Assembly (NCBI GenBank): GCA_036656055.1
Contig: JAVVOY010000003.1
Coordinates: forward strand, 27,754-91,753
Length of the DNA stretch: 64,000 nucleotides
Source: Bacteroidales bacterium
GTDB taxonomy: Bacteria; Bacteroidota; Bacteroidia; Bacteroidales; G3-4614
Reading direction: 5' to 3'
Shown: positions 1 through 64,000 of the stretch, one piece after another
Layout of the letters: the number at the start of each line of letters is the position of its first letter
Numbering within the stretch: the stretch's first letter is position 1
Translations under genes and position numbers: made by a program
Notes under the pieces: model-generated
Seen by the model: only the letters and a program-made list of their open reading frames with translations
What the model was told of the DNA's origin: nothing
Databases searched by the model: none

Positions 1-524
1 ATATTTCTTCCAGAGAGTTTGCCGTAGTGGTATTTACGGCTGTATTTTTCTACATCGAAATATACTGATCCTTCGCTGATATAGGCATATCCGGCATCAA
101 GAATTTTTTTTATATACTCTATCTGTTCTATTATATGTCCTGATGCGTGTGGTTCAATGCTGGGTGGAAGAACGTTGAGCCGCTCCATGGCTTTGTGGTA
201 ACGGTTAAGGTAATATTGTACTACTTCCATGGGCTCAAGTGAGTCGATACGTGCTTTTTTTGCTATCTTATCTTCGCCATCGTCTGCATCGTGTTCGAGA
301 TGTCCTACATCAGTTATGTTACGGACATAGCGGACTTTATACCCGAGGTGCTGGAGGTAACGGAACAGGATGTCGAAGGTTATTGCGGGTCGTGCATGTC
401 CGAGGTGTCCGTCTCCGTAAACGGTGGGTCCGCAGACGTACATTCCGGCTTTTCCTTCGTTTATGGGTTTGAAGGGCTCTTTTTTACGCGAGAGGGTATT
501 GTATATTATTAGTTGTTGTTCCAT
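1..524 (-). CDS. cysS: cysteine--tRNA ligase, N-terminal part (gene continues beyond window start)
   Basis: Manual minus-strand translation from ATG 524-522: [57 protein letters not shown]... The class I aaRS HIGH-type motif (HLGH) sits in the CysRS context MYVCGPTVY. Absent from the ORF track because it runs off the window. Confidence 0.85.
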
Positions 525-552
525 GATGGGGTGGTGTGGAGCTTTTGAATTG

Positions 553-846
553 TTAGTTTGCAAATGGCGTGGCGGTTGCTCCTTGATTTCCGTTGAGGTT
601 TATCTTGCCGTATTGCAGTTCGTATTTTGAAATATTGTCTTGAAGTGCAAATAAAAGTCGTTTTGCATGTTCTGGTGTAAGTATTATGCGCGATTTGACC
701 GGTGTTTTGTTCACGCCGGGCATCATGCGTGCAAAGTCTACTATAAATTCTGATGATGAGTGGGATATTACTGCCAAATTGGAGTATATTCCTTCTGCTA
801 CTTCGGGGGAGAGTTCAAGCTCAATCCCTTTTTTCTGTTCTTCCAT
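553..846 (-). CDS. DUF3467-like small conserved protein
   Basis: 97-aa ORF. The segment [24 protein letters not shown]...[24 protein letters not shown] matches my recollection of the Bacteroidetes DUF3467 family. Confidence 0.55.
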
Positions 847-856
847 AATTATATAT

Positions 857-1531
857 CTAAATGTGAAATATATCGTTATTGTTCACTATTTGTCCGTCAC
901 ATAGGTGGATTACTCGGTCTGCCATCTTTGATAGCATCTGATCGTGTGTTACTATCACGAACGTTTGTCCCATCTCTTGACGTAGTTTGAGGAAAAGTTT
1001 GTGAAGTTCTTCTTTTTGACGGGTGTCTAAACTTCCGGAGGGTTCGTCCGCTAATATTATATCGGGGTTGTTGATTAGTGCTCGTGCTACTGCTACGCGC
1101 TGCTTTTCTCCACCTGATAGTTGTGATGGTTTGTGGTCGAGACGTTTGCCGAGTTCAAGAAATGATAATAACTCTTTTGCTCGCGCTGATGCTTGTTTTG
1201 AATCGGCTTTGCCTATGAGCGCAGGGATCATAACGTTTTCTCGGGCTGTAAATTCTGGGAGCAACTGATGAAACTGAAATATAAATCCTATATGTTTGTT
1301 CCGGAATGATGCGAGGGCTTTTCCTTTGAGTGTGACAATATCTGTCTCTCCTATAATGATGTTTCCGCTGGTTGGGGTATCAAGTGTCCCAATTATTTGC
1401 AATAGTGTTGTTTTACCTGCTCCGCTAGGTCCTACTACGGCTACGATCTCCCCTCTTTTTATGGAGACGTCTACGCCTTTGAGGACTTCTAATGTCCCGA
1501 AACTTTTGTGTATGTTTTTTGCTTCTACCAT
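857..1531 (-). CDS. ABC transporter ATP-binding protein (LolD/FtsE-like)
   Basis: Walker [10 protein letters not shown], signature [15 protein letters not shown], Walker [10 protein letters not shown]. Start placed at the internal [11 protein letters not shown] (ATG 1531), which avoids overlap with the upstream gene. The ORF-track start is 1573. Confidence 0.8.
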
Positions 1532-2253
1532 AACCCTATTAGCTTTCTTATTGTGTATGATGCTAGATAACATCCGAATATTGCGGGGAGATATGATATT
1601 GTTCCTACTGTTGTGCGTTTGTTTTTTTCTTCCGTAGGAATTATGTATTCTGAACTGACGTCTTCTTCTGAGAATACCGTCATTATGCCTGATTTTATCC
1701 CTTTATCGCGTAATCCTCTGCGAACGGCTCTTGCTAATGCGCAGTGTTCGGTCTTTGATATGTCTGCGTATTTTACTGCTGATGGATCTATTCTTCCTCC
1801 GGCTCCCATTGAGGATATTACGTCTGTGTTATTCTCTTTGCACGCTGTTATCAGATTTATTTTTGGGGCGAGAGTATCTATTGCGTCTATAACAAAGTCG
1901 TAATTTCCGCAGTGGATCAATTTTTCCATCTCTGAATATTCTATGTAACGGGAAACGGAGTGAAGTTTTATTTCTGGGTTTATGTCTGTTATCCGAATCT
2001 CCATAACATCGGTCTTGTGTTTTTTGAGGGTACTGGTTGTTGCGGGAAGTTGACGGTTTATATTGGTTGGCGTTATTGTGTCGCCGTCAATAATTGTCAT
2101 CTCTCCTATGCCTGCACGTGCTACGAGTTCTGCTGCGTAGGCCCCTACACCTCCGAGTCCCATAACAAGAACGTGTGATTCTGAAAGTTTCTTTATGCCT
2201 TCTGTTTTTATTATCAGTTCTGTTCTGGATAACCACTCTTGCATTTTAGTCAC
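1525..2253 (-). CDS. tcdA: ThiF/MoeB-family tRNA threonylcarbamoyladenosine dehydratase
   Basis: 242 aa with the Rossmann motif [29 protein letters not shown]. Size and layout are typical of TcdA/CsdL. Confidence 0.65.
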
Positions 2254-2333
2254 TTTTTATGGTAATAATCGGCTTTTTGGGACTGTCTATTTTTTACGTC
2301 TGCCAGCTGTCTTTCCGAATTTTTCAGTGGCTT

Positions 2334-3803
2334 TTATTTGTTACGCAATGCTTCGTCCATTGATTTTGCAGCCCTGAGACCATCGCCCATTGCAAGTATT
2401 ACGGTGGCTCCTCCGCGGACGATATCGCCTCCGGCGTAAAGGTCGGAGATGTCTGAACGCATTGTTGTTTCATCGACAATTATTGTCCCTTTTTTGCTTA
2501 TCTGTAATCCTTGAATTGAATTGGGTATTAACGGATTTGGCGAAACGCCTACGCTGACGATAACTTCATCTATGTCAATTGTTTCAATTGCTCCTTCTAT
2601 CGGTTCTGGTGAACGTCTGCCTGAAGCATCGGGTTCTCCGAGTTGCATTTTCTGGAGACGCATTGATTTTACGTGCCCTTTTTCGTCGCCTATGTATTCT
2701 ATTGGGTTGTGAAGTGTCATGAACTCTACTTGTTCTTGTTTTGCATGGTGTATCTCTTCTACGCGTGCGGGCATCTCTTCTTCGCTGCGACGATAGACGA
2801 TAATGGCGCGTTCGGCTCCGACGCGTTTTGCTGTCCTTACTGAGTCCATTGCTGTGTTACCTCCGCCTATTACGGCAACGTTTTTGCCTTTTATCATTGG
2901 TGTTTCTGAATCTTTTTCGGCTGCACCCATAAGGTTTACGCGGGTGAGGTATTCGTTGCTGGACATGACTCCGATAAGGTTCTCTCCCGGGATATTCATG
3001 AATCGGGGCAATCCGGCACCACTGCCGATGAATATGCCTTTGAATCCATTTGTGTGTATGTCGTCGTATGAGATGGTTTTGCCTACAATGCAGTCTGTGA
3101 TAAATTCAACCCCCATTTTGCGTAGGTTGTTTATCTCTACGTTGACGATGTTGTTGGGTAGACGAAATTCGGGAATGCCGTATTTGAGAACACCACCTAT
3201 TTCGTGAAGGGCTTCAAAAACGGTAATATTGTAACCGCGTTTTGCCATCTCTCCTGCAAAGGATAGTCCGGCGGGACCAGAGCCTACTACGGCTATCTTT
3301 GTTCCGTTCTTCTCTTTTATTTCAGTGGTGGTAATATTGCCACTTTCGCGTTCATAATCGGCGGCAAATCTCTCTAAATAACCTACGGCAACTGGCTCTT
3401 TGCCGAGTTTGAGTTTATAAAAACAGAATGATTCGCACTGTTTCTCCTGTGGGCATACTCGTCCGCAGACTGCTGGAAGTGTGCTGGTCTTTTTGAGTGT
3501 TTTTGCTGCTTCGAGGAACTCTCCGCGCTCAATGTTTTTTATGAAGGTTGGGATGAATATGTTTACAGGGCACCCTTCCATGCATCTTGGGTCGGGGCAG
3601 TCGAGGCAGCGGGATGCTTCGCGTTGCGCCTGTTCTGAGGTGAGCCCGCAGTTTACTTCTTCATTGTTTGTTATGCGGTAGGCGGGGGAGAGCTCATTCA
3701 TTTTAACGCGCTCTATTTCTGTCCTATCTTTGCTCTTTTTCTCTTTGCGCAATGTTTCACGCCACTCTTCGGCTCTTTGCGCTAATGCTTCTTCTTTACT
3801 CAT
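2334..3803 (-). CDS. GltD-family NADPH-dependent oxidoreductase (glutamate synthase small-subunit-like / NfnB-like)
   Basis: 489 aa. N-terminal Cys clusters (CLDCPDPRCMEGCP, CGRVCPQEKQCE), two dinucleotide-binding motifs (VVGSGPAGLS, VIGGGNTAMD) and C-terminal AGGD. Confidence 0.8.
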   Translation of the reverse strand: MSKEEALAQRAEEWRETLRKEKKSKDRTEIERVKMNELSPAYRITNNEEVNCGLTSEQAQREASRCLDCPDPRCMEGCPVNIFIPTFIKNIERGEFLEAAKTLKKTSTLPAVCGRVCPQEKQCESFCFYKLKLGKEPVAVGYLERFAADYERESGNITTTEIKEKNGTKIAVVGSGPAGLSFAGEMAKRGYNITVFEALHEIGGVLKYGIPEFRLPNNIVNVEINNLRKMGVEFITDCIVGKTISYDDIHTNGFKGIFIGSGAGLPRFMNIPGENLIGVMSSNEYLTRVNLMGAAEKDSETPMIKGKNVAVIGGGNTAMDSVRTAKRVGAERAIIVYRRSEEEMPARVEEIHHAKQEQVEFMTLHNPIEYIGDEKGHVKSMRLQKMQLGEPDASGRRSPEPIEGAIETIDIDEVIVSVGVSPNPLIPNSIQGLQISKKGTIIVDETTMRSDISDLYAGGDIVRGGATVILAMGDGLRAAKSMDEALRNK

Positions 3804-3848
3804 AATAATCTGTGTGACGGACTGTATTTTCCGTCTTCCTTGTAAAAT

Positions 3849-4640
3849 TTATTCTATCTCTTTGTATGATGATAAGCGCATAAGCATTTCATCGAAATTA
3901 ACTTGATGTGCATCAAATTCAGGGCCGTCAACGCATACAAATTTTGTCTTCCCGCCAACGGTTATGCGACATGCTCCGCACATACCTGTTCCATCAACCA
4001 TAATGGTGTTCAGTGACGCTACTGTGGGAATGTTATACTTCTTTGTGAGGAGTGAAACGAATTTCATCATTATAGCTGGACCTATTGTTAAGCAGAGATC
4101 TATTTTTTCGCGCAAGATTATCTCTTCGGCTCCGTTTGTTACAAGTCCTTTTTTGCCGCTGGAGCCGTCGTCGGTCATTATTATTACTTCATCGGCATTT
4201 GCTCGCATCTGCTCTTCGAGTATTATCAACTCTTTTGTGCGGGCGGCGAGGATAACGATTACTTTGTTCCCTGCTTTTTTAAATGCTTCGACAATGGGGA
4301 GTAGTGGCGCTACGCCTACTCCTCCTCCGCAACATAGCACTGTCCCTACTTTTTGAATATGCGTGGCTTGTCCGAGAGGACCTACTACATCTGTCAGATA
4401 ATCCCCAACCTCAAGTGAACATATCTTCTTTGTGGATTTTCCTACAGCTTGTATCACAAGAGTTATTGTCCCTTTTTGTGAATCTGACTGTGCAATTGTA
4501 AGAGGTATTCTTTCGCCTTTTTCTCCGGCGCGTACTATCACAAAGTGTCCTGCTTTTCGTGCTTTTGCTATAAGTGGGGCTTCGACAACCAACTTAATGA
4601 CATTTTCTGAAAAATGCTCTTTTCCTATAATCTTGTTCAT
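3849..4640 (-). CDS. sulfide/dihydroorotate dehydrogenase-like FAD/NAD-binding subunit (NfnA-like)
   Basis: 263 aa with a ferredoxin-reductase-type fold (GHFVIVR, CCGGGVGVAPL) and a C-terminal Cys cluster CGACRITVGGKTKFVCVDGPEF. Adjacent to and co-oriented with the GltD-like gene. Confidence 0.75.
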   Translation of the reverse strand: MNKIIGKEHFSENVIKLVVEAPLIAKARKAGHFVIVRAGEKGERIPLTIAQSDSQKGTITLVIQAVGKSTKKICSLEVGDYLTDVVGPLGQATHIQKVGTVLCCGGGVGVAPLLPIVEAFKKAGNKVIVILAARTKELIILEEQMRANADEVIIMTDDGSSGKKGLVTNGAEEIILREKIDLCLTIGPAIMMKFVSLLTKKYNIPTVASLNTIMVDGTGMCGACRITVGGKTKFVCVDGPEFDAHQVNFDEMLMRLSSYKEIE

Positions 4641-4838
4641 GTTATATAATCATGATATTTTGTGGCATAAAAGTCTATAATGCTGTATTAAAGCACAAAG
4701 ATAGATATTTTTGAAGGAGTAGCCATAAAATTGCTGAAAAATACTCCTTTTACCTAAAATGGCAGTGGTGTATTAAAAAATTGTCCGGATGTTTTTTTGT
4801 GTCGGTTGAAATAACTAAATTTGCAGCATAATTTATGT

Positions 4839-4881
4839 GGAGGGATTTGGCTGCTTGCAACCACAGAAAAAAATGCTAAAA
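4839..4881 (+). promoter_or_regulatory. candidate SAM-responsive riboswitch core (SAM-II-like) in the metK leader
   Basis: GGAGGGAUUUGGCUGCUUGCAACCACAGAAAAAAAUGCUAAAA lies ~85 nt upstream of the metK ATG. It resembles, from memory, the SAM-II core GAUUU..GGCU..UUGCA.CC...AAAGCUAAAA. Not verified with a covariance model. Confidence 0.35.
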
Positions 4882-4965
4882 CTATATCTGTTCCGTTCTG
4901 GAAAGGTGGTAGTGAAAATCCTCTCACATAGTTAGTATAAACGTTTTCTCATAAAATTAATTGCT

Positions 4966-6252
4966 ATGGGTTATCTTTTTACATCGGAATCGGTATCGGA
5001 GGGGCATCCTGATAAGGTTGCCGATCAAATATCTGATGCTCTACTGGATGAGTTCCTTGCACGTGACCGAAACTCGAAAGTGGCATGTGAGACTCTTGTA
5101 ACAACCGGACAGGTGGTTATTGCAGGGGAGGTTAAATCGAGCGCGTATATTGATCTGACTGATGTTACGCGCAGGGTAATAAACAGAATTGGATATACTA
5201 AGAGTGAGTATAATTTCGACGGGAACTCTTGTGGCGTATTTTCTGCTATTCATGAACAGTCGCCTGATATTAACCGTGGCGTGGAGCGTGAAAATGAGAT
5301 GGATCAGGGGGCTGGAGATCAGGGTATGATGTTTGGTTACGCGTGTGACGAAACGGATAATTTTATGCCGCTTTCGTTGGATCTGTCGCATGCTCTTTTG
5401 CTTGAACTTGCTGAGATACGCCGAGATGGTAGGCTAATGCCGTACTTACGCCCGGATGCTAAATCGCAAGTAACGGTTGAGTATGATGATAATAATGTTC
5501 CGGTGCATATTGATACGATAGTGGTATCTACACAGCATGATGAATTTATTTCAGGAGCTGCTAATGTGGCGGATCGTGAGTCTGATATGTTTATGCTGGA
5601 GCGTATTCGTAAGGATGTAAAGGAGATACTTATTCCGCGAGTGGTAGGTAAACTTCCTGAACGTTTGCGATCTCTTTTTGACGAGAGGGTAAAATTGTAT
5701 GTTAATCCTACCGGAAAGTTTGTGATAGGTGGTCCTCATGGTGATACTGGTCTTACTGGACGTAAAATAATTGTGGATACTTATGGTGGAAAAGGGGCTC
5801 ATGGTGGTGGTGCGTTTTCGGGTAAGGACCCGTCTAAGGTAGACCGCTCGGGAGCGTATGCTGCTCGCCATATTGCTAAAAACCTTGTCGCAGCCGGAGT
5901 AGCATCGGAAGTGCTTGTGCAGGTCTCCTACGCTATTGGGGTGGCTGAACCTATAAATGTTTATGTTAATACTTCTGGTACTTGTAAGATAGGTGTTAGT
6001 GATAACCTTATAGCGGATAAGGTTTCTGAAATATTTGATATGCGTCCGCGTGCAATTGAGCAGCGGCTGAAGTTGCGCAACCCTATATATGAGGAGACGG
6101 CGGCTTACGGGCATATGGGGCGCGAGCCGCGTACTGTTGTTAAACGTTTTGTCTCAAAATATTTCCCGGATGTGGAGTGTGAAGTGGAGTTGTTTACATG
6201 GGAGAAACTCGATTTCGTGGATAGGATAAAAGCAGCTTTTGGAATAAGATAA
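4966..6252 (+). CDS. metK: S-adenosylmethionine synthase
   Basis: 428 aa: [70 protein letters not shown]. Confidence 0.97.
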
Positions 6253-6376
6253 TCATGATTACAGGCTCTTAATAATCTCTTTTTTAGTAGTTGTTGCTAA
6301 AAAAGGCATTATTCTGTTTTATTCCGTATTTTTAGTGAGGGCGGAAGATATTGTAGTGAAGATAGGGTATGATTCA

Positions 6377-6404
6377 ACATAATCCAAATTTATTTGGATT
6401 ATGT
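6377..6404. repeat. 28-bp perfect palindrome ACATAATCCAAAT-TT-ATTTGGATTATGT (copy 1)
   Basis: Read directly. Its TTTG at 6393-6396 lies 21 nt upstream of a TATCTTTG box at 6418-6425. Confidence 0.9.
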
Positions 6405-6460
6405 ATTAGCTTTGCATTATCTTTGCTTAATATAAATAAAAGCTAAAATAGGCTGGGTTT

Positions 6461-6492
6461 CAATATAATCCAAATTTATTTGGATTATATTG
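6461..6492. repeat. 32-bp perfect palindrome CAATATAATCCAAAT-TT-ATTTGGATTATATTG (copy 2)
   Basis: Read directly. Same core as copy 1, with a paired C->T / G->A change that keeps the dyad symmetry. Confidence 0.9.
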
Positions 6493-6540
6493 GGGATAGG
6501 CTCTTTTGTATATGGCAAATGTTTTTAATTGCGGATTGAA

Positions 6541-8700
6541 ATGGTTACAGCCTCTTTTTTCCCATCATTACCTATAACCAACTCAGCACTTATTTTCTTT
6601 GTAGTGCTGACGATAATTCTGTTTGCACCTATTATTCTGAACCGTCTTCATATTCCGCATATTATTGGGCTTATTTTTGCCGGAATGATTGTAGGTCCTT
6701 ATGGGCTGAATCTTTTGGCTTATGACGCAAGTTTTGGAATATTTGGAAATGTGGGTCTATTGTACCTTATGTTTCTTGTTGGTCTTGAAATGAGTATATC
6801 TGATTTTAAGAAGAATAAGCGTGAGGGGATAATGTTTGGCATTTATACGTTTGCAATTCCACTTGTCTTTGGATTGCTGACATCTAAGTATCTGCTGGGG
6901 ATAAGTTGGTTGGCTTCTTCTTTGCTGGCGACAGTTTATGCTTCTCATACTCTTATTGCGTTCCCTATTGTTAGCCGTTACGGAACATCGAAGGCGCGTT
7001 CAGTATCTATTGCGATAGCTGGAACGGTAATCACTGTTATCGCGTCTCTTACGTTGATGGCTATTGTGGCTGGTATTGCCGGCGAGGGGGCAGGTATGTT
7101 CCAATGGGTGCGCTTAGTGGTTGGTGTGGCGTTGTATACTGTAATGCTTTTATACTCTTATCCGCGCATTACGCGTTGGTTTTTCAAGAAATACAATGAT
7201 CAGGTTTCACAATTTATATTTATTCTTGCTCTTGTGTTTGCAGCTGCATATCTTGCCGAATGGATAGGGTTAGTAGGAATTATTGGTGCATTTTTTGCAG
7301 GAATAATACTTACGCGCTATATTCCGGCGGTATCTCCGCTTATGAACCGTATAGAGTTTGTTGGGAATGCTTTGTTTATTCCTTATTTTCTTATAGGTGT
7401 TGGAATGATGATTAACCTGCGCGGTTTTACTTCGTGGTACAGTATATGGGTGGCGATGGTTATGATTGTAGTGGCGATACTTTCAAAGTGGATCGCTGCA
7501 TGGGTGATGCAGAAGCATTTTGGTCTTTCGCAAAGATCGCGAAATATGATTTTTGGACTGAGTTCGGCGAAGGCTGCTGCGACTTTGGCGGCGGTTCTGA
7601 TTGGATATAAGGTGGGTCTGTTTGATGCTGCAATATTTAATGGGGCAATATTGATGATATTGGTAACTTGTACGGTTAGTGCTTTTGTTACTGAGGAGGC
7701 TGCAAAGGAGATAGCACTTGGGGCTATGTCGGGTGAGGGTGGGGCAAGTGTGCCGGATGATGCGGAAAAGATACTTATTCCGATATCTAACCCTCTTACT
7801 ACGGACCTTTTGGTGAATTTGGCTCTTATTATGAAAAATCCGAGATTGAAGGTCCCTTTGTGTTTGCTCAATGTTATAAATGATGCACGGCAGGATAATC
7901 CGTCGGCAAGAAAAATATCTGAGAATACTCTTTTGCATGCGTCAAAAATAGTTACTGCTGCGGATACTCCGGTGGAGACGATTTCACGCTATGATATGAA
8001 TGTGGCGGCAGGAATAATACATACTATAAAGGAGAAGGGTATTTCGGAGGTTTTATTGGGATTGCACTATAAGGCTAATATAGCTGATACTTTTTTGGGA
8101 ATTAAGGCTGAAACGTTGCTTAAGGGGTCGTCAAAGATGGTATTGATAGCTAAGATGCAGATTCCTGCAAATACCATTACACGCATAGTTTTGGTTGTTC
8201 CTGAAAAGGCTGAGTATGAAACCGGTTTTGCGAAATGGGTAAACCGGATTGCAAATATGGCTTCGCAACTTGGCTGCCGAGTCATATTCTACGGACAGAG
8301 TGCAACGCTGATGCAGATAAAGGGGAGACTGCTTGAGGCGAATAGTAATATTCGTGCTGAATTTCAGATAATGGATAAATGGGGCGATATACTTATGCTT
8401 ACCGGGGTTGTGCTTGATGATGATTTGTTTGTGATAGTCTCTTCGCGTCCGGCATCAGTCTCTTATAATCCTGATTTTGAGAAGTTGCCTTCTTTCTTGT
8501 CTCGCTACTTTTCGGGAAATAATATTGTAGTTCTTTATCCTGAGCAGTTTGGGGAGGAGGGGGAACTTACGTTTTTTAGTGATCCCTTGGCTATAAATGT
8601 AAGGCAGAATCATGAATTTATAACGCATATTCGTAATTATTTGAGGAGCTTTTTTTCACGAGGCTTTTTTCTTAAAAAAAGAAATAAAGATACATTTTGA
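6541..8700 (+). CDS. cation:proton antiporter (CPA2 family) with large C-terminal cytoplasmic domain
   Basis: Roughly 400 aa of polytopic membrane domain (Na_H exchanger-like helices) followed by ~300 aa soluble region. Start taken at ATG 6541, because the track start 6529 is a TTG. Confidence 0.75.
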   Translation: MVTASFFPSLPITNSALIFFVVLTIILFAPIILNRLHIPHIIGLIFAGMIVGPYGLNLLAYDASFGIFGNVGLLYLMFLVGLEMSISDFKKNKREGIMFGIYTFAIPLVFGLLTSKYLLGISWLASSLLATVYASHTLIAFPIVSRYGTSKARSVSIAIAGTVITVIASLTLMAIVAGIAGEGAGMFQWVRLVVGVALYTVMLLYSYPRITRWFFKKYNDQVSQFIFILALVFAAAYLAEWIGLVGIIGAFFAGIILTRYIPAVSPLMNRIEFVGNALFIPYFLIGVGMMINLRGFTSWYSIWVAMVMIVVAILSKWIAAWVMQKHFGLSQRSRNMIFGLSSAKAAATLAAVLIGYKVGLFDAAIFNGAILMILVTCTVSAFVTEEAAKEIALGAMSGEGGASVPDDAEKILIPISNPLTTDLLVNLALIMKNPRLKVPLCLLNVINDARQDNPSARKISENTLLHASKIVTAADTPVETISRYDMNVAAGIIHTIKEKGISEVLLGLHYKANIADTFLGIKAETLLKGSSKMVLIAKMQIPANTITRIVLVVPEKAEYETGFAKWVNRIANMASQLGCRVIFYGQSATLMQIKGRLLEANSNIRAEFQIMDKWGDILMLTGVVLDDDLFVIVSSRPASVSYNPDFEKLPSFLSRYFSGNNIVVLYPEQFGEEGELTFFSDPLAINVRQNHEFITHIRNYLRSFFSRGFFLKKRNKDTF

Positions 8701-11700
8701 TGATGGTAAAATTTATAAATAAGTTATTTATAGTAATGGTGATGCTTATTTTTGCGCCGTTGATTCGTGCGCAGATAAGTGAGGGAGGGGTGCCTCCGAG
8801 TTTTGTTTATTCGTTGAAAGATCCATCTTTGAAGGCTGATATGGAAATTACTCCTTATAGGATAAAGAATCCCTTCTCTTTGAGTCAGTTGATGGAGGAT
8901 GAGGCTATTTCGGGAAATGGTCTACCTGAAAGGGTGGGGATTTTGCTTGCTGCTGGGCTTTCGCTGTCTGATGCTGGTGAATGGACAAAATTATCTACCG
9001 GTGAAATGATTTGTCGCTTGCGAGTGCAGTCGCAAGGTGCTATTGCAATTTCTCTGTATTATAAAAGGTTTTATATCCCTGAGGGGGGACGGTTATTTAT
9101 ATACAACAAAAGTCATACGCAGTTACTGGGGGCGTATACCTCGCGGACGAATCCGGATGGAGGTCTCTTTTCGTCGGAATTTGTGGCAGGGGACGATATT
9201 ATTCTTGAATATGCTGCTCCTGAAATTAATAATGAAGCTCCGCAGATAGAGATATCGGATATATGTTATGGTTATAAGAATCTTAGGGTTTTAAATGGTG
9301 TAGATATTAGCTGCATGGTGGATATTAATTGTCCTGAGGGTAATGATTGGAAGAATGAAAAGGATGGTGTGGTAAAGATGATTACTGTGATTGGGCGTTA
9401 TTCGTACTTGTGTACGGCTACGCTTTTGAATAATACGTCCGAGGATTTTAAACCGTATATGTATACGGCGTTTCATTGTCTAAAGGATGACTATAAGTTT
9501 GTTTCTACAACGGAACTTTTGCAGTCACAATTTTACTTTAATTATGAGACCACTTCGTGTATGGGTGATATGATAAGGGATTATACATCAATTATTGGGT
9601 GCGAATTTCTTGAAGGTTCTGATTTAAACGGAGGTCTTGATCAGGCGTTGTTGCTTATGAAGGGCAGAATACCATCGGGGCTTAATCCTTATTTTAATGG
9701 ATGGGATAGAGGAGTGGGGGCGTCAGAGTCGGGTGTATGTATTCATCATCCGCAAGGGAGTGTAAAAAAAATCTCTACATTCACTTCTCCTGCCGTATCT
9801 TATACATGGAGATCTCCCGGTGTGACAGGATTTAATGATGGACATTGGAGTGTACATTTTGTAAGGACAAGTAATGGCTTTTCTGTAACTGAGAAGGGTT
9901 CTTCGGGTTCTTCTCTGTTTAATCAGGAGCATAATGTGGTAGGCTCTTTGACTGGGGGATCGTCTTCGTGTTCTAACCTTAACGGAATAAATTGCTATGG
10001 TAAATTGCACCTATTTTTCGATAATGTCTCTAAATATTTGGATCCCTTAGGAAAAGGGTGGGGAAAATTAAACGGTTGCCACATGCTTAATGTAAGGCCT
10101 GCTCCTCGGAATTTGTCAGCAAGATGGAGCAATGACCGTACGGAGGTGACGCTTACATGGGAAGCTCCGGATAAGATACCTCTTTCGTATGTGATATATC
10201 GAAATGATTTAGAAGTAGGTAGGGGTAGCGCGTTATCATTTACTGAGAGCGGACTTTATGCCGGGCTTCATGAATATCAGGTGGTTGCTCTTTATGAGAA
10301 TGATGAGAAATCCGCAAAAAGTGCTGCTGTAATGGTTGAAAAGCATATTATTGCTCCTCCTAGAAATATTTCTGCAACGCGTGTTGGTGAGCAGGATGTT
10401 GAAGTTAAGTGGAATCTACCGATAGCTGAGCAGCAGATATTTTGGGGAAGTGGTAAAAGTGGTAATTGGGGTGGATATTCGGGAAATGTATTCCCGTTTT
10501 ATTTTGGACAACAGTGGTCGCCTTCGGATTTGAAGTGTGTTGACCGTTGTACTATTACGAAAGTGAAGTTTTTTGAACATGCGAATGTGAATTATGCTAT
10601 ATATATAGAACAAGGGGACAGAATTTATACCGAGGAGGTGGAGAGGTCTGATAAAAACAGAGATATAGAAAAGCTTCTCTCTGTCCCTTTTGTTGTGGAT
10701 GCTTCGCAGAAACTTATATGTGCCGTGAAGGTATTGAAAGCTGATAATAAGTATTATCTTACAACAGATGCTGCTCCCGCTCTCCCAAATAGGGGAAATA
10801 TATTTTCGATTGACGGAAAGAAGTGGAATGCATTGACAAGTAATAACTTTTATCTTAAATTTAGCCTTTCTTCGGTAATGGGTGAGGAAAAATTTGCTGC
10901 GAGAGGAGATGTACAGACAGAGATTGTTTCGGCTGAAGAGGAACATAATTTTATTTTTTCTACTGTTAACTCTCTTAAGAGTGATGTTGTTTCAGAAGGT
11001 GCAATAGTAGCTTCTTCTCGCCCAGTAGGTTTTATGGCGCCTTGTTATGACGTTTATCGTAATGGTGGGTTATTTAGCTTGGGTGCAGTGGAAAAATCGG
11101 TAAAGGATATTGGTGTTGAAAAAGGAAAGAGTTATATTTACAAAGTATCTGCCCGTTATGGTGATGAAGGCGAGGATTTTTCGGAGTCGGCTCCTTTTTT
11201 TCTTAAACCGGAAAGTTTTGATGCGAATATAAAGAGTTTGGTAGTAAACGGTGTTGAGGCGTCTCTTGTTTCAGGTGAGCTGAGGTATAATATTGCATTG
11301 GATTGCGATGTTAGCAAAGCAACGATCTTCGTATCGACACAGCATAGTGGTGCTGTGGTTAAAATAAATGATAAGATAGGGCGCACTTATACTGAAGATG
11401 TTGATGCTGGAAAGCATGTGGTCCCAGTTGAAGTGATTTCTGAGAGCGGGGAGAATGCCAAATCTTATGCACTTGGTATCTATAAATTGCCTGATAATAT
11501 AATATTAAAGCGTTGGGATGACGTGCTTGTTGTAGCTAATAATCCTGAAATCAACGGAGGTTTCCGTTTTTCTTCTTACAAATGGTATAGGAATGGAGTT
11601 GTTCTGGATGCTTTGTCGCAGTATATAACTCTTCCGGCAAACAAGTCGTCAGCGGATGTTTATATGGTAGAACTTGTTACTGAGGATGGTGTTATAGTTA

Positions 11701-11981
11701 AAAGTTGTGGACAAAAATTTGATCTTGGTGCTACGAGGATACAGCTTTATCCTACGTCTGTTAAAGGAGGGGATGTGGTTACGTTGTATATTGATCAAGA
11801 TTGTGGCTTGCCTGAGAGGGCGACCGTGGTGATTTCAGATATGGGTGGGAGGATAAATACGGTGCCTGTAACGGGGAGATGCTCTAAAATTATAGTGCCA
11901 TCTGTTGTCGGAACATATATTGTAAAGGTCTTTGCTTCTGACGGTACAGTGGGTGAATTTAAAATAAGGGTGATAAAATAA
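8700..11981 (+). CDS. secreted S1-type (lysyl-endopeptidase-like) serine protease with FN3/cadherin-like beta-sandwich repeats and T9SS C-terminal sorting domain
   Basis: Signal peptide MMVKFINKLFIVMVMLIFAPLIRAQ. His motif YTAFHC and Ser motif EKGSSGSSLF...GSLTGG. C-terminal ~80 aa beta-rich domain ending GTYIVKVFASDGTVGEFKIRVIK, typical of type A T9SS CTDs. The ATG at 8700 overlaps the TGA of the antiporter gene. Confidence 0.7.
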   Translation: MMVKFINKLFIVMVMLIFAPLIRAQISEGGVPPSFVYSLKDPSLKADMEITPYRIKNPFSLSQLMEDEAISGNGLPERVGILLAAGLSLSDAGEWTKLSTGEMICRLRVQSQGAIAISLYYKRFYIPEGGRLFIYNKSHTQLLGAYTSRTNPDGGLFSSEFVAGDDIILEYAAPEINNEAPQIEISDICYGYKNLRVLNGVDISCMVDINCPEGNDWKNEKDGVVKMITVIGRYSYLCTATLLNNTSEDFKPYMYTAFHCLKDDYKFVSTTELLQSQFYFNYETTSCMGDMIRDYTSIIGCEFLEGSDLNGGLDQALLLMKGRIPSGLNPYFNGWDRGVGASESGVCIHHPQGSVKKISTFTSPAVSYTWRSPGVTGFNDGHWSVHFVRTSNGFSVTEKGSSGSSLFNQEHNVVGSLTGGSSSCSNLNGINCYGKLHLFFDNVSKYLDPLGKGWGKLNGCHMLNVRPAPRNLSARWSNDRTEVTLTWEAPDKIPLSYVIYRNDLEVGRGSALSFTESGLYAGLHEYQVVALYENDEKSAKSAAVMVEKHIIAPPRNISATRVGEQDVEVKWNLPIAEQQIFWGSGKSGNWGGYSGNVFPFYFGQQWSPSDLKCVDRCTITKVKFFEHANVNYAIYIEQGDRIYTEEVERSDKNRDIEKLLSVPFVVDASQKLICAVKVLKADNKYYLTTDAAPALPNRGNIFSIDGKKWNALTSNNFYLKFSLSSVMGEEKFAARGDVQTEIVSAEEEHNFIFSTVNSLKSDVVSEGAIVASSRPVGFMAPCYDVYRNGGLFSLGAVEKSVKDIGVEKGKSYIYKVSARYGDEGEDFSESAPFFLKPESFDANIKSLVVNGVEASLVSGELRYNIALDCDVSKATIFVSTQHSGAVVKINDKIGRTYTEDVDAGKHVVPVEVISESGENAKSYALGIYKLPDNIILKRWDDVLVVANNPEINGGFRFSSYKWYRNGVVLDALSQYITLPANKSSADVYMVELVTEDGVIVKSCGQKFDLGATRIQLYPTSVKGGDVVTLYIDQDCGLPERATVVISDMGGRINTVPVTGRCSKIIVPSVVGTYIVKVFASDGTVGEFKIRVIK

Positions 11982-12015
11982 TGCCTGTTTATTTAATAAT
12001 TAAATAATATATGCC

Positions 12016-12894
12016 ATGAAAAGATTTTTATCGATTTTAGCATTAGTATTGTCAATTTGTACAGCCTCTTATGGAAGGGGGATTGATAATGAATTTTCTG
12101 CTGAGTTAACGGGCGGTTTATCGGCAATGTATTATAGCCATACAGGTGGTAATTATGATCCTATGCCGGGTACTTCTGGCGGTGTGACATATCTGCATCA
12201 TTTTAATGATAGTTGGGGTTTTGGAACTGGAGCCGGAGTAAGGTTGTATCAGAGTCGAATAAGATTCAATGAGTACTCTGACGAGTATCCTTCTACGGCA
12301 TCTCCAATATTGGACGGAAACGCGACAACCGGTAATTTTACGTTTTCGTACCGTTATACTGATCTGGAGGATAAACAGCGCGCGCTTTATTTAACAATCC
12401 CTGTGTTTGCTCAGTATCAGCATGAGGTGGGTTTTTATACTCGTCTTGGCGTGCAGTTGGGGATACCTATTTCAGGTGGGAGTACAATACGTTATGGAGA
12501 ACTTAGGACGAAAGGGTTCTTTCCTCATGAGAATGTAATTTATGATAATCTACCGCAGCATGGTTTCGGAACTTATTATGGCGGAAATATTGATGATATA
12601 GATATTGAAATGTCATACCGGGTAAATACTTCGCTTCTGGCTGAAGTAGGGTGGAAATGGAATTGGTTTGACCAATATGTCCTTTATCTTGGTGTGACTG
12701 GAGAATATGGTTTCTGTAATATGATAAAACGCGAGATTACGCGACCGCAACTTGTTTATAATGACGGAGACTTTATATATACGCCTATTTGGGAGGCTAA
12801 TGCGAAGAGTGGTAATGAAAGGAATCCTGTTACCGGTGCTAAGGTGCACTCTTATGCTTTCAGTTTGGTGCTGAGATATTCGTTCGGATGGTAA
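12016..12894 (+). CDS. outer membrane beta-barrel protein (OMP_b-brl_2-like)
   Basis: Signal peptide, alternating Gly/aromatic beta-strand pattern, C-terminal LVLRYSFGW. Confidence 0.6.
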   Translation: MKRFLSILALVLSICTASYGRGIDNEFSAELTGGLSAMYYSHTGGNYDPMPGTSGGVTYLHHFNDSWGFGTGAGVRLYQSRIRFNEYSDEYPSTASPILDGNATTGNFTFSYRYTDLEDKQRALYLTIPVFAQYQHEVGFYTRLGVQLGIPISGGSTIRYGELRTKGFFPHENVIYDNLPQHGFGTYYGGNIDDIDIEMSYRVNTSLLAEVGWKWNWFDQYVLYLGVTGEYGFCNMIKREITRPQLVYNDGDFIYTPIWEANAKSGNERNPVTGAKVHSYAFSLVLRYSFGW

Positions 12895-12954
12895 GTGTGT
12901 GATTCGTGGCTGATTGAATATATCTACGCCGATATTATTGAACTTGTGCTATTT

Positions 12955-12997
12955 ATAAAAAAATCCGTCTCGGTTGCTGCCGTAACGGATTTTTTTA
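12955..12997. terminator. bidirectional hairpin terminator
   Basis: AAAAAATCCGT...ACGGATTTTTTT, flanked by an A-run and a T-run, lying between the OMP gene and gyrB. Confidence 0.6.
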
Positions 12998-13023
12998 TTA
13001 CCTTTGTTAGGTTTTAGCGCTGA

Positions 13024-15030
<2,007 letters not shown>

Positions 15031-15041
15031 TTTTAACTTGT

Positions 15042-15078
15042 AAAAAAAAGGAGGCAAAATTTTTTGCCTCCTTTTTTT
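15042..15078. terminator. bidirectional rho-independent terminator
   Basis: AAAAAAAA-GGAGGCAAAA-TT-TTTTGCCTCC-TTTTTTT read directly. Confidence 0.8.
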
Positions 15079-15165
15079 AAGTATATAGGGCGTTTATGTG
15101 AATAATATGCAACCTTTTTTTTAGCAGAGGTACGTCTATTATTATAAATATAAAATTTGAAAATT

Positions 15166-17610
15166 ATGCGATTGAGAATTTTTACGCTCACGATATTGAT
15201 ATTCTTGATAACTTCTGGTTTTGCAGCTGATATAAAAGGGTTGGTTGTGGACGTGAATACAAAAGAGCGGATAGGGTATGCTACGGTAGTTATAAGTGAT
15301 AGTTTGCGACAAATGAAGAATATGACTGTGGTTGCTGCGGATGATGGACATTTCTCTTTTGCCGGTGTAAGACATGGAAACTATAATCTTAAAGCTTCTT
15401 TTGTTGGATATAATGATTTGGTTGTAAATGTTAATGTGCCAAATGAAAATTCAATTGTAAACTTGCAGGAATTAGGTCTTAAATCGACATTGAATGCGTT
15501 GGATGAGGTTAATGTTGTTGGGCAGAAGTCGCAAATGCGTTTAGAAATAGACCGCAAGGTGTTTGATGTTGACCAGAATATTGCTTCGGATGGGGCTTCG
15601 GCTTCGGATGTTTTGCAGAATATTCCATCGGTGGCGGTGGACCAGGAGGGTAAAATTTCTTTGCGCAATAACCCTAACGTGGACCTATGGATAAATGGTA
15701 AGCCATCGGGACTGACTGGTGATAGTCGTGCACAGTATCTTGAGCAGTTGCCAGCCGGAAGTGTGCAGACGATAGAGGTTATAACAAACCCGTCATCTAA
15801 ATATAGTGCCGAAGGGTCGGCGGGGGCGATAAATCTTGTGCTTAAAAAGGGGCTTAAGAAGGGGTATTTCGGTGGCGTTACGGCGAGCGCTGATACGTGG
15901 GGTGGGGCTGGTGTTTCAGGTAATTATAACCTTACTACTAATAAAGTGGATTTAGGACTGAATGCCGGCGCGCGGTATTCGCAGTGGCTATTTTATAATG
16001 ATATGTGCCGTCGTTCATGGCAGGGTAATGATACTACTGTGATGAATCAGTATAATGATAGCAATTATAAGAATTGGCAATTTATGCTGCGAGCAAATCT
16101 TGCATATCATATTACGGACAAGGATGAAATAGAGTTTACTGGTGCCGCGATGCCAGGTATCCCTTCCGGGAATACATCTATGGTTTCGTCTGACGGAATG
16201 GGGATGACTACGCGTGATAGGGTTGCAAAGGAATCGGGTTTGTTTAGTCTCTATATGGCAAAAGTAGATTATACTCATAAATTCAGTGAGGCTAACTCTT
16301 TGCGTATTTACGGTAGTTATAGGAATTACAGTGGGGATACGAAGACTAAATTCTCACAGTTGGCACTGAATGTTTTTTCTGCGCAGAAACAGGATGATGT
16401 GGGGAGAGTTTATTCGGGAGATCTTCAGATTGATTACTCTAATCAGATAAACAAGATATTCAAGATAGAGAGTGGTTTAAGTGGTCTTTGGGGAAATATT
16501 ATCAACGATGTGAATACTTTTCAGGGGGTGGATATGGATAATATGAATCCGGCTCCGGGGTTGAATTATAATTTTAATGAGTTATTTAATGTTTATGCGC
16601 TTTATGTAACTTTTTCGGGGAAGGTAAAGGGTTTTGGATTTCTGGCTGGGCTGAGAGGGGAAAATATGAATTATAAGACGGTTAGCCGCCCTTATTCTGA
16701 GCAGGCTCCTGATGCGAAACATAATTATTTTCGTCTTTTTCCATCGGTGTTTCTATCTTATTCTCTGCCTAAGAATAATGAGATACAACTTAATTATACG
16801 AGCCGCGTAAATTATCCGAGCGATATGACTTTGAACCCTTTTCATCAGATTACTGACTCTACTACGATCTCTTATGGTAATCCGTCTATTAAACCTGAGT
16901 ATTCGCAATCTGTGGAGCTCAATTATATAAAGAATTGGGATGACCATACGCTTTCTGCTTCGGCTTATTACCGTTTTACTGACGGGGTGGTGCAGCAGGT
17001 AAGCTATTATGAATCTCCTGTTATGTATTATACCTACGAGAATGTTACACGCCAACAGAATGTGGGTGTGGAGGTAGTGGCTAAAAATAAGTTGTTTAAG
17101 ATATTGAATCTTACTACTACGTTGAATTTATATTATCAGAAGCAGAATCCGTTTGATTTTGTATATGTGAGTAATGCTGGTGTGAAGAGTGTGATGCATT
17201 ATGACGAGAATTCTAATTTTACATGGACGTTGCGGGTTATGGCTTCTCTTATTTTGCCTAAGGATATTTCGTTTCAGGTCTCGGGTGAGTATAATGCTAA
17301 ACAGGTGTTGGTGCAGGGGAGTGTTTTACCTAGTTATGCTTTGGATCTTGGGCTTCGCAAGGGTTTCTTGAATAAAAAGTTATTTGTTTCTATTGCTGGC
17401 CGTAATATTCTTAATTCACGTTCATGGACAAGGGAGACCTACGGAGATAATTTTTCGCAGAATATGAAATGGATATATGGCAAATGGCAGTTGCGTTTTT
17501 CGGTGTCGTACTATTTTGGCAAGAATGCTAAAAACAAGAATGTACCGCAACAGCAGGATATTATTAATTCGGGTGATGGGGGAATGGATGGAGGAAAGGG
17601 GGGGATGTAA
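15166..17610 (+). CDS. TonB-dependent-receptor-like outer membrane beta-barrel protein (CarboxypepD_reg + plug + OMP_b-brl_3-type barrel)
   Basis: Signal peptide; N-terminal IKGLVVDVNTKERIGYATVVISD (carboxypeptidase-regulatory-like); LDEVNVVG plug entry; long barrel ending WQLRFSVSYYFGK plus a Gly-rich tail. Confidence 0.7.
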   Translation: MRLRIFTLTILIFLITSGFAADIKGLVVDVNTKERIGYATVVISDSLRQMKNMTVVAADDGHFSFAGVRHGNYNLKASFVGYNDLVVNVNVPNENSIVNLQELGLKSTLNALDEVNVVGQKSQMRLEIDRKVFDVDQNIASDGASASDVLQNIPSVAVDQEGKISLRNNPNVDLWINGKPSGLTGDSRAQYLEQLPAGSVQTIEVITNPSSKYSAEGSAGAINLVLKKGLKKGYFGGVTASADTWGGAGVSGNYNLTTNKVDLGLNAGARYSQWLFYNDMCRRSWQGNDTTVMNQYNDSNYKNWQFMLRANLAYHITDKDEIEFTGAAMPGIPSGNTSMVSSDGMGMTTRDRVAKESGLFSLYMAKVDYTHKFSEANSLRIYGSYRNYSGDTKTKFSQLALNVFSAQKQDDVGRVYSGDLQIDYSNQINKIFKIESGLSGLWGNIINDVNTFQGVDMDNMNPAPGLNYNFNELFNVYALYVTFSGKVKGFGFLAGLRGENMNYKTVSRPYSEQAPDAKHNYFRLFPSVFLSYSLPKNNEIQLNYTSRVNYPSDMTLNPFHQITDSTTISYGNPSIKPEYSQSVELNYIKNWDDHTLSASAYYRFTDGVVQQVSYYESPVMYYTYENVTRQQNVGVEVVAKNKLFKILNLTTTLNLYYQKQNPFDFVYVSNAGVKSVMHYDENSNFTWTLRVMASLILPKDISFQVSGEYNAKQVLVQGSVLPSYALDLGLRKGFLNKKLFVSIAGRNILNSRSWTRETYGDNFSQNMKWIYGKWQLRFSVSYYFGKNAKNKNVPQQQDIINSGDGGMDGGKGGM

Positions 17611-17628
17611 TTTCTTTGGTGTGATGGG

Positions 17629-19206
17629 TTATATTATGGTAAATTTATCTACGTCGAAAAGCCCGGAAGCGGTTATCTTTAGGGATGGTATTACGGGGAG
17701 TGACATGAATGAGAGTGTCATAAGCGGTGATGAGAGGTTACTTCCTAAGGTCTTTATCTTATCTTCTATTTTGGTATATTGACTGGCGACTTGGTCTATG
17801 CTTTCTTTTGACATGAGCCCTGCAATGTCTAAAGGTAGTGTTATTGTCTCTGATCCGTCGCATACGGCTATTCCTCCTTGCATCCGGACTATTGTATTTA
17901 TAACTTTGACGATTGATATGTCATCGTATCCTACTACTGTTATATTGTGACTGTCGTGTCCTATGGTTGAACCGAATGCCCCCTTTTTTATGCCGAAACC
18001 GTGTATGTACCCGACTGTGGGTGTAGCCCCTTTTTGGTAGCGGTTGTAACAGACTATCTTGAGAATGTCATATTTTTTGCTGTCTGATTTAAGATGTTTT
18101 GTATAGAGTGAATTGGGTATTATTCCAATAATATCTTCGTGGTTGCCTCCTTGTATGTCGGTGGTGGTAACGGGTGTTGCTGCAAAGTTGTTTATCTCCT
18201 CGTGTTGTTGAATATAACCTTTGTCATTTATTGGTGAGCCGTTAATATAAACGGTTTTGGTTTTGAACTCAACGGGGTTGTTTACGATTATGAAATCTGC
18301 TTTATCGCCGGCGCGTAATAATCCTACGGGAAGGTTGTAGTGGCTGATTGGATTGATTGTTGCTGCTCTTAGTACGTTGAAAAGGTCGTAACCGGCTGTT
18401 ACTGCGCGGCGTACTATTTCGTTGATATGATTATGTCGTAGATCGGATGATTTGAGGTCATCTGTGCAGAACATTATCTTGTCGGGGTATTTGCTGATAA
18501 GTGGCATAAGTTGATTGAGCGATTTCGCGGAGCTTCCTTCGCGTATCTGTATCTTCATACCGGCTTTTATCTTCTCTTCTGCTTCGGCGTATGATGTGGT
18601 TTCGTGGTCGGTGGTGATCCCTGCTGCGATATATTTTTTAAGCTCTTTTCCGGTTATGGAGGGGGCGTGACCGTCTATTGGTTTGCCGACATGTAGGGAC
18701 GCTTTTATTTTTGCCATAACTTCTGTGTCGTTATGTATAACGCCGGGGCAGTTCATCATTTCGCTTAGTCCTATGAAATCGGCTTTCTTAATCAGGGTTG
18801 TTGTCTCTGCCGTGTTTATTCTTGCTCCTGTTGCTTCAAAGTCTACTGATGGTACGCATGAGGGGAGGGTAAAGAATATTTTCATTTGTGTATGTTCTGC
18901 ATTCTTTATCATAAATTCTAACCCTTTTATGCCACATACGTTGGCTATTTCATGCGGATCGCTTATAGAGGCTATTGTGCCGTGCAACATGGCATTGCGC
19001 CCAAATTCAGCAGGCGTTAGCATGGTGCTCTCGATATGGCAGTGTGAATCTATGAAGCCCGGAATTATATAGCCTTCGTTGCCGCTTAATTTGTTTTCGG
19101 AGATGGATATTATCTCTTTTATATTTTCTCCTTCTATTGATATTTTTGCTGCAAATATTGTGCGGTTATGTATGTCAACTACTTTTCCTAATATATATTT
19201 TTCCAT
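17629..19206 (-). CDS. ade: adenine deaminase
   Basis: Amidohydrolase HxH motif GFIDSHCHIESTML. Length and the remaining sequence are typical of Ade. Start at the internal MEKYILGKVVD (ATG 19206). Confidence 0.8.
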   Translation of the reverse strand: MEKYILGKVVDIHNRTIFAAKISIEGENIKEIISISENKLSGNEGYIIPGFIDSHCHIESTMLTPAEFGRNAMLHGTIASISDPHEIANVCGIKGLEFMIKNAEHTQMKIFFTLPSCVPSVDFEATGARINTAETTTLIKKADFIGLSEMMNCPGVIHNDTEVMAKIKASLHVGKPIDGHAPSITGKELKKYIAAGITTDHETTSYAEAEEKIKAGMKIQIREGSSAKSLNQLMPLISKYPDKIMFCTDDLKSSDLRHNHINEIVRRAVTAGYDLFNVLRAATINPISHYNLPVGLLRAGDKADFIIVNNPVEFKTKTVYINGSPINDKGYIQQHEEINNFAATPVTTTDIQGGNHEDIIGIIPNSLYTKHLKSDSKKYDILKIVCYNRYQKGATPTVGYIHGFGIKKGAFGSTIGHDSHNITVVGYDDISIVKVINTIVRMQGGIAVCDGSETITLPLDIAGLMSKESIDQVASQYTKIEDKIKTLGSNLSSPLMTLSFMSLPVIPSLKITASGLFDVDKFTII

Positions 19207-19255
19207 CTTTACTCCTTCTGTTTTGCGAATGTAATGAATATGGTGGATATTGACA

Positions 19256-19296
19256 AGATACGGGGCGTTCTCAATTAATGACAACGCCCCGTATCT
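19256..19296 (-). terminator. 14-bp perfect stem-loop downstream of the long nagB paralog
   Basis: AGATACGGGGCGTT / AACGCCCCGTATCT with a 13-nt loop. No clear U-tract. Confidence 0.5.
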
Positions 19297-19315
19297 GTAT
19301 TTGCTCGTATGTTTG

Positions 19316-21298
19316 TTATCTTATAGGAAGGTATTCTACGAATGCTTCAATGGCTTCGTATGATGCGAGACCGAGTTTTGAATAGAGTTCGGCTGTGGCT
19401 TTGTTCCTGTCTTCGGCGCGTTGCCAGAAGAGTCTTTCGTCATCGCCAAGGAATGGTGCGTTTTCCATCTGAGATTGGTGCTTGAGAATTGAGTTGCGTT
19501 TCTGACGTAACTCTTCGGGACTGATAGGAACGGCCATCTCTATATAATCTATATCCCATTCTGCCCATGCGCCACGATACATCCAGATGCGACACTCTTG
19601 CATCCATTTTTCGTCTTTTATGTCGTCTATTGCTGCCAAAACGGCATCGAGGCATACGCGGTGTGTGCCGTGTGGATCGGCGAGGTCTCCGGCAACAAAT
19701 ATCTGATCGGGTTTGATGTCGAGGAGCAATTTTTTCGCTATATCTACATCGCGTTGTTCGAGTGCTCCTTTTTTAATGGTTCCTGTCTCGTAGAAAGGTA
19801 ATGCGAGAAAGTGTACGTTTTCTGGTTTTAGCCCTATGTAGTTGCATGCCGTGCGTGCTTCTGATTGGCGTATCATCCCTTTAAGATAACGGGCTGTGGG
19901 GATGTCTATATCGCCCTCTTTTTTGTTTTGTACTGATTCTGTTATATCTTTAAGATGTTTAGCCAGATCAGGTGTCCCGAAGTTGAAATCTTTGGAGATG
20001 CTGTTCATTAGCATAACGTAACGCATCATGTCTTCATCGCCAACGGCTATGTTCCCGGATGTTTCGTATGCGAGGTGTACTTCGTGGTTCTGGTCTACAA
20101 GTCTGCGCAGGGTACCGCCCATTGATATTACATCGTCATCGGGATGGGGACTGAATACGATTACTTTTTTGGGGTATGGCTTGGTGCGTTCGGGACGGAA
20201 CGTATCATCGGCATTAGGTTTGCCACCCGGCCATCCGGTTATGGTGTGCTGAATGTCGTTGAATATGCGTATATTAACTTCGTATGCAGATTTGTAAAGG
20301 GTGAGACGCTCGCTTAGTCCGTTGTCGTTGTAATCTTTGTTGGTAAGTTTTAGAATGGGTTTTCCGGTAATGCCACAGAGCCATACTATGGCTCGCCTTA
20401 TAAGGTGATCGTTCCATTCGCATGATGAGACAAGCCACGGTTTGCTTATTCTTGTGAGTTTTTCAGCGGCTGTCAGGTCGGTAACAATGCGTGCGTTTTT
20501 GCTCATCTGTAGGAAGCTTGCCGGAACGGCATCGGTTATTGGTCCTTCTATTGCTTCTTTAAGTTTTGCTGAAACTTCTTCGCCCCAACCTACTATTATT
20601 GCTTCTTTGGCTTTGAGTATTGTGGAGATTCCTATGGTTATTGCGTTTTTCTGCCATTTTTCATTTGACGGGAATACTTTTGATATGAGGTTCTGCGAAT
20701 CTTCGCTGAGTAGCATAAGGCGTGTGGTGGATGCTAATTGTGATCCGGGTTCGTTGAAGGTGAGGGAACCAGACTGTCCGATCTCTAATAGAACAAGGTC
20801 GAGACCTCCAAATGCGGCTATTTTCTCTTCGTAGTGTTTACAGTATTCAAATACCTCTTCTTTTGGGATGTTTCCTTCGGGAGAGTATATATTTTCGGGT
20901 TTTATATCTACTTTGTCGAGCAAATATTCTTTAAGAATGTTAAGCGTGCTGCTTGCTCCTTCTTCTAATGGGTAGAAATCACTTGCATTGAATACAATAA
21001 CGTTGGCAAAACTTAACCCTTTTGTTTTATGGAGATTTACTAATTCATGGTAAACGATATGCATTCCTGCTCCCCAGCCGAGGGCCATGACGCATTTTCG
21101 GTTTCCTTTATTACATTTTTCCATGACTGCTGCAACTTTTCTTGCAACATGGGCTGCGCCGTTTTCGGCACTTTCGTAAATTTCCGTGAATGTTTTCTCA
21201 AATTTAGATAATGAGGTTATTTCAAGTATATTATCTGTACAATAATATCTTTTTGGAACCCAATCGAGCTTTATTTGAGTACTCAAATTTGTTTTCAT
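19316..21298 (-). CDS. long-form glucosamine-6-phosphate deaminase-like protein (NagB-like domain fused to LmbE/PIG-L deacetylase-like domain)
   Basis: 660 aa. The N-terminal half is sugar-phosphate isomerase/deaminase-like (LLEIGQSGSLTFNEPGS). The C-terminal half carries the PIG-L motif VIVFSPHPDDDVISMGGTL. Confidence 0.7.
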   Translation of the reverse strand: MKTNLSTQIKLDWVPKRYYCTDNILEITSLSKFEKTFTEIYESAENGAAHVARKVAAVMEKCNKGNRKCVMALGWGAGMHIVYHELVNLHKTKGLSFANVIVFNASDFYPLEEGASSTLNILKEYLLDKVDIKPENIYSPEGNIPKEEVFEYCKHYEEKIAAFGGLDLVLLEIGQSGSLTFNEPGSQLASTTRLMLLSEDSQNLISKVFPSNEKWQKNAITIGISTILKAKEAIIVGWGEEVSAKLKEAIEGPITDAVPASFLQMSKNARIVTDLTAAEKLTRISKPWLVSSCEWNDHLIRRAIVWLCGITGKPILKLTNKDYNDNGLSERLTLYKSAYEVNIRIFNDIQHTITGWPGGKPNADDTFRPERTKPYPKKVIVFSPHPDDDVISMGGTLRRLVDQNHEVHLAYETSGNIAVGDEDMMRYVMLMNSISKDFNFGTPDLAKHLKDITESVQNKKEGDIDIPTARYLKGMIRQSEARTACNYIGLKPENVHFLALPFYETGTIKKGALEQRDVDIAKKLLLDIKPDQIFVAGDLADPHGTHRVCLDAVLAAIDDIKDEKWMQECRIWMYRGAWAEWDIDYIEMAVPISPEELRQKRNSILKHQSQMENAPFLGDDERLFWQRAEDRNKATAELYSKLGLASYEAIEAFVEYLPIR

Positions 21299-21563
21299 GT
21301 GATTTATGTATTTACTGGTACAGTTTTATTGCTAACAAAGGTACGGTAAAAAAAATTAATTGGAAACTTTTTCTGTTAGCAAAATAATTGTTGTGTATAA
21401 AAATATAATATATTTATAAACAATTCGCTAAGGTTTTTTACTATCTTTGCCTAAAGATAAACGAAGACAATGATAGGTGGTGTGTTATCTAATTTAAATT
21501 TATTTGAATTTGATACTCTGCTTATGTTATTTCGGCATTGTAAAATTATAATATTTAAAGGCT

Positions 21564-22373
21564 ATGAGACTTATTATCCAACCGTGTTATGAGAATGTTT
21601 CGCGCTGGGCTGCGAATTATGTTGCTTCCCGTATTAAGGCGTTTAATCCTTCTGAGAGTAAAAAATTTGTTTTGGGGCTACCTACCGGATCTTCACCGCT
21701 TGGTATGTACAAGGCTTTGATAGAGCTGAATAAAAAAGGTGTGGTGTCGTTCAAAAATGTTATAACGTTTAATATGGATGAGTATGTAGGGCTTCCTCGT
21801 GAGCATCAGGAGAGTTATTATTCTTTTATGTGGAAGAACTTTTTTAGCCATATTGATATCGTTGCCGAAAATGTGAATATACTTAACGGGAATGTGTCTG
21901 ATACTGAGGCTGAATGTGCTGCTTATGAGCAGAAGATAAAAGCTGTTGGGGGAATAGATCTTTTTCTTGGGGGTATAGGTCCTGATGGGCATATAGCTTT
22001 TAATGAACCGGGATCGTCGTTGTCTTCACGTACGCGAATGAAGTCTCTTACTACGGATACTATCATTGCAAATTCACGATTCTTTGATAATGATGTCAAT
22101 AAGGTGCCAAAAACGGCGCTTACGGTTGGTGTTGCTACGATTATGGATGCTAAAAGTGTACTCATAATAGTTAATGGGCACAGCAAGGCTCGTGCTCTTA
22201 AGCACGGTGTAGAGGGTGGAATATCTCAGATGTGGACTATAAGCGCATTGCAGAATCATCCTCACAGTATAATAGTTTGTGATGAAGATGCTACTGCTGA
22301 AATTACAGTGGGCTCGTATAAATATTTTAAGGATATTGAGAAATTGAATCTTGATCCTAATTCTTTGCTCTGA
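21564..22373 (+). CDS. nagB: glucosamine-6-phosphate deaminase
   Basis: 269 aa: [48 protein letters not shown]. Confidence 0.92.
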
Positions 22374-22514
22374 TATTTAACGGAGCCCCAAAGGGGAGCT
22401 GTTTAAATTTTTGAGAAGAGATATATTTGCAAAATATAAATTGTATTGGCAGATTTTTATGTGGCTTTTGAGGCTGTTTAAAAGTTTGACCAAAATTTTA
22501 ACTGAGTCTTAATT

Positions 22515-23525
22515 ATGGGCAAGAGGGTTTTAGTAACAGGTGCTGGTGGGTTTATTGGCGGTTTTATCATAGAGGGGGCGTTGAAGCGCGGTTTTGAAAC
22601 TTTTGCTGGGGTAAGGGCTTCTACTAATCTTAGCTATCTTAAGGATGAAAGATTAAAAATTGTTACTCTCTCTTTTGACAATAAGACAAAGCTAAAAGAG
22701 GAGATTTCGACCTTTAAGGCTAAATATGGCAAATGGGATTATATTATTCATAATCTTGGCGTTACAAAGAGTTTTAATAAGCAGGATTTTGATAGGATAA
22801 ACTTCGGATATCTGAAACTTTTTGTGGAGGTGCTTACTGAAATGGATTGTGTCCCTGAGAAGTTTATTTATATGAGTAGTCTGAGCGCATGGGGTGGAAC
22901 TAGCGAAAAGGGACCATCACCTATTAGGCCTACTGATTCGCCAAGCCCGGATACTGCTTATGGACGGAGTAAATTACGGGCGGAGTTTTTTCTGCGCTCG
23001 TGCAAGGGTTTCCCGTTTGTAATTTTGCGTCCTACGGGGGTGTATGGGCCGAGGGAGAGGGACTACTTTATGATGATAAATCTTATCAAAACAGGATTGG
23101 ATCTGTTGATAGGAACAAAAAAGAAGAGGCTCACATTTTTATATGTTAAGGATTTGGTAAAAGCCATATTTCTTGCAATTGATAAGGGGTGTTTGGGTGA
23201 AGGGTATTTTCTGACGGATAGTAATGTATATTCACAAAAAGATTTCAGAAGGATAACTGCCAAAGCACTTGGTAAAAAGTATGTATTACCAATTGTAGTA
23301 CCAGTATCTTTATGCCGATTTATTTGCGAGCGCTCAGAGGATATAGCAACGATTAAGGGTAAGCCGTCTACTCTTAATAGGGATAAATTTAAAATACTGA
23401 CCCAGAATAATTGGTCTTGTGATATTTCAAAGGCTAAGGAGGAACTTGGATTTGTCCCTGAATATAATTTGGAGCGGGGAATAGGTGAAGCTGTTATGTG
23501 GTACAGAGAGAATGGATGGCTGTAA
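22515..23525 (+). CDS. NAD-dependent epimerase/dehydratase family protein
   Basis: N-terminal VLVTGAGGFIGGFI Rossmann motif and YGRSK (YxxxK) catalytic motif. Confidence 0.8.
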   Translation: MGKRVLVTGAGGFIGGFIIEGALKRGFETFAGVRASTNLSYLKDERLKIVTLSFDNKTKLKEEISTFKAKYGKWDYIIHNLGVTKSFNKQDFDRINFGYLKLFVEVLTEMDCVPEKFIYMSSLSAWGGTSEKGPSPIRPTDSPSPDTAYGRSKLRAEFFLRSCKGFPFVILRPTGVYGPRERDYFMMINLIKTGLDLLIGTKKKRLTFLYVKDLVKAIFLAIDKGCLGEGYFLTDSNVYSQKDFRRITAKALGKKYVLPIVVPVSLCRFICERSEDIATIKGKPSTLNRDKFKILTQNNWSCDISKAKEELGFVPEYNLERGIGEAVMWYRENGWL

Positions 23526-23549
23526 TAGCACGGGATTAAACTATATGTT

Positions 23550-25124
23550 ATGGTTTACGAATATGATTTTTTAGTTGTTGGCTCGGGAATAGCCGGAATG
23601 AGTTTTGCCCTTAAGGTGGCAGATAAAGGTCGGGTGGCAGTTATATGTAAAACAGGAATTGAGGAGGCTAATACGTTTTATGCACAGGGAGGAATTGCGT
23701 CAGTTACTAAATCTGATGATAACTTTGAAAAGCATATACAGGATACATTGATTTGTGGAGGTGGTGTTTGTAATCGTGCTGCTGTGGAGAAGGTTGTGCG
23801 TGAGGCTCCATCGCAGATAAAAGAGCTTGTGGATTGGGGGGTTAGTTTTGACCGTGATGATAAAGGTCGTTTTGATCTGCACCGCGAAGGTGGACATTCG
23901 GAATTCCGTATATTGCATCATCAGGATAATACTGGGGCTGAAATACAGGACAGTCTTATTCGTGCTATTAAAAGCCACCCTAAGATAAAGGTTTTTGAGA
24001 ATCACTTTGCAATAGAGCTTATTACTCAGCACCATCTCGGAACAAATGTTACTCGGCACACGCCGGATATTACGTGCTACGGGGTTTACGTGCTTGATCA
24101 GAATACAAATCACATACATACTTTTTTGTCAAAAACGACTCTTATCGCAACGGGTGGGATAGGAAATGTTTATCGTACCACAACTAATCCTCCGGTAGCT
24201 ACGGGGGATGGAATAGCAATGGTTTATAGGGCTAAGGGTGGTGTTAGTGATATGGAGTTTATTCAGTTCCATCCTACGGCACTTTATAATCCGGGTGAGC
24301 GACCGAGCTTTTTGATTACTGAAGCTATGCGGGGATACGGTGCTGTGCTTCGGACGAAGGACGGAAAGGAATTTATGCAGAAGTATGATGAACGAAGATC
24401 TCTTGCTCCTCGTGATATAGTTGCGCGCGCCATAGATAATGAGATGAAAACACGTGGGGAGGAGTGCGTTTATTTGGATGTTACTCACAAGGATGCTGAT
24501 GAGACGCGCAAGCATTTTCCAAATATATATTGTAAGTGTCTTACGTTAGGAATTGATATTACTAAGGATTATATTCCGGTGGCTCCTGCGGCTCATTATC
24601 TTTGCGGTGGTATTGATGTGGATCTTAATGGTCGCTCTTCTATAAAGCACCTTTATGCTGTCGGGGAGTGTGCATGTACGGGGTTACATGGTGCAAATCG
24701 CCTTGCATCGAATTCGCTGATTGAGGCTGTCGTTTATGCTGATGCTGCTGCAAAACATGCTATAAGTGTGATTCCTGAGATTGAGATGCAGAGGGGGATC
24801 CCGGATTGGAATGATGAGGGAACTTCGCTCCCTGAGGAGATGGTGCTTATTACGCAGAGTGTACGTGAGGTGGAGCAGTTGATGTCGGCTTATGTTGGAA
24901 TTGTGCGATCGAACTTAAGGCTTAAGCGTGCAACTGACAGGCTTGAAATACTTTTTCGTGAGACAGAGAATCTGTTTCAACATTCGGTGGTAACGCGCGA
25001 AATATGTGAGCTACGCAATATTGTTAATGTTGGTTACCTGATAATAAAACAGGCAATGGCAAGGAAGGAGAGTGTAGGGTTGCATTATACGATAGATTAT
25101 CCTAAAACTAACAGGAGTATCTGA
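23550..25124 (+). CDS. nadB: L-aspartate oxidase
   Basis: DFLVVGSGIAGMSFA FAD motif, QGGIA, AAHYLCGGIDVD, GANRLASNSL. Confidence 0.9.
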   Translation: MVYEYDFLVVGSGIAGMSFALKVADKGRVAVICKTGIEEANTFYAQGGIASVTKSDDNFEKHIQDTLICGGGVCNRAAVEKVVREAPSQIKELVDWGVSFDRDDKGRFDLHREGGHSEFRILHHQDNTGAEIQDSLIRAIKSHPKIKVFENHFAIELITQHHLGTNVTRHTPDITCYGVYVLDQNTNHIHTFLSKTTLIATGGIGNVYRTTTNPPVATGDGIAMVYRAKGGVSDMEFIQFHPTALYNPGERPSFLITEAMRGYGAVLRTKDGKEFMQKYDERRSLAPRDIVARAIDNEMKTRGEECVYLDVTHKDADETRKHFPNIYCKCLTLGIDITKDYIPVAPAAHYLCGGIDVDLNGRSSIKHLYAVGECACTGLHGANRLASNSLIEAVVYADAAAKHAISVIPEIEMQRGIPDWNDEGTSLPEEMVLITQSVREVEQLMSAYVGIVRSNLRLKRATDRLEILFRETENLFQHSVVTREICELRNIVNVGYLIIKQAMARKESVGLHYTIDYPKTNRSI

Positions 25125-25150
25125 GGCGTAGCTGGCTAATTATTCTTAAT

Positions 25151-25837
25151 TTAATCTCTCTCTTCGTTTTCTACTTGTTTCCATGCGTTAAGACGGTATT
25201 TTTCGGCGTATCTCTTTTCCCATAATAGCCAAATAAAAAATACGAAAACTGACATGGCTTTTCCTGAGTAATCATGGACTTGGACGAAGATATTCATGTC
25301 TATTTTTGTTATATAGGCAACAAATGCAAGGCGAAAACAATTTATTATGAAGAAGGCTATGAGGGATGCGGGTATAAACCATAATCTTGGCTTTGTCGGT
25401 CCGGGAAGGAGTAGCATTACTAAAAGAATGATAACCATTTCGCGGTTTCCGGCGCAGGTGGGAAATATTTTTACACCGCCGGCGTATTTACCGTTTTCTA
25501 ATATAAATATGTCTACATTGTTGTGTATGGTTTCTTGCCTAAATGCAACGCGGGTGAAGAAATTAACTCCATCTGCTGTTTTTTCTGATATCCACTGATT
25601 GTACTTTTCGAGGTTTATAAATGTCATTACAGGTGTTGGTTTGTGTGTACCGTCATATCCTGTGTATAGGGCAAAATTACTGTCTCCTCCCCACCATATA
25701 ATGCGGACAAAGGCGAAGATAACGAAGAATAGAATTAACCCATTGAATCCGTTTACTCTTGAGTCGCCGAGAGCCATCCACCTCTTTTTGGGAAGATGCT
25801 TTTTTAGTTGTCTTAGAAGTTTGCAGTAGAGTTTCAT
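25151..25837 (-). CDS. exosortase/archaeosortase-family protein (XrtF-like, atypical N-terminus)
   Basis: Candidate Cys/Arg/His triad in the expected order and contexts: PTCAGNREM, IINCFRLAF, VHDYSGKAMSVF. The start is uncertain, with an alternative M at 25777. Confidence 0.45.
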   Translation of the reverse strand: MKLYCKLLRQLKKHLPKKRWMALGDSRVNGFNGLILFFVIFAFVRIIWWGGDSNFALYTGYDGTHKPTPVMTFINLEKYNQWISEKTADGVNFFTRVAFRQETIHNNVDIFILENGKYAGGVKIFPTCAGNREMVIILLVMLLLPGPTKPRLWFIPASLIAFFIINCFRLAFVAYITKIDMNIFVQVHDYSGKAMSVFVFFIWLLWEKRYAEKYRLNAWKQVENEERD

Positions 25838-25880
25838 CTGATTAATTTATTATATGTTTAGTTAAATCTATAATGAGTAT

Positions 25881-26348
25881 TTATACTTTTGTCAATTCGT
25901 CTTTTATCTCTTTTATTGTTTTGCATGATATTGGATGGTAGAGTTGTGGTGCTATCTCTGCAAGTGGCTCTATTACAAATGTTCGTTGCTGCATTTTTGG
26001 ATGTGGTATTGTTAGATTTTCTTCTTCTATTATAATGTTGTTGTATAGCAGTATATCAATATCTATCGTACGGTCTTCGTATTTATCTCCTCTTTTTTTA
26101 CTGCGTCCCAAATTTGTCTCAATCTTTTGTGTTTGTTCGAGAAGTTGGTACGGAGTGAGATCGGTCTCTATTTCGACAGCGATGTTGATAAAGTTGTTTG
26201 TGGATGTAAATCCCCATGGGGCTGTCTCATATTGTGAGGATACTTTTATAATATGTCCTATGTTTTTTTCTATCTCATTGAGTGCTATTGTTATATTGTT
26301 GTCCCGATTGCCGAGATTGGATCCAAGGGAGAGATAGATGGTATTCAT
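25881..26348 (-). CDS. folK: 2-amino-4-hydroxy-6-hydroxymethyldihydropteridine diphosphokinase
   Basis: [15 protein letters not shown]...YETAPWGF...RTIDIDILLY...LTIPHP. The ATG at 26348 shares one base with the queA TAA (TAATG). Confidence 0.88.
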   Translation of the reverse strand: MNTIYLSLGSNLGNRDNNITIALNEIEKNIGHIIKVSSQYETAPWGFTSTNNFINIAVEIETDLTPYQLLEQTQKIETNLGRSKKRGDKYEDRTIDIDILLYNNIIIEEENLTIPHPKMQQRTFVIEPLAEIAPQLYHPISCKTIKEIKDELTKV

Positions 26349-27400
26349 TAGTCTATTATAAGCATTGCGTCTCCGTATGCACCGAAACGGTATTTTTCTT
26401 TTACGGCTTCTCTGTATGCTTCCATTACGTATTCGTATCCACCGAATGCCGTCACCATCATAAGCATGGTTGAGAGTGGCATGTGGAAGTTGCTTACCAT
26501 TGCATTTGCTATTGTAAAATCGTATGGTGGAAAGATGAATTTGTTTGTCCATCCTTCAAAACCTTTTATATGTGAGTCGGTACAAACGGTTGTCTCTATT
26601 GCACGCATGGTGGATGTTCCTACTATGCAAACTTTTTTATCGTTGTCTTTGGTTGTATTGATTTTCTCTGTTGTTTCGTTGTTTATTAACATAGGTTCGG
26701 AATCCATTTTGTGTTTTGTAAGGTCTTCTACGTCTATGTCTTTGAAACTGCCGAGTCCTATGTGGAGTGTTATAAATGCTGAGTCTATTCCTTTTATTTC
26801 CATCCTTTTAAGAAGTTCACGGCTGAAATGTAATCCTGCTGCGGGGGCTACTACGGCTCCTTCTTTTTGTGCAAAGATGGTTTGGTAACGCTCAACGTCT
26901 TCTGATTCTGGCTTGCGTTTTATATATTCGGGTAGGGGGGTCTCTCCGAGGGATAACAGAATGGTTTTGAACTCTTCATGTTCGCCATCGTAAAGAAATC
27001 TTAATGTGCGACCGCGAGAGGTTGTGTTGTCAATTACTTCGGCTACAACTGATTCGTCTTCGCCGAAGTAGAGCTTATTTCCAATGCGTATTTTGCGTGC
27101 TGGGTCGACAAGTACATCCCAAAGCCGGTTGGCGCGGTTTAGCTCGCGGAGCAGAAAAACCTCTATCTGGGCTCCGGTCTTCTCTTTGTTTCCGAAAAGG
27201 CGTGCCGGAAATACTTGTGTGTTGTTAAATACAAACAGGTCACCGTCATCAAAGAACTTTATTATATCTTTGAATACCAGATGTTCTATCTTTCCGGTCT
27301 TGCGGTGAAGTATCATCATACGGGATTCATCGCGATGTTCGGAAGGGTATTGGGCTATTAACTCTTCTGGTAGTCTGAATTTGAATTGTGACAGTTTCAT
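26348..27400 (-). CDS. queA: tRNA preQ1(34) S-adenosylmethionine ribosyltransferase-isomerase
   Basis: [19 protein letters not shown]...DESRMM...[12 protein letters not shown]...GTSTMRAIE...[11 protein letters not shown]. Confidence 0.92.
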
Positions 27401-27501
27401 GTGCTTTTTTATTTTTCCGGGATTTATGTCTTTCTGCAATGGATAAAATTTGAAGGTAAAATCAAATATGCTTTGTCCATATCCGGAGTTGTTAATATTT
27501 T

Positions 27502-28230
27502 TTACTCTTTTGCAGGCTCTGCTGATTGCGATACGATCTTTTCAATTTGGTCAACGTTAAAGCAATCTTCAAGTTTTACATCTCCTATACGTGTTCTTGT
27601 GAGGGCTGTAAGGTGTGCTCCACTTCCGAGTGCTTCTCCTATGTCGCGCGCTAATGCTCGGATATAGGTCCCTTTGCTGCATACTACGCGTATTTTTATC
27701 TCTGTTTCTGAAAATTCAAGGAGCTCTATCTCTTCTATTTTAAGTTTCTTTGATTTTAGCTCTACTTCGCACCCTTTGCGTGCAAGGTGGTAAGCTCTTT
27801 TGCCATCTACTTTTACGGCGGAAAAGATTGGAGGAATTTGATCTATCTCGCCTATGAAATGTTGTAATGTATCTTCTGCTTTTTTGCGTGTTATATGTGC
27901 GGTCGGATATGTGAAATCTATTTCGGTTTCAAGATCGAATGATGGCGTGGTGGCTCCGAGCCTTATTGTTGCTATGTACTCTTTATCGTGACCTTGTAGC
28001 GCGGAAATTTGCTTTGTTGCACGTCCGGTACAGAGTGTAATTACTCCTGTTGCAAGAGGATCAAGCGTGCCGGAGTGCCCCACTTTGAAATTCTTTATGC
28101 CGAGTTTCTTGTGTATGTGTCCGCGGAGGACCTTTACAAGCTTAAATGATGTCCAATGTAAGGGCTTGTCGAAATGAAGTATCTCCCCTTCGGTAAAGTT
28201 GTAAACTCTATCTTTTGATATCTCCTGCAC
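27502..28230 (-). CDS. truB: tRNA pseudouridine(55) synthase
   Basis: [25 protein letters not shown] (catalytic Asp), [13 protein letters not shown]. There is no ATG upstream of the conserved core outside the uppP overlap, so a GTG at 28230 is proposed as the start. The start is uncertain. Confidence 0.85.
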
Positions 28231-28241
28231 AGACGGTTTTT

Positions 28242-29039
28242 TTAAGTTAAAGAATATATTATTGCAAATAACCCTGCGGCAACGCAATAGTATGTAAAGT
28301 ATATGAGTTTTCCTCTTTTTACAATGTTTATCATCATTTTGCATGCAATGCATCCGGCTATGAAGGCAGAGATAAAACCTATCAGAAGCGAGTAGGTGGA
28401 GATGCCGGAGTTCTCGGGTGAGAAACCTCCTTTTATGAGGTCTAGAAAGGCTTCGCCAAGTATGGGGACAATTACCATAAGAAACGAAAATTTTGCAATT
28501 TCTTCTTTTTTGTCGCCCAATAGTAATCCTGTTGCTATTGTCGTTCCTGAGCGCGATAGCCCAGGTAGTACGGCTACGGCTTGTGATGCTCCTATTATAA
28601 GGGCATCGGAGAAAGATATTTTATCTTTTTTGCGTGGTTTTGCATAGTATGCGAACGCGAGAAGGGCAGCTGTTACTAATAACATTATGCCGACAAGCAA
28701 AAGACCGTTTCCGAATAGCTCTTCGATGTAATCTTTGAAGAAGAGACCTATAATTCCTACCGGAATCATTGATAATGCTATCTTTGATAGGTATTGTGTG
28801 GATTCATTCCATTTGAACTTGAAAACTCCTCTTAACAGAATGTTTATCTCTCCCCAGAGAACGACTATTGTACTGCATACAGTGGCTGCATGAACTACAA
28901 CGGCAAAAGTAAGGTTTTCTTCGCCTACATTATTGCCCATTAGTGCGTTGGCTATTTGTAGGTGTCCGCTGCTGCTTACCGGCAGGTATTCTGTAAATCC
29001 TTGAAGAAGACCTAATAAAAATGCTTCTAATCCGCTCAT
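28242..29039 (-). CDS. uppP: undecaprenyl-diphosphate phosphatase
   Basis: [29 protein letters not shown]; polytopic membrane protein of 265 aa. Confidence 0.92.
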
Positions 29040-29317
29040 TTGGTTTCCTCCTTTTTATCTTTATACATTATTGCGTATACGATGAATATGAATCCAAAGA
29101 ATGATATGCCGGGTGCAAGGACTATGCGACGCCAACTAAATATCTCGGGGTTGTAATATTTAGGTGTGGAACCGCTGCCGGCCATAAGTGACAGACCGAG
29201 GATTATTATTATGAATGCTGCGGCTATAAGTATATAATTTTTTTTCCCAAGTGCAAAGTTTGAGGTGGGTTCGCTAAGTATACTGCCGTTTTTGGTGTTT
29301 GTTTTATGTTTTATCAT
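29036..29317 (-). CDS. DUF3098-like small membrane protein
   Basis: 93 aa with 2 TM helices. It occupies the conserved Bacteroidetes position between ftsX and uppP. Confidence 0.55.
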
Positions 29318-29318
29318 T

Positions 29319-30200
29319 TTACATATAATATAAATCGTCTTTTTCCATGGATATATAGCGGTTTACTGCAAAATAAGCTGATATGGCTGTAAGTATTATC
29401 CCTAATGCCAGTACTATTGCAAATACTTGTAATAATGTAACTATATTTATTAGTATAGAGAGGTTTTCAAACTCTGATATGAGGTAATAGGCGCAGCCTG
29501 ATAGGAGTGCCATTGCTATTGCGGAGGCTATTATTCCTCCTATTATGTTGTTTATTATAAATGGGCGGCGGATAAATCCTGATGTTGCTCCTACTAGTTT
29601 CATAGTGTGTATAAGGAACCGTTTTGAATATGCCATAAGTCTTATCGTATTGCTTATAAGTGCAAAGGATATTATCATGAGTACAACTGACAGCGACAAC
29701 AGTATGTATTCTGCTTTGCGCATATTGTCGTTTACAAGTTGTATTACATCTTTTTGGCATATTATATCGGCAACGACATCAGTGTGTTTGCGTAGTCCTT
29801 TCTCTATCCATGTAAGGCTGTCTTGATTTGCATATTCGGCTGCAAGTTTTACCTCTATTGAGGATTGTAAAGGGTTGAAACCAAGTAGGTCTTTAGGGTT
29901 TTCGCCTAACTCAACTTCAAGTTCTTTAAGCGCATCGTCTTTTGAAATGTATTGGGTTGCTCTTACGTAGGGTGCAATATTAAGGGCTCTTTTTATATCT
30001 TCTACTCCGCGCTTGGGTGCGGTGTCTTTAAGTACGATTGAAAAGCCCATATTCTCTTTTATATATTTTGTAAGTTGTGTTCCAAGAATGGACATCATTG
30101 CTATTACTCCAAGAATAAAGAGGACTAACGATATGCTTATTGTAGAGGTTACACGTGCGTTTAAAAACGAGATACGACGTTTTTCTTTTGTTTCTTGCAT
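29319..30200 (-). CDS. ftsX: cell division protein FtsX-like permease
   Basis: FtsX topology: TM1, a periplasmic loop, then 3 C-terminal TM helices, with MKLVGATSGFIRRPF. Start at the internal MQETKEKRR (ATG 30200). Confidence 0.8.
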   Translation of the reverse strand: MQETKEKRRISFLNARVTSTISISLVLFILGVIAMMSILGTQLTKYIKENMGFSIVLKDTAPKRGVEDIKRALNIAPYVRATQYISKDDALKELEVELGENPKDLLGFNPLQSSIEVKLAAEYANQDSLTWIEKGLRKHTDVVADIICQKDVIQLVNDNMRKAEYILLSLSVVLMIISFALISNTIRLMAYSKRFLIHTMKLVGATSGFIRRPFIINNIIGGIIASAIAMALLSGCAYYLISEFENLSILINIVTLLQVFAIVLALGIILTAISAYFAVNRYISMEKDDLYYM

Positions 30201-30775
30201 TTTGACTCTTTTTTTAACTCCTTTATTATCAAACGAAAAAACAGTCTGAAAAAGACTCTCAGACTTATGAATGTGAATTTTAAATTGACTCTGAAAAAGG
30301 GTATATCTATCCAAATTCTTTGCAAAAGTAGTAAAGATTCCATGAAATATACTATTTTTCATCCATAAAATTTTGCTGATTATTTTTAGTGATACCTTGG
30401 GGTTTGTGTGGTAGCCTTTTAACTCTTCTTGTATTATATCTGTTATTTACGTGGCTACCGTAGGGATATTCTGCTCCTAAGTGAAATCTGTGGTGTGTAT
30501 TTGTTGTTGTAGGATGAATAATAGTTTTTTGTCACATGTTGTCTTACCTGACTGTTTGGGGATAATATAAGGAGGTGATGATGTGAATTTTGCTAATGTT
30601 CATTTGGGATGCAAAACAATTCTTTGAGATTATTTGTTTTTTTGCCATTCTCTTTTTAGAGTGGACTTATGTGAAAATATAATTACGGGGTATCGGTATA
30701 TATTTTGGAGCTTGTAATGAATAGTCATGAAAGTGAATTTGATTTTGAATTTGTATTGCTCTATCTTTGTCATCT

Positions 30776-31063
30776 ATGTGGATAAAAAAGCATTTTATAT
30801 ATCTTAAGGGTAAATTTGTGATTTTTCTGAAAGGATTTAATTTCAGAACGGGGGTTATTGTGACTTTGTTGTGTATCCCTTTTTATATTTTGTCTTTTGC
30901 TCAAATATTGTTACCTATATCTGTTGCGGCGAAAGGTATTTTGTGGGTGATATTTTTTGGTATGGCTAAGATTGTACAGTATTCTGGTCTTGCAATATTG
31001 GGGGTGGAGGGGATAAAGAGATTGAAGGGTTATTTGTCTTCTCTTGTTGGAAAGGAGAAGTAG
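30776..31063 (+). CDS. small two-TM protein (transporter-suffix-domain-like)
   Basis: Two hydrophobic helices and LAILGVEGIKRLKGYL, a pattern recalled from transporter suffix domain proteins. Start at ATG 30776, because the track start is a TTG. Confidence 0.4.
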   Translation: MWIKKHFIYLKGKFVIFLKGFNFRTGVIVTLLCIPFYILSFAQILLPISVAAKGILWVIFFGMAKIVQYSGLAILGVEGIKRLKGYLSSLVGKEK

Positions 31064-31147
31064 GTTTAGATATTTGTTGTTTGATTGAAAAATAAAAATC
31101 CCGACTTTGTTAAAAAGCCGGGATTTTGTATCTATTTACAGCTGGGA

Positions 31148-31903
31148 TCAGTCTTTTAATTTTGCTGATATGAATTCGCGGTTTAGTCGTGCTATGTTGG
31201 TAATTGATACGCCTTTGGGACACTCTGCTTCGCAGGCTCCGGTATTGGTGCAGTTTCCGAATCCTAATTCGTCCATCTTTGAAAGCATGGCTTTTGCGCG
31301 TTTTGCTCCTTCTACTTTGCCTTGTGGCAGCAGTGCTAACTGGCTGACCTTGGCTGATACAAATAACATAGCAGATCCATTTTTGCATGCTGCAACACAG
31401 GCTCCACAACCGATGCATGAGGCTGCATCCATTGCTAGATCGGCATCTTCTTTTGGGATTGGTATTGCATTGGCGTCTTGTGCACCACCTGTATTTAAGG
31501 ATATGTATCCTCCGGCTTGCATTATTTTATCGAATGCGTTGCGGTCTACCATCAGGTCGCGTATTATCGGGAATCCGGCTGAACGCCATGGCTCTACAAC
31601 GATTGTCTCTCCGTCTTTGAAACGGCGCATGTGTAGTTGGCATGTGGTTATATCTTCGTCTGGTCCGTGTGGATGTCCGTTGATGTAGAGTGAACACATT
31701 CCGCAGATTCCTTCTCGGCAGTCGTTGTCGAAAACAACTGGCTCTTCGCCTTTGTTTATGAGTTGTTCGTTGAGGATGTCGAGCATTTCAAGGAATGAGC
31801 TTCCTATTGAGATGTTGTCTAATTTGTAGCTTTTAAATCCTCCGGGCTCTTTGGGGCCTCTTTGGCGCCAGATCTTAAGTGTTATATTTATTGTCTTATC
31901 CAT
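31148..31903 (-). CDS. sdhB: succinate dehydrogenase/fumarate reductase iron-sulfur subunit
   Basis: [39 protein letters not shown] Fe-S cluster motifs. Confidence 0.93.
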
Positions 31904-31908
31904 GGCTG

Positions 31909-33858
31909 TTATTGTTTGTAGTTGCGTTGTTGTACCTTGATGGCTTCGTATTTAAGCTCTTCTTTCAGCATTATTGGATCGTTGTCTTCTCCGTTGTATT
32001 TCCAGCAGCTTACGTACATGTATTTGTCGTCATGGCGAAGTGCTTCACCTTCGGGGGTCTGGAATTCTTCGCGGAAATGTCCGCCGCATGATTCGTTACG
32101 GTTGAGTCCGTCTAATGCCATTAATTCTCCTATCTCTATAAAGTCAGCTACGCGCAGAGCCTTTTCTAATTCTATATTAAGCGAGTTGGCTTCTCCGGGG
32201 ATGCGAACGTTTGTCCAGAACTCTTTTTTAATTTCTTTGAGTTTCTGTATTGCGGTTTGAAGCCCTTCTTTGGTGCGCCCCATTCCTACGTAGTCCCACA
32301 TTATAAGACCAAGTTCTTTGTGGAGTGAATCTACTGAACGTTTTCCTTTGATATTCATCAGTTTTTGTATGCGCTCTTCAACGGCTTTTTCTGCTTGATC
32401 GAATTCTGGTGTGGCTGTGTTGATGTGTGGTACTGATATTTGGTCGGATAGGAAGTTTTGTATTGTGTACGGGAGAACGAAATATCCGTCAGCGAGACCT
32501 TGCATAAGGGCTGAGGCTCCGAGGCGGTTTGCTCCGTGGTCTGAGAAGTTGGCTTCGCCTATGGCAAATAATCCGGGGATTGATGTGCTGAGCTCGTAGT
32601 CTACCCAAATTCCTCCCATTGTGTAGTGAATTGCGGGGTAGATCATCATCGGGGTTTGGTATGGGTTTTCGTCAACTATCTTTTCATACATCTGGAAGAG
32701 GTTTCCGTAGCGGGATGCAACTACCTCTTTGCCAAGGCGGTTTATTGCCGATGAGAAGTCGAGATAAACGGCTAATCCGGTTGATCCTACTCCGTAACCT
32801 GCATCGCAGCGCTCTTTTGCCGCGCGTGAGGCTACATCGCGTGGAACAAGGTTTCCGAATGCCGGATAACGACGCTCAAGATAGTAGTCGCGGTCTTCTT
32901 CTTTTATTGCGGTTGGTTTCATCTTTCCTGTGCGGATGGCTTCTGCGTCTTCTTTATTTTTTGGTGTCCAGATGCGACCGTCATTACGTAGTGATTCTGA
33001 CATAAGCGTCAGTTTTGATTGTGATTCGCCGTGGACAGGGATACAGGTTGGGTGTATCTGTGCGAAGGCCGGGTTTGCGAAGTATGCTCCTTTGCGGTAG
33101 CACTGCATGGCGGCTGATCCGTTGCTGTTCATTGCATTTGTAGAGAGGAAGTAGGCGTTTCCGTATCCGCCGGAGGCGATTACTACTGCGTGTGCTCCGA
33201 AACGTTCTATTTTTCCTGTTACGAGGTTGCGGGCAATTATTCCGCGGGCGCGACCGTCTATCATTACAAGATCAAGCATCTCGTAACGTGTATAGAGTTT
33301 TACGGATCCTTTTTGTATTTGACGGCTGAGTGATGAGTATGCGCCGAGAAGCAACTGTTGTCCTGTTTGCCCTTTTGCATAGAAGGTACGTGATACTTGT
33401 GCGCCTCCGAATGAGCGATTGTCGAGTAGACCGCCGTATTCGCGTGCAAATGGAACGCCTTGTGCTACGCATTGGTCTATTATGCTGTTTGACACTTCGG
33501 CAAGTCTGTAAACGTTTGATTCGCGTGCTCGGTAGTCGCCACCTTTTATTGTATCATAGAATAGGCGATAAACGCTGTCGCCATCGTTCTGGTAATTTTT
33601 TGCTGCATTTATACCGCCTTGGGCTGCAATTGAGTGTGCGCGACGTGGTGAGTCTTGTATACAGAAGTTTAGCACGTTGAATCCGAGTTCTCCTAAGGAT
33701 GCTGCAGCTGAGCCTCCTGCAAGACCTGTCCCTACCACTATTATGTCTAAACGACGTTTGTTAGCCGGATTAACAAGTTTTTGATGGGCTTTATAGTTGC
33801 TCCATTTTTCGGCTAATGGCCCTTCGGGTATCTTGGAATCTATTTTTATGTCTGCCAT
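31909..33858 (-). CDS. sdhA: fumarate reductase/succinate dehydrogenase flavoprotein subunit
   Basis: [45 protein letters not shown]. Confidence 0.95.
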
Positions 33859-33882
33859 AATTATTATTGTTTTGTTATTTGA

Positions 33883-34551
33883 CTATGCTACCACAAAGTA
33901 GAACCAGAGGGCTACGAATGCGAACCCGAGGCAGATTATTGTGGTGAAGATATTTGATATGGCTTTCCAGCGGTTCATCCATATATGGTTGTTCCATCCG
34001 ATAGTCTGAATTGCACTCCAGAAGCCATGTGTGAGATGGAACCATATTGCTGCAAACCAGATAAGGTAGAGTATGAGAAACAACGGATGACTGAATGTCT
34101 GGGCTATTAGGGCGTATCCGTCTGCTGGATCTATTCCTTGTAGATTAAGCCCGGCAATTTCGTTGAACTGCATCTTGTACCAGAATTGTATCCCGTGAAG
34201 TACAAGCCCGAGAATAACGATGATACCAAGTGCCAACATATTCTGTGATGCCCACTCAACCTCTTTGGGTCGTGCTGTTACATAGTAACGGTCGTTGCCA
34301 CGTGCTTTGAGGTTTTGTAGTGTCAACCAGAATGCGTAGATGATATGTATTGCAAAACCGGCCACCAATACGAGTGTGCCTACAATAGCATACCAATTTG
34401 CTCCTAAAAACTCGCAAATCATATTGTAGCCTTCTTCTGAGAATACGGCGACAAAGTTCATTGCCAAGTGGAATGTCAGGAACAATACCAGAAAAAGCCC
34501 TGATAGACTCATTACGAGCTTTCTCCCGATAGATGAATTTGTTAACCACAT
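33883..34551 (-). CDS. sdhC: succinate dehydrogenase/fumarate reductase cytochrome b subunit
   Basis: 222 aa with 5 TM helices and conserved His residues. It is the first gene of the sdhCAB-type operon typical of Bacteroidetes. Confidence 0.85.
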   Translation of the reverse strand: MWLTNSSIGRKLVMSLSGLFLVLFLTFHLAMNFVAVFSEEGYNMICEFLGANWYAIVGTLVLVAGFAIHIIYAFWLTLQNLKARGNDRYYVTARPKEVEWASQNMLALGIIVILGLVLHGIQFWYKMQFNEIAGLNLQGIDPADGYALIAQTFSHPLFLILYLIWFAAIWFHLTHGFWSAIQTIGWNNHIWMNRWKAISNIFTTIICLGFAFVALWFYFVVA

Positions 34552-34729
34552 AAAAATTTTAGTTTAGTGAGTATAATTGTATGGAATTTTCAAAGACGCA
34601 AATGTAGTGCAATCTGCCGGAGTTCGCAAACAAATAAAGATTTTTTTCTGCAATATGCTGCTATTATGGCAAAATGTTTTATTTTTGTGCTTTTATATAG
34701 ATAAGGTATTATTATAAAATTAAGTATAT

Positions 34730-35737
34730 ATGAAAGTAGCAATTGTTGGGGCCAGCGGGGCAGTGGGACAGGAATTTCTCCGTGTATTGGCTGACAGGGA
34801 TTTCCCTATTGATGAACTTCTTCTGTTTGGATCTTCGCGTAGCGCGGGGCAGTCTTATATGTTCAGGGGTAAGGAGTGTACTGTTAAGGAGTTGAAGGAA
34901 AATGATGATTTTAAGGGAGTTGATATAGCTTTTACTTCGGCTGGAGCGGGTATTTCGAAACAGTTTGAAAAAACGATTACTAAGTTTGGCGCGGTTATGA
35001 TAGATAATTCAAGCGCATTTCGTATGGATGATGATGTTCCATTAGTTGTCCCGGAGGTTAACGGCAGGGATGCTATAACTCGTCCGAGAGGTGTCATTGC
35101 AAATCCTAACTGTACGACTATACAGATGGTGGTAGCATTGAATGCAATTGAGAGTGTATCGCATATAAAACGTGTTCATGTGGCTACTTATCAGGCAGCA
35201 AGTGGTGCCGGTGCTGCGGCTATGGATGAGTTGGTAACGCAGTATGCTGAGTTGCAACGAGGGGATGCTCCTACGATAAAGAAGTTTTATTACCAATTGG
35301 CATATAATATTATTCCGCAGGTGGACGCTTATACTGATTCTCTTTACACTAAGGAGGAGATGAAGATGTTTAATGAGACACGTAAAATTATGCACTCTGA
35401 TGTAAGAACAAGCGCTACTTGTGTGCGTGTTCCGGTTATGCGTGCTCACTCGGAGAGTATATGGGTGGAGACGGAGCGTGCAGTGTCGGTTGAGGAGGCC
35501 CGTGGTGCTTTTGCTAAGGCTGATGGTGTTGTGCTGATGGATGATCTTGAGAATAAGATTTATCCTATGCCTTTGGATATTGCCGGTAAGGATCCTGTTT
35601 ATGTTGGACGTATACGTAAGGATCTTGCTGATGATAACGGACTTGTATTCTGGGCAGTAAGTGACCAGATACGCAAGGGCGCGGCGCTGAATGCTGTTCA
35701 GATTGCTGAGTACCTGATAAAAAATAATGCATTGTAA
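34730..35737 (+). CDS. asd: aspartate-semialdehyde dehydrogenase
   Basis: [28 protein letters not shown] (active-site Cys), [13 protein letters not shown]. Confidence 0.93.
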
Positions 35738-35796
35738 AAGATACTCCCGTCATAAGAAGGGATTGTTTTTATAAGTATAAAATTGTAGTTTTAACA

Positions 35797-35832
35797 GGGG
35801 CGGTTTGTAAAAGAAACGCCCCGTTTTGCTTT
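35797..35832 (+). terminator. stem-loop terminator after asd
   Basis: GGGGCGGTTT...AAACGCCCC followed by GTTTTGCTTTT. Confidence 0.6.
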
Positions 35833-35844
35833 TATCTGAAAATT

Positions 35845-37611
35845 ATGTCGCAAAATAATCCTGTAAATATTGAAGCCTTGTTTGCTGAAACGGAGAGGTG
35901 TGTTGCGGTTGCTAATTGTCGCCGGACTCCGATTATTGGTATCTCCACTAACCAGAAGGAGGATACCTCGCGCGTGGCGAATGCCTATGTAAGGTCGATT
36001 GTTAACGCTGGTGGAATACCTCTGCTTATACCGGAGTGTGAAGATTTTTCGTCTCTTTCTGAGATATTAGAGAGGATTGATGGTCTGCTGCTTACTGGCG
36101 GTGGAGATATTTCTCCTGAATTGCTTGGGGAAAAACCCCTTAAGGAGGTGGAGGGTGTAAATGTTATTCGGGATTGTGCGGAGATAGCTCTTGTGCGTAT
36201 GGCAATGCAGAGACAGATGCCGTTACTTGGAATTTGTCGTGGACACCAGATTATAAATGTGGCATGTGGGGGGGATAATTATCAGGATATAGCAAAGCAG
36301 CATCAGGGGGCGGTGCTGAAACATTCGCAGGATGAACCGAGAAATGTTGCGTCTCATTTGGTGAGTGTCAAGAAGGGGACGCTTCTGGCAAATATAATAG
36401 GGGAATGTGATCTCCCGACAAACTCGTTCCATCATCAGGGGGTATCTGTTGTTGCTCCAGGTTTTATTGGAAGTGCAGAGACTTCTGACGGTGTTAACGA
36501 GGCAATAGAGAAGCCTTCGTATCCTGTGATGGGTGTACAATGGCATCCTGAAGCAATGGCCTCTGTGGGTGATGAAAGAATGTTGTCTCTTTTTAGATGG
36601 CTTGTGGAGGGAAGTGCTGTTTACAGACGTGCAAGAGAGTTTCACCGTAGGGAACTGACGCTGGATTCTCATTGTGATACACCGATGTTTTTTCCTGAGA
36701 GGGTGAATATAGGTGTGAGAGACCTGAGGCTTAAGGTTGATATTCCTAAACTTATTGATGGCAGAATTGATGCTGAATGTATGGTGGCGTATCTGCCCCA
36801 ACGCGGTAGAAGTGATGCCGAACTGGCTGCTGCAACTGAAAAGTGTAATTCTATTTTGGAGGAATTGCGGTGTCAGATTGCGCTGAATAGTTCTCGTGTT
36901 ATTCAGGTACGTAATGAAAAGGAGATACTTGCGGCAAAGCGTGCAGGAAAGAAAGGGATATTTTTCGGAATTGAAAATGGTTATGCAATAGGTAGGGATA
37001 TATCGGCTCTTAAACATTATAGGGATGAAGGAATTATATATATGACGCTTTGCCATAATGGGGATAATGATATTTGCGATTCGGCTAAAGGTGAGCGGGA
37101 ACATGGTGGGCTTAGTGAATTTGGTCGCTATGTTGTCAAGGAGATGAATGAGATAGGGATGATGGTGGATATTTCTCATGCTTCTGATGAGAGTTTTTAT
37201 GATGCTTTGAAGTTAAGTACTGCCCCGATAATTGCTTCGCACTCATCTTGCCGGGCATTATGCGGTCATAGGCGCAACCTTACTGATGAACAGATTAAGG
37301 CGTTGGCTGATTGCGGTGGTGTTGTGCAGATTTGTATATACGAGGATTTTCTATCTGATGATGGTTTGGCTACGGTGAAGACGGTTGCGGATCATATAAA
37401 TCACGTGGTTGAATTAGTGGGTGTGGATTATGTGGGGATAGGTTCTGACCTTGATGGCGGTGGCGGTGTGCCTGGTTGTAACGCTGTGAATGAGTTGATA
37501 AATATTACTTGTGAACTTATCCGTCGTGGTTATGGCGATGGCGATCTTAAGAAAATATGGGGTGGAAATTTTTTACGTGTGATGGGAGTGGTAAATGAGT
37601 TATCGAATTAG
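35845..37611 (+). CDS. fusion protein: class I glutamine amidotransferase-like gamma-glutamyl hydrolase (peptidase C26) + membrane-dipeptidase-family (peptidase M19) domain
   Basis: N-terminal half: LLLTGGGDISP, LLGICRGHQIINVACGG, FHHQ, GVQWHPE. C-terminal half: LDSHCDTPMFF, MTLCHNGDN, MVDISHASDESFYD, IASHSSCRAL, DHINHVVELVGVDYVGIGSDLDG. Confidence 0.8.
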   Translation: MSQNNPVNIEALFAETERCVAVANCRRTPIIGISTNQKEDTSRVANAYVRSIVNAGGIPLLIPECEDFSSLSEILERIDGLLLTGGGDISPELLGEKPLKEVEGVNVIRDCAEIALVRMAMQRQMPLLGICRGHQIINVACGGDNYQDIAKQHQGAVLKHSQDEPRNVASHLVSVKKGTLLANIIGECDLPTNSFHHQGVSVVAPGFIGSAETSDGVNEAIEKPSYPVMGVQWHPEAMASVGDERMLSLFRWLVEGSAVYRRAREFHRRELTLDSHCDTPMFFPERVNIGVRDLRLKVDIPKLIDGRIDAECMVAYLPQRGRSDAELAAATEKCNSILEELRCQIALNSSRVIQVRNEKEILAAKRAGKKGIFFGIENGYAIGRDISALKHYRDEGIIYMTLCHNGDNDICDSAKGEREHGGLSEFGRYVVKEMNEIGMMVDISHASDESFYDALKLSTAPIIASHSSCRALCGHRRNLTDEQIKALADCGGVVQICIYEDFLSDDGLATVKTVADHINHVVELVGVDYVGIGSDLDGGGGVPGCNAVNELINITCELIRRGYGDGDLKKIWGGNFLRVMGVVNELSN

Positions 37612-37618
37612 AACAATT

Positions 37619-38590
37619 ATGAAAAGAGGTATATATATATTGGTTTTGTTGTTTTTTACATTTGTATCATGTAAGGGAAAACCTGTTGCTGCGGAGGCTA
37701 AAAATATAATTGAGGCTCCGGATTTTAATTCTGACAGTGCTTATTTTTATACTGAAAAGCAATTGCAGTTTGGTTATAGAATTCCAAATACAAAGGAACA
37801 TAAGGCTGCTGCAGATTTTTTGGGAGGAGAACTTGCACGTTATGGTGCGGATACTGTTATGCAGAGGGGTTGGGTTACGGCTTATGACGGAACTAAATTA
37901 GACATTGTAAATATAATAGGTAGCTTTTCTCCTAAAAAGGAGAGGCGTGTACTGCTTTTTGCCCATTGGGACAGTAGACCGTATGCTGATAATGACCCTG
38001 ATAGTGCTAATCACCGTAAACCTATTGCTGGGGCTGATGATGGTGCTGCTTCGGTAGCGGTTCTTCTTGAGATTGCACGACAGATAGGGATTAAATCTCC
38101 AAGTGTAGGTGTGGACATAATATTTTTTGATGCCGAGGATTATGGTACTCCATATTTTTATGAAGGTGGCGATGGAGAGGATACATGGGCTCTTGGCACT
38201 CAATATTGGTGTGACCGTCCACACATACAGGGTTATAGGGCTGAATATGGAATTTTATTGGATATGGTTTCCGGGCAAGGGAGTAGGTTTTATCAGGAAC
38301 AGGTATCTATGCACTATGCTTCTAGTGTTGTAAGGAAGATATGGGACGAGGCGCACCGCCTTGGTTACGGGGCTTATTTTCCTAAGGAAAAGGGTGGGGC
38401 GGTTACGGATGATCATCTTTATGTTAATCGCATGGGGGTGCCGAGTGCGGATATTATTGCGTACGATCAGTCGTCCGACACGGGTTTCCCTTCTTATTGG
38501 CACACTCTTAGGGATGATATAAGAAATATTGATAGAAATACGATGAAGGCGGTTGGACAGACTGTCCTGTCGGTAATATATAATGAGTAA
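37619..38590 (+). CDS. M28-family lipoprotein, glutaminyl-peptide cyclotransferase-like
   Basis: Lipoprotein signal MKRGIYILVLLFFTFVSC. FAHWDSRPYADND, GADDGAASVAVLLE and FFDAEDYG are M28 metal-ligand contexts. Size is as in type II bacterial glutaminyl cyclases. Confidence 0.6.
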   Translation: MKRGIYILVLLFFTFVSCKGKPVAAEAKNIIEAPDFNSDSAYFYTEKQLQFGYRIPNTKEHKAAADFLGGELARYGADTVMQRGWVTAYDGTKLDIVNIIGSFSPKKERRVLLFAHWDSRPYADNDPDSANHRKPIAGADDGAASVAVLLEIARQIGIKSPSVGVDIIFFDAEDYGTPYFYEGGDGEDTWALGTQYWCDRPHIQGYRAEYGILLDMVSGQGSRFYQEQVSMHYASSVVRKIWDEAHRLGYGAYFPKEKGGAVTDDHLYVNRMGVPSADIIAYDQSSDTGFPSYWHTLRDDIRNIDRNTMKAVGQTVLSVIYNE

Positions 38591-39029
38591 ATTGACAATG
38601 AAGAGTATAAATGAGTTACAGGATGAGATCATCGAAGAGTTTTCAGATTTTGAAGACTGGATGGATAAGTATTCGCTCATCATGGATATGGGGTCGAGTC
38701 TGAAGCCTATTGGCGATGAATATAAGACGGAAAGCAATCTTATTGAGGGGTGCCAGAGTCGTGTTTGGCTTCAAGCGGATTGTAGTGAAGGAAAGATATT
38801 TTTTAAAGGAGATAGTGATGCGCTGATTGTTAAAGGAATAGTTGCGATGCTGATAAATGTCCTTTCGGGACATTCGGCTGAAGATATTCTTGAGAGTGAT
38901 CTCTATTTTATTGATAGGATAGGGCTGAAAGAGAATCTGTCTCCTACTCGTTCAAACGGTCTGGTGTCAATGGTTAAGCAGATGAAGTTATATGCGTTGG
39001 CTTTTAAGGTGAAGGGGAATGGACGATAG
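38583..39029 (+). CDS. sufE: SufE-family sulfur acceptor protein
   Basis: LIEGCQSRVWL (SufE active-site Cys context), SDALIVKGIVAML, GLSPTRSNGL. Confidence 0.8.
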   Translation: MSKLTMKSINELQDEIIEEFSDFEDWMDKYSLIMDMGSSLKPIGDEYKTESNLIEGCQSRVWLQADCSEGKIFFKGDSDALIVKGIVAMLINVLSGHSAEDILESDLYFIDRIGLKENLSPTRSNGLVSMVKQMKLYALAFKVKGNGR

Positions 39030-39048
39030 GATATTGTAATTAGAAAAG

Positions 39049-40713
39049 ATGTTTAAAAATCAACCTAAGGGACTTTTTACTCTTGCTTTGGCAAATACAG
39101 GCGAGCGTTTTGGCTATTATACTATGATTGCCATTTTCGTCCTTTTCTTGCAAGCTAAATTCGGATTTTCTGAGGGTTATACATCTACTATATACGGAGT
39201 TTTTCTTGGTATGGTGTATTTTATGCCGTTGCTTGGTGGCCTTTTGGCCGACAGAATGGGGTACGGCAAGATTGTTACGCTTGGTTTTATTGTTATGTTT
39301 ATTGGATATTTGTTGCTAACCATCCCAATTAAAACTGGAATGGTAAGTCTTATATTTATGTTTGGTGCGCTGTTGTTGATCTCTATTGGAACTGGCTTTT
39401 TTAAGGGAAACCTTCAGGTAATGGTGGGGAATCTTTATGATGATCCAAAATATGCGGACAAGCGTGATACGGCTTTTTCGATATTTTATATGGCTATTAA
39501 TATGGGTGCTTTTTTTGCTCCTACTGCAGCGACTAAGGTTGTGGAATATTTTATGACAAAGGCCAGTTTTACTTATAATGCTGCAATCCCGGCGTTAGCA
39601 CACCAGTTTATAAATAAAAGTATCACAATTCAGGGGATGGAAAATCTTGCTGTATTGAAAGCCGAACAGAATTATTCGGGGGATATGTTATCATTCTGCA
39701 GCAGTTATATTGAGAAACTTTCTGATTCGTATAGTTATAGTTTTGGAGTAGCTTGTATATCGCTGATTTTTTCTATGGCGATATATTACTTTTTCCGTGG
39801 AACTTATAAAAACTCTGAAAATTATTCTATTCATAGATCAGAGGTAGATGATAGTGGCAAAGATATCTTTACTCCTGCACAGACTAAAAAGCGTATCACC
39901 GCCCTGCTGCTTGTTTTTGCCGTAGTTATATTTTTCTGGATGTCTTTTAACCAGAACGGATTGACAATGACGTTCTTTGCGCGTGACTATATTGCTCATT
40001 CGGTAACCGGATTTAACAGGTTGTTGTTTAGTGTGATAAGCCTAAGTGGCATAATTGTGGCGGTCTATTCTTTGATATCGTTATTTCAGTCTAAACATGT
40101 AAAAGGGAAGATGATTTCTGCTATTATTGCAGCGGTTGCAATTGCAATTGTGTTTTATGGCTATTACGCGACAGAGGATATTGTTGATATTACGCCACAG
40201 ATATTTCAACAGTTTAACCCGTTTTTTGTGGTGGTATTGACCCCTCTTTTGCTGTGGGTATTTTCCATCCTTGCAAAACGTGGAAAGGAACCGTCAGCAC
40301 CACGTAAGATAGGTTATGGTATGATTGTGGCTGCTTTTGCATTTCTTATTCTTGCAATAGGTTCTATCGGGTTAATAACTCCGGACGAAATAAAACTGAC
40401 CGGTGTGAGTAACCGCTTAGTTTCTCCGGATTGGATGATCTCTACATATCTGGTACTGACTTTTGCAGAGCTTTTATTGTCTCCTATGGGTATATCTTTT
40501 GTCTCAAAAGTGGCACCACAAAAATACAAGGGGGCTATGATGGGATGCTGGTTTGCTGCTACGGCCGTAGGTAATTATTTAGTTTCGGTGGTGGGTTATC
40601 TTTGGGGTGGACTTCCTGTTTGGGCTGTATGGAGCGTACTTATAACGTGCTGCCTTATATCTGCCGCGATCATCTTTTCTTTGATGAGGAGGATAGAGGT
40701 TGCAACTAAATAA
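39049..40713 (+). CDS. POT/PTR2-family di-/tripeptide:proton symporter
   Basis: N-terminal GERFGYYTM and LGGLLADRMGYGK PTR2 signatures; about 14 TM helices. Confidence 0.85.
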   Translation: MFKNQPKGLFTLALANTGERFGYYTMIAIFVLFLQAKFGFSEGYTSTIYGVFLGMVYFMPLLGGLLADRMGYGKIVTLGFIVMFIGYLLLTIPIKTGMVSLIFMFGALLLISIGTGFFKGNLQVMVGNLYDDPKYADKRDTAFSIFYMAINMGAFFAPTAATKVVEYFMTKASFTYNAAIPALAHQFINKSITIQGMENLAVLKAEQNYSGDMLSFCSSYIEKLSDSYSYSFGVACISLIFSMAIYYFFRGTYKNSENYSIHRSEVDDSGKDIFTPAQTKKRITALLLVFAVVIFFWMSFNQNGLTMTFFARDYIAHSVTGFNRLLFSVISLSGIIVAVYSLISLFQSKHVKGKMISAIIAAVAIAIVFYGYYATEDIVDITPQIFQQFNPFFVVVLTPLLLWVFSILAKRGKEPSAPRKIGYGMIVAAFAFLILAIGSIGLITPDEIKLTGVSNRLVSPDWMISTYLVLTFAELLLSPMGISFVSKVAPQKYKGAMMGCWFAATAVGNYLVSVVGYLWGGLPVWAVWSVLITCCLISAAIIFSLMRRIEVATK

Positions 40714-40765
40714 TTGTTGTGATTTTTTTTAATTATTAAATAATAGAAGTTTAAGTAGTAAGGGG

Positions 40766-40848
40766 GCAAAAACGAAATGTACAATTAATATTTTGTAATG
40801 CTATGATAAAGAAAGAGATACAGAAAGAGGGTAAAAAACGAAATGTAC
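40766..40848 (+). repeat. two direct copies of GGGnAAAAACGAAATGTACA, 66 bp apart (candidate transposase end-binding sites)
   Basis: AAAAACGAAATGTACA is found at 40767-40782 and 40833-40848, read directly. Confidence 0.6.
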
Positions 40849-40855
40849 ATTTACT

Positions 40856-40914
40856 TGGATTTTATGTGGATTTTATACCGTAAATCGTGCGGATTATGTG
40901 GATTATTCTTGGAT
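40856..40914 (+). repeat. five phased GGATT motifs (starts 40856, 40867, 40890, 40899, 40910)
   Basis: cttGGATTttatgtGGATTtt...gcGGATTatgtGGATTattcttGGATTgg. Spacings of 11/23/9/11 bp are roughly helical. Confidence 0.5.
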
Positions 40915-41023
40915 TGGACGTAATTATATGTTGATTGCATCCCATTTATGGATGTGTAAGCAACTCATAAACCCAGTTTAAAGGGTTTATATCGGAGGCT
41001 GGGCATAACTTGTTTGTGGGCGT

Positions 41024-41224
41024 TTATAGGGCTTCTATGTCGCGCTGCTTCTTCTCTCTGATAGCCTCGTTGATAAAACGACTGCGATTGTCTGAGCCTT
41101 TTATAAACGCTTGTAAATCGGCATCTAAACGGAAGTTTATATTTACTGTTGCGCCATACTTTGATTTGCGACCTGCCCCAGTCCTTTTGCCTCCTCTTTG
41201 CGGCTTCTCTGCTTGCTTTTCCAT
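41024..41224 (-). CDS. ribbon-helix-helix (CopG/Arc-like) small DNA-binding protein
   Basis: 66 aa. A basic N-terminus RGGKRTGAGRKSKYG, then a beta-strand VNINFRLDADL followed by helices QAFIKG..NRSRFINEAIREK. Confidence 0.45.
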   Translation of the reverse strand: MEKQAEKPQRGGKRTGAGRKSKYGATVNINFRLDADLQAFIKGSDNRSRFINEAIREKKQRDIEAL

Positions 41225-41449
41225 GTTTTATTTATATCTTTGCCCTTGAACAATCCAAAAGAGGGAGGTGGCTCTTATCCACCCCCCTTGAAAGCTACCA
41301 CTTAACCATTACGGTGATAGTTGCTTTTCCGATTTTGAAGCTGATTTTCAATTCTTTAACTTCCATTTTTTTTATCGGTTTTGGATTGTTTTTTCCTACT
41401 CTTTTTGAGGTTTTCGGATGCTCCTTTGTAATCGCTCTCTGATACTCTA

Positions 41450-41470
41450 CAAATATACTATTTATATTTG
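41450..41470. promoter_or_regulatory. back-to-back divergent TATATTTG (-7-type) boxes forming a palindrome CAAATATA-ctatt-TATATTTG
   Basis: Matches the Bacteroides TAnnTTTG consensus on both strands. The motif alone is frequent in AT-rich DNA. Confidence 0.35.
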
Positions 41471-41608
41471 AATAAGCAAAACAAAATCAAATAAAAATCA
41501 CTCTTTTTTGAAAAATAATTTACTGATATACAGGTGTATAGGGTGTAAAAATAGCTGCTTTTATGCCGTGTGGCGCAGGGGAGGCTTTTTTGTGTGGGGG
41601 AAATGGTG

Positions 41609-41663
41609 TGTTTGGGAGTGTTTTGGGAGTTGGTTAATCAGTTGGTTAATCAGTTGGTTAACC
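41609..41663 (+). repeat. short tandem repeats: TGTTT(T)GGGAG x2 followed by AGTTGGTTAA(T/C)C x3
   Basis: Read directly. The 12-mers are at 41628-41639, 41640-41651 and 41652-41663. Confidence 0.9.
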
Positions 41664-41860
41664 ATAGGTGTACTTTTACCATACATATAAATATACCCTT
41701 GATTTTAAGTTAATTGAACTTTTGGACGTGTGGGTGTTAAAATCTATACCCCTACGTGCATAGTCAAACAGAGGGGTAATAGCAGTTTAAAGCACTTATA
41801 TATAGCTTGTTACATGGCGTGTATGGGTAGGGTGCGAAAAATATCTTATGCGGGACTTTT

Positions 41861-42592
41861 TTACTCTAAGCGGATTACACCTATGACTGTGGAGAGGCTG
41901 CGTATCTCGGTCTTATATAGGGAAAATGGCGGGTATTGGGGGTTATCAGACTTGCAGATAATTTTATCCTCGTCTCCATCGCATGGCAAAACACGCTTAA
42001 CCATTGCTCCCTGCAGGCTATCTAACACATATACCCTGCCCCACTGAAAAAAGGTTATAGCGCTTATTTTACGGCAAGCCAGCATGTCGCCATTATTATA
42101 CAGGGGTGACATAGAGGATCCGCTGACACGTATGAGATACTCGGCTCCGGCCGCCTCAAAATCCGGTATATTATATCTGATACACTCTGCAAGGGTAACG
42201 TCTGATACGTCGTCTCCGTTATAGCCGGCTATGCAGTCTATGGGTATAAGTGGTATACCGGCATTTTCCGCCATCGGTACAAGGAGGGCAGAGGTAGGAT
42301 TTTTATCTTTTATTGTCGTAGAAGTAGGCTCGGCAGCAATAGAGGGGGTAGTATCGGGGGTATACTCGGCCTTACACATCTCCCCCTCCCCTGTCAAAAG
42401 CCATTCGGGAGATACATCGAGACTTCTCACTATTTTTTCAAGAAATGGGTATTTAGGTATTATACTGGTTTTATATCCTCTTATATTTGCCTCACTTTCA
42501 TCTATAATCCTTGCAAAGACAGTATTTTTACCGTTACCAAAGGTGGTTACAAGATGTGAAATCCTCTCGTGAATAGTACCTAATTTTTCCAT
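41861..42592 (-). CDS. CI/LexA-type phage repressor (N-terminal HTH + C-terminal S24 peptidase domain)
   Basis: N-terminal XRE-like HTH (VFARIIDESEANIRGYKT). The C-terminal domain has the Ser-Lys dyad context RVSGSSMSPLYNNGDML...MVKRV. Confidence 0.85.
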   Translation of the reverse strand: MEKLGTIHERISHLVTTFGNGKNTVFARIIDESEANIRGYKTSIIPKYPFLEKIVRSLDVSPEWLLTGEGEMCKAEYTPDTTPSIAAEPTSTTIKDKNPTSALLVPMAENAGIPLIPIDCIAGYNGDDVSDVTLAECIRYNIPDFEAAGAEYLIRVSGSSMSPLYNNGDMLACRKISAITFFQWGRVYVLDSLQGAMVKRVLPCDGDEDKIICKSDNPQYPPFSLYKTEIRSLSTVIGVIRLE

Positions 42593-42608
42593 ATTATAAA
42601 ATAAAACG

Positions 42609-42628
42609 AATTATTTCGCGAAATAATT
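42609..42628. promoter_or_regulatory. 20-bp perfect palindrome AATTATTTCGCGAAATAATT (candidate operator)
   Basis: Located in the 117-bp divergent region between the repressor gene and the rightward early genes. Confidence 0.55.
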
Positions 42629-42650
42629 TTCATATATCGAAACATCTCTC

Positions 42651-42658
42651 TATATTTG
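42651..42658 (+). promoter_or_regulatory. TATATTTG -7 box, candidate early rightward promoter
   Basis: TAnnTTTG match 52 nt upstream of the Ner-like ATG. Confidence 0.4.
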
Positions 42659-42709
42659 CGTCATCGTTTGAAATCAAAAGCGCCTGTAAATGTACTAAAA
42701 AAAAACAAT

Positions 42710-42883
42710 ATGAAGGAGATCATTACAAAACACGGTGAGGTAAGGCAAATTGCCAAACTCATATCTGTCAGCGAGGAGACAACTAAGAATGCCCTTAAAG
42801 GGAGGACAAAATCGGTGCTTGCTGCAAAAATAAGGGCACTTGCAATTGAGCGCGGTGGCGCAGAACTCAACCGAAAAAAGTAA
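42710..42883 (+). CDS. small HTH protein in the Ner/Cro position
   Basis: 57 aa, MKEIITKHGEVRQIAKLISVSEETTKNALKGRTK... It is the first rightward gene opposite the repressor. Start at ATG 42710. Confidence 0.55.
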   Translation: MKEIITKHGEVRQIAKLISVSEETTKNALKGRTKSVLAAKIRALAIERGGAELNRKK

Positions 42884-42931
42884 TCAATAACAAACAATCA
42901 GCCCTCGCACAACACGGCAAAGTGCAATATT

Positions 42932-43153
42932 ATGGCAAGATTTAACAGAGTAGAGTTCTCTATGAGACACTCAAATACCCGCGGATTATACTGGATTGAG
43001 GCAACTTACAGGGGTAGGGATATTAAGGTGCTCACCAACGACAGCGAGGTTTTTGACTGGTACGACGACAACTCGGACAAAGCTAAGCATCAGGAGGCTT
43101 TGAGGCACTGCTACAATAATATTAAACGGCAATACGAAGGGCTATGCAATTAA
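42932..43153 (+). CDS. hypothetical early protein (73 aa)
   Basis: ORF in the early operon; function not recognised. Confidence 0.45.
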   Translation: MARFNRVEFSMRHSNTRGLYWIEATYRGRDIKVLTNDSEVFDWYDDNSDKAKHQEALRHCYNNIKRQYEGLCN

Positions 43154-43416
43154 TTATAGCCCTTATGGAAAGATTAATGGATTGGTTGGAAATGGGGTGC
43201 GTGTTGTTGGCTGCGATATTAACTGTAATTGTGGCAACTGTGCAGACGGTATTGGCTGTTTTTTATTACCCTGCCGTGGGATGGGTGCCGATGGTGATTA
43301 TGTGGGGTTTGGCATGGTTGGTTTGCGGTATGGCTGCCAATAGATTAAGGGAATATAAGGAAGAGGGGAATACGGACGATGAGAGTAAAATAAAAAGTGA
43401 TGGAAAAGTCGACTAA
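43144..43416 (+). CDS. hypothetical two-TM membrane protein (90 aa)
   Basis: Two hydrophobic helices plus an acidic/basic C-terminal tail. Overlaps the previous ORF by 10 nt. Confidence 0.45.
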   Translation: MQLIIALMERLMDWLEMGCVLLAAILTVIVATVQTVLAVFYYPAVGWVPMVIMWGLAWLVCGMAANRLREYKEEGNTDDESKIKSDGKVD

Positions 43417-43493
43417 AGGCCTCCCCGCTCCGCGCAACAAACCAGATAGACGATAGGTGTGACAGATCCTCGCGCATGATGCCGCGAGGTGAG

Positions 43494-43559
43494 CTCCGGA
43501 AAAGGTGGTATCAAGGCGGTAAAAACAACATGAGGCGGGTTCGACTCCCGCTCCGGAGA
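43494..43559 (+). ncRNA. tRNA-like acceptor/T-arm minihelix (not a canonical tRNA)
   Basis: CTCCGGA (43494-43500) pairs with TCCGGAG (43552-43558). The T-arm is GCGGG-TTCGACT-CCCGC (43535-43551), with discriminator-like A at 43559. The intervening 34 nt cannot form D and anticodon arms. Confidence 0.3.
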
Positions 43560-43593
43560 CAATAAAGAGATAAAAGAACAAGAAGATATAATA

Positions 43594-45681
43594 ATGCCGG
43601 AGTTTTATACGGACATAAAAAATAACAGGGCGATTTTGGTTGTAAATTACAGCGAGCTTGTACCGAGATTTTATAGCAGTGTAGCGTCTCTGTGCAACGC
43701 TGTAAGGCGCAGCGAGAAGCGAGGTTATGGATTGCGTCGTATAACGAGGGGTCATAATATGGGGGTGGCACAGATTGAGTATGACAGTTTGCCTATGAAT
43801 GTTAGGGAGCAAATGGATGACCCGCGCCGTGAGGTGCAGGCGGTGGAAGGATTTTATAACTATCTGCTTGACGCGGAGCGTTTTTACATGAATTATATGC
43901 TGCCTGATAACAGGCGTATTGCTGCCGATATACAGGTTAAGTATGCGATTAATGCCTCTACCATTGAGGCCGTTTTGGCTCTTAAAGGCGAAAGGGAGAG
44001 GTTGTTTGCCCGCTGCAATAGGCGTCCAAAAAAGCTATGGGAGGGGTTATGTGCTGATGCAATAAGTTTTAAAGAGATACAGCGCAAGCGTTGGCAGCAT
44101 GAGCATACTTTGCCTGAGAATTATCGCCGGTTTAAGGAGGCGTGTGAGGCGTATGAGTGGGCTAAGGATAAGCAGGTAGCTTATGAGTGTCTTATTAGTG
44201 GCAAGCATATTAGTTGTAGTGTGACGGGTGCGCGTAAGGTGGACACCAAAATGTATAGTCTTTTTGAGAGTTTATTTACCGCTAAGGGATATAAGCCTAA
44301 TTACAAGGATGTTTATGATGAGTATATGGCTTTTTTGCGCGGCGAAAAGGAGATTGTGAGCAATGAGACAGGCGAGGTGTTATCGCCTGCAGAATATAAA
44401 GAGGTGAGTCCTGCAACGGTACGTGCTTATTTGACGCGCTGGGAGAGTAAGGCTGCCACGTTGAGGTTGCGCACAGGTGACCGCCAGAAGTTGATGGGCG
44501 AAACTAAGCCTTATCACAGTATGGCGGAAGCTGAGTATGCAGGAAGCTTATTGAGCGTGGATGATCGACAGCCTCCGTTTGAGTATGGTGACGGTAAGCG
44601 TGTGTGGTTTTATCTTGGCTACGACCTTGGTGCTGATTGTTATACGACAATTGTATGGGGCAGGGACAAGAAAGGTATTATACTTGATTTTTACCGCCAG
44701 ATGGTGCGCAATTATGCCGAGTGGGGTTTGTCTCTGCCTGCAGAATTGGAGGCGGAGAGTAACCTGAACGCGAGCTATAAGGAGACATTTTTGCGTGAGG
44801 GTAATATGTTTGAGTTTGTAAGGATTGAGGCTAATAATGCCCGCGGTAAAAAGATTGAGAACAGAAACCGTGCCATGCGTTATGGTGACGAGAGACGCAG
44901 CGAAGGGTGGATTGCTCGTCCGTTTGCAGGTAGTGAGGCTAACCGTGCGGGGGTGGAGAGGGTTACAGTTTTGCCGTTTGACACTATTGTGGAGCAGACT
45001 TTGCGAAGGTATGAGAAATGGAATAATGACCGCCACCCGCGACATACAGAGATGTCGCGCTGGGAGTTTTTTATGAAGCGACAGAACCCGAATTTAAAGC
45101 CCATTAATTGGTTTGGTATTATACCGTTTCTGGGTATTAAAGTAAAGAGTAGTTGTCACACCGGTATTGTAAGATTGTGTAACAGTGAGTGTTTATTGGG
45201 TATTGACGGTAGGGTTGCAGTTGGTGAGGAGCTTATTGGATTGATGAAGTTAGTAGAGGGCGAGGAATTGACGGTGAGGTATTTGGATGGCAACGACGGT
45301 AAGGTGCTAAAGGCATTTGCTTATATGGGAGAACAGTTTGTTTGCGAGTTGGTACAGAAGCCTATTTACTCTCGCGCAAGGGTTGAGCAGACTGCCGGCG
45401 ATATTGCTAACCGTGAGGTAATGAGTAAGTATGTTGCCACTATTGAGGGGTATGGCAACCGTAGGAAAAAGGGTATTGAGAAGGTTACTGTTATTGAGGG
45501 GGAGAGAAAGAGCGAATACGTAAGCCCTGAATATAGGTTTTTTACCCCGCAAACAGGTGTAACACCAACGGTGGAGAGTGCTACCAACAGTGTCTTTGCA
45601 GAGATTTTACCGGAGGCAACGGACGAGGATTTAAAGGGCGATAAAAGGTCGTTTAAACGGAGTTTTGCAGAAACGTTTTAG
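43594..45681 (+). CDS. Mu A-like DDE transposase
   Basis: 695 aa, comparable to MuA. LLSVDDRQ and IEANNARGKKIENRNRAMRY resemble the integrase-core D and GKIER-type E contexts. It is followed directly by an AAA+ MuB-like gene. Confidence 0.75.
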   Translation: MPEFYTDIKNNRAILVVNYSELVPRFYSSVASLCNAVRRSEKRGYGLRRITRGHNMGVAQIEYDSLPMNVREQMDDPRREVQAVEGFYNYLLDAERFYMNYMLPDNRRIAADIQVKYAINASTIEAVLALKGERERLFARCNRRPKKLWEGLCADAISFKEIQRKRWQHEHTLPENYRRFKEACEAYEWAKDKQVAYECLISGKHISCSVTGARKVDTKMYSLFESLFTAKGYKPNYKDVYDEYMAFLRGEKEIVSNETGEVLSPAEYKEVSPATVRAYLTRWESKAATLRLRTGDRQKLMGETKPYHSMAEAEYAGSLLSVDDRQPPFEYGDGKRVWFYLGYDLGADCYTTIVWGRDKKGIILDFYRQMVRNYAEWGLSLPAELEAESNLNASYKETFLREGNMFEFVRIEANNARGKKIENRNRAMRYGDERRSEGWIARPFAGSEANRAGVERVTVLPFDTIVEQTLRRYEKWNNDRHPRHTEMSRWEFFMKRQNPNLKPINWFGIIPFLGIKVKSSCHTGIVRLCNSECLLGIDGRVAVGEELIGLMKLVEGEELTVRYLDGNDGKVLKAFAYMGEQFVCELVQKPIYSRARVEQTAGDIANREVMSKYVATIEGYGNRRKKGIEKVTVIEGERKSEYVSPEYRFFTPQTGVTPTVESATNSVFAEILPEATDEDLKGDKRSFKRSFAETF

Positions 45682-45710
45682 TATGGATATTATTATATAA
45701 TTATAGAGAA

Positions 45711-46610
45711 ATGAATACTACTAAGGAGTTTAAGGAGAAGGTAACAGAGGCTTTGCTAAGGGTAAGGCAGATGTTTGACGGCAGTGATGCTATGTTTGCC
45801 AAACAGCAGGGGTTGAGTGCTGCGGTATTCTCGCGCCTGAAGGGTGGCGAAACGGAGCGGATTATAAGTGAGGCGCAGTGGCTGAATATTGGCAGGCGTT
45901 TAGGTGTTACGATGTGCGAGAGGCGGTGGAATATAGCGAGGACGGATGTTTTTAACACAATAGAGGAGGAGGTTTTGTTTTGCGCAGAGAACAGCAAAGC
46001 CCGTATATTTATCGACGACTGCGGTATTGGTAAGACGTTTACGGCTAAGTATATGAGCCGTAATGTTAAGAACTGTTTTTATATAGATGCGAGCCAATGT
46101 AAAACGAAGAATAAGTTTATACGCTTGTTGGCGCGCACACTTGGTGTTGACGGCAACGGTACGTTAACAGATGTATTGGAGGGGATAAAGTATTATTTGA
46201 CTACTCTGCCGCGTCCGGTGGTGATAATTGATGAGGCGGGGGATATGGAGTATTCTGCTTTTTTGGAGATAAAAGCCTTATGGAACGCTACGGAGGGCGT
46301 GTGTGGGTGGTATATGATTGGCGCGGACGGCTTGGCTGCTAAGATAGAGAGGGGTATTGTTGGCCGTAAGGTTGGTTTTAGGGAGATTTTTAGCCGTTTT
46401 AGTGAGAAATATAGTAAGGTTACGCCTGTGGATAAACAGGAGCGTAAACAGTTTTACAGGAAGTTAATTGGTGATGTATTGGCTGCCAACACTGTGGATA
46501 AGGAGTTGATACCTGAGATTGTTAACAAATGCCTTATACAGGTAGACGGTAATATTGGTGGCTTGAGACGCGCAGAGTCTCTGTTGTTGTTAATGAGGGG
46601 GGGCATATAA
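45711..46610 (+). CDS. MuB-like AAA+ ATPase (transposition target-capture protein)
   Basis: Walker A FIDDCGIGKTFTAKY and Walker B VVIIDEAGD, an N-terminal HTH-like region, and position immediately after the transposase. Confidence 0.7.
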   Translation: MNTTKEFKEKVTEALLRVRQMFDGSDAMFAKQQGLSAAVFSRLKGGETERIISEAQWLNIGRRLGVTMCERRWNIARTDVFNTIEEEVLFCAENSKARIFIDDCGIGKTFTAKYMSRNVKNCFYIDASQCKTKNKFIRLLARTLGVDGNGTLTDVLEGIKYYLTTLPRPVVIIDEAGDMEYSAFLEIKALWNATEGVCGWYMIGADGLAAKIERGIVGRKVGFREIFSRFSEKYSKVTPVDKQERKQFYRKLIGDVLAANTVDKELIPEIVNKCLIQVDGNIGGLRRAESLLLLMRGGI

Positions 46611-47278
46611 TGGGTAAGCTAAAGTCTATATCTATAAGTAATTTGTATAGCAAGAGATTTGCTGCTATGCCTCTTGCTACAGGTGTGTTTGGAGATGTGC
46701 TTGGTTGTGGTACGGATGCTATTCCTAAGGGGGGAGTGTGGCTTATACACGGGGACGAAAAACAGGGTAAAACAACGCTGTGTTTGTTGTTGGCTAACTA
46801 TTTGGCGCAGAGTAATAAGGTGGTTTATATACAGGCGGAGCAGAGTTGCAACGTGTTTGATATTGACAAGATTTTTGTTGAGGCGATGCAGCGGGTTGGT
46901 ATAGGTAGTGATAAGAGGTCTTTGTCTTTTTTTGGAGATATTACCCCCGCTGAATTGACGGAGGTATTGGGGCGCAAACGGTCTGCTGATATTGTTTTTA
47001 TTGATAATATAACGTTTGCCGAGTGGGTAGATACGCGGTTGGTGAGGGGACTTACTAAGAGGTTTCCGCGCAAGACGTTTGTTTACGTGGCGCATAACGA
47101 CCGAAATGGCGACCCTAACGGCACCACCGGCAAGGCGATTAAACGGCTTGCTAATACGGTGTTTGTTGTTGATGCTTTGCGCTGTAAGGTTTTTGGGCGT
47201 GGCAGCTGGGGTGGCACGGTTAATATTGACGCACAGGCGGGGCGTGTGATGTATGGTGGTGAGGGTATTAATGATTAA
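46610..47278 (+). CDS. RecA/KaiC-fold P-loop NTPase (function unknown)
   Basis: Walker A GDEKQGKTT and Walker B-like IVFIDNITF. ATG overlaps the upstream TAA. Confidence 0.5.
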   Translation: MGKLKSISISNLYSKRFAAMPLATGVFGDVLGCGTDAIPKGGVWLIHGDEKQGKTTLCLLLANYLAQSNKVVYIQAEQSCNVFDIDKIFVEAMQRVGIGSDKRSLSFFGDITPAELTEVLGRKRSADIVFIDNITFAEWVDTRLVRGLTKRFPRKTFVYVAHNDRNGDPNGTTGKAIKRLANTVFVVDALRCKVFGRGSWGGTVNIDAQAGRVMYGGEGIND

Positions 47279-47289
47279 TTATAGGTGTT

Positions 47290-47724
47290 ATGGAGACAAC
47301 GATTAATAAGAGGGCGCAGCTGCTACGCAGGGTGCATGTGTTGTTTGGCAACCTTGCAATGGGTGAGAGTGACAGGCTTGCGGTTTTGGGTGGCTATGGG
47401 GTGGTGAGTTGCCGTGAGCTTACGGATGTGGCTCTGTTGGATTTGTGTGTGCTACTGGGTATGTTGGATAGGGGTAGGCGCACGGAGGTGGATTTGTGGC
47501 GTAAGCGCGTTATGGCAGCGATTGGCGGGTTGTTGCGCGAGGAAGGGAGAGAATGCAGTGCGAGGGTTATTATCTCTATTGCCTGCCGTGCGGCGGGGGT
47601 ACAGGATTTTAATCGTATAGGGGTTGACCGCTTAAGGAGCCTTTATAATGCGTTTACTAAGCGCGGGCGCGACCTGCGTGAGGTATCGGCGGTTATGGAG
47701 GAGGTATTGATGGGTATGCTGTAA
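47290..47724 (+). CDS. GemA/Mu gp16-like regulatory protein (DUF1018-like)
   Basis: The pattern KRAQLLRRVHVLFGNLAM...LGGYGVVSCRELTDVALLDL matches my recollection of the gp16 family. Confidence 0.45.
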   Translation: METTINKRAQLLRRVHVLFGNLAMGESDRLAVLGGYGVVSCRELTDVALLDLCVLLGMLDRGRRTEVDLWRKRVMAAIGGLLREEGRECSARVIISIACRAAGVQDFNRIGVDRLRSLYNAFTKRGRDLREVSAVMEEVLMGML

Positions 47725-47776
47725 TTACTAAGAGTACGGAGTAGTGAGATTGTTTAATTTTATAAAAAACAGGGTT

Positions 47777-48469
47777 ATGGAGAATGTTAAGACGGTGACA
47801 ATGACGACTGAGGAGGCTGAGGCTTTTGAGGTGTTTAAACGGAGTGAGGTGGAGCGACGTGAGGCTGAGCGTGTTAGGTGTGAAAGGGAGCGTTACCGCG
47901 AGATTGTGGACGAGGCAATAGGCAGCGCATTACCGCGCCTTACCGGGCTTAGTGAGGCGATTGCGCGGACAAAGAGCGCGGTGATGGGTGAGTTTATGGC
48001 TGCCTTGGAGCTTAAGGGTGGTTTGTATGGGGTGCGTAGTGATCAGCAGTCGCACACGTTTACGAATAGTGCGGGGACGGCGCGGGTGATGATTGGGCAG
48101 TATTATAATGATGATTATAGGGATACGGTGAGTGAGGGTATTGAGATTGTTAAGGGGTATATTGAGAGCTTGGCTAAGGATGACAACAGCCGTGCGCTTG
48201 TGGGGGCGGTGTTGCGCCTGCTGGCGCGTGATGCTAAGGGCACGCTTAAGGCGAGCCGTGTGTTGCAGCTGCGCAAGATGGCTGAAGAGACGGGCGATGT
48301 GCGTTTTTTGGAGGGGGTGAGGATTATTGAGGAGAGTTACCGCCCAACGGCGTCGCGCCGTTTTATACGCGCGGAGATTAAGGGTAAGGATGGCGGATGG
48401 GTGAGTGTGCCGCTGAGTGTGACGGATGTAAGGGAGACGGCAGAGGTTGATAAGCCGGTTGAGGTATGA
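47777..48469 (+). CDS. DUF3164-like Mu-type early protein
   Basis: The C-terminal pattern ...ARDAKGTLKASRVLQLRKM...FIRAEIKGKDGGWVSVPLSVTDV parallels DUF3164 proteins of Mu-like phages as recalled. Start at ATG 47777, because the track start is a GTG. Confidence 0.45.
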   Translation: MENVKTVTMTTEEAEAFEVFKRSEVERREAERVRCERERYREIVDEAIGSALPRLTGLSEAIARTKSAVMGEFMAALELKGGLYGVRSDQQSHTFTNSAGTARVMIGQYYNDDYRDTVSEGIEIVKGYIESLAKDDNSRALVGAVLRLLARDAKGTLKASRVLQLRKMAEETGDVRFLEGVRIIEESYRPTASRRFIRAEIKGKDGGWVSVPLSVTDVRETAEVDKPVEV

Positions 48470-48717
48470 TACGTAAAGAATGGGAGCATAGGCATATTGA
48501 GTTATGTGGTATCTGCAATGGTGCCGGAATCCTCTATCTGTACGATGAGATGGATATCATTCGCCAAAGAGAGGCAAAAGAGGCTGTTTGCCAGTACTGT
48601 AATGGCACCGGCAGGGTGCTTAAAAGCAAAGAGATTGTCATCGAGGTAGAGCCTTTTGATGTTGACAAGTCTAAGCGCGCGGGGCTTGTTAAGAACCGCT
48701 GGGAGGATAAGGTGTAG
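48466..48717 (+). CDS. small DnaJ-type zinc-finger protein
   Basis: Two CxxCxGxG motifs, CGICNGAG and CQYCNGTG. ATGA overlap with the upstream gene. Confidence 0.55.
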   Translation: MIRKEWEHRHIELCGICNGAGILYLYDEMDIIRQREAKEAVCQYCNGTGRVLKSKEIVIEVEPFDVDKSKRAGLVKNRWEDKV

Positions 48718-48927
48718 ATACCGGCGAAAAGGACGACAGGTATAAGGTGTTACTGGGTTTAATATTGTGTAATTGGGTGGGTATTTGTGGATATGTATTA
48801 TAGAAAAGGGGATCAAATCAGCGAATTACAGCAATATGCTATAATAAAAAAGAAGATGTCTAAAGTTGAAGCCGAAAAATACACATCACCAAAGCCATAA
48901 AATAAAAAATGTCTTAACACTGTTTAG

Positions 48928-48962
48928 AAACGACAGTAATTTAAGTGATTACAGTCGTTTTT
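48928..48962 (+). terminator. rho-independent terminator closing the early operon
   Basis: AAACGACAGTAAT / ATTACAGTCGTTT (13-bp stem, one mismatch) followed by a T-run. Confidence 0.65.
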
Positions 48963-49043
48963 CTTGTTATGTAATTTGGAAATTACTATTTTTGCACTAT
49001 GCAACCGAGTTTATTTAATTGATTTTGTATAAAAAACATAGAT

Positions 49044-49283
49044 ATGGCCTATAATCGAGAAAACCTACTGAAGCGAGTAGTAGAGATACAAGATATTGTA
49101 TTAGAATACAAACTAAGAGATGTGCCACAGCGTGTGATATATACTAAATATATCGCCGATCGCTACCATATATCTTATTCTTGTTTCAATAGGTATCTTG
49201 CTTTGCCTGCAAAAATTATGCTTAAGTGCCTGCAACCGGCTAAAGCCGAACAGTCGCAACAACTTAAATTATTTGACAAATGA
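49044..49283 (+). CDS. small HTH-like protein (candidate middle/late regulator by position)
   Basis: 79 aa with the segment VPQRVIYTKYIADRYHISYSCFNRYLA. Preceded by a TATTTTTG box at 48987-48994. Confidence 0.35.
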   Translation: MAYNRENLLKRVVEIQDIVLEYKLRDVPQRVIYTKYIADRYHISYSCFNRYLALPAKIMLKCLQPAKAEQSQQLKLFDK

Positions 49284-49774
49284 GAAAGCAACTTTATTTA
49301 GATATTAAGGAGCGGTTAAAAACCGCCGAGACAGCTGTTGGCGAGCCGTTGTTTCGGCATTTTGACCTATGGAATCAACAGGTGGAATTTATTGAGGCCG
49401 AGACACCTTTTGTTTGCCCAGCCGTGTTTGTTGAGTTCGATCGCATAGATTGGCGTACACTTGGCAATTGTGTACAGGAGTGCACACTGCGAGTACGGTT
49501 ACATATAGTTACAGAGTGGTATTCTGACACGGCCGATTATTCCCCGACCGAAGATCAGGCTTTGGAGTACTTGGATATTATCGACCGAGCGGTGGCTGTT
49601 TTGCAAGGGTTTAATACCTCTTATATGACCGGATGGCAGCGATCAGCCTCTATAACCAACCACGACCACGAGCGGTTCGTCGACAGCGTAGAGGAGTATG
49701 TCTGCATGCTTCGCGATACATCAGCTTGTCGCTCCTATATACCCGTCGAGGTGCGACCGGTTGTTACCATATAA
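49280..49774 (+). CDS. putative head-tail connector/neck protein (Mu gp37-like pattern)
   Basis: 164 aa. CPAVFVEF...TLRVRLHIV...LDIIDRAVAVLQG resembles the gp37/DUF1834-type pattern as recalled. Weak call. Confidence 0.3.
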   Translation: MRKQLYLDIKERLKTAETAVGEPLFRHFDLWNQQVEFIEAETPFVCPAVFVEFDRIDWRTLGNCVQECTLRVRLHIVTEWYSDTADYSPTEDQALEYLDIIDRAVAVLQGFNTSYMTGWQRSASITNHDHERFVDSVEEYVCMLRDTSACRSYIPVEVRPVVTI

Positions 49775-49790
49775 CACCGAGCAAGAGCTA

Positions 49791-49836
49791 AAGAGAGACC
49801 GCCAGATATATACGGACCTATCTGACGGTCTCTCTT
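49791..49836. terminator. long bidirectional hairpin between convergent units
   Basis: AAGAGAGACCG-c-CAGATA ... TATCTG-a-CGGTCTCTCTT (11 + 6 bp). Confidence 0.7.
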
Positions 49837-49853
49837 GTATAAACGGATAAATA

Positions 49854-50300
49854 TTATTCTAAGGCTTTGTTTATCTCGTCTTCGATAATATGTGCAACTT
49901 TTTTTGTCAATTCGTGGCTCTCTCCGATAAACTGACGTTTGGGCATGATAAATCCCTTGCCTCTGCCGGCACGCAGACCCTCGTTATGTACACGGGCATA
50001 TGGAGTATTGTTGGTAATAGTTACTTTGCGTGGCTCTGCTTTGTAGTTAATAGCAGAGTAGAGGTGCCGACGACTACTTAATAGTGTGCCGTATTGTCCG
50101 TCCGCCCCCTTGGCTGTACCTATGCGTTTAGAGCGTTTCCAAGGGTGCAGCCCTCCGTCGACAAAACCCCCTTTGCGAAAATTGTCCTGAAAGTGGTTTT
50201 TTGCCTCCTGCCCGGCTTTTACCGGTATTACTCGGACTACGGCTCGCTCTATCTTATCGACGCTTTGATGCAGTCTGTCTCTCCATTGTTCCGGTGTCAT
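49854..50300 (-). CDS. phage virion morphogenesis protein (Mu gpG-like)
   Basis: 148 aa: NFRKGGF...PWK...YARVHNEGLRAGRGKGFIMPKRQFIG, typical of the gpG/tail-completion family. Confidence 0.65.
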   Translation of the reverse strand: MTPEQWRDRLHQSVDKIERAVVRVIPVKAGQEAKNHFQDNFRKGGFVDGGLHPWKRSKRIGTAKGADGQYGTLLSSRRHLYSAINYKAEPRKVTITNNTPYARVHNEGLRAGRGKGFIMPKRQFIGESHELTKKVAHIIEDEINKALE

Positions 50301-50440
50301 TTTTTTTGGTGTTTTGTTTGGTGAATGAATTATTAAATGTATATTTGCCTCCGATTCCGAGTCTATCGGAAGGTGGATGTCCGCTTCGGCGCACTTCTAC
50401 AGCCCTCGCCTCAATAGTCCTACTATTGGGGCGTTGATAT

Positions 50441-51769
50441 TTAAAACTCATATATTTTATCCTCCTTTCCTGTAATAAAATATTTGCCGTGAACTTTTTC
50501 GCCAATTAGGTTTTTTACCTCTTTTGCAAACTTTGCATCCCATTTGTCGAACTGAAACAGCACGATTTTAGCACCTTGTTGTCTGGTGGCGTGTTTACTG
50601 TATTTTACTATATTCTGATAGCTATCTGTACGCTTTAAGTCTGCTTTTATGCCGTTACATAATACATCGGCAGATGATATTCTCGCCACTTCGCCGAGAT
50701 GTACTATTTTGTTACCGGCCTTGGCGAAGGTTATACACATGGCTTTTTCTTTGGCGTATTTGGCACTCTCTTGTTTGTTGACTTTTGCCGATACAAGACG
50801 CTCGTTCTCGGTTACCACGTACCCGCCCGTCTCTTTGCAGAAGTATATTTTTTTGTATGCATCTGGGTTATAGGCATCATACTCTTGCTTGGCGTTGGTT
50901 GTTATGTGTTGCTCTATCGCCTTATTCGCCTTTTTGCACCGGTAGCAGTTCTTTTGCTTGCCGGCAAGCGTAGCATATAAAGCAGATAATTTGTTTCCAA
51001 CAAAAGGACACGTGCCGCACGATGCAGGAAAATAAGCGTGCTTGTCGGAGAACAGCTGTCCGTCTTGTCCCGGATTGTTTTCGAGTCCGCGTGCAGGCAT
51101 GTCTTTTACGCCCCCTGTCGGTATCTGCGTAGGCTCTTTGTCGGTGTTTCGTAGAGAGCATTTGCAGTTCCACCTGTCAACGGGCTTGTGCTGATTCCAA
51201 AATGGGTGGTCTATGGGTAGCACCGTCCCCCAAAATGGTCGGTGGTCTTCCCCCGGATTGGCAGATGTGCTGCGTATCCACTCTAAGTTAGGCAATATGT
51301 CTTTTTCCGCCTCAAATTGTTGCCAATCGGCAGCATTATGAGCACGCACAACAGCTGTGTCGTATTCTGTGCGCAGCCAGCGGCGGTTGTGGTGATCTGT
51401 GTACTGTATTGCCTCCTTGGCAAATTGGGCAAACGATTTAAGGTTGCCCTCTCTGTCCGTCATCAGAGCGGCTATGTCGTTTTGCATGCGATGCGTACGA
51501 AAAGCGGCAAAGACATCATTGTTGTTTTTGAGAGCCTGCATAAACCCCTCTGTCGGCATCGGAGTATCTCCATCTACCGCATCGGACAACCCTGTGGCAG
51601 TTGCAAGATTAAACACCCTTACGGTCTCACGCCATAATTCGGGTTCTATCTCTTTTTTTACGTTTACTGTTTTGCGGTATATATTGTTAAGAGCAGCCGT
51701 GAGTATCTCGTCTGATATATATATGTCGCGCGAGGCAGCATTTAAGTCGGCACGTGGATATAACTCCAT
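50441..51769 (-). CDS. MuF-like minor head protein with 235-aa C-terminal extension
   Basis: The N-terminal ~207 aa end in WNCKCS, the closing motif of SPP1 gp7/Mu F domains as recalled. These are followed by CGTC...CYRC and an additional domain. Confidence 0.7.
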   Translation of the reverse strand: MELYPRADLNAASRDIYISDEILTAALNNIYRKTVNVKKEIEPELWRETVRVFNLATATGLSDAVDGDTPMPTEGFMQALKNNNDVFAAFRTHRMQNDIAALMTDREGNLKSFAQFAKEAIQYTDHHNRRWLRTEYDTAVVRAHNAADWQQFEAEKDILPNLEWIRSTSANPGEDHRPFWGTVLPIDHPFWNQHKPVDRWNCKCSLRNTDKEPTQIPTGGVKDMPARGLENNPGQDGQLFSDKHAYFPASCGTCPFVGNKLSALYATLAGKQKNCYRCKKANKAIEQHITTNAKQEYDAYNPDAYKKIYFCKETGGYVVTENERLVSAKVNKQESAKYAKEKAMCITFAKAGNKIVHLGEVARISSADVLCNGIKADLKRTDSYQNIVKYSKHATRQQGAKIVLFQFDKWDAKFAKEVKNLIGEKVHGKYFITGKEDKIYEF

Positions 51770-51777
51770 GCCCCGAT

Positions 51778-53055
51778 CTATGTCGGGGCTACGCCGAAAA
51801 AATCAGCAATGCGTGCAGATAGTCGCTTTTTGTTTTTATCGTCAGTATCTGCACTGTCAGTTATCTGTTGCATCATTTGCCGGCGGCGTTCTTTCTGTTC
51901 TGCTTTCAGTTGATTATAGTTGTCGGGTTTGGGTATACCTGTCTCTTCATATATGTAGTCATCGTCTACCGGCACGCGAGCAGAGACTGCGCTAATAACG
52001 TTCCATTTTGTCTGGACCGCCGTCCAGTCCGTCTCGGGATTTTCAAACCATATCTCGCCGCCCGTTACATTGACGCCGAACTGCTTGAGACAGGCGCGAA
52101 AACGGGTGTTTAGTACGGCAAGTATAAACTTTTCGTCCGATTGCTCTTTGCTTTTTTGCTCATTTTCGTGCACCTCCCCAAGTGACCGTGCGCCGTTTTC
52201 GCCCTGTTCTGTTGTTAAGGTGTTACCGAGTATCGCTTTAGATATGCCGGCATCGCACATAGCAATGAGTTTAGAGTATACATCTACCGATGCGGCAGAA
52301 CTGCCTGTGTCGTGTAGTTTTACCTCTATATCGCGCTGATGGACGAGAAACTCGCTCGAAGCCCAACCCTTCATGAATTCTTCCACCCGCCGGCGTGTAT
52401 CATCGTCATACGAGTCGTATATAGCCTCGCGAAACGGCATGCCAAACATTTCGGAGAACTGCGCCCAATCTCCGAAACCTCCGCGCTTATATATGACATA
52501 TTGGGCTATCTGAGCAAACAGTCCTTTGTCTTTTGCGTCGCCTGCCCATAGCATGTAATTGGACAACGGCGGAGCATCAAAAATATAATCTTTAGTTATA
52601 CTGTACTGCTCTCGACTAACACATCGCAGATGCTCTTCCGGGTGCACGTGTTTGCGTGGTATAAGATCGTAATCGATACGATAACTCTCTTCGTCGTCAC
52701 TGTAATAGATATTGTTGACCTGTATAAGTGTAAAACCGTACATAATGGCGTCCATTAGATCGCGCAGGAGCGCACGCATCTCGGGAGAATTAAGTAGCCG
52801 GCATATATCTTCGTCCTCTTCTCCATCCCTAACAAATACCAGTCGTCTATTGAGTATTGCATCCAATCTCTTTGTCCATGTGCAAAAAACCTGCCCGTCG
52901 AGATATAAGTCGTCATACATATCATACAACAGCACCCTTATAGGGTTGTCGTGGCTCTCGAAGGCAAGGATGCCTTGTTTCCAGCGCGTGATACTCTGAG
53001 TTGCATGGGATGCCTCACGTGCATCGATGAGCGCAAGTATATTTTTTTGTTTCAT
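51778..53055 (-). CDS. portal protein (Mu gp29/DUF935-like)
   Basis: 425 aa, located between the terminase and MuF genes. Acidic C-terminus and overall pattern as in DUF935 portals. Confidence 0.7.
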   Translation of the reverse strand: MKQKNILALIDAREASHATQSITRWKQGILAFESHDNPIRVLLYDMYDDLYLDGQVFCTWTKRLDAILNRRLVFVRDGEEDEDICRLLNSPEMRALLRDLMDAIMYGFTLIQVNNIYYSDDEESYRIDYDLIPRKHVHPEEHLRCVSREQYSITKDYIFDAPPLSNYMLWAGDAKDKGLFAQIAQYVIYKRGGFGDWAQFSEMFGMPFREAIYDSYDDDTRRRVEEFMKGWASSEFLVHQRDIEVKLHDTGSSAASVDVYSKLIAMCDAGISKAILGNTLTTEQGENGARSLGEVHENEQKSKEQSDEKFILAVLNTRFRACLKQFGVNVTGGEIWFENPETDWTAVQTKWNVISAVSARVPVDDDYIYEETGIPKPDNYNQLKAEQKERRRQMMQQITDSADTDDKNKKRLSARIADFFGVAPT

Positions 53056-53057
53056 TT

Positions 53058-53486
53058 TTATATGTGGTTTTGTCGTTTTTCGTTGCCACCAAAAGCGATG
53101 TAAGAGCTATTAACGCTGCCGTCGGCTGTGGTGAGCCGTACCAGCCCGGTAACGGATACTTTTTCCGCTTGAGCCGCTTTAAGCAATGCGATAGCATTTT
53201 CGTAGCACTTTACGCGGTTTTCCGGTATGTTTACAGGTGCGCTAAAGTTGTAGATATTATATAATGCTATATCTCGCACGAGTTTTACCACCATAGGCAG
53301 GCGGTCAGTCGATAGTGGAGTCTTAAGTAACTCTTTTGTTATCTCGTAGCGCGCCGAAAGGTAGCCCGCCACCTCTTGTTCTGCCTCCGCAATGCCTTGC
53401 TCTACAACATCTGTGTTGTCGCGGGTAAGAGAAGTAAGCACCTCCGCGCGTACTCCTTTTTGTAAATCATTGATATTTAAATACAT
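53058..53486 (-). CDS. Mu gp36-like (DUF1320) head-tail connector protein
   Basis: MYLNINDLQ...EAEQEVAGYLSARYEI...IALYNIY...RYENAIALLKAAQ-type pattern. Confidence 0.55.
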   Translation of the reverse strand: MYLNINDLQKGVRAEVLTSLTRDNTDVVEQGIAEAEQEVAGYLSARYEITKELLKTPLSTDRLPMVVKLVRDIALYNIYNFSAPVNIPENRVKCYENAIALLKAAQAEKVSVTGLVRLTTADGSVNSSYIAFGGNEKRQNHI

Positions 53487-53509
53487 GATATATTTTATTT
53501 AAACTGTTA

Positions 53510-55060
53510 TTAAATACGGCGGCTGTTGTGCCTATTTCCTGACAAAAACATGGCACCGTCTGCCATGGCTGATGTCTTACGTCCGAGCCACCAGATACCA
53601 CCCTCAATACAGTCTGCTCCGTCGGCCGGCGCACTCATGCGCGGCGTAAGCAACAAAAACTGTTCGGTCACCCGCCGAAAGTGAGGGTTGTCTTTTTTGT
53701 CGATATTAAAAACAAGTCGCTGCTGTCTGTTAAGAGGCTCGAGATTGCCCTCTATGCGACTAAATTTGTCTGGCTTTTTACGCTCGTCGGGTGAGATGTT
53801 GAGTACACCGACATGGGCTGAAAACAACGGTATAAAGACCTGTTGATAAAATGGGTCTTGCAAGGTATTGTTCTCGATAAGATTATACACCTGTACGCCT
53901 TGCGGCACAGCTGCGTTAACATCGTAAAACCAATCGACAAACTCGGCATTAGTGACGCGGTCTACACGACCGTCTATAACGTAGTATTTGCCGTCGTGTA
54001 GACCGATAAGAAAAACAGCTTTCATGGAGTTTGCGCGGTTGCGGTTGTTAGACGGTGACGGGTCGCCATAGCAACAAAGAAAACGGAACTTGCCAAGAGG
54101 CGGTACACTACCCCACGTCAGTTCCGGGAAGACAGACCCCTCATTTATCGGATTATTCATGTATTCTTTCTGAAATGCCCGAAACCCCATAAAATCTTCG
54201 CGTTCGCGGATGCGATCTTCTGTCCATAATGCCGGCCAAGAGGGACAACCTTTGTTGTTACGTATATCTACACGTGTAAGGTGTGTGCCGTTTTTTGCGG
54301 CGATATTGCCCAATACAGAGTTGCGGGCGATGAGGTTACCAACCATAATAAAACGCCCACCCTCGGCTCCCTGTGTCGGGAATAGGGCGTCTTCTACCCA
54401 ATTAGTGGCTTTCTTAACGCGGTCTTCATTAAGGCAGAGTTCGTCGTCGTCGAGGTCGTCTATTATGATATAATCCGGACGGCAACCGGTTTTTTTTAAT
54501 CCACGCGGCGATTGCCCGCGTCCGAGTGCCACAAATGAGACTTTAGTCTCGAGCGTGGTAAAGCGTCCCGCCTCCCATTGCCCCGGGTTATATTGTTTAC
54601 CGAAATCGTGTATATATCGCTCGTTGTATTGCAACTCTGCTTGTATATCGGCCATCAGGTTTATTGCGCTCTGCTCGCTTTTGCTTACCATAACAACCAT
54701 GTGTATATCTGTCTTTTCTTGTGCCATAAGCCACATGGGGATAAAGACCCCCATGTGTGTACTTTTGGCGTGGCCGCGAGCCCACTCGAAGACGGCTCGT
54801 GTTATTGGATTGCGCCGGATATATTCGGCAGCCTCGATATGGAAAGCCGCCGAAGGGATGTTTTTTCCACTCTCTTTATCGGTTGTGTAGTGCGGAAAGT
54901 AGTAGCTTACGAAGTAAGCATACTCTTTCCGCACACGCGCGATGCGTTGAAGCTGCTCGTCTTTTGTCTCATTGGTAAAAACAGTAGCGTGCGATTGTAT
55001 CTCCGTCTGACGTATCTGCCACCGCGCTCGTGCCGCATTTATCTCTGTTTGCGTTGCCAT
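53510..55060 (-). CDS. terminase large subunit
   Basis: Walker A-like WARGHAKST, Walker B DYIIIDDLDD, and a C-terminal nuclease-like half. Confidence 0.85.
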   Translation of the reverse strand: MATQTEINAARARWQIRQTEIQSHATVFTNETKDEQLQRIARVRKEYAYFVSYYFPHYTTDKESGKNIPSAAFHIEAAEYIRRNPITRAVFEWARGHAKSTHMGVFIPMWLMAQEKTDIHMVVMVSKSEQSAINLMADIQAELQYNERYIHDFGKQYNPGQWEAGRFTTLETKVSFVALGRGQSPRGLKKTGCRPDYIIIDDLDDDELCLNEDRVKKATNWVEDALFPTQGAEGGRFIMVGNLIARNSVLGNIAAKNGTHLTRVDIRNNKGCPSWPALWTEDRIREREDFMGFRAFQKEYMNNPINEGSVFPELTWGSVPPLGKFRFLCCYGDPSPSNNRNRANSMKAVFLIGLHDGKYYVIDGRVDRVTNAEFVDWFYDVNAAVPQGVQVYNLIENNTLQDPFYQQVFIPLFSAHVGVLNISPDERKKPDKFSRIEGNLEPLNRQQRLVFNIDKKDNPHFRRVTEQFLLLTPRMSAPADGADCIEGGIWWLGRKTSAMADGAMFLSGNRHNSRRI

Positions 55061-55196
55061 GTTTTCTGCTGTCTTTGCTTAAGTTCTGTAGATCTATTGT
55101 CCCACGCTTTTTTATATTGTCTCAACTCTTTTTCTATTTTTGCGTCGAGGCAAGCCAGTATTTTGTTAAAATTAATAAAGGCATCCATTTTAGTAG

Positions 55197-55661
55197 TTAT
55201 TTGGAAAAACCTTGCTGTACGTATATGTTGTGGTATTTGCGCAGAGCGTTTAAGAAGTCATCTGTTATCTCTTTATCGAAAGATGCTCTATGCTCTATCC
55301 ATTTTTCAAAAGCGATAAAAACGTCTATGGTGCTTACCACATTGGCTTGTTTGTCGAGCTTATCAATAAAAGATGCAAATTTGGCTAACTGATCGGGCAG
55401 ACGACATATAAGTTCCGGATCATTGCTCTCATATATCTGATCGAGCAGTTTGTTTACAGCCGTAAGTGCCTTATTTACGAGTTCCGGGCGTGTTATCTGT
55501 ACGCCGGCTCTAATTGTTGCCCACCGCTCGCTTTCTACCCAGCGCGATATGGTGTTGCGTGAGACGCCGACTTTATCGGCGATGTCGTTTTGCAGCAGCC
55601 CTTGCATGTAATATTGTCGGGCAGCTGTTTTTTTATTTTCTATATCTTTTTTTGTTGCCAT
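55197..55661 (-). CDS. terminase small subunit-like HTH protein
   Basis: N-terminal HTH QNDIADKVGVSRNTISRWV; position upstream of TerL. Confidence 0.55.
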   Translation of the reverse strand: MATKKDIENKKTAARQYYMQGLLQNDIADKVGVSRNTISRWVESERWATIRAGVQITRPELVNKALTAVNKLLDQIYESNDPELICRLPDQLAKFASFIDKLDKQANVVSTIDVFIAFEKWIEHRASFDKEITDDFLNALRKYHNIYVQQGFSK

Positions 55662-55781
55662 AAAAAATTTATTTATATGCGAAAGTCTTATATATTCTCC
55701 ATCCCTTAAAATATCTTTACAACCCTTGTAAATAATGTTTTAAGCGTTGTAGCTTTATTTTTTTGAATGTTTTTGCTCCTC

Positions 55782-55789
55782 TATTTTTG
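55782..55789 (+). promoter_or_regulatory. TATTTTTG -7 box, candidate rightward late promoter
   Basis: TAnnTTTG match 24 nt upstream of ATG 55813, in the 151-bp divergent region. Confidence 0.4.
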
Positions 55790-55812
55790 CCTGTGTAACA
55801 ACAAAAAAAGAT

Positions 55813-56691
55813 ATGGCAAAAACATTTATCCTATCCGATGGGACCAGCGTTAACTCACATGGTTTTATTTTAGACCTTACAGGCCTTGATCTGGAGCGGT
55901 TTAGAAAAAACCCCGTTATGCTTTATAACCATGACAGAGACAAGCCTATCGGCAAGTGGCTCGACCTGCGTATCGAGGACAACTGTCTGTTGGCTGATGC
56001 TGATATAGATACAGACGACGTCGTAGGTAGAGAGATAGCCCGCAAAGTAGACAAGGGATACCTTAAAGGGTGTAGTTTAGGGCTGTACATTAAGAGGATG
56101 ACAGACGACTGCCGAGCCGTAGAGGCCGAGCTTGTCGAGGCCAGCATTGTTACTATACCGAGCGACGGCAACGCCGTGTGCCTTTACGATGAAAATAACA
56201 AGCCGACCACGTTTGACGCTGTACGGCTCTCTTTTAATAATAAAAACAAAAAAATGGAAAAAACAGAATTTATGACAGAGCTCTCCGCAGCGTTAGGTCT
56301 TGAGCAAGGCGCTACGGCAGGGGCTGTAAGATTGGCTGTGGAGGCAAAAAATGCCCATATAGCACAGCTTGAGGCTATCATCGCCAAACATGACGAAGAG
56401 AAGATTTCTGCCCTCGTTAACCGTGCGGTGGAGGAGAAAAAAATCGGCGCAGACGAGAAAGAGGCATATACTGCATTGGCAGCCAAAGACTATGCCTCCG
56501 TGGAAAAGATATTGAACTGTAAGCAAGGTGTATTGCCTATTAAGACTCAATTGTCGCGGAGCGTCGACAACAACAAATACGCCGGTAAGACATGGGACGA
56601 GATAGACCGTGCCGGTCGTCTGGCCGAACTTAAGGCCGATGCCCCCGAGATATACAACTCACTTTTTAAAGAAAAATTCGGCTGCAAGTAA
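55813..56691 (+). CDS. prohead protease fused to scaffold (Mu gpI-like)
   Basis: The N-terminal half is HK97-type prohead-protease-like (NPVMLYNHD...PIGKW). The C-terminal half is Ala/Glu/Lys-rich and helical, consistent with a scaffold. Confidence 0.7.
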   Translation: MAKTFILSDGTSVNSHGFILDLTGLDLERFRKNPVMLYNHDRDKPIGKWLDLRIEDNCLLADADIDTDDVVGREIARKVDKGYLKGCSLGLYIKRMTDDCRAVEAELVEASIVTIPSDGNAVCLYDENNKPTTFDAVRLSFNNKNKKMEKTEFMTELSAALGLEQGATAGAVRLAVEAKNAHIAQLEAIIAKHDEEKISALVNRAVEEKKIGADEKEAYTALAAKDYASVEKILNCKQGVLPIKTQLSRSVDNNKYAGKTWDEIDRAGRLAELKADAPEIYNSLFKEKFGCK

Positions 56692-56717
56692 TTGGGCAGC
56701 CACAAAAAAACAAAACT

Positions 56718-57632
56718 ATGGCATTACAAAAAGAAATTTGGATTAATTCGATTGTTGAAGGTTTGCTGACCGACAACTCTTTTGCTTCTCGCTCCATTAA
56801 TCACTCAGCCTTTGTAAACGGCAAGACAGTACACATACCCGGAGCAGGCGCACCACCGAGCGTAACAAAGACACGTGCGTCGGCACTTGCCAACCTTACA
56901 GGGTTGGCAGGCCGTACAGATACAGACCTAACGTACAATATGGAGACTTACTTTGCCGGTCCTGTACTGATAGAGAACCCCGAAACCGTCGAGTTAAGTT
57001 ACGATAAACGCAACAGCGTGCTTAAGAGCTTAAAAACGGCTCTCGCCGATAAATTATATGCAGATTTGATGCTTAATTGGATACCTTCCGGTGCTACCTC
57101 TGTCGCAACATCTGGTGAGAGTATTGCAGCTACTGCTCCATCGGCTACCGGTTACCGTAAAGCATTGACAAAAACAGATATCCGCGCCATCCGCGCACAG
57201 TTTGATAAATGGGATATACCGCAGACAGGCCGCTGCTTGATGTTAGATGCAGATATGTATTCGCAATTGCTGGCAGCCTTAACAGAGACAGAGGCTAACG
57301 CTTTTTTATCCACAGCCAATGCCGCCACAGGTATGATAGGTAAGATATACGGCTTTGACATTTATCTGCGCTCTACTGTATTTGTTACTACCGCTACAGG
57401 AGGTAAAAAAGCCGGTAATGCTGCCGCAACAGATTGTGCGGCAGGGTTTGCATGGAGCTCTGAGTGCGTGAGTGTGGCTCTCGGTAATGTAGAGATAAAT
57501 GATAACGAGTCGGATGCGATCGCTTTTGGCGATATACTTTCCGCGACTGTACGTGCTGGCGGTAGTTATGTGAGACAAGACAAAAAAGGGATTGTAGTTA
57601 TATACCAGGCTACAGCTGCTAACCCTGCGTAA
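56718..57632 (+). CDS. major capsid protein
   Basis: 304 aa, immediately after the protease-scaffold gene. Called on composition and position. Confidence 0.65.
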   Translation: MALQKEIWINSIVEGLLTDNSFASRSINHSAFVNGKTVHIPGAGAPPSVTKTRASALANLTGLAGRTDTDLTYNMETYFAGPVLIENPETVELSYDKRNSVLKSLKTALADKLYADLMLNWIPSGATSVATSGESIAATAPSATGYRKALTKTDIRAIRAQFDKWDIPQTGRCLMLDADMYSQLLAALTETEANAFLSTANAATGMIGKIYGFDIYLRSTVFVTTATGGKKAGNAAATDCAAGFAWSSECVSVALGNVEINDNESDAIAFGDILSATVRAGGSYVRQDKKGIVVIYQATAANPA

Positions 57633-57685
57633 TGAGGTGTAGCAAAAATAAGCCCGAAAAGGCTACCTGTGCAGAGGTAAAGACA

Positions 57686-57711
57686 GAGATATGCGCTGCA
57701 CCGCGTATCTC
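57686..57711 (+). terminator. stem-loop after the capsid gene (possible partial terminator)
   Basis: GAGATATGCG-ctgcac-CGCGTATCTC (10 bp including one G:U) followed by TTT. Confidence 0.35.
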
Positions 57712-57789
57712 TTTAACTATAAATATAACAAATGGCAGACGGCAGGTTATTCGGCACTGTGCCTCAACGCTATTTAAACGCTAAATAAA

Positions 57790-59019
57790 ATGGCTTTAAA
57801 CGATATAAAATTTAAAAAACAAAATGGTGGCATGGCTCGTAAGTCTGCCAACGAAGATCCTGTAAGTGGTCTGTTGCTCGGTCTTAACAATACAATATCT
57901 GCTGAGAGCACGGCGCTGGCGGCGTTCGACCAGATTGACGTTGGAGGCAACAAGATCTACATTGCCGCTATTAAATACAAAGAGCAGGCAGAGGCGTTTG
58001 GTATAACGACTACCACGTCTGACCCGTCCAACGAGCAAAAGGCAATTAATTTTATTGCTTACCATGTAAGTGAGTTTTTCACGGCATCGCCAAGTGGGAC
58101 TCTTTATCTTGCAATTAAATTGTCCGGTGATATATTACCAAAAGAGATTGCAGCCCTACAAAACTACACCGGAGGTGCGATACGCCAGATGGGTATTGCT
58201 GCCGGCGGTGCAACATCTATTACTGCGGCACAATTAGGCGAATATCAGACGGCAGCCGGCGACCTTGAACAAAACCACATGCCGCTTAGCATTATAGTGG
58301 CTTTATGCAAAGGAGCTATGGCTGATTTAGCATCTCTTACAGGTCTTAACTTATCGCAGGCAGGTCTTCAAAATGTGAGTGTTGTAGTAGCGCAAGATTT
58401 AGACGCGTCACTCCTTAACGAGCAAAGCGTAGGTAAACTTAACGAGATAGCTGCTATCGGTACGTTGCTCGGGTGCGTGAGTTGTGCCGCAGTAAACGAG
58501 TCGGTAGCTTGGGTGCAAAAGTTCCCCATAACAGCAACTTTACCCGGCTTAATAACGGGCGAGGAGTTAAAAGAGACATCGATAGCAACGCTTAACCTGC
58601 TTAATGATAACAGATATATCTTTTGGCGTAGACATGTGGGAGCGTCGTTTGTGTATTGGAACGATAGTCATACGCTAGATGTAGCCACGTCCGACTATGC
58701 TTACATAGAAAATGTGCGGACCATGGATAAAGCTACGCGCGGCATACGCGCTAACTTATTACCCTACCTGGCAGCCCCGCTTAAAGTGGATGCCGAAAGC
58801 GGCAATTTGGGGAGGGATACCGTAGCCGTGCTTGAGACTGTTGCCGGTGCAGCCCTCGAAGATATGGAGAAATTGGGCGAGTTGAGCGGATATAGCGTCA
58901 GCATAGACCCGGAACAGGATATACTCTCTACATCGACAGTAGAGGTGGTAATAAAAAATGTACCGATGGGTGTAATGCGCACGGTAAGTATTAAGATAGG
59001 ATTTGCAACTAAACTTTAA
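57790..59019 (+). CDS. tail sheath-like protein
   Basis: 409 aa, followed by a 144-aa tube-sized gene, a chaperone pair and the tape measure gene. Called by synteny. Confidence 0.5.
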   Translation: MALNDIKFKKQNGGMARKSANEDPVSGLLLGLNNTISAESTALAAFDQIDVGGNKIYIAAIKYKEQAEAFGITTTTSDPSNEQKAINFIAYHVSEFFTASPSGTLYLAIKLSGDILPKEIAALQNYTGGAIRQMGIAAGGATSITAAQLGEYQTAAGDLEQNHMPLSIIVALCKGAMADLASLTGLNLSQAGLQNVSVVVAQDLDASLLNEQSVGKLNEIAAIGTLLGCVSCAAVNESVAWVQKFPITATLPGLITGEELKETSIATLNLLNDNRYIFWRRHVGASFVYWNDSHTLDVATSDYAYIENVRTMDKATRGIRANLLPYLAAPLKVDAESGNLGRDTVAVLETVAGAALEDMEKLGELSGYSVSIDPEQDILSTSTVEVVIKNVPMGVMRTVSIKIGFATKL

Positions 59020-59031
59020 AGAGAATAAGCT

Positions 59032-59466
59032 ATGAATGGAATACCATTAATTAACGGAACAGAGTATAGTTGGGGTGATATAGTATGCACTATTGCAGGT
59101 ATGCCCGTAACCGGCATAACAGGGGTGGAATATGGCGACGAGCAGGAAGTAGTAGACAACTACGGAGCTGGGCGTTACCCTGTCAGTCGCAGTAAGGGGC
59201 GAATAACCTGCTCCGCCAAACTTACACTCTACGCATCTGAGGTAGCAGCACTGACAAAAAAGACGCTAAATGGGCGTCTGCAAGATTTGGCAGCTTTTGA
59301 TGTGATTGTATCATATATCCCCTTAGATGGTGGCGTGGTAGTTATCGACAAGTTGCGTAACTGTCAGTTTAAAAAGAATTCCCGCTCTTGGAGCGAGGGA
59401 GACACATCTAAGACGGTGGATTTGGATTTGGCAGTAAGCCATATTGAGTGGGGCAACGGAATTTAA
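59032..59466 (+). CDS. tail tube-like protein
   Basis: 144 aa; called by synteny with the sheath and chaperone genes. Confidence 0.5.
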   Translation: MNGIPLINGTEYSWGDIVCTIAGMPVTGITGVEYGDEQEVVDNYGAGRYPVSRSKGRITCSAKLTLYASEVAALTKKTLNGRLQDLAAFDVIVSYIPLDGGVVVIDKLRNCQFKKNSRSWSEGDTSKTVDLDLAVSHIEWGNGI

Positions 59467-59511
59467 ACACTACAGGCGGTATTTATTACCGCCTGCCTAA
59501 AAAATTTTAGC

Positions 59512-59772
59512 ATGAAAAAAGAGATAGAGATAATAGTAAAAGACGGCGACGAGACTTACTCTTGTACAGTCCGTCGTCCTGATGTGGCGACCTTGAGCAG
59601 AGTAAACAAACTTAACAAAGCTGACGAGGTATTGGCGGCACAAGAGATGCTTAAAGGGTGTTGGGTGAGTGGATCTGCCGAGATACAAAACGATGCCTAC
59701 CTGCTTATGGCGGTGGTGAGCAAAATGGGTGCCTTGCAGGAGGGGGTAGAGGCTGAGATAAAAAACTCGTAG
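59512..59772 (+). CDS. tail assembly chaperone (G-type, 0-frame product)
   Basis: 86 aa, immediately upstream of the tape measure gene, ending just after a slippery heptamer. Confidence 0.65.
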   Translation: MKKEIEIIVKDGDETYSCTVRRPDVATLSRVNKLNKADEVLAAQEMLKGCWVSGSAEIQNDAYLLMAVVSKMGALQEGVEAEIKNS

Positions 59773-59990
59773 AGGTATTCGCCATTGGTGCGGATACCGA
59801 CAATAAGGGTGACGAACTGCTTAAAATGAATGCTTTGATACGAGCTAATTTAAATCTTGACCCGCAGAGATTGAACGAGATGGAGTACGCCGAAGCCTAT
59901 GCCGAGGCTATATGGTTGGAGAGCTTCCGCCTGCGAAACCAAGCGGAGATGTTAGCAACTATATTCGGGGGAAAAAAGAAAGAGAAATAA
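59512..59990 (+). CDS. tail assembly chaperone GT-type product via -1 programmed frameshift at 59760-59766
   Basis: A_AAA_AAC is in the correct phase (codons ATA AAA AAC TCG TAG). The -1 frame stays open for 74 further codons to the TAA at 59988-59990. Confidence 0.55.
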
Positions 59991-60016
59991 AAGACAAACG
60001 ATATTGACAAAAAGAG

Positions 60017-60181
60017 TTATTTGCGGCGTATCATACGGAAAATACCCTCTATAGAGCAATCTCCGCCATCGTCATACTTGTCTCCTTTCCACCAATCCCT
60101 GATACACTCTACAACGGTTATAATAAGCCCTAAAATCGCCCCGAAAAATATAATTCCTGCAATAATTCTTCCTATTATCAT
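60017..60181 (-). CDS. 54-aa single-TM protein encoded antisense within the tail module (moron candidate)
   Basis: Manual translation: MIIGRIIAGIIFFGAILGLIITVVECIRDWWKGDKYDDGGDCSIEGIFRMIRRK. A minus-strand TATATTTG box at 60206-60213 lies 25 nt upstream. Below the ORF-track length cutoff. Confidence 0.4.
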   Translation of the reverse strand: MIIGRIIAGIIFFGAILGLIITVVECIRDWWKGDKYDDGGDCSIEGIFRMIRRK

Positions 60182-60231
60182 AATCTTATAGGTTTAAATA
60201 TATCGCAAATATAAATAAAAGAAACAATACC

Positions 60232-62277
60232 ATGGCAGATAATACCGTAAATTTTACATTAAATCTCAATGGCAATGCTTATAATGGGATATTACAACTC
60301 GATGATGCTGTAAAAAAGGTCGTAGAAAGCGTTGGAGATGCTTCGTCGGGATTTAAAAAAATGGCGACTTATGCTCTTCGTTTTGATGTAATTACTAATA
60401 TGCTTGACAAAGTCTCGCAAGGGATTAACTCAACCATACAGCCTGGTATTGCACTCAACGCCTCATTGCAAGACCTAAGCGCTATAACGGGTGTTACGGG
60501 TAACGGGCTCAAAGAGATAGAGGGATATGCGAGACAAACGGCAAAGACGTTTGGTGTAGATGCGGCACAGGCTGTTGATAGCTACAAATTGGTCTTGTCG
60601 CAGTTGTCGCCGGAGATAGCTAAAGCCCCGGCGGCCTTGCAAGCCATGGGTAAGCATATCGCTACGCTTAGTAAAACCATGGGGGGCGATACTGCGGCGG
60701 CCACAGAAGTGCTTACCACCGCCATGAACCAATTCCAGATATCAACCACCGACCCCATTAAAGCTGCCGATACAATGGCGGAGATGATGAACGTTATGGC
60801 GGCAGCTGCCAAAGAGGGGGCTGCCGAGTTGCCACAGATTAAACAGGCGTTGGAACAGGCCGGTATGGCAGCCAAAGGTGCTGGTGTCTCTTTTGAGGAG
60901 GCCAACGCAGCGATACAGGTATTGGATAAGGCAGGCAAGAAGGGGGCAGAGGGCGGTGTGGCTTTGCGTAATGTTATGAATATCCTCTCTCGCGGTAGAT
61001 TTTTGCCGAAAGATGTACAAGATGAGCTGCAAGCTGCCGGCGTAGATATTAACAGCCTAACAGATAAAAGCAAAAAGTTGTCGGATAGGCTGCGGCCTCT
61101 ACAAACGGTTTTGGGCGATTCGGCATTGTTGTCCAAACTATTCGGGATGGAAAATACCAACGCTGCTATGGCATTGATATCGGGCATTGATGAAGTGGAT
61201 CGCTACACCGAAGCAATAACAGGTAGTAACACTGCCGTAGAGCAAGCCGCAACCGTAATGGAGAGTTACGCCGAACGCCAGGCGAGGGTGAAGGCGAGGT
61301 TTGACGACTTAAAGATTTCAATTTTTAACCTTATCGGAGATTTCGGCATTTGGACCGAGGTAATAGCCGGGGCGTTAATACCGTTAGCTCAGCTCTCACC
61401 TATATTTATAGCCGTAGGTAAATTGATAAAATTGTGTACAATCCATTGGTCCGGGTTTGTGGCCGCCATACGTAGCGGTATAGCTAAAGTAGTGGCGAGA
61501 TTAGTAGCACTAAAGATTTCTGTCGCCGCCGCCGGAGGTTTGTTCGGGTGGCTTAAGATAACAGCAATAGCAGCCTGTCGCTCCATATCGGTAGCCATAG
61601 GCAGCATACCTATCGTGGGTTGGATAGCGGTAGCTATTACTGCTTTAGGGTCGTTGGTGGCATATCTCTACACTAAATTTGAGGGTATAAAGGGGTGGTT
61701 AGACGGTGTAGGATCTGCGATAGTTATGCTTACCGGACCGCTTGGCATAATAATAAATATCGTTACAAGTTTTGCAAAGCATTGGGAGAGTATAAAAACG
61801 GCTTTTACTGACGGCGGTATTTTGGCAGGGATAAAGCGTATCGGATATGTACTTATAGATGCCTTTCTTAAACCTATTCAGGCATTTTTAGAACTATTGG
61901 CAAAGATACCCGGTATGGGCAAAATTGTTGCAAAGCCGACACAATATGTGGCTAAACTGCGTGAGAGTCTCGACAAAGCTACGACCGTAGACAAAAAAGG
62001 GGTAGATACAACTGCTGCGACATCTGTCCTCGGTAATGGCAAAAAAGATAAAGAGACACAAATGCTCGGTAATGGCAAAAAAGACTTAAGCGGCGGCTCT
62101 TTGGGTGGTGTTGCCGGCAGCGGAGCAGGAAAAGTACAGACGATAAACATCACCCTTAAAAGCATGGTGGAGACAATTAATTTCAACGGTGGTTTGCGCG
62201 AAAATACTCGCGAAGTGGAGGCTGTCCTCAGCGAGCAGATGGCGCGCATATTGGGTATGGCGTCTACAAGCGCATAA
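60232..62277 (+). CDS. tail tape measure protein
   Basis: 681 aa, Ala/Gly-rich and helical, with central hydrophobic segments. Position is after the chaperone pair. Confidence 0.8.
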   Translation: MADNTVNFTLNLNGNAYNGILQLDDAVKKVVESVGDASSGFKKMATYALRFDVITNMLDKVSQGINSTIQPGIALNASLQDLSAITGVTGNGLKEIEGYARQTAKTFGVDAAQAVDSYKLVLSQLSPEIAKAPAALQAMGKHIATLSKTMGGDTAAATEVLTTAMNQFQISTTDPIKAADTMAEMMNVMAAAAKEGAAELPQIKQALEQAGMAAKGAGVSFEEANAAIQVLDKAGKKGAEGGVALRNVMNILSRGRFLPKDVQDELQAAGVDINSLTDKSKKLSDRLRPLQTVLGDSALLSKLFGMENTNAAMALISGIDEVDRYTEAITGSNTAVEQAATVMESYAERQARVKARFDDLKISIFNLIGDFGIWTEVIAGALIPLAQLSPIFIAVGKLIKLCTIHWSGFVAAIRSGIAKVVARLVALKISVAAAGGLFGWLKITAIAACRSISVAIGSIPIVGWIAVAITALGSLVAYLYTKFEGIKGWLDGVGSAIVMLTGPLGIIINIVTSFAKHWESIKTAFTDGGILAGIKRIGYVLIDAFLKPIQAFLELLAKIPGMGKIVAKPTQYVAKLRESLDKATTVDKKGVDTTAATSVLGNGKKDKETQMLGNGKKDLSGGSLGGVAGSGAGKVQTINITLKSMVETINFNGGLRENTREVEAVLSEQMARILGMASTSA

Positions 62278-62298
62278 ATATAAAGGAGAGATAGAGAT

Positions 62299-62934
62299 AT
62301 GATTAATTTACGATTGATGCCGGCAACGATAGCCACGGCTGGAAAATATTTTATTTCTGCTTTGCGTGTGGAGCGTTTGCCACCTAACCGTTCGGGGTCT
62401 GAGGACGAGGCCGAGCTTTTATCTCAGCAGAACGCCGAGATGCCTTACCCTCTTGTGTCGGGTAACGACCTATATGGTCGCAGTCTGATAGTGCCGCTCT
62501 ATTTGCGTAGTACGAGCGACGAGATCTATTTTCCTGAAGCGGTGGTAAGCGTCAGTCGTGCCCGAAACATAGTGACTACTCCGGTGCTTAACGGCCGCGG
62601 AACAGTAAAGGAATTAATAACTGATGGAGATATAGAGCTATCGTTATCGTTGGCCGTGGTGAGTACTGCCGACGACGGTAGTTACGATGCTCCGGCTGCC
62701 TCGGCTGCCGATGTTTACCCGTATAAGGGGGTAGAACGCTTGCGTAAGCTATTGGATACCCCGGAGCGGTTGGATGTGGTGAGCGATTTTTTGGCTCTAT
62801 TTGACCTCGACGGCGGGGATTTTGGAATTGTAATTAAAAACTATAAGGTACAACAGGATACACACCTCAACCGTCAGGTTTTTGAGGTTGAAGCCTTGAG
62901 TGATTATGATTATGACCTTTTAATTAAAGATTAG
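62299..62934 (+). CDS. tail/baseplate-associated protein (unknown family)
   Basis: 211 aa, directly after the tape measure gene. Confidence 0.4.
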   Translation: MINLRLMPATIATAGKYFISALRVERLPPNRSGSEDEAELLSQQNAEMPYPLVSGNDLYGRSLIVPLYLRSTSDEIYFPEAVVSVSRARNIVTTPVLNGRGTVKELITDGDIELSLSLAVVSTADDGSYDAPAASAADVYPYKGVERLRKLLDTPERLDVVSDFLALFDLDGGDFGIVIKNYKVQQDTHLNRQVFEVEALSDYDYDLLIKD

Positions 62935-62935
62935 G

Positions 62936-63886
62936 ATGTATAGTCTTGTTTGGCATATAACTATCGGGGAATATAGACTTAAAACTCTTAAGTCGGTAAA
63001 GATATCTGCATCGGTACTCAACTTGAGTGACACGGCAAGGATAGAGTTGCCTGCGCAATACTTAAACACGTGGCAAAAGATAGAGGATAAGATAAAGACC
63101 GGAGACGAGGTATGTATAGATCTTGGATATGGTAACAGCGTTAAAACTGAGTTTAAAGGGTTTTTAAAACGCATCTCACGCGACAATAATACTCTTGTAT
63201 TGGAGTGCGAAGATGCTCTATATTTACTTAATGTTGCAGTCGCAGACAAAGAATACAAAGAGGTAACGCTTAATAGTCTTATAGGTGATATACTCTCGCA
63301 AGTGGATGGTACGCTGATAGTGGTGTGCGACTATAACTACATATTTAAAAAATTTGTCGTCTTCCATCAAACGGCCCTCGACATCATTAAAAAAATACAC
63401 GAAGAGACAAAGGCTAATATCTGGTTCGAAGACAAGACACTACATATACATCCTGTGTATACCGAAAAGCGCGACGAAGAGGCTATTATATTTGATACAG
63501 CAGTTAATGTTCTGAGCAACGCCCTTAAATGGGTTACCGCAGGCGACAAAAAAGTGCAGATAGAAGTAGTCCTCAAACAGGCGGATGGTGCGATAAAGAA
63601 AAAGGCCTACGGTGATACCGGAGGCTCTAAAGTAACGAAAATAATTAACGGTAGCAGCGAAACCGATATGCAAACTGCTGCCGAAAATGAATATAACTTA
63701 TGGAACTACGATGGCTTTGAGGGTAACTTCACGGCTTGGCTTATTCCGAGAGTGATAGCAGGCACAAGTGTGCGCCTGCGCGACACAGGGAAGCCCGAGG
63801 GGAAATACTATGTTACAGGCATAGATATAGAGTTCGGGAGTTCCGGCGCAAAGCGTAAAATAACGTTGGGGCGAAAGTTGTCTTGA
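62936..63886 (+). CDS. baseplate hub / late control D-like (gpD, Mu gp44, XkdQ-like) protein
   Basis: 316 aa. Position and size fit the hub protein that follows the tape measure region in contractile-tail phages. Weak sequence recollection only. Confidence 0.4.
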   Translation: MYSLVWHITIGEYRLKTLKSVKISASVLNLSDTARIELPAQYLNTWQKIEDKIKTGDEVCIDLGYGNSVKTEFKGFLKRISRDNNTLVLECEDALYLLNVAVADKEYKEVTLNSLIGDILSQVDGTLIVVCDYNYIFKKFVVFHQTALDIIKKIHEETKANIWFEDKTLHIHPVYTEKRDEEAIIFDTAVNVLSNALKWVTAGDKKVQIEVVLKQADGAIKKKAYGDTGGSKVTKIINGSSETDMQTAAENEYNLWNYDGFEGNFTAWLIPRVIAGTSVRLRDTGKPEGKYYVTGIDIEFGSSGAKRKITLGRKLS

Positions 63887-63922
63887 CAACGGAGGGTTGC
63901 AATAGGCGGTAAGACAGGGAAA

Positions 63923-64000
63923 GGCATCGACGAACTGAATAGTGAAGTCCTCGAAAGAGTCGACAAACTGAATAGTGAAGTCTTCGAAGGCATCGACGAA
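63923..64000 (+). repeat. 33-nt tandem repeats (2.4 units, cut by window end) encoding (G/R)(I/V)D(E/K)LNSEV(L/F)E
   Basis: Units at 63923-63955 and 63956-63988, with a third starting at 63989. Only one plus-strand frame is open. Confidence 0.8.

Follow-up and report, generated by a model that had tools for sequence, protein, structure and literature searches.

A predicted Mu-like transposable prophage with a divergent transposase in a Bacteroidales genome, distantly related to Hankyphage

Introduction

In the gut, Mu-like phages of the Bacteroidales are both active and abundant, and they can rearrange the genomes of their hosts. In the 64,000-nucleotide stretch of a Bacteroidales MAG analyzed here (the window), the gene content changes sharply behind a POT/PTR2 transporter gene, and this locus raises the question of what kind of element begins there and how it was inserted. 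The original prediction placed the start of a Mu-like prophage directly after the transporter stop codon, at 40715; a phage does follow, but its true left end lies at 40759, 45 bp downstream of the transporter gene. We conclude that the region is very probably the left approximately 23 kb, or left two-thirds, of a temperate Mu-like transposable prophage, which integrates by DDE-type transposition and, we infer, replicates likewise. It is a Mu-like phage distantly related to the Hankyphage of gut Bacteroides, an ordinary kind of element whose transposase is divergent.

Results

The prophage extends from 40759 to the end of the window and continues past position 64000 (Table 1); the G+C content is about 0.39-0.43 on the host side of the boundary and climbs to 0.44-0.48 within the prophage. 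A leftward S24 repressor is followed by a rightward early operon encoding an HTH protein in the Ner position, a MuA/TnsB-fold transposase, a MuB-like AAA+ protein, an ATPase, a DUF3164 protein and a zinc-finger protein. Beyond this lie a leftward packaging and head-completion block (49854-55661), which diverges from the protease gene, and a rightward block of head and tail genes, where the sheath and tube make the tail, as predicted from sequence, a contractile one. A tailocin or contractile injection system was rejected as an identity for the region, since terminase, portal and capsid are all encoded.

Table 1. Features of the element within the window, with the matches that identify them.
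Feature	Position	Strand	Evidence
Left terminus 5'-TAAGGGGGC and terminal transposase-site repeat L1	40759..40787	+	25-nt repeat 40763-40787, core 16-mer AAAAACGAAATGTACA 40768-40783; direct repeat family D3
Second site L2	40829..40853	+	core 40834-40849, 66 nt inward of L1, same orientation
66-aa basic protein	41024..41224	-	ORF; ribbon-helix-helix-like by eye only; marginal PHROG matches
CI/LexA-type repressor, HTH and S24 self-cleaving peptidase	41861..42592	-	Peptidase_S24 2.8e-11; phrog_4 transcriptional repressor 4e-24
Small HTH, Mu Ner position, first gene of early operon	42710..42883	+	phrog_16858
MuA/TnsB-fold transposase, 695 aa, putative D323/E388/E422 triad	43594..45681	+	predicted fold and profile match
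MuB-like AAA+ target-DNA activator, 299 aa	45711..46610	+	phrog_296 DNA transposition protein 1.3e-33; AAA_22 4e-10
RecA/KaiC-like ATPase	46610..47278	+	phrog_6891 5e-26; weak RecA/RadA matches
Possible GemA-like protein, 144 aa	47290..47724	+	pairwise BLASTP to Mu GemA only, E 9e-5, 29% over 72 aa
DUF3164 protein, typical of Mu-like early regions	47744..48469	+	PF11363 2.7e-8; phrog_846 1e-30
DnaJ-type CxxCxGxG zinc-finger protein	48466..48717	+	weak PF00684 match
Mu gpG-like virion morphogenesis protein	49854..50300	-	Phage_tail_S 1e-10; 52% identical to Hankyphage
MuF-like head protein	50441..51769	-	Phage_Mu_F 4e-10; residues 18-247 53% identical to Hankyphage MuF
Mu-type portal	51778..53055	-	Portal_Mu 2e-67; 37% identical to Hankyphage portal
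Mu gp36-like head-completion/adaptor protein	53058..53486	-	Phage_Mu_Gp36 2e-14; 33% identical to Hankyphage
Large terminase	53510..55060	-	phrog_38 3e-68; 39% identical to Hankyphage TerL
Small terminase (HTH)	55197..55661	-	Terminase_5, HTH_3, DUF1804 matches; 31% identical to Hankyphage TerS
Prohead protease fused to scaffold (Mu gpI/Z type)	55813..56691	+	Peptidase_S78 2e-11, Mu-like_Pro 8e-6
Major capsid protein	56718..57632	+	phrog_267 6e-35
Tail sheath	57790-59019	+	DUF2586 6e-49; phrog_907 tail sheath 4e-44
Tail tube	59032-59466	+	phrog_4579
Tail chaperone pair G (59512-59772) and -1 frameshift product GT	59512..59990	+	phrog_19076; slip site A_AAA_AAC 59760-59766
Tape measure protein	60232..62277	+	PhageMin_Tail 3e-28; phrog_28 1.5e-42
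DUF6046 protein and baseplate-hub-like protein	62299..63886	+	domain/PHROG matches

All the gene classes proposed earlier are present. The leftward S24 repressor and the rightward small HTH that follows it are both present, and so are the GIGKTF and VVIIDEAGD motifs of the 299-aa AAA+ protein (Walker A GIGKT, Walker B IIDE). The G/GT chaperone pair has its slippery heptamer, behind which the -1 frame is open for 76 codons, to 59990. The block from TerS to gpG is on the minus strand and had been given in transcription order, not map order. The DUF3164 gene is confirmed by its Pfam match; the GemA/gp16-like gene is a possible one, matched to Mu GemA only pairwise and by no HMM. The C-terminal ~195 aa of the MuF-like protein are unmatched, with nothing significant against the PDB.

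Beyond the window (L001) come two unnamed proteins, an Amidase_2 endolysin and RRY55_01335, which lies on the same MAG contig of 94 kb; a homologue search with the 44-aa fragment that closes L001 found nothing. The Logan/NCBI contigs encoding the last protein of the window, the transposase or RRY55_01335 are all short and stop at or before the window-equivalent of 66.7 kb, and none reaches the right end of this copy; from its relatives, the full-length element is predicted to measure about 30-34 kb. No reverse transcriptase is encoded in the window or in a 2.8-kb extension, and homologues occur in some relatives. Close relatives of this phage were absent from IMG/VR, JGI metagenomes and GenBank phages, and its MAG is not one of the GTDB representatives.

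The phage is seen at one host junction only, in four assemblies of one study. Look-ups with the POT protein returned this junction and no other insertion site, and so did those with the 66-aa protein, whose gene is called in two other MAGs adjoining the same POT gene; the repressor protein is not on record. A single insertion site and a right arm outside the data are what a defective or truncated remnant might present, one of real phage ancestry that no longer transposes or forms virions, and the particles that Hankyphages produce are often defective (PMC12135933). We consider a remnant unlikely, however, as all 27 of the genes examined are full length, with a frameshift only at the expected G/GT slip, both left-end sites are perfect, and the MAG contig carries further phage genes.

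The 695-aa protein had been called a DDE transposase. It has no match in Pfam, PHROG or NCBIfam, PDB sequence and profile searches were also empty, and hhalign found no match to MuA. The call lacks this sequence-family support; the identification needed a structure model and profile comparison, and in fold and in its profile match to Hankyphage the call holds. Foldseek searches with the AF2 model (pLDDT 78.5) returned TnsB (1e-13), MuA (4e-10) and IstA (1e-9), while comparison of the transposase profile with the MuA-like transposase of Hankyphage by hhalign gave 98.6-99.8% over about 460-570 columns; the best match to Hanky-type transposases reached 99.8% (E 5e-29). With the adjoining phrog_296 AAA+ protein, which starts 29 nt downstream, this fold upholds the proposed MuA-MuB arrangement.

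The homology chain leads from this clade through the Hanky-type transposases to MuA, the last link being weak, and maps E388 to MuA D336 and E422 to E392. An alignment of 46 sequences, with identities as low as 18%, keeps D323 and E422 without exception, and conservation is 90% or more at E386, E388 and D324. Placement of the canonical first aspartate depends on the alignment: hhalign puts it at position 333, which is variable (lysine in 18/36), and MAFFT at the invariant D323. On these alignments the catalytic residues of the clade appear to be Asp-Glu-Glu, replacing the usual Asp-Asp-Glu; a literature search for D-E-E transposases found nothing.

A glutamate for the second aspartate, a variable position 333 and the inability of rve/DDE models to detect any of 36 clade members would also fit a catalytically inactive, transposase-like DNA-binding protein, with movement of the element left to another enzyme. 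This is very improbable. D323, E388 and E422 are kept across the divergence of a clade of about 890 clusters at 50% identity, which suggests selection on an active site; wherever MuB-like queries were run on a locus, they found a MuB-like gene immediately behind the transposase match; and the visible part of the element encodes no other recombinase.

What forms the left boundary is the end of a transposon and not an att site: its first bases are those of Hankyphage, two repeats resembling transposase sites follow them, and the same site is inverted at the right ends of relatives. The Hankyphage record begins TAAGGGGGGAGAAACGA, and 15 of its first 17 nt are identical to this left end. The L1 and L2 cores are perfect copies of the same 16-mer, and the contig of another MAG (L005) ends at 40758. 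In independent elements (L112/L159 and L174) the common sequence begins exactly at TAAGGGGG and the flanks are unrelated; the 25-nt tip is identical in L174 and near-identical in L112/L159. Homologues of the small HTH follow the left end in L112, L111, L121, L143 and L151.

At their right ends the relatives carry the 16-mer inverted, behind TATAATCGC, and their tail genes point toward this right-type end. Their L1-L2 spacing is about 87-105 nt. A complete relative of 33,705 bp (PHDA01000004.1) has L1 and L2 93 nt apart and R1 and R2 adjacent, and is flanked on both sides by the direct repeat ATTT, of 4 nt; the fifth base differs, where Mu and Hankyphage duplicate 5 bp. We defined the end signatures as TAWGGGGG-N-AAAAACGAAATGTACA on the left and TATAATCNN-AAAAACGAAATGTACA on the right. 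A search with the merged pattern returned 20 matches in genomes and 26 in metagenomes, against fewer than one expected (a rough estimate, not computed); all 26 from metagenomes and 16 of the 20 from genomes are ends of the left type (TAWGGG...) or of the right type (TATAATC..), and the other four look like chance. Identical right ends occur at different flanks in L136/L149 (both in one MAG), L145/L148/L152/L180, L156/L165 and L158/L166/L175, with L169 near-identical to the last group. Among the matches listed in two IMG/VR scans (at least 120 in each), no contig had both end types. The right end of this copy would read TGTACATTTCGTTTT...(G/C)CGATTATA; the host bases in front of 40759 are ..GTAG.

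As originally claimed, no integrase is visible: a Pfam scan of the 27 proteins in 23 kb of the element matched no integrase family. About 7-10 kb lies outside the data, where the integrase of an integrase-dependent temperate phage could sit, the transposase-MuB pair then being a passenger transposon or serving replication only, but this is very improbable, as the phage boundary is itself the transposon end and meets host DNA 45 nt behind a gene, there is no tRNA (tRNA-targeted integration was rejected on this ground), the same tip is found in Hankyphage, a random-site integrator (PMC6199706), and the opposite boundary of relatives bears inverted sites.

Discussion

The preferred reading, a Mu-like prophage moved by its own transposase, suggests the following scheme. 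The N-terminal domains of the transposase would bind the 16-bp sites, since nowhere else does the protein resemble Hanky-type transposases at BLAST level, and those act on the same sites. The MuB-like ATPase may deliver target DNA, and the RNase-H-fold core, with D323, E388 and E422 as its putative residues and glutamate replacing the second aspartate, would nick the 3' ends (...TA-3') and join them to staggered target positions. Self-cleavage of the repressor would derepress the early operon, and repeated replicative transposition could then be followed by headful packaging.

We propose tentatively, at somewhat less than even confidence, that this transposase represents a large uncharacterized MuA-like clade with an Asp-Glu-Glu active site, found in Bacteroidota and, as a distant branch, in one MAG of the Eubacteriales, missed by Pfam, PHROG and NCBIfam, present in no named GenBank phage, and using the same terminal sequences as the D-D-E transposases of Hanky type. 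If this is true, a survey that relies on the rve domain would file such phages under 'orphan MuB' and so arrive at too low a count of transposable phages; nature would also have joined a single DNA-binding specificity to two distinct catalytic cores in the two clades. In its apparent D-E-E active site the clade offers a variation, open to testing, within an enzyme family that has been studied intensively. The conserved end signatures, for their part, picked out the boundaries of prophages in three public collections.

The original prediction had left relatedness to Hankyphage (Bacteroides phage p00, BK010646) to an alignment; the two prove to be related in part. Both have a Bacteroidales host and the same layout, including the inverted MuF-portal-gp36-TerL-TerS block; six packaging and head proteins are syntenic and 31-53% identical, and the left terminus TAAGGGGG and AAACGA-type sites are common to both. 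Similarity extends to the small HTH (46% identity with Hankyphage ORF 1876-2076), the MuB-like protein (26%), the RecA/KaiC-like ATPase (23% with 5645-6322, there annotated 'helicase') and the zinc-finger protein (31% over 55 aa with the unnamed ORF 9881-10030). At the nucleotide level, in contrast, the 23 kb shows no similarity to p00: a megablast search of 50,697 phage records was empty, where the Hankyphage genus is set at >70% intergenomic similarity (PMC12135933). The S24 repressor has no match in Hankyphage, the protease, capsid and tail are likewise unmatched there, and the tail, sheathed and contractile here, is of the flexible Siphoviridae type in Hankyphage (PMC6199706). The Hankyphage transposase is canonical D-D-E, as against an apparent D-E-E in this clade, and the two are related at profile level only. 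Hankyphage integrates at random sites with 5-bp repeats (PMC6199706), and its replicative transposition has been demonstrated (PMC12135933). The element also has the MuA-MuB operon, TerS-TerL-adaptor module and Bacteroidales host that enter the preprint definition of the proposed Candidatus Mubacviridae (bioRxiv 10.64898/2026.05.11.724261); this definition also includes a DGR (reverse transcriptase with TR/VR), of which nothing was seen in the available part of the element. It is a member of the Bacteroidales Mu-like group that includes Hankyphage, and a mosaic that differs in immunity gene, head and tail and whose transposase comes from a separate, unannotated clade. The element shows this group to be wider than genomes of Hankyphage type, sharing ends and packaging but admitting a contractile tail, an SOS-type repressor and a transposase whose clade escapes current domain models.

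With Mu itself the element shares the gene order of repressor, Ner-position HTH, A and B, the DUF3164 and possible GemA genes, a portal, MuF, gp36, gpG and protease-scaffold of the same type, and a contractile tail. The end architecture is also alike, with L1 apart from L2 and, as seen in the relative, adjacent R sites. It differs in that MuA has no detectable sequence similarity to this transposase, MuA D336 has a predicted glutamate as its equivalent here, the termini are TA in place of TG...CA, the packaging block is inverted and the repressor is of S24 type. The best structural matches are TnsB of Tn7 and the type V-K CAST and IstA of IS21 (7svw, 1e-13; 8ea3, 7pik, 8b4h), which, like this transposase, are partnered with an AAA+ ATPase; they differ in having only 10-16% sequence identity to it, in belonging to transposons and not phages, and in their end sequences.

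Gene content and layout

The ORF listing and the HMM scans bear out the presence of a phage that starts shortly after the POT/PTR2 transporter gene (39049-40713) and runs on to the end of the window, which falls within the tail genes. Its G+C content is about 0.46, against about 0.40 in the DNA before it. The original prediction of a Mu-like transposable prophage was correct as a finding, and its interpretation is supported by the gene content, the transposase fold and the ends. The proposed MuA-MuB arrangement is borne out by an AAA+ gene following that of a protein with a MuA/TnsB fold. As anticipated, no integrase was found among the 27 element proteins in the window by HMM scans, and the window holds no tRNA. 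A slip site (A_AAA_AAC, 59760-59766) with the -1 frame open for 76 codons upholds the G/GT chaperone pair, while the one match pointing to a GemA-like gene is pairwise, to Mu GemA (E 9e-5). The genes predicted from TerS to gpG are all present, but the inversion of this packaging block onto the minus strand had been missed. A Logan contig (L001) extends the phage by 2.8 kb, with two unnamed proteins, an Amidase_2 endolysin, a membrane protein and RRY55_01335.

Features of the element and its host flank, with tblastn identity to Hankyphage (Bacteroides phage p00, BK010646)
Feature	Position	Strand and context	Match	Identity
SAM-II riboswitch	4831-4889	plus; host part, upstream of 428-aa ORF 4966-6252	67 bits	
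25-nt direct repeats	40763-40787, 40829-40853	left end		
Clustered short repeats	40855-40920	just inside L2		
66-aa basic protein	41024-41224	leftward		
Terminator-like hairpin	41262-41288			
DUF805b RNA motif (Rfam)	41393-41427	minus; left arm	40.1 bits (gathering score 35.6)	
Tandem 12-nt units	41628-41664	between 66-aa gene and repressor 3' end		
Repressor, HTH + Peptidase_S24	41861-42592	leftward		no match
Small HTH, then two small ORFs	42710-42883 (HTH)	rightward early operon		46% (HTH)
695-aa protein	43594-45681	rightward early operon		
MuB-like AAA+ protein	45711-46610	rightward, 29 nt past 695-aa gene	phrog_296 'DNA transposition protein' 1.3e-33	26%
RecA-like ATPase, then 144-aa protein		rightward early operon, after MuB-like gene		23% (ATPase)
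DUF3164, DnaJ-type zinc-finger protein, two more small ORFs (79 and 164 aa)		rightward early operon		
gpG	49854-50300	minus		52%
MuF, portal, Mu gp36, TerL, TerS	block reaching 55661	minus	Portal_Mu 2e-67	53%, 37%, 33%, 39%, 31%
MuF residues ~250-442	50441-51030	minus	CdiA_C, sub-threshold, E 0.002	no counterpart
S78 protease with Mu-like scaffold, capsid, sheath, tube		plus	DUF2586 (sheath) 6e-49	protease, capsid, tail: no match
Chaperone, tape measure, DUF6046, baseplate hub		plus-strand block		
54-aa hydrophobic ORF	~60017-60181	minus; between GT chaperone and tape measure		
Amidase_2 endolysin and membrane proteins	~64.2-66.7 kb equivalent (L001 11314-13737)	amid baseplate/tail genes	phrog_822 (endolysin) 2e-60	

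The 54-aa ORF, gene-called in L001 and in two further contigs (L002, L003), looks like a moron-like insert. The C-terminal ~195 aa of MuF, for which a sequence search of the PDB was negative, recall toxin or cargo domains fused to other MuF proteins. In the left arm, a 23-codon ORF and the hairpin lie downstream of the DUF805b motif, and the three tandem units (AGTTGGTTAA(T/C)C) are possibly a protein-binding array.

Left end of the element

The two direct repeats share the core AAAAACGAAATGTACA. The host-side contig of another MAG (L005) ends at 40758; the Hankyphage record starts with TAAGGGGGGAGAAACGA, against TAAGGGGGCAAAAACGA in the window from 40759 (15 of the first 17 nt identical); and in independent elements with unrelated flanks the common sequence begins at exactly the T of 40759. 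The left tip of L174 has the same 25 nt as the window, those of L112 and L159 differ by one base, and those of L143, L140 and L151 read TATGGGGGT. On these sequence comparisons the start of the element is placed at 40759, 45 nt past the POT stop codon; the original prediction had rightly put it after that stop, but at 40715.

The POT junction is the same in all assemblies with this phage. A further contig, L006, ends at 40786. Together with L005 this gives two independent assemblies that break off on the phage-host junction or slightly within it, which would fit an element that is polymorphic or repeated in those samples. The repeats clustered inside L2, the second transposase-site-like copy at this end, are TTATGTGGATT(T/A)T and TGGATT; a host bending protein or a regulator could bind there.

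The 695-aa protein

The 695-aa protein, predicted to be a DDE transposase, has no match in Pfam, PHROGs or NCBIfam, nor among PDB sequences, either alone or as a 36-member profile. None of its 36 relatives matches rve, DDE or Mu models at E up to 1, save three marginal hits to DDE_Tnp_IS240 (0.059 or weaker). The assignment thus lacks a sequence-level family match, but is supported by fold and by a profile link. In the alignment-based AlphaFold model (pLDDT 78.5) a beta-barrel follows an RNase-H-type core, and Foldseek ranks ShCAST TnsB (1e-13), Tn7 TnsB, the Mu transpososome 4FCY (4e-10) and IstA (1e-9) ahead of retroviral integrases. In profile comparisons the 'MuA-like transposase' of Hankyphage aligns over 567 columns (98.6%, E 5e-16), and an eight-member alignment of such canonical D-D-E (Hanky-type) enzymes scores 99.8% (E 5e-29). 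The latter matches MuA weakly, but correctly at D269, D336 and E392.

Through this chain, E388 (ELEAE) takes the position of MuA D336 and E422 (GKKIE) that of E392. For the first Asp, hhalign selects position 333 (D here, K in 18 of the 36 relatives), while MAFFT sets the Hankyphage Asp against D323. Across 46 sequences, with identity down to 18%, D323 and E422 are invariant and E386, E388 and D324 are conserved in at least 90%. From the alignment chain and this conservation we propose D323/E388/E422 as the putative catalytic triad, the placement of the first Asp being ambiguous.

A full HMMER search of 1.84 billion representatives puts this putative D-E-E clade at 890 clusters with E up to 1e-3, of which 260 have E up to 1e-30. 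Those of its members that carry a name belong to Bacteroidota (Bacteroidales, Pedobacter, Pseudopedobacter, Sphingobacterium, Adhaeribacter, Williamwhitmania). P0184, a relative from a Eubacteriales bacterium MAG, is a distant branch outside that phylum (SMDDRD, EVEVEHH, QEKRAEH); its nearest phage records, MT836083, MT837295 and MT837734, are contigs from human faeces that carry no annotation. Of the 50,697 GenBank phage records, no more than three or four have this type of transposase, all of them faecal contigs lacking annotation. A 2026 preprint detected transposases with PF00665, PF13333, PF13683 and ISEScan (10.64898/2026.05.11.724261); the three Pfam models would miss the D-E-E clade.

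Ends across the family

The 16-mer at the ends occurs in 45 IMG/VR stretches, many a few hundred nt from contig ends. Searching with a pattern that merges both end types yielded 20 matches in genomes and 26 in metagenomes, against well below one expected by chance on our own rough estimate, made without tool computation. Four of the 20 genome matches look like chance; the rest are all of left or right type. The left type, TA(A/T)GGGGG-N-16-mer, is followed by HTH, transposase and MuB genes, and tail genes point toward the right type, TATAATC(G/A)(C/G)-16-mer-N6-7-second copy, so the sites are inverted between the ends. As in Mu, L1/L2 are spaced and R1/R2 adjacent.

The single contig PHDA01000004.1 has both ends, at 464 and 34168, for an element length of 33,705 bp, with ATTT at either flank and a mismatched fifth base. 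In one Muribaculaceae MAG, L136 (JAZTZN010000010.1) and L149 (JAZTZN010000008.1) have the same phage right end with different host flanks, each contig stopping 140 nt inside that end, a sign that one transposable phage is present in two copies or at two sites. Identical right ends are likewise joined to different host sequences in L145, L148, L152 and L180, in L158, L166 and L175 (L169 near-identical), and in L156 and L165, as transposition predicts. Judged from relatives, the right end of this copy should lie ~6-7 kb past the baseplate-hub gene.

Both transposase clades are found at these ends: Hanky-type enzymes, 39-55% identical to p00, in L112, L151, L143, L119, L099 and L113, and the D-E-E type in relatives such as L036 as well as in the window. 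Between the two clades, BLAST detects similarity over the N-terminal ~200 aa alone, which would fit a shared DNA-binding specificity. Homologues 30-35% identical to the reverse transcriptase of the Hankyphage DGR occur in L065, L075, L045, L062, L050, L067, L040, L156 and L165; in D-E-E-type phages they lie in the early region, ~4-7 kb downstream of the transposase, and in L156 and L165 <2 kb from the right end.

Relation to Hankyphage

A useful side result is the set of conserved end signatures. Gene order and the inverted block are the same on the Hankyphage map, and the ends and several proteins are related, but the element has no nucleotide match to Hankyphage or to any other of the 50,697 GenBank phage records, and its repressor, protease, capsid and entire tail are unmatched. 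The element has sheath and tube genes, whereas Hankyphage has a flexible Siphoviridae-type tail and inserts at random, with 5-bp repeats (PMC6199706); Hankyphage replicates by transposition upon repressor silencing (PMC12135933). Candidatus Mubacviridae has been proposed for the Mu-like phages of Bacteroidales that include it (10.64898/2026.05.11.724261). Taken together, our data support a Mu-like transposable prophage that is a mosaic relative of Hankyphage: this kind of element is already known, and what sets this one apart is its contractile tail, its S24 repressor and a transposase of the unannotated D-E-E-type clade.

What the first reader, a model, noticed from the sequence alone, without database searches (positions are those of the whole stretch)
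43417..43593. tRNA-like acceptor/T-arm minihelix in the 177-bp leader of the transposase gene
Between the last small early ORF and the transposase ATG there is a textbook T-arm, GCGGG-TTCGACT-CCCGC (43535-43551). It is followed directly by TCCGGAG, which pairs perfectly (7 bp) with CTCCGGA at 43494-43500, then an unpaired A and CAA.
- Only 34 mostly A-rich nt separate the 5-prime acceptor strand from the T stem, and I could find no D or anticodon stems. It is therefore not a canonical tRNA but resembles the acceptor-T minihelix of tRNA-like domains.
- A separate hairpin, CCTCGCG-catgatgc-CGCGAGG, lies upstream at 43468-43489.
- The 9-mer CCCGCTCCG occurs twice in direct orientation (43424-43432 and 43547-43555).
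- The pairing partly reflects two copies of the palindromic hexamer TCCGGA. The alternative of a DNA-level repeat or a captured tRNA 3-prime fragment is therefore open.
- A 29-codon basic ORF (43476-43565, MMPRGELRKRWYQGGKNNMRRVRLPLRRQ) also spans the region.
A structured tRNA mimic directly upstream of a transposase would be an unusual control element, for example for RNase P/Z processing, CCA-adding or EF-Tu interaction, or translational control of transposase.
Basis: seen in the sequence. Interest (0 to 1): 0.55.

Follow-up and report, generated by a model that had tools for sequence, protein, structure and literature searches.

The report
tRNA-like minihelix before phage transposase gene
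The stretch just upstream of this Bacteroidales Mu-like prophage's transposase gene encodes a conserved RNA that copies only the top half of a tRNA, and it led to a widespread, apparently undescribed mini-tRNA motif that sits between phage early genes, probably as a cutting signal for the host's tRNA-processing enzymes.

Summary
There is a perfect T-arm at 43535-43551, a 7-bp closing helix (43494-43500 with 43552-43558), an ACAA tail, and no D or anticodon arm. On its own it is only marginally significant: folding z = -0.8 and closing helix p about 0.05.

Comparison with relatives settles that it is real:
- **Enrichment.** T-arm hairpins are 71-fold enriched in the 200 nt upstream of homologous Mu-like transposase genes.
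- **Relatives.** Close relatives keep a T-arm plus closing helix with different helix sequences. One relative has a real tRNA-Met at that spot, and others have anticodon-less tRNA-likes.
- **A compact motif.** Many relatives carry a 45-nt "mini-tRNA", here called class A. It has about 12 stacked base pairs, a D-loop-like A-N-N-GGCA, a UUCGAGY loop and an RCWA tail, with very strong covariation (98.7% paired, 0 of 500 shuffles).
- **Distribution.** Class A matches no Rfam family and no paper was found. It occurs in more than 120 viral contigs. Streptomyces phage Joe has 8 copies in successive intercistronic gaps, and it is also in mycobacteriophage Send513 and Riemerella phages.

The window copy is a long-linker variant, not a strict class A member. 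The best reading is a tRNA-punctuation-like RNase P/Z processing or stability signal that separates upstream early mRNA from transposase mRNA. That mechanism is inferred, not shown. The 29-codon ORF is not conserved.

The parts
43468..43489 (+). Upstream hairpin CCUCGCG-cauga ugc-CGCGAGG, ending 4 nt before the closing helix. It is a candidate 3'-end protecting hairpin for the upstream mRNA once the RNA is cut at the 5' edge of the minihelix.
   Evidence: Sequence; formed in the MFE fold. Comparable small hairpins lie 0-6 nt upstream of the element in L165/L169 (AUGUG-gagaga-CACAU), L167, the oral-phage group (with G.U pairs) and Send513. No U-tract follows, so it is not an intrinsic terminator.
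43494..43500 (+). 5' strand of the acceptor-like closing helix (CUCCGGA).
   Evidence: 7/7 Watson-Crick pairing with 43552-43558; present in the MFE and centroid folds; p about 0.05 against shuffles.
43501..43534 (+). 34-nt purine/A-rich linker that replaces the D arm, anticodon arm and variable region. It contains GG dinucleotides (AAGG, GGUGG, AAGGCGG) but no convincing stems.
   Evidence: No D or anticodon arm by ARAGORN or Rfam. Covariance models R1/R2 do not align it to the 11-nt class A linker.
43535..43551 (+). T-arm: 5-bp stem GCGGG/CCCGC (G53-C61 closing pair) with the loop UUCGACU. G43534.U43552 could add a sixth pair.
   Evidence: perfect match to the tmRNA/tRNA T-arm consensus. It is the only such hairpin in the window. 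The T-arm is kept with compensatory changes in L165/L169 (UGGGG/CCCCA) and identically in L167.
43552..43558 (+). 3' strand of the closing helix (UCCGGAG). It stacks directly on the T stem, giving a 12-bp stack as in tRNA (7+5).
43559..43562 (+). Unpaired 3' tail ACAA, that is a discriminator-like A, then C, then AA (an NCCA look-alike with C75 replaced by A).
   Evidence: The same R-C-W-A tail is conserved in class A although the search pattern did not constrain it (R 48/54, C 52/54, W 47/54, A 51/54). ACAA also follows the elements of L034, L041 and L134.
43563..43593 (+). A-rich, unstructured leader of the transposase mRNA. This is the Shine-Dalgarno-less style of leader typical of Bacteroidota (from general knowledge).
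   Evidence: unpaired in the MFE fold.
43594..45681 (+). Mu A-like DDE transposase gene (695 aa), followed by the MuB-like AAA+ gene at 45711-46610.
   Evidence: 100% match to a Bacteroidales MAG protein; relatives annotated 'Mu transposase, C-terminal'. Neighbouring genes carry AAA_22, DUF3164 and Phage_Mu_Gam domains.
43408..43445 (+). Probable relic of a second copy's 3' half. GTCGACT..CCCGCTCCG..CAACAAA parallels TTCGACT-CCCGCTCCG-GAGACAATAAA and overlaps the stop codon of ORF 43144-43416.
   Evidence: 9-mer direct repeat plus flanking similarity read. No 5' T-stem partner is present, so it is not a foldable element. This is inference.

Best explanation
The 43494-43562 segment is transcribed as part of the prophage's early (+ strand) operon. 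It folds into a mimic of the top half of a tRNA: a 12-bp acceptor/T-arm stack capped by a canonical T-loop, with an ACAA tail and no anticodon or D arm.

It most likely acts as a tRNA-punctuation signal. The host's tRNA 5' and 3' maturases (RNase P at the 5' edge of the helix; RNase Z or an equivalent enzyme after the discriminator-like A43559) would recognise the acceptor/T-arm module and cut the polycistronic early RNA. Three products would follow:
- The upstream small-gene mRNA would end in the 43468-43489 hairpin.
- A roughly 65-nt tRNA-like RNA would be released.
- The transposase mRNA would begin with a 5'-monophosphate on its A-rich leader, which uncouples its stability and translation from the upstream genes.

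What is shown: the structure, its strand, its conservation of position and its relatives. What is inferred: transcription, the cleavages and their consequences.
For: 1. The structure is exactly as described.
2. T-arm hairpins are 71-fold enriched in the 200 nt upstream of 160 homologous transposase genes: 18 in 31.6 kb against 17 in 2.13 Mb elsewhere.
3. The nearest relatives keep a T-arm plus a closing helix with different sequences: L165/L169 GGGGC/GCCUU or GCCCC, L167 GAGGU/ACCUC, L164 GUCAGAG/CUCUGAC. G.U pairs work only on this strand.
4. The same slot holds a genuine tRNA-Met(CAU) in L105. It holds ARAGORN-negative tRNA-likes in L041 and L169 that score 46 and 43 bits on the Rfam tRNA model, and a minihelix in L034 that aligns to the tmRNA model only over the acceptor and T-arm. 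What all of these share is the module that RNase P and RNase Z read.
5. The compact class A relative has a stack of about 12 bp (5-6 + 6), mimics of A14, G18, G19 and A21, a Levitt-like pair and a conserved R-C-W-A tail. It shows 98.7% pairing, 10 of 13 pairs with compensatory changes and 0 of 500 shuffles reaching that value.
6. Class A behaves like punctuation. There are 8 co-oriented copies in successive intercistronic gaps of Streptomyces phage Joe, mostly beginning about 7-20 nt after the upstream stop and followed by a hairpin, an SD and a start codon. At least 5 more lie in intergenic gaps of a 5-kb stretch of mycobacteriophage Send513.
7. There is precedent. Plant mitochondrial t-elements, found with the same GGTTCRANYCC screen, define mRNA ends through RNase Z/P (PMC1920247). 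B. subtilis RNase Z contacts only the T-arm and acceptor stem and is blocked by CC/CCA trailers (PMC7479834); the tail here is CAA.
Against: - There are no expression or end-mapping data. Cleavage is purely inferred.
- The window element is not detected by the class A models beyond its T-arm (11.8 bits), and its closing helix is only marginally non-random.
- About 6 of the 14 nearest relatives lack any such element upstream of the transposase, so it is dispensable.
- The single C right after the discriminator could partly inhibit RNase Z.
- In many Bacteroidota Mu-like loci, class A lies just downstream of a likely promoter/operator region. There, punctuation of a polycistron is less obviously needed.
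- Variants at the same position keep the outer helix and tail but lack a T-loop (L012, L013, L139, L084, L165:763-806). That hints at a function not strictly tied to tRNA enzymes.
Confidence: 0.45

Rival explanations
1. The element is a cis-acting 5'-UTR structure that stays on the transposase mRNA. It would serve as a 5' stabiliser, as an insulator that keeps the A-rich initiation region unpaired, or as a binding site for a protein or the ribosome that tunes transposase translation. No RNase P/Z cleavage would be involved.
For: - Elements end a short distance (about 5-40 nt) upstream of a start codon and are always co-oriented with it.
- In Bacteroidota Mu-like loci they often follow a promoter/operator-like region directly, so they would sit near the mRNA 5' end.
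- T-loop-less variants keep the outer helix and tail.
Against: - The spacing to the start codon is not fixed. It ranges from 5 to more than 100 nt, and is about 72 nt with an SD in the SNF2-like group.
- The detailed tRNA-elbow mimicry and the real tRNAs at the same slot are not needed for a generic stabiliser.
- Eight copies in one operon of phage Joe argue against gene-specific regulation.
Confidence: 0.2
2. The element is a released, trans-acting mini-tRNA. After processing (and perhaps CCA addition), the stable tRNA top half would act as a decoy or sponge. Possible targets are host factors that read the acceptor/T-arm or elbow, such as acceptor-end-modifying toxins or tRNA-targeting defence nucleases, or a tRNA enzyme.
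For: - The fold mimics precisely the tRNA surfaces read by proteins, including elbow nucleotides and an NCCA-like tail.
- Multicopy arrays in early operons would give a high dose early in infection.
- Tandem copies occur in L289.
Against: - There is no anticodon arm, which excludes decoying the best-known anticodon nucleases (general knowledge).
- The strict placement just upstream of ORFs suggests a cis role.
- No co-occurring defence or anti-defence gene was examined.
Confidence: 0.1
3. The window copy is a decaying remnant of a phage tRNA gene, or a DNA-level repeat built from two palindromic TCCGGA hexamers, with no present function.
For: - It is not a class A member, its acceptor helix has p about 0.05, and folding gives z = -0.8.
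- The distribution among close relatives is patchy.
- A relic half-copy lies 123 nt upstream.
- L165 weakly resembles a long-arm tRNA: tRNA-Sec model, 29 bits, below threshold.
Against: - Random decay should not leave a flawless 12-bp top half while erasing the whole bottom half.
- The same selective retention, with different helix sequences, is seen in several relatives.
- The ACAA tail matches the conserved tail of the functional-looking family.
- Relatives do not use palindromic hexamers.
Confidence: 0.12
4. The element is a promoter-proximal RNA acting on RNA polymerase, giving processive antitermination like the HK022 put or lambda nut elements.
For: Bacteroidota Mu-like contigs carry 2-3 class A copies. 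One lies at the start of the early operon or before the transposase, and another lies 4-6 kb downstream at a likely later transcription unit. This resembles the putL/putR distribution (from memory).
Against: - Eight copies within 4.6 kb in Joe and several within 5 kb in Send513 do not fit this model.
- tRNA-elbow mimicry has no known link to RNA polymerase.
- The window copy is about 900 nt from the early promoter (-7 box TATATTTG at 42651-42658).
Confidence: 0.05
5. The 29-codon basic ORF (43476-43565) is the selected feature.
For: It is an open frame with an ATG.
Against: No conserved frame, start or stop exists in L165, L169, L167, L164 or L034. Only short peptide similarities forced by the T-arm DNA (GFDS, VRLP) recur, and they fall in different frames.
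Confidence: 0.01

Closest known systems
Plant mitochondrial t-elements and the tRNA punctuation model (PMC1920247)
   Same: Both are non-canonical tRNA-like folds with a conserved GGTTCRANYCC T-arm embedded in mRNA precursors next to coding regions (the window has GGTTCGACTCC). In t-elements the acceptor/T module is the signal for RNase P and RNase Z, and the released element can be stable.
   Different: The window element lies in a bacterial virus. The bottom half of the tRNA is entirely missing (34-nt linker, or 11 nt in class A). There is a conserved R-C-W-A tail and multicopy arrays in phage early operons. Cleavage is not demonstrated here.
Class A mini-tRNA motif defined here (alignments A2/A3, models R1/R2)
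   Same: Shared features are the T-arm with a UUCGA-type loop and G-C closing pair, a closing helix stacked on it to about 12 bp, the ACAA/RCWA tail, co-orientation with a start codon 20-40 nt downstream, and a frequent small hairpin just upstream. It occupies the same slot before homologous transposases (for example L297, whose transposase is 53% identical).
   Different: The window has a 34-nt linker without the A-N-N-GGCA-N-R-C-N core, so the Levitt-like pair and the linker:T-loop pair cannot be assigned. Its loop is UUCGACU rather than UUCGAGY. The models score only the T-arm.
tRNA genes co-transcribed with mRNAs (for example the E. coli thrU-tyrU-glyT-thrT-tufB operon; from memory)
   Same: A tRNA-shaped module lies upstream of an ORF in one transcript, and maturation of the tRNA defines the mRNA 5' end. 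L105 has a real tRNA-Met 46 nt upstream of the homologous transposase.
   Different: The window element cannot decode, because it has no anticodon arm, and ARAGORN does not find it.
tRNA-like domain of tmRNA
   Same: Both have an acceptor helix plus T-arm with a reduced, stem-less D-loop analogue. The only Rfam hit is the T-arm of the tmRNA model, and L034 aligns to the tmRNA model only over the acceptor and T-arm.
   Different: There is no G3:U70, no ACCA end, no tag reading frame and no pseudoknots. The score is far below gathering (16.6 against 47) and ARAGORN's tmRNA mode is negative.
mascRNA from MALAT1, and phage RNAs matured by RNase P such as P1/P7 C4 and P4 CI (from memory)
   Same: In each, a tRNA-like fold inside a longer transcript is used as an RNase P (and RNase Z) handle to create the ends of both products.
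   Different: Those are single-copy, have cloverleaf-like or antisense-loop architectures, and are in Rfam (mascRNA-menRNA, C4). No Rfam hit was obtained here.
Phage T7 RNase III sites between early genes (from memory)
   Same: It is a functional analogue: repeated intercistronic RNA structures that let a host RNase cut a phage polycistronic early transcript, leaving protective hairpins.
   Different: The fold differs (long irregular hairpin against a tRNA top half), and so does the presumed enzyme.

Membership tests
Canonical tRNA | Cloverleaf with D arm and anticodon arm, detectable by tRNA finders | tested here: not met
   ARAGORN finds 0 genes in the window. The Rfam tRNA model gives no hit even at E<=10. 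The 34-nt linker has no stems.
Canonical tRNA | T-arm: 5-bp stem closed by G53-C61 and a 7-nt UUCRANN loop | tested here: met
   GCGGG-UUCGACU-CCCGC at 43535-43551.
Canonical tRNA | 7-bp acceptor helix contiguous with the T stem (12-bp stack) plus an unpaired discriminator | tested here: met
   43494-43500 pairs with 43552-43558, followed by A43559. Statistically marginal on its own.
Canonical tRNA | 3' CCA, encoded or added, and aminoacylation | not testable with these tools
   The encoded tail is ACAA, not ACCA. CCA addition and charging need experiments.
tmRNA | tRNA-like domain joined to pseudoknots and a tag-peptide reading frame, with a G3:U70 acceptor | tested here: not met
   ARAGORN's tmRNA mode is negative. 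Rfam RF00023 matches only model positions 347-363, at 16.6 bits against a gathering score of 47. The helix contains no G.U pair.
   The window linker is 34 nt and lacks this core. cmsearch with R1 (filters off) aligns only the T-arm at 11.8 bits, and R2 gives no hit at E<=1.
   A 7+5 bp stack, tail ACAA, 35 nt to the transposase ATG. Compare.
t-element / tRNA punctuation signal | Non-canonical tRNA-like fold containing GGTTCRANYCC, next to an mRNA boundary | tested here: met
   GGTTCGACTCC at 43538-43548 lies between the last small early ORF and the transposase gene. The motif definition is from PMC1920247.
t-element / tRNA punctuation signal | Transcript ends coincide with the element's ends through RNase P/Z cleavage | not testable with these tools
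   No transcript data are available for this MAG prophage or for the phages carrying class A.
Viral 3' tRNA-like structures (TLS) | Located at the 3' terminus of an RNA genome and aminoacylatable | tested here: not met
   The element is internal, in a dsDNA Mu-like prophage and upstream of an ORF.
RNase P-processed phage antisense RNAs (C4/CI type) | Match to the Rfam C4 family architecture | tested here: not met
   No such hit in the window or in related loci at permissive thresholds.
Intrinsic terminator | GC-rich hairpin followed by a U-tract | tested here: not met
   No T run follows either 43489 or 43551.

The most novel reading that the evidence does not exclude
The window element is one divergent member of a phylum-spanning, so far undescribed class of phage RNAs. 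These are 45- to 90-nt tRNA top-half mimics that punctuate early operons and recruit the host's tRNA maturases (RNase P, RNase Z, possibly the CCA-adding enzyme). The compact form has a pseudoknotted elbow that reproduces A14, G18, G19, A21 and a Levitt-like pair without any D or anticodon stem. The role would be to cut, stabilise or dose phage mRNAs, making this a bacterial-virus counterpart of mitochondrial tRNA punctuation. It would be directly testable in cultivable systems such as Streptomyces phage Joe and mycobacteriophage Send513.
Probability: 0.4. Interest if true: 0.9.

Novelty: new variant of a known kind. Interest (0 to 1): 0.72.

Why it matters
If these elements are cut by tRNA maturases, phages from Bacteroidota to Actinobacteria use a minimal tRNA top half as a portable RNA-processing signal. 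That would explain how long early operons are converted into separately stable messages, including the message for a Mu-like transposase, whose dosage matters.

The 45-nt class A fold would also be the smallest natural mimic of the tRNA elbow plus acceptor stack. That is relevant to how RNase P, RNase Z and the CCA-adding enzyme measure substrates, and to ideas that the tRNA top half is an independent, ancient module.

Practically, it is an unannotated RNA family missing from Rfam. It currently causes gene-calling errors, such as the N-terminally extended transposase call in L169. It can be tested at once in isolated phages.

Tried and rejected
- **tRNA finders and Rfam.** ARAGORN and Rfam on the window give no tRNA, tmRNA or other family. 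The weak minus-strand Plastid-ycf2 hits (15.6 and 17.7 bits) are simply the antisense of a tRNA-like top half and lie far below threshold.\n- **Single-sequence thermodynamics.** Not significant.\n- **Direct DNA similarity.** The leader region against isolated phages gave no match. The single-protein scan of viral contigs found nothing, so profile-based retrieval was needed.\n- **Small ORF.** Not conserved.\n- **DNA-level palindrome or repeat.** Relatives do not use TCCGGA, and G.U pairs make the structure strand-specific.\n- **Strict class A membership.** Rejected, because the models align only the T-arm.\n- **Inverted repeats upstream of Bacteroidota class A copies.** These are TCACTATA..22 nt with TTTnnnTTAGAC/TTTGAC..TATAGTGA and similar. 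I considered an RNA stem against a promoter/operator. A few U.G wobbles favour RNA, but adjacency to divergent start codons and a TTTG-type motif favour a promoter/operator. Unresolved, and not used as evidence.\n- **phiC31 early promoters.** phiC31 has no copy.\n- **Riboswitch reading.** Rejected, because up to 8 copies occur in one operon.\n- **Pairing of the linker GGCAU with the AUGCC start region of the transposase.** Dropped, because GGCA is equally conserved before unrelated genes.\n- **Literature.** Eight full-text searches returned no description of this motif.
Full report
**1. Observation**

- An upstream hairpin lies at 43468-43489.
- CTCCGGA is at 43494-43500.
- A 34-nt A/G-rich linker follows.
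- The T-arm GCGGG-TTCGACT-CCCGC is at 43535-43551.
- TCCGGAG is at 43552-43558, followed by A and CAA.
- A 31-nt A-rich stretch then runs up to the ATG of a 695-aa ORF at 43594.

The repeats and the 29-codon ORF are also there. ARAGORN finds no tRNA or tmRNA in the window. Rfam recognises only the 17-nt T-arm, through the tmRNA model at 16.6 bits against a gathering score of 47.

Folding reproduces the minihelix but is not better than shuffles: z = -0.82 for 73 nt and +0.49 for the whole leader. A contiguous closing helix of at least 7 bp appears in about 5% of shuffled upstream sequences. So the sequence alone does not prove anything.

Two facts do make it stand out. It is the only T-arm-type hairpin on either strand of the 64-kb window, and the same hairpin type is 71-fold enriched at the equivalent position of homologous loci.

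**2. Context**

The element lies in the early operon of a Mu-like prophage of a Bacteroidales MAG.
- An S24-type repressor gene is at 41861-42592 on the minus strand.
- An operator palindrome and a Bacteroidetes-type -7 box (TATATTTG, 42651-42658) follow.
- A small HTH-like ORF and two further small ORFs come next, then the 177-nt leader.
- The Mu A-like transposase is at 43594-45681, followed by a MuB-like AAA+ gene.
- Relatives carry AAA_22, DUF3164 and Mu Gam neighbours.

**3. Comparative evidence at the same position**

I retrieved 160 loci with homologous transposases (38-50% identity) from genomes and viral contigs. A further 14 loci came from 12 of the closest relatives (50-66% identity).

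A strict T-arm search (5 pairs, G53-C61, TTCRANN) gives 18 hits in the 31.6 kb lying 0-200 nt upstream of the transposase starts. It gives 17 hits in the remaining 2.13 Mb of both strands.

The closest relatives show the following:

| Locus (transposase identity) | Element upstream |
|---|---|
| L165 (65%) and L169 (61%) | GGGGC-15 nt-(G)UGGGG-UUCGACU-CCCCA(C)-GCCUU or GCCCC |
| L167 (66%) | GAGGU-15 nt-GCGGG-UUCGAUU-CCCGC-C-ACCUC-GCACAAAG |
| L166 (66%) | contig starts inside the T-loop |
| L164 (58%) | GUCAGAG-42 nt-UGAGG-UUCGAUU-CCUUG-C-CUCUGAC-CAAAA, before a 57-aa ORF just upstream of the transposase |

Between L165 and L169, the 3' strand changes UU to CC. This turns two G.U pairs with the proximal GGGGC into G-C pairs. 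G.U pairs in L164, L165 and L034 would be A.C mismatches on the other strand, so the structure is an RNA structure of the + strand.

Other relatives fill the slot differently.
- L105 has a genuine tRNA-Met(CAU) ending 46 nt before the ATG.
- L041 and L169 have elements that pass the Rfam tRNA threshold (46 and 43 bits) but have no anticodon arm by ARAGORN.
- L034 aligns to the tmRNA model only over its acceptor and T-arm.
- L297 (53%) has a perfect compact class A element 21 nt before the ATG.
- Six of the 14 nearest relatives (L161, L162/163, L168, L295, L296, L298) have nothing comparable there.

The element is therefore recurrent but dispensable.

The 29-codon ORF is not conserved in frame, start or stop. 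In L169 the gene caller even ran the transposase ORF back through the element.

**4. A compact relative: the class A mini-tRNA**

Many loci carry a 45-nt version: UUUU-UCCCG-A-N-N-GGCA-N-R-C-N-[6-bp stem]-UUCGAGY-[6-bp stem]-CGGGA-RCAAAA.

To test it without selecting for pairing, I scanned IMG/VR with a pattern that left all T-stem positions, the linker variables and the tail as N.

On A3, 98.7% of cells pair, 10 of 13 pairs show compensatory changes, and no shuffle out of 500 reaches the observed values. Slid controls drop to 38-53% paired.

The structure has these parts:
- a 5-bp closing helix (6 bp in about 40% of copies);
- a 6-bp T stem stacked directly on it, so 11-12 bp as in tRNA's 7+5;
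- the T-loop;
- a lone pair n1:n3 flanking N-GGCA (UA 24, AU 14, CG 6, GC 5);
- a pair between the next linker base and T-loop nucleotide 7 (GC 26, AU 25, GU 3).

Read against tRNA, and this is my inference, the linker supplies A14, a Levitt-like 15:48 pair, G18, G19 and A21. That reproduces the tRNA elbow without D or anticodon stems.

The same extended structure holds on the separately collected set found upstream of transposases (A2).

The 3' tail was not constrained by the pattern, yet it is R (48/54), C (52/54), A/U (47/54), A (51/54). This is an NCCA look-alike lacking C75. The window tail is ACAA, as are the tails of L034, L041 and L134.

**5. Distribution and behaviour of class A**

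No Rfam 15 family matches class A in 18 loci searched at permissive thresholds. Eight full-text literature searches found no description.

The genes immediately downstream are diverse: Mu-like transposases (37), SNF2-like helicases (24), YopX-like proteins (16), serine recombinase/resolvase-like proteins (16), plus a methylase, a primase-like protein and small ORFs.

Bacteroidota Mu-like contigs carry 2-3 copies. L034 has class A at the start of the early operon and a second, tmRNA-TLD-like minihelix right before the transposase.

Unannotated copies exist in isolated phages.
- **Streptomyces phage Joe** has 8 copies, all co-oriented with the genes, in successive intercistronic gaps from gp79 to gp65. 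Most begin about 7-20 nt after the upstream stop, and most are followed by a hairpin, an SD and a start codon. Closing helices differ between copies (GGGUG/CACCC, GCCUG/CAGGC, GCGCG/CGCGC).
- **Mycobacteriophage Send513** has at least 5 copies in intergenic gaps of a 5-kb stretch.
- **Riemerella phages** CRP6 and PJN03 have one copy each.

BLAST with the Joe copy touches 187 phage records, mostly Streptomyces and Mycobacterium phages, but the weakest of these are only T-arm-like matches. phiC31 has none.

**6. Is the window element a class A member?**

Not in the strict sense. R1 (with filters off) and R2 align at most its T-arm, at 11.8 bits, and no other copy exists in the prophage part of the window.

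It does share several features with class A: the T-arm, the 12-bp stack, the ACAA tail, the co-oriented position 35 nt before a start codon, the small hairpin just upstream, and the genomic slot.

I therefore treat it as a long-linker variant in a continuum. That continuum runs from a real tRNA (L105), through anticodon-less tRNA-likes (L041, L169a, L165, L134, L164), to the compact class A.

**7. Mechanism**

What all these occupants share is the module read by RNase P, RNase Z and the CCA-adding enzyme: the acceptor/T-arm stack and the elbow.

The B. subtilis RNase Z-tRNA structure shows contacts only with the T-arm and acceptor stem. RNase Z cuts after the discriminator and is repressed by trailers beginning CC or CCA (PMC7479834). 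The tails here are C-A/U-A.

In plant mitochondria, non-canonical tRNA-like t-elements were found with the same GGTTCRANYCC screen, which the window matches. They define mRNA 5' and 3' ends through RNase Z and RNase P (PMC1920247).

The multicopy, co-oriented, intercistronic arrangement in Joe and Send513 has a protective-looking hairpin on the downstream side in actinophages. Bacteroidota and oral-sample phages, including the window (43468-43489), have one on the upstream side. That is what a punctuation signal would look like.

I therefore rate a processing or stability signal handled by tRNA maturases as the most likely function (about 0.45).

The steps that are shown are the structure, strand, conservation, covariation and placement. 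The steps that are inferred are transcription through the element, cleavage at its borders, and the effect on transposase mRNA.

The main rivals are:
- a non-cleaved 5'-UTR stabiliser or translational element (0.2);
- a functionless tRNA remnant, for this particular copy (0.12);
- a released decoy RNA (0.1);
- a put-like antiterminator (0.05).

Observations that do not fit the preferred model neatly:
- T-loop-less variants keep the outer helix and tail.
- Many Bacteroidota copies lie immediately downstream of a promoter/operator-like inverted repeat.
- A single C follows the discriminator.

**8. Verdict**

The function is unproven.

The element is a new variant of a known kind (tRNA-like processing or mimicry elements). 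It led to an apparently undescribed, widespread phage RNA motif that is experimentally tractable.

Noticed in passing
L293 (Streptomyces phage Joe NC_054674) 43055-47672, minus strand; L290 (Mycobacterium phage Send513 NC_042033) 41829-45937 in record coordinates; L292 (Riemerella phage CRP6) about 2503-2545: Unannotated class A mini-tRNA motifs occur in isolated, cultivable phages. Joe has 8 copies in successive intercistronic gaps, Send513 has at least 5 in intergenic gaps of a 5-kb stretch, and the Riemerella phages have one each. The closing-helix sequence differs from copy to copy.
   Followed up: partly
window 4831-4889 (+): SAM-II riboswitch aptamer (long-loop variant), 67.1 bits against a gathering score of 44.
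   Followed up: no
window 41393-41427 (-): DUF805b RNA motif, 40.1 bits against a gathering score of 35.6. It lies just outside or at the left edge of the prophage early region.
   Followed up: no
window 43408-43445 (+): Probable relic of the 3' half of a second tRNA-like element (GTCGACT...CCCGCTCCG...CAACAAA).
   Followed up: partly
window 42595-42665 (+): Early regulatory region between the divergent S24 repressor gene and the first early ORF. It holds a perfect palindrome AATTATTTCGCGAAATAATT and a Bacteroidetes-type -7 box TATATTTG. The annotated TTG start at 42656 is probably wrong, and ATG 42711 (MKEIITKHGE...) fits better.
   Followed up: no
Upstream of class A copies in Bacteroidota Mu-like loci, e.g. 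L059 2865-2905, L297 2400-2440, L165 725-765: Locus-specific inverted repeats (TCACTATA/TATAGTGA, TGCTTACAT/ATGTAAGCA, ATTAAAT/ATTTAAT and others) flank a conserved TTTnAAGTTTGAC/TTAGAC motif and end about 5 nt before the RNA element. They are either operators bracketing a promoter or a large RNA stem. Some copies have U.G wobbles.
   Followed up: partly
L012 2904-2955, L013 2939-2991, L139 735-787, L084 291-343; L165 763-806; L059 2327-2381: Variants at the same position keep the outer helix and the RCAAA tail but replace the T-arm. Some have a hairpin whose CAUCGC-type loop could pair with a GCG in the linker (a possible pseudoknot), and others have a short unrelated insert.
   Followed up: no
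L169 2501-4663: The public gene call for the transposase homologue P0010 (720 aa) is extended at the N-terminus through the tRNA-like element. The conserved start is the MPE... ATG at 2582.
   Followed up: partly
L289 (reverse strand) 3893-3931 and 3970-4008: Two class A copies lie in tandem, 38 nt apart, in a non-Mu phage contig from a human-associated sample. That group has SD-like AGGAGA leaders, so its host is probably not Bacteroidota.
   Followed up: no
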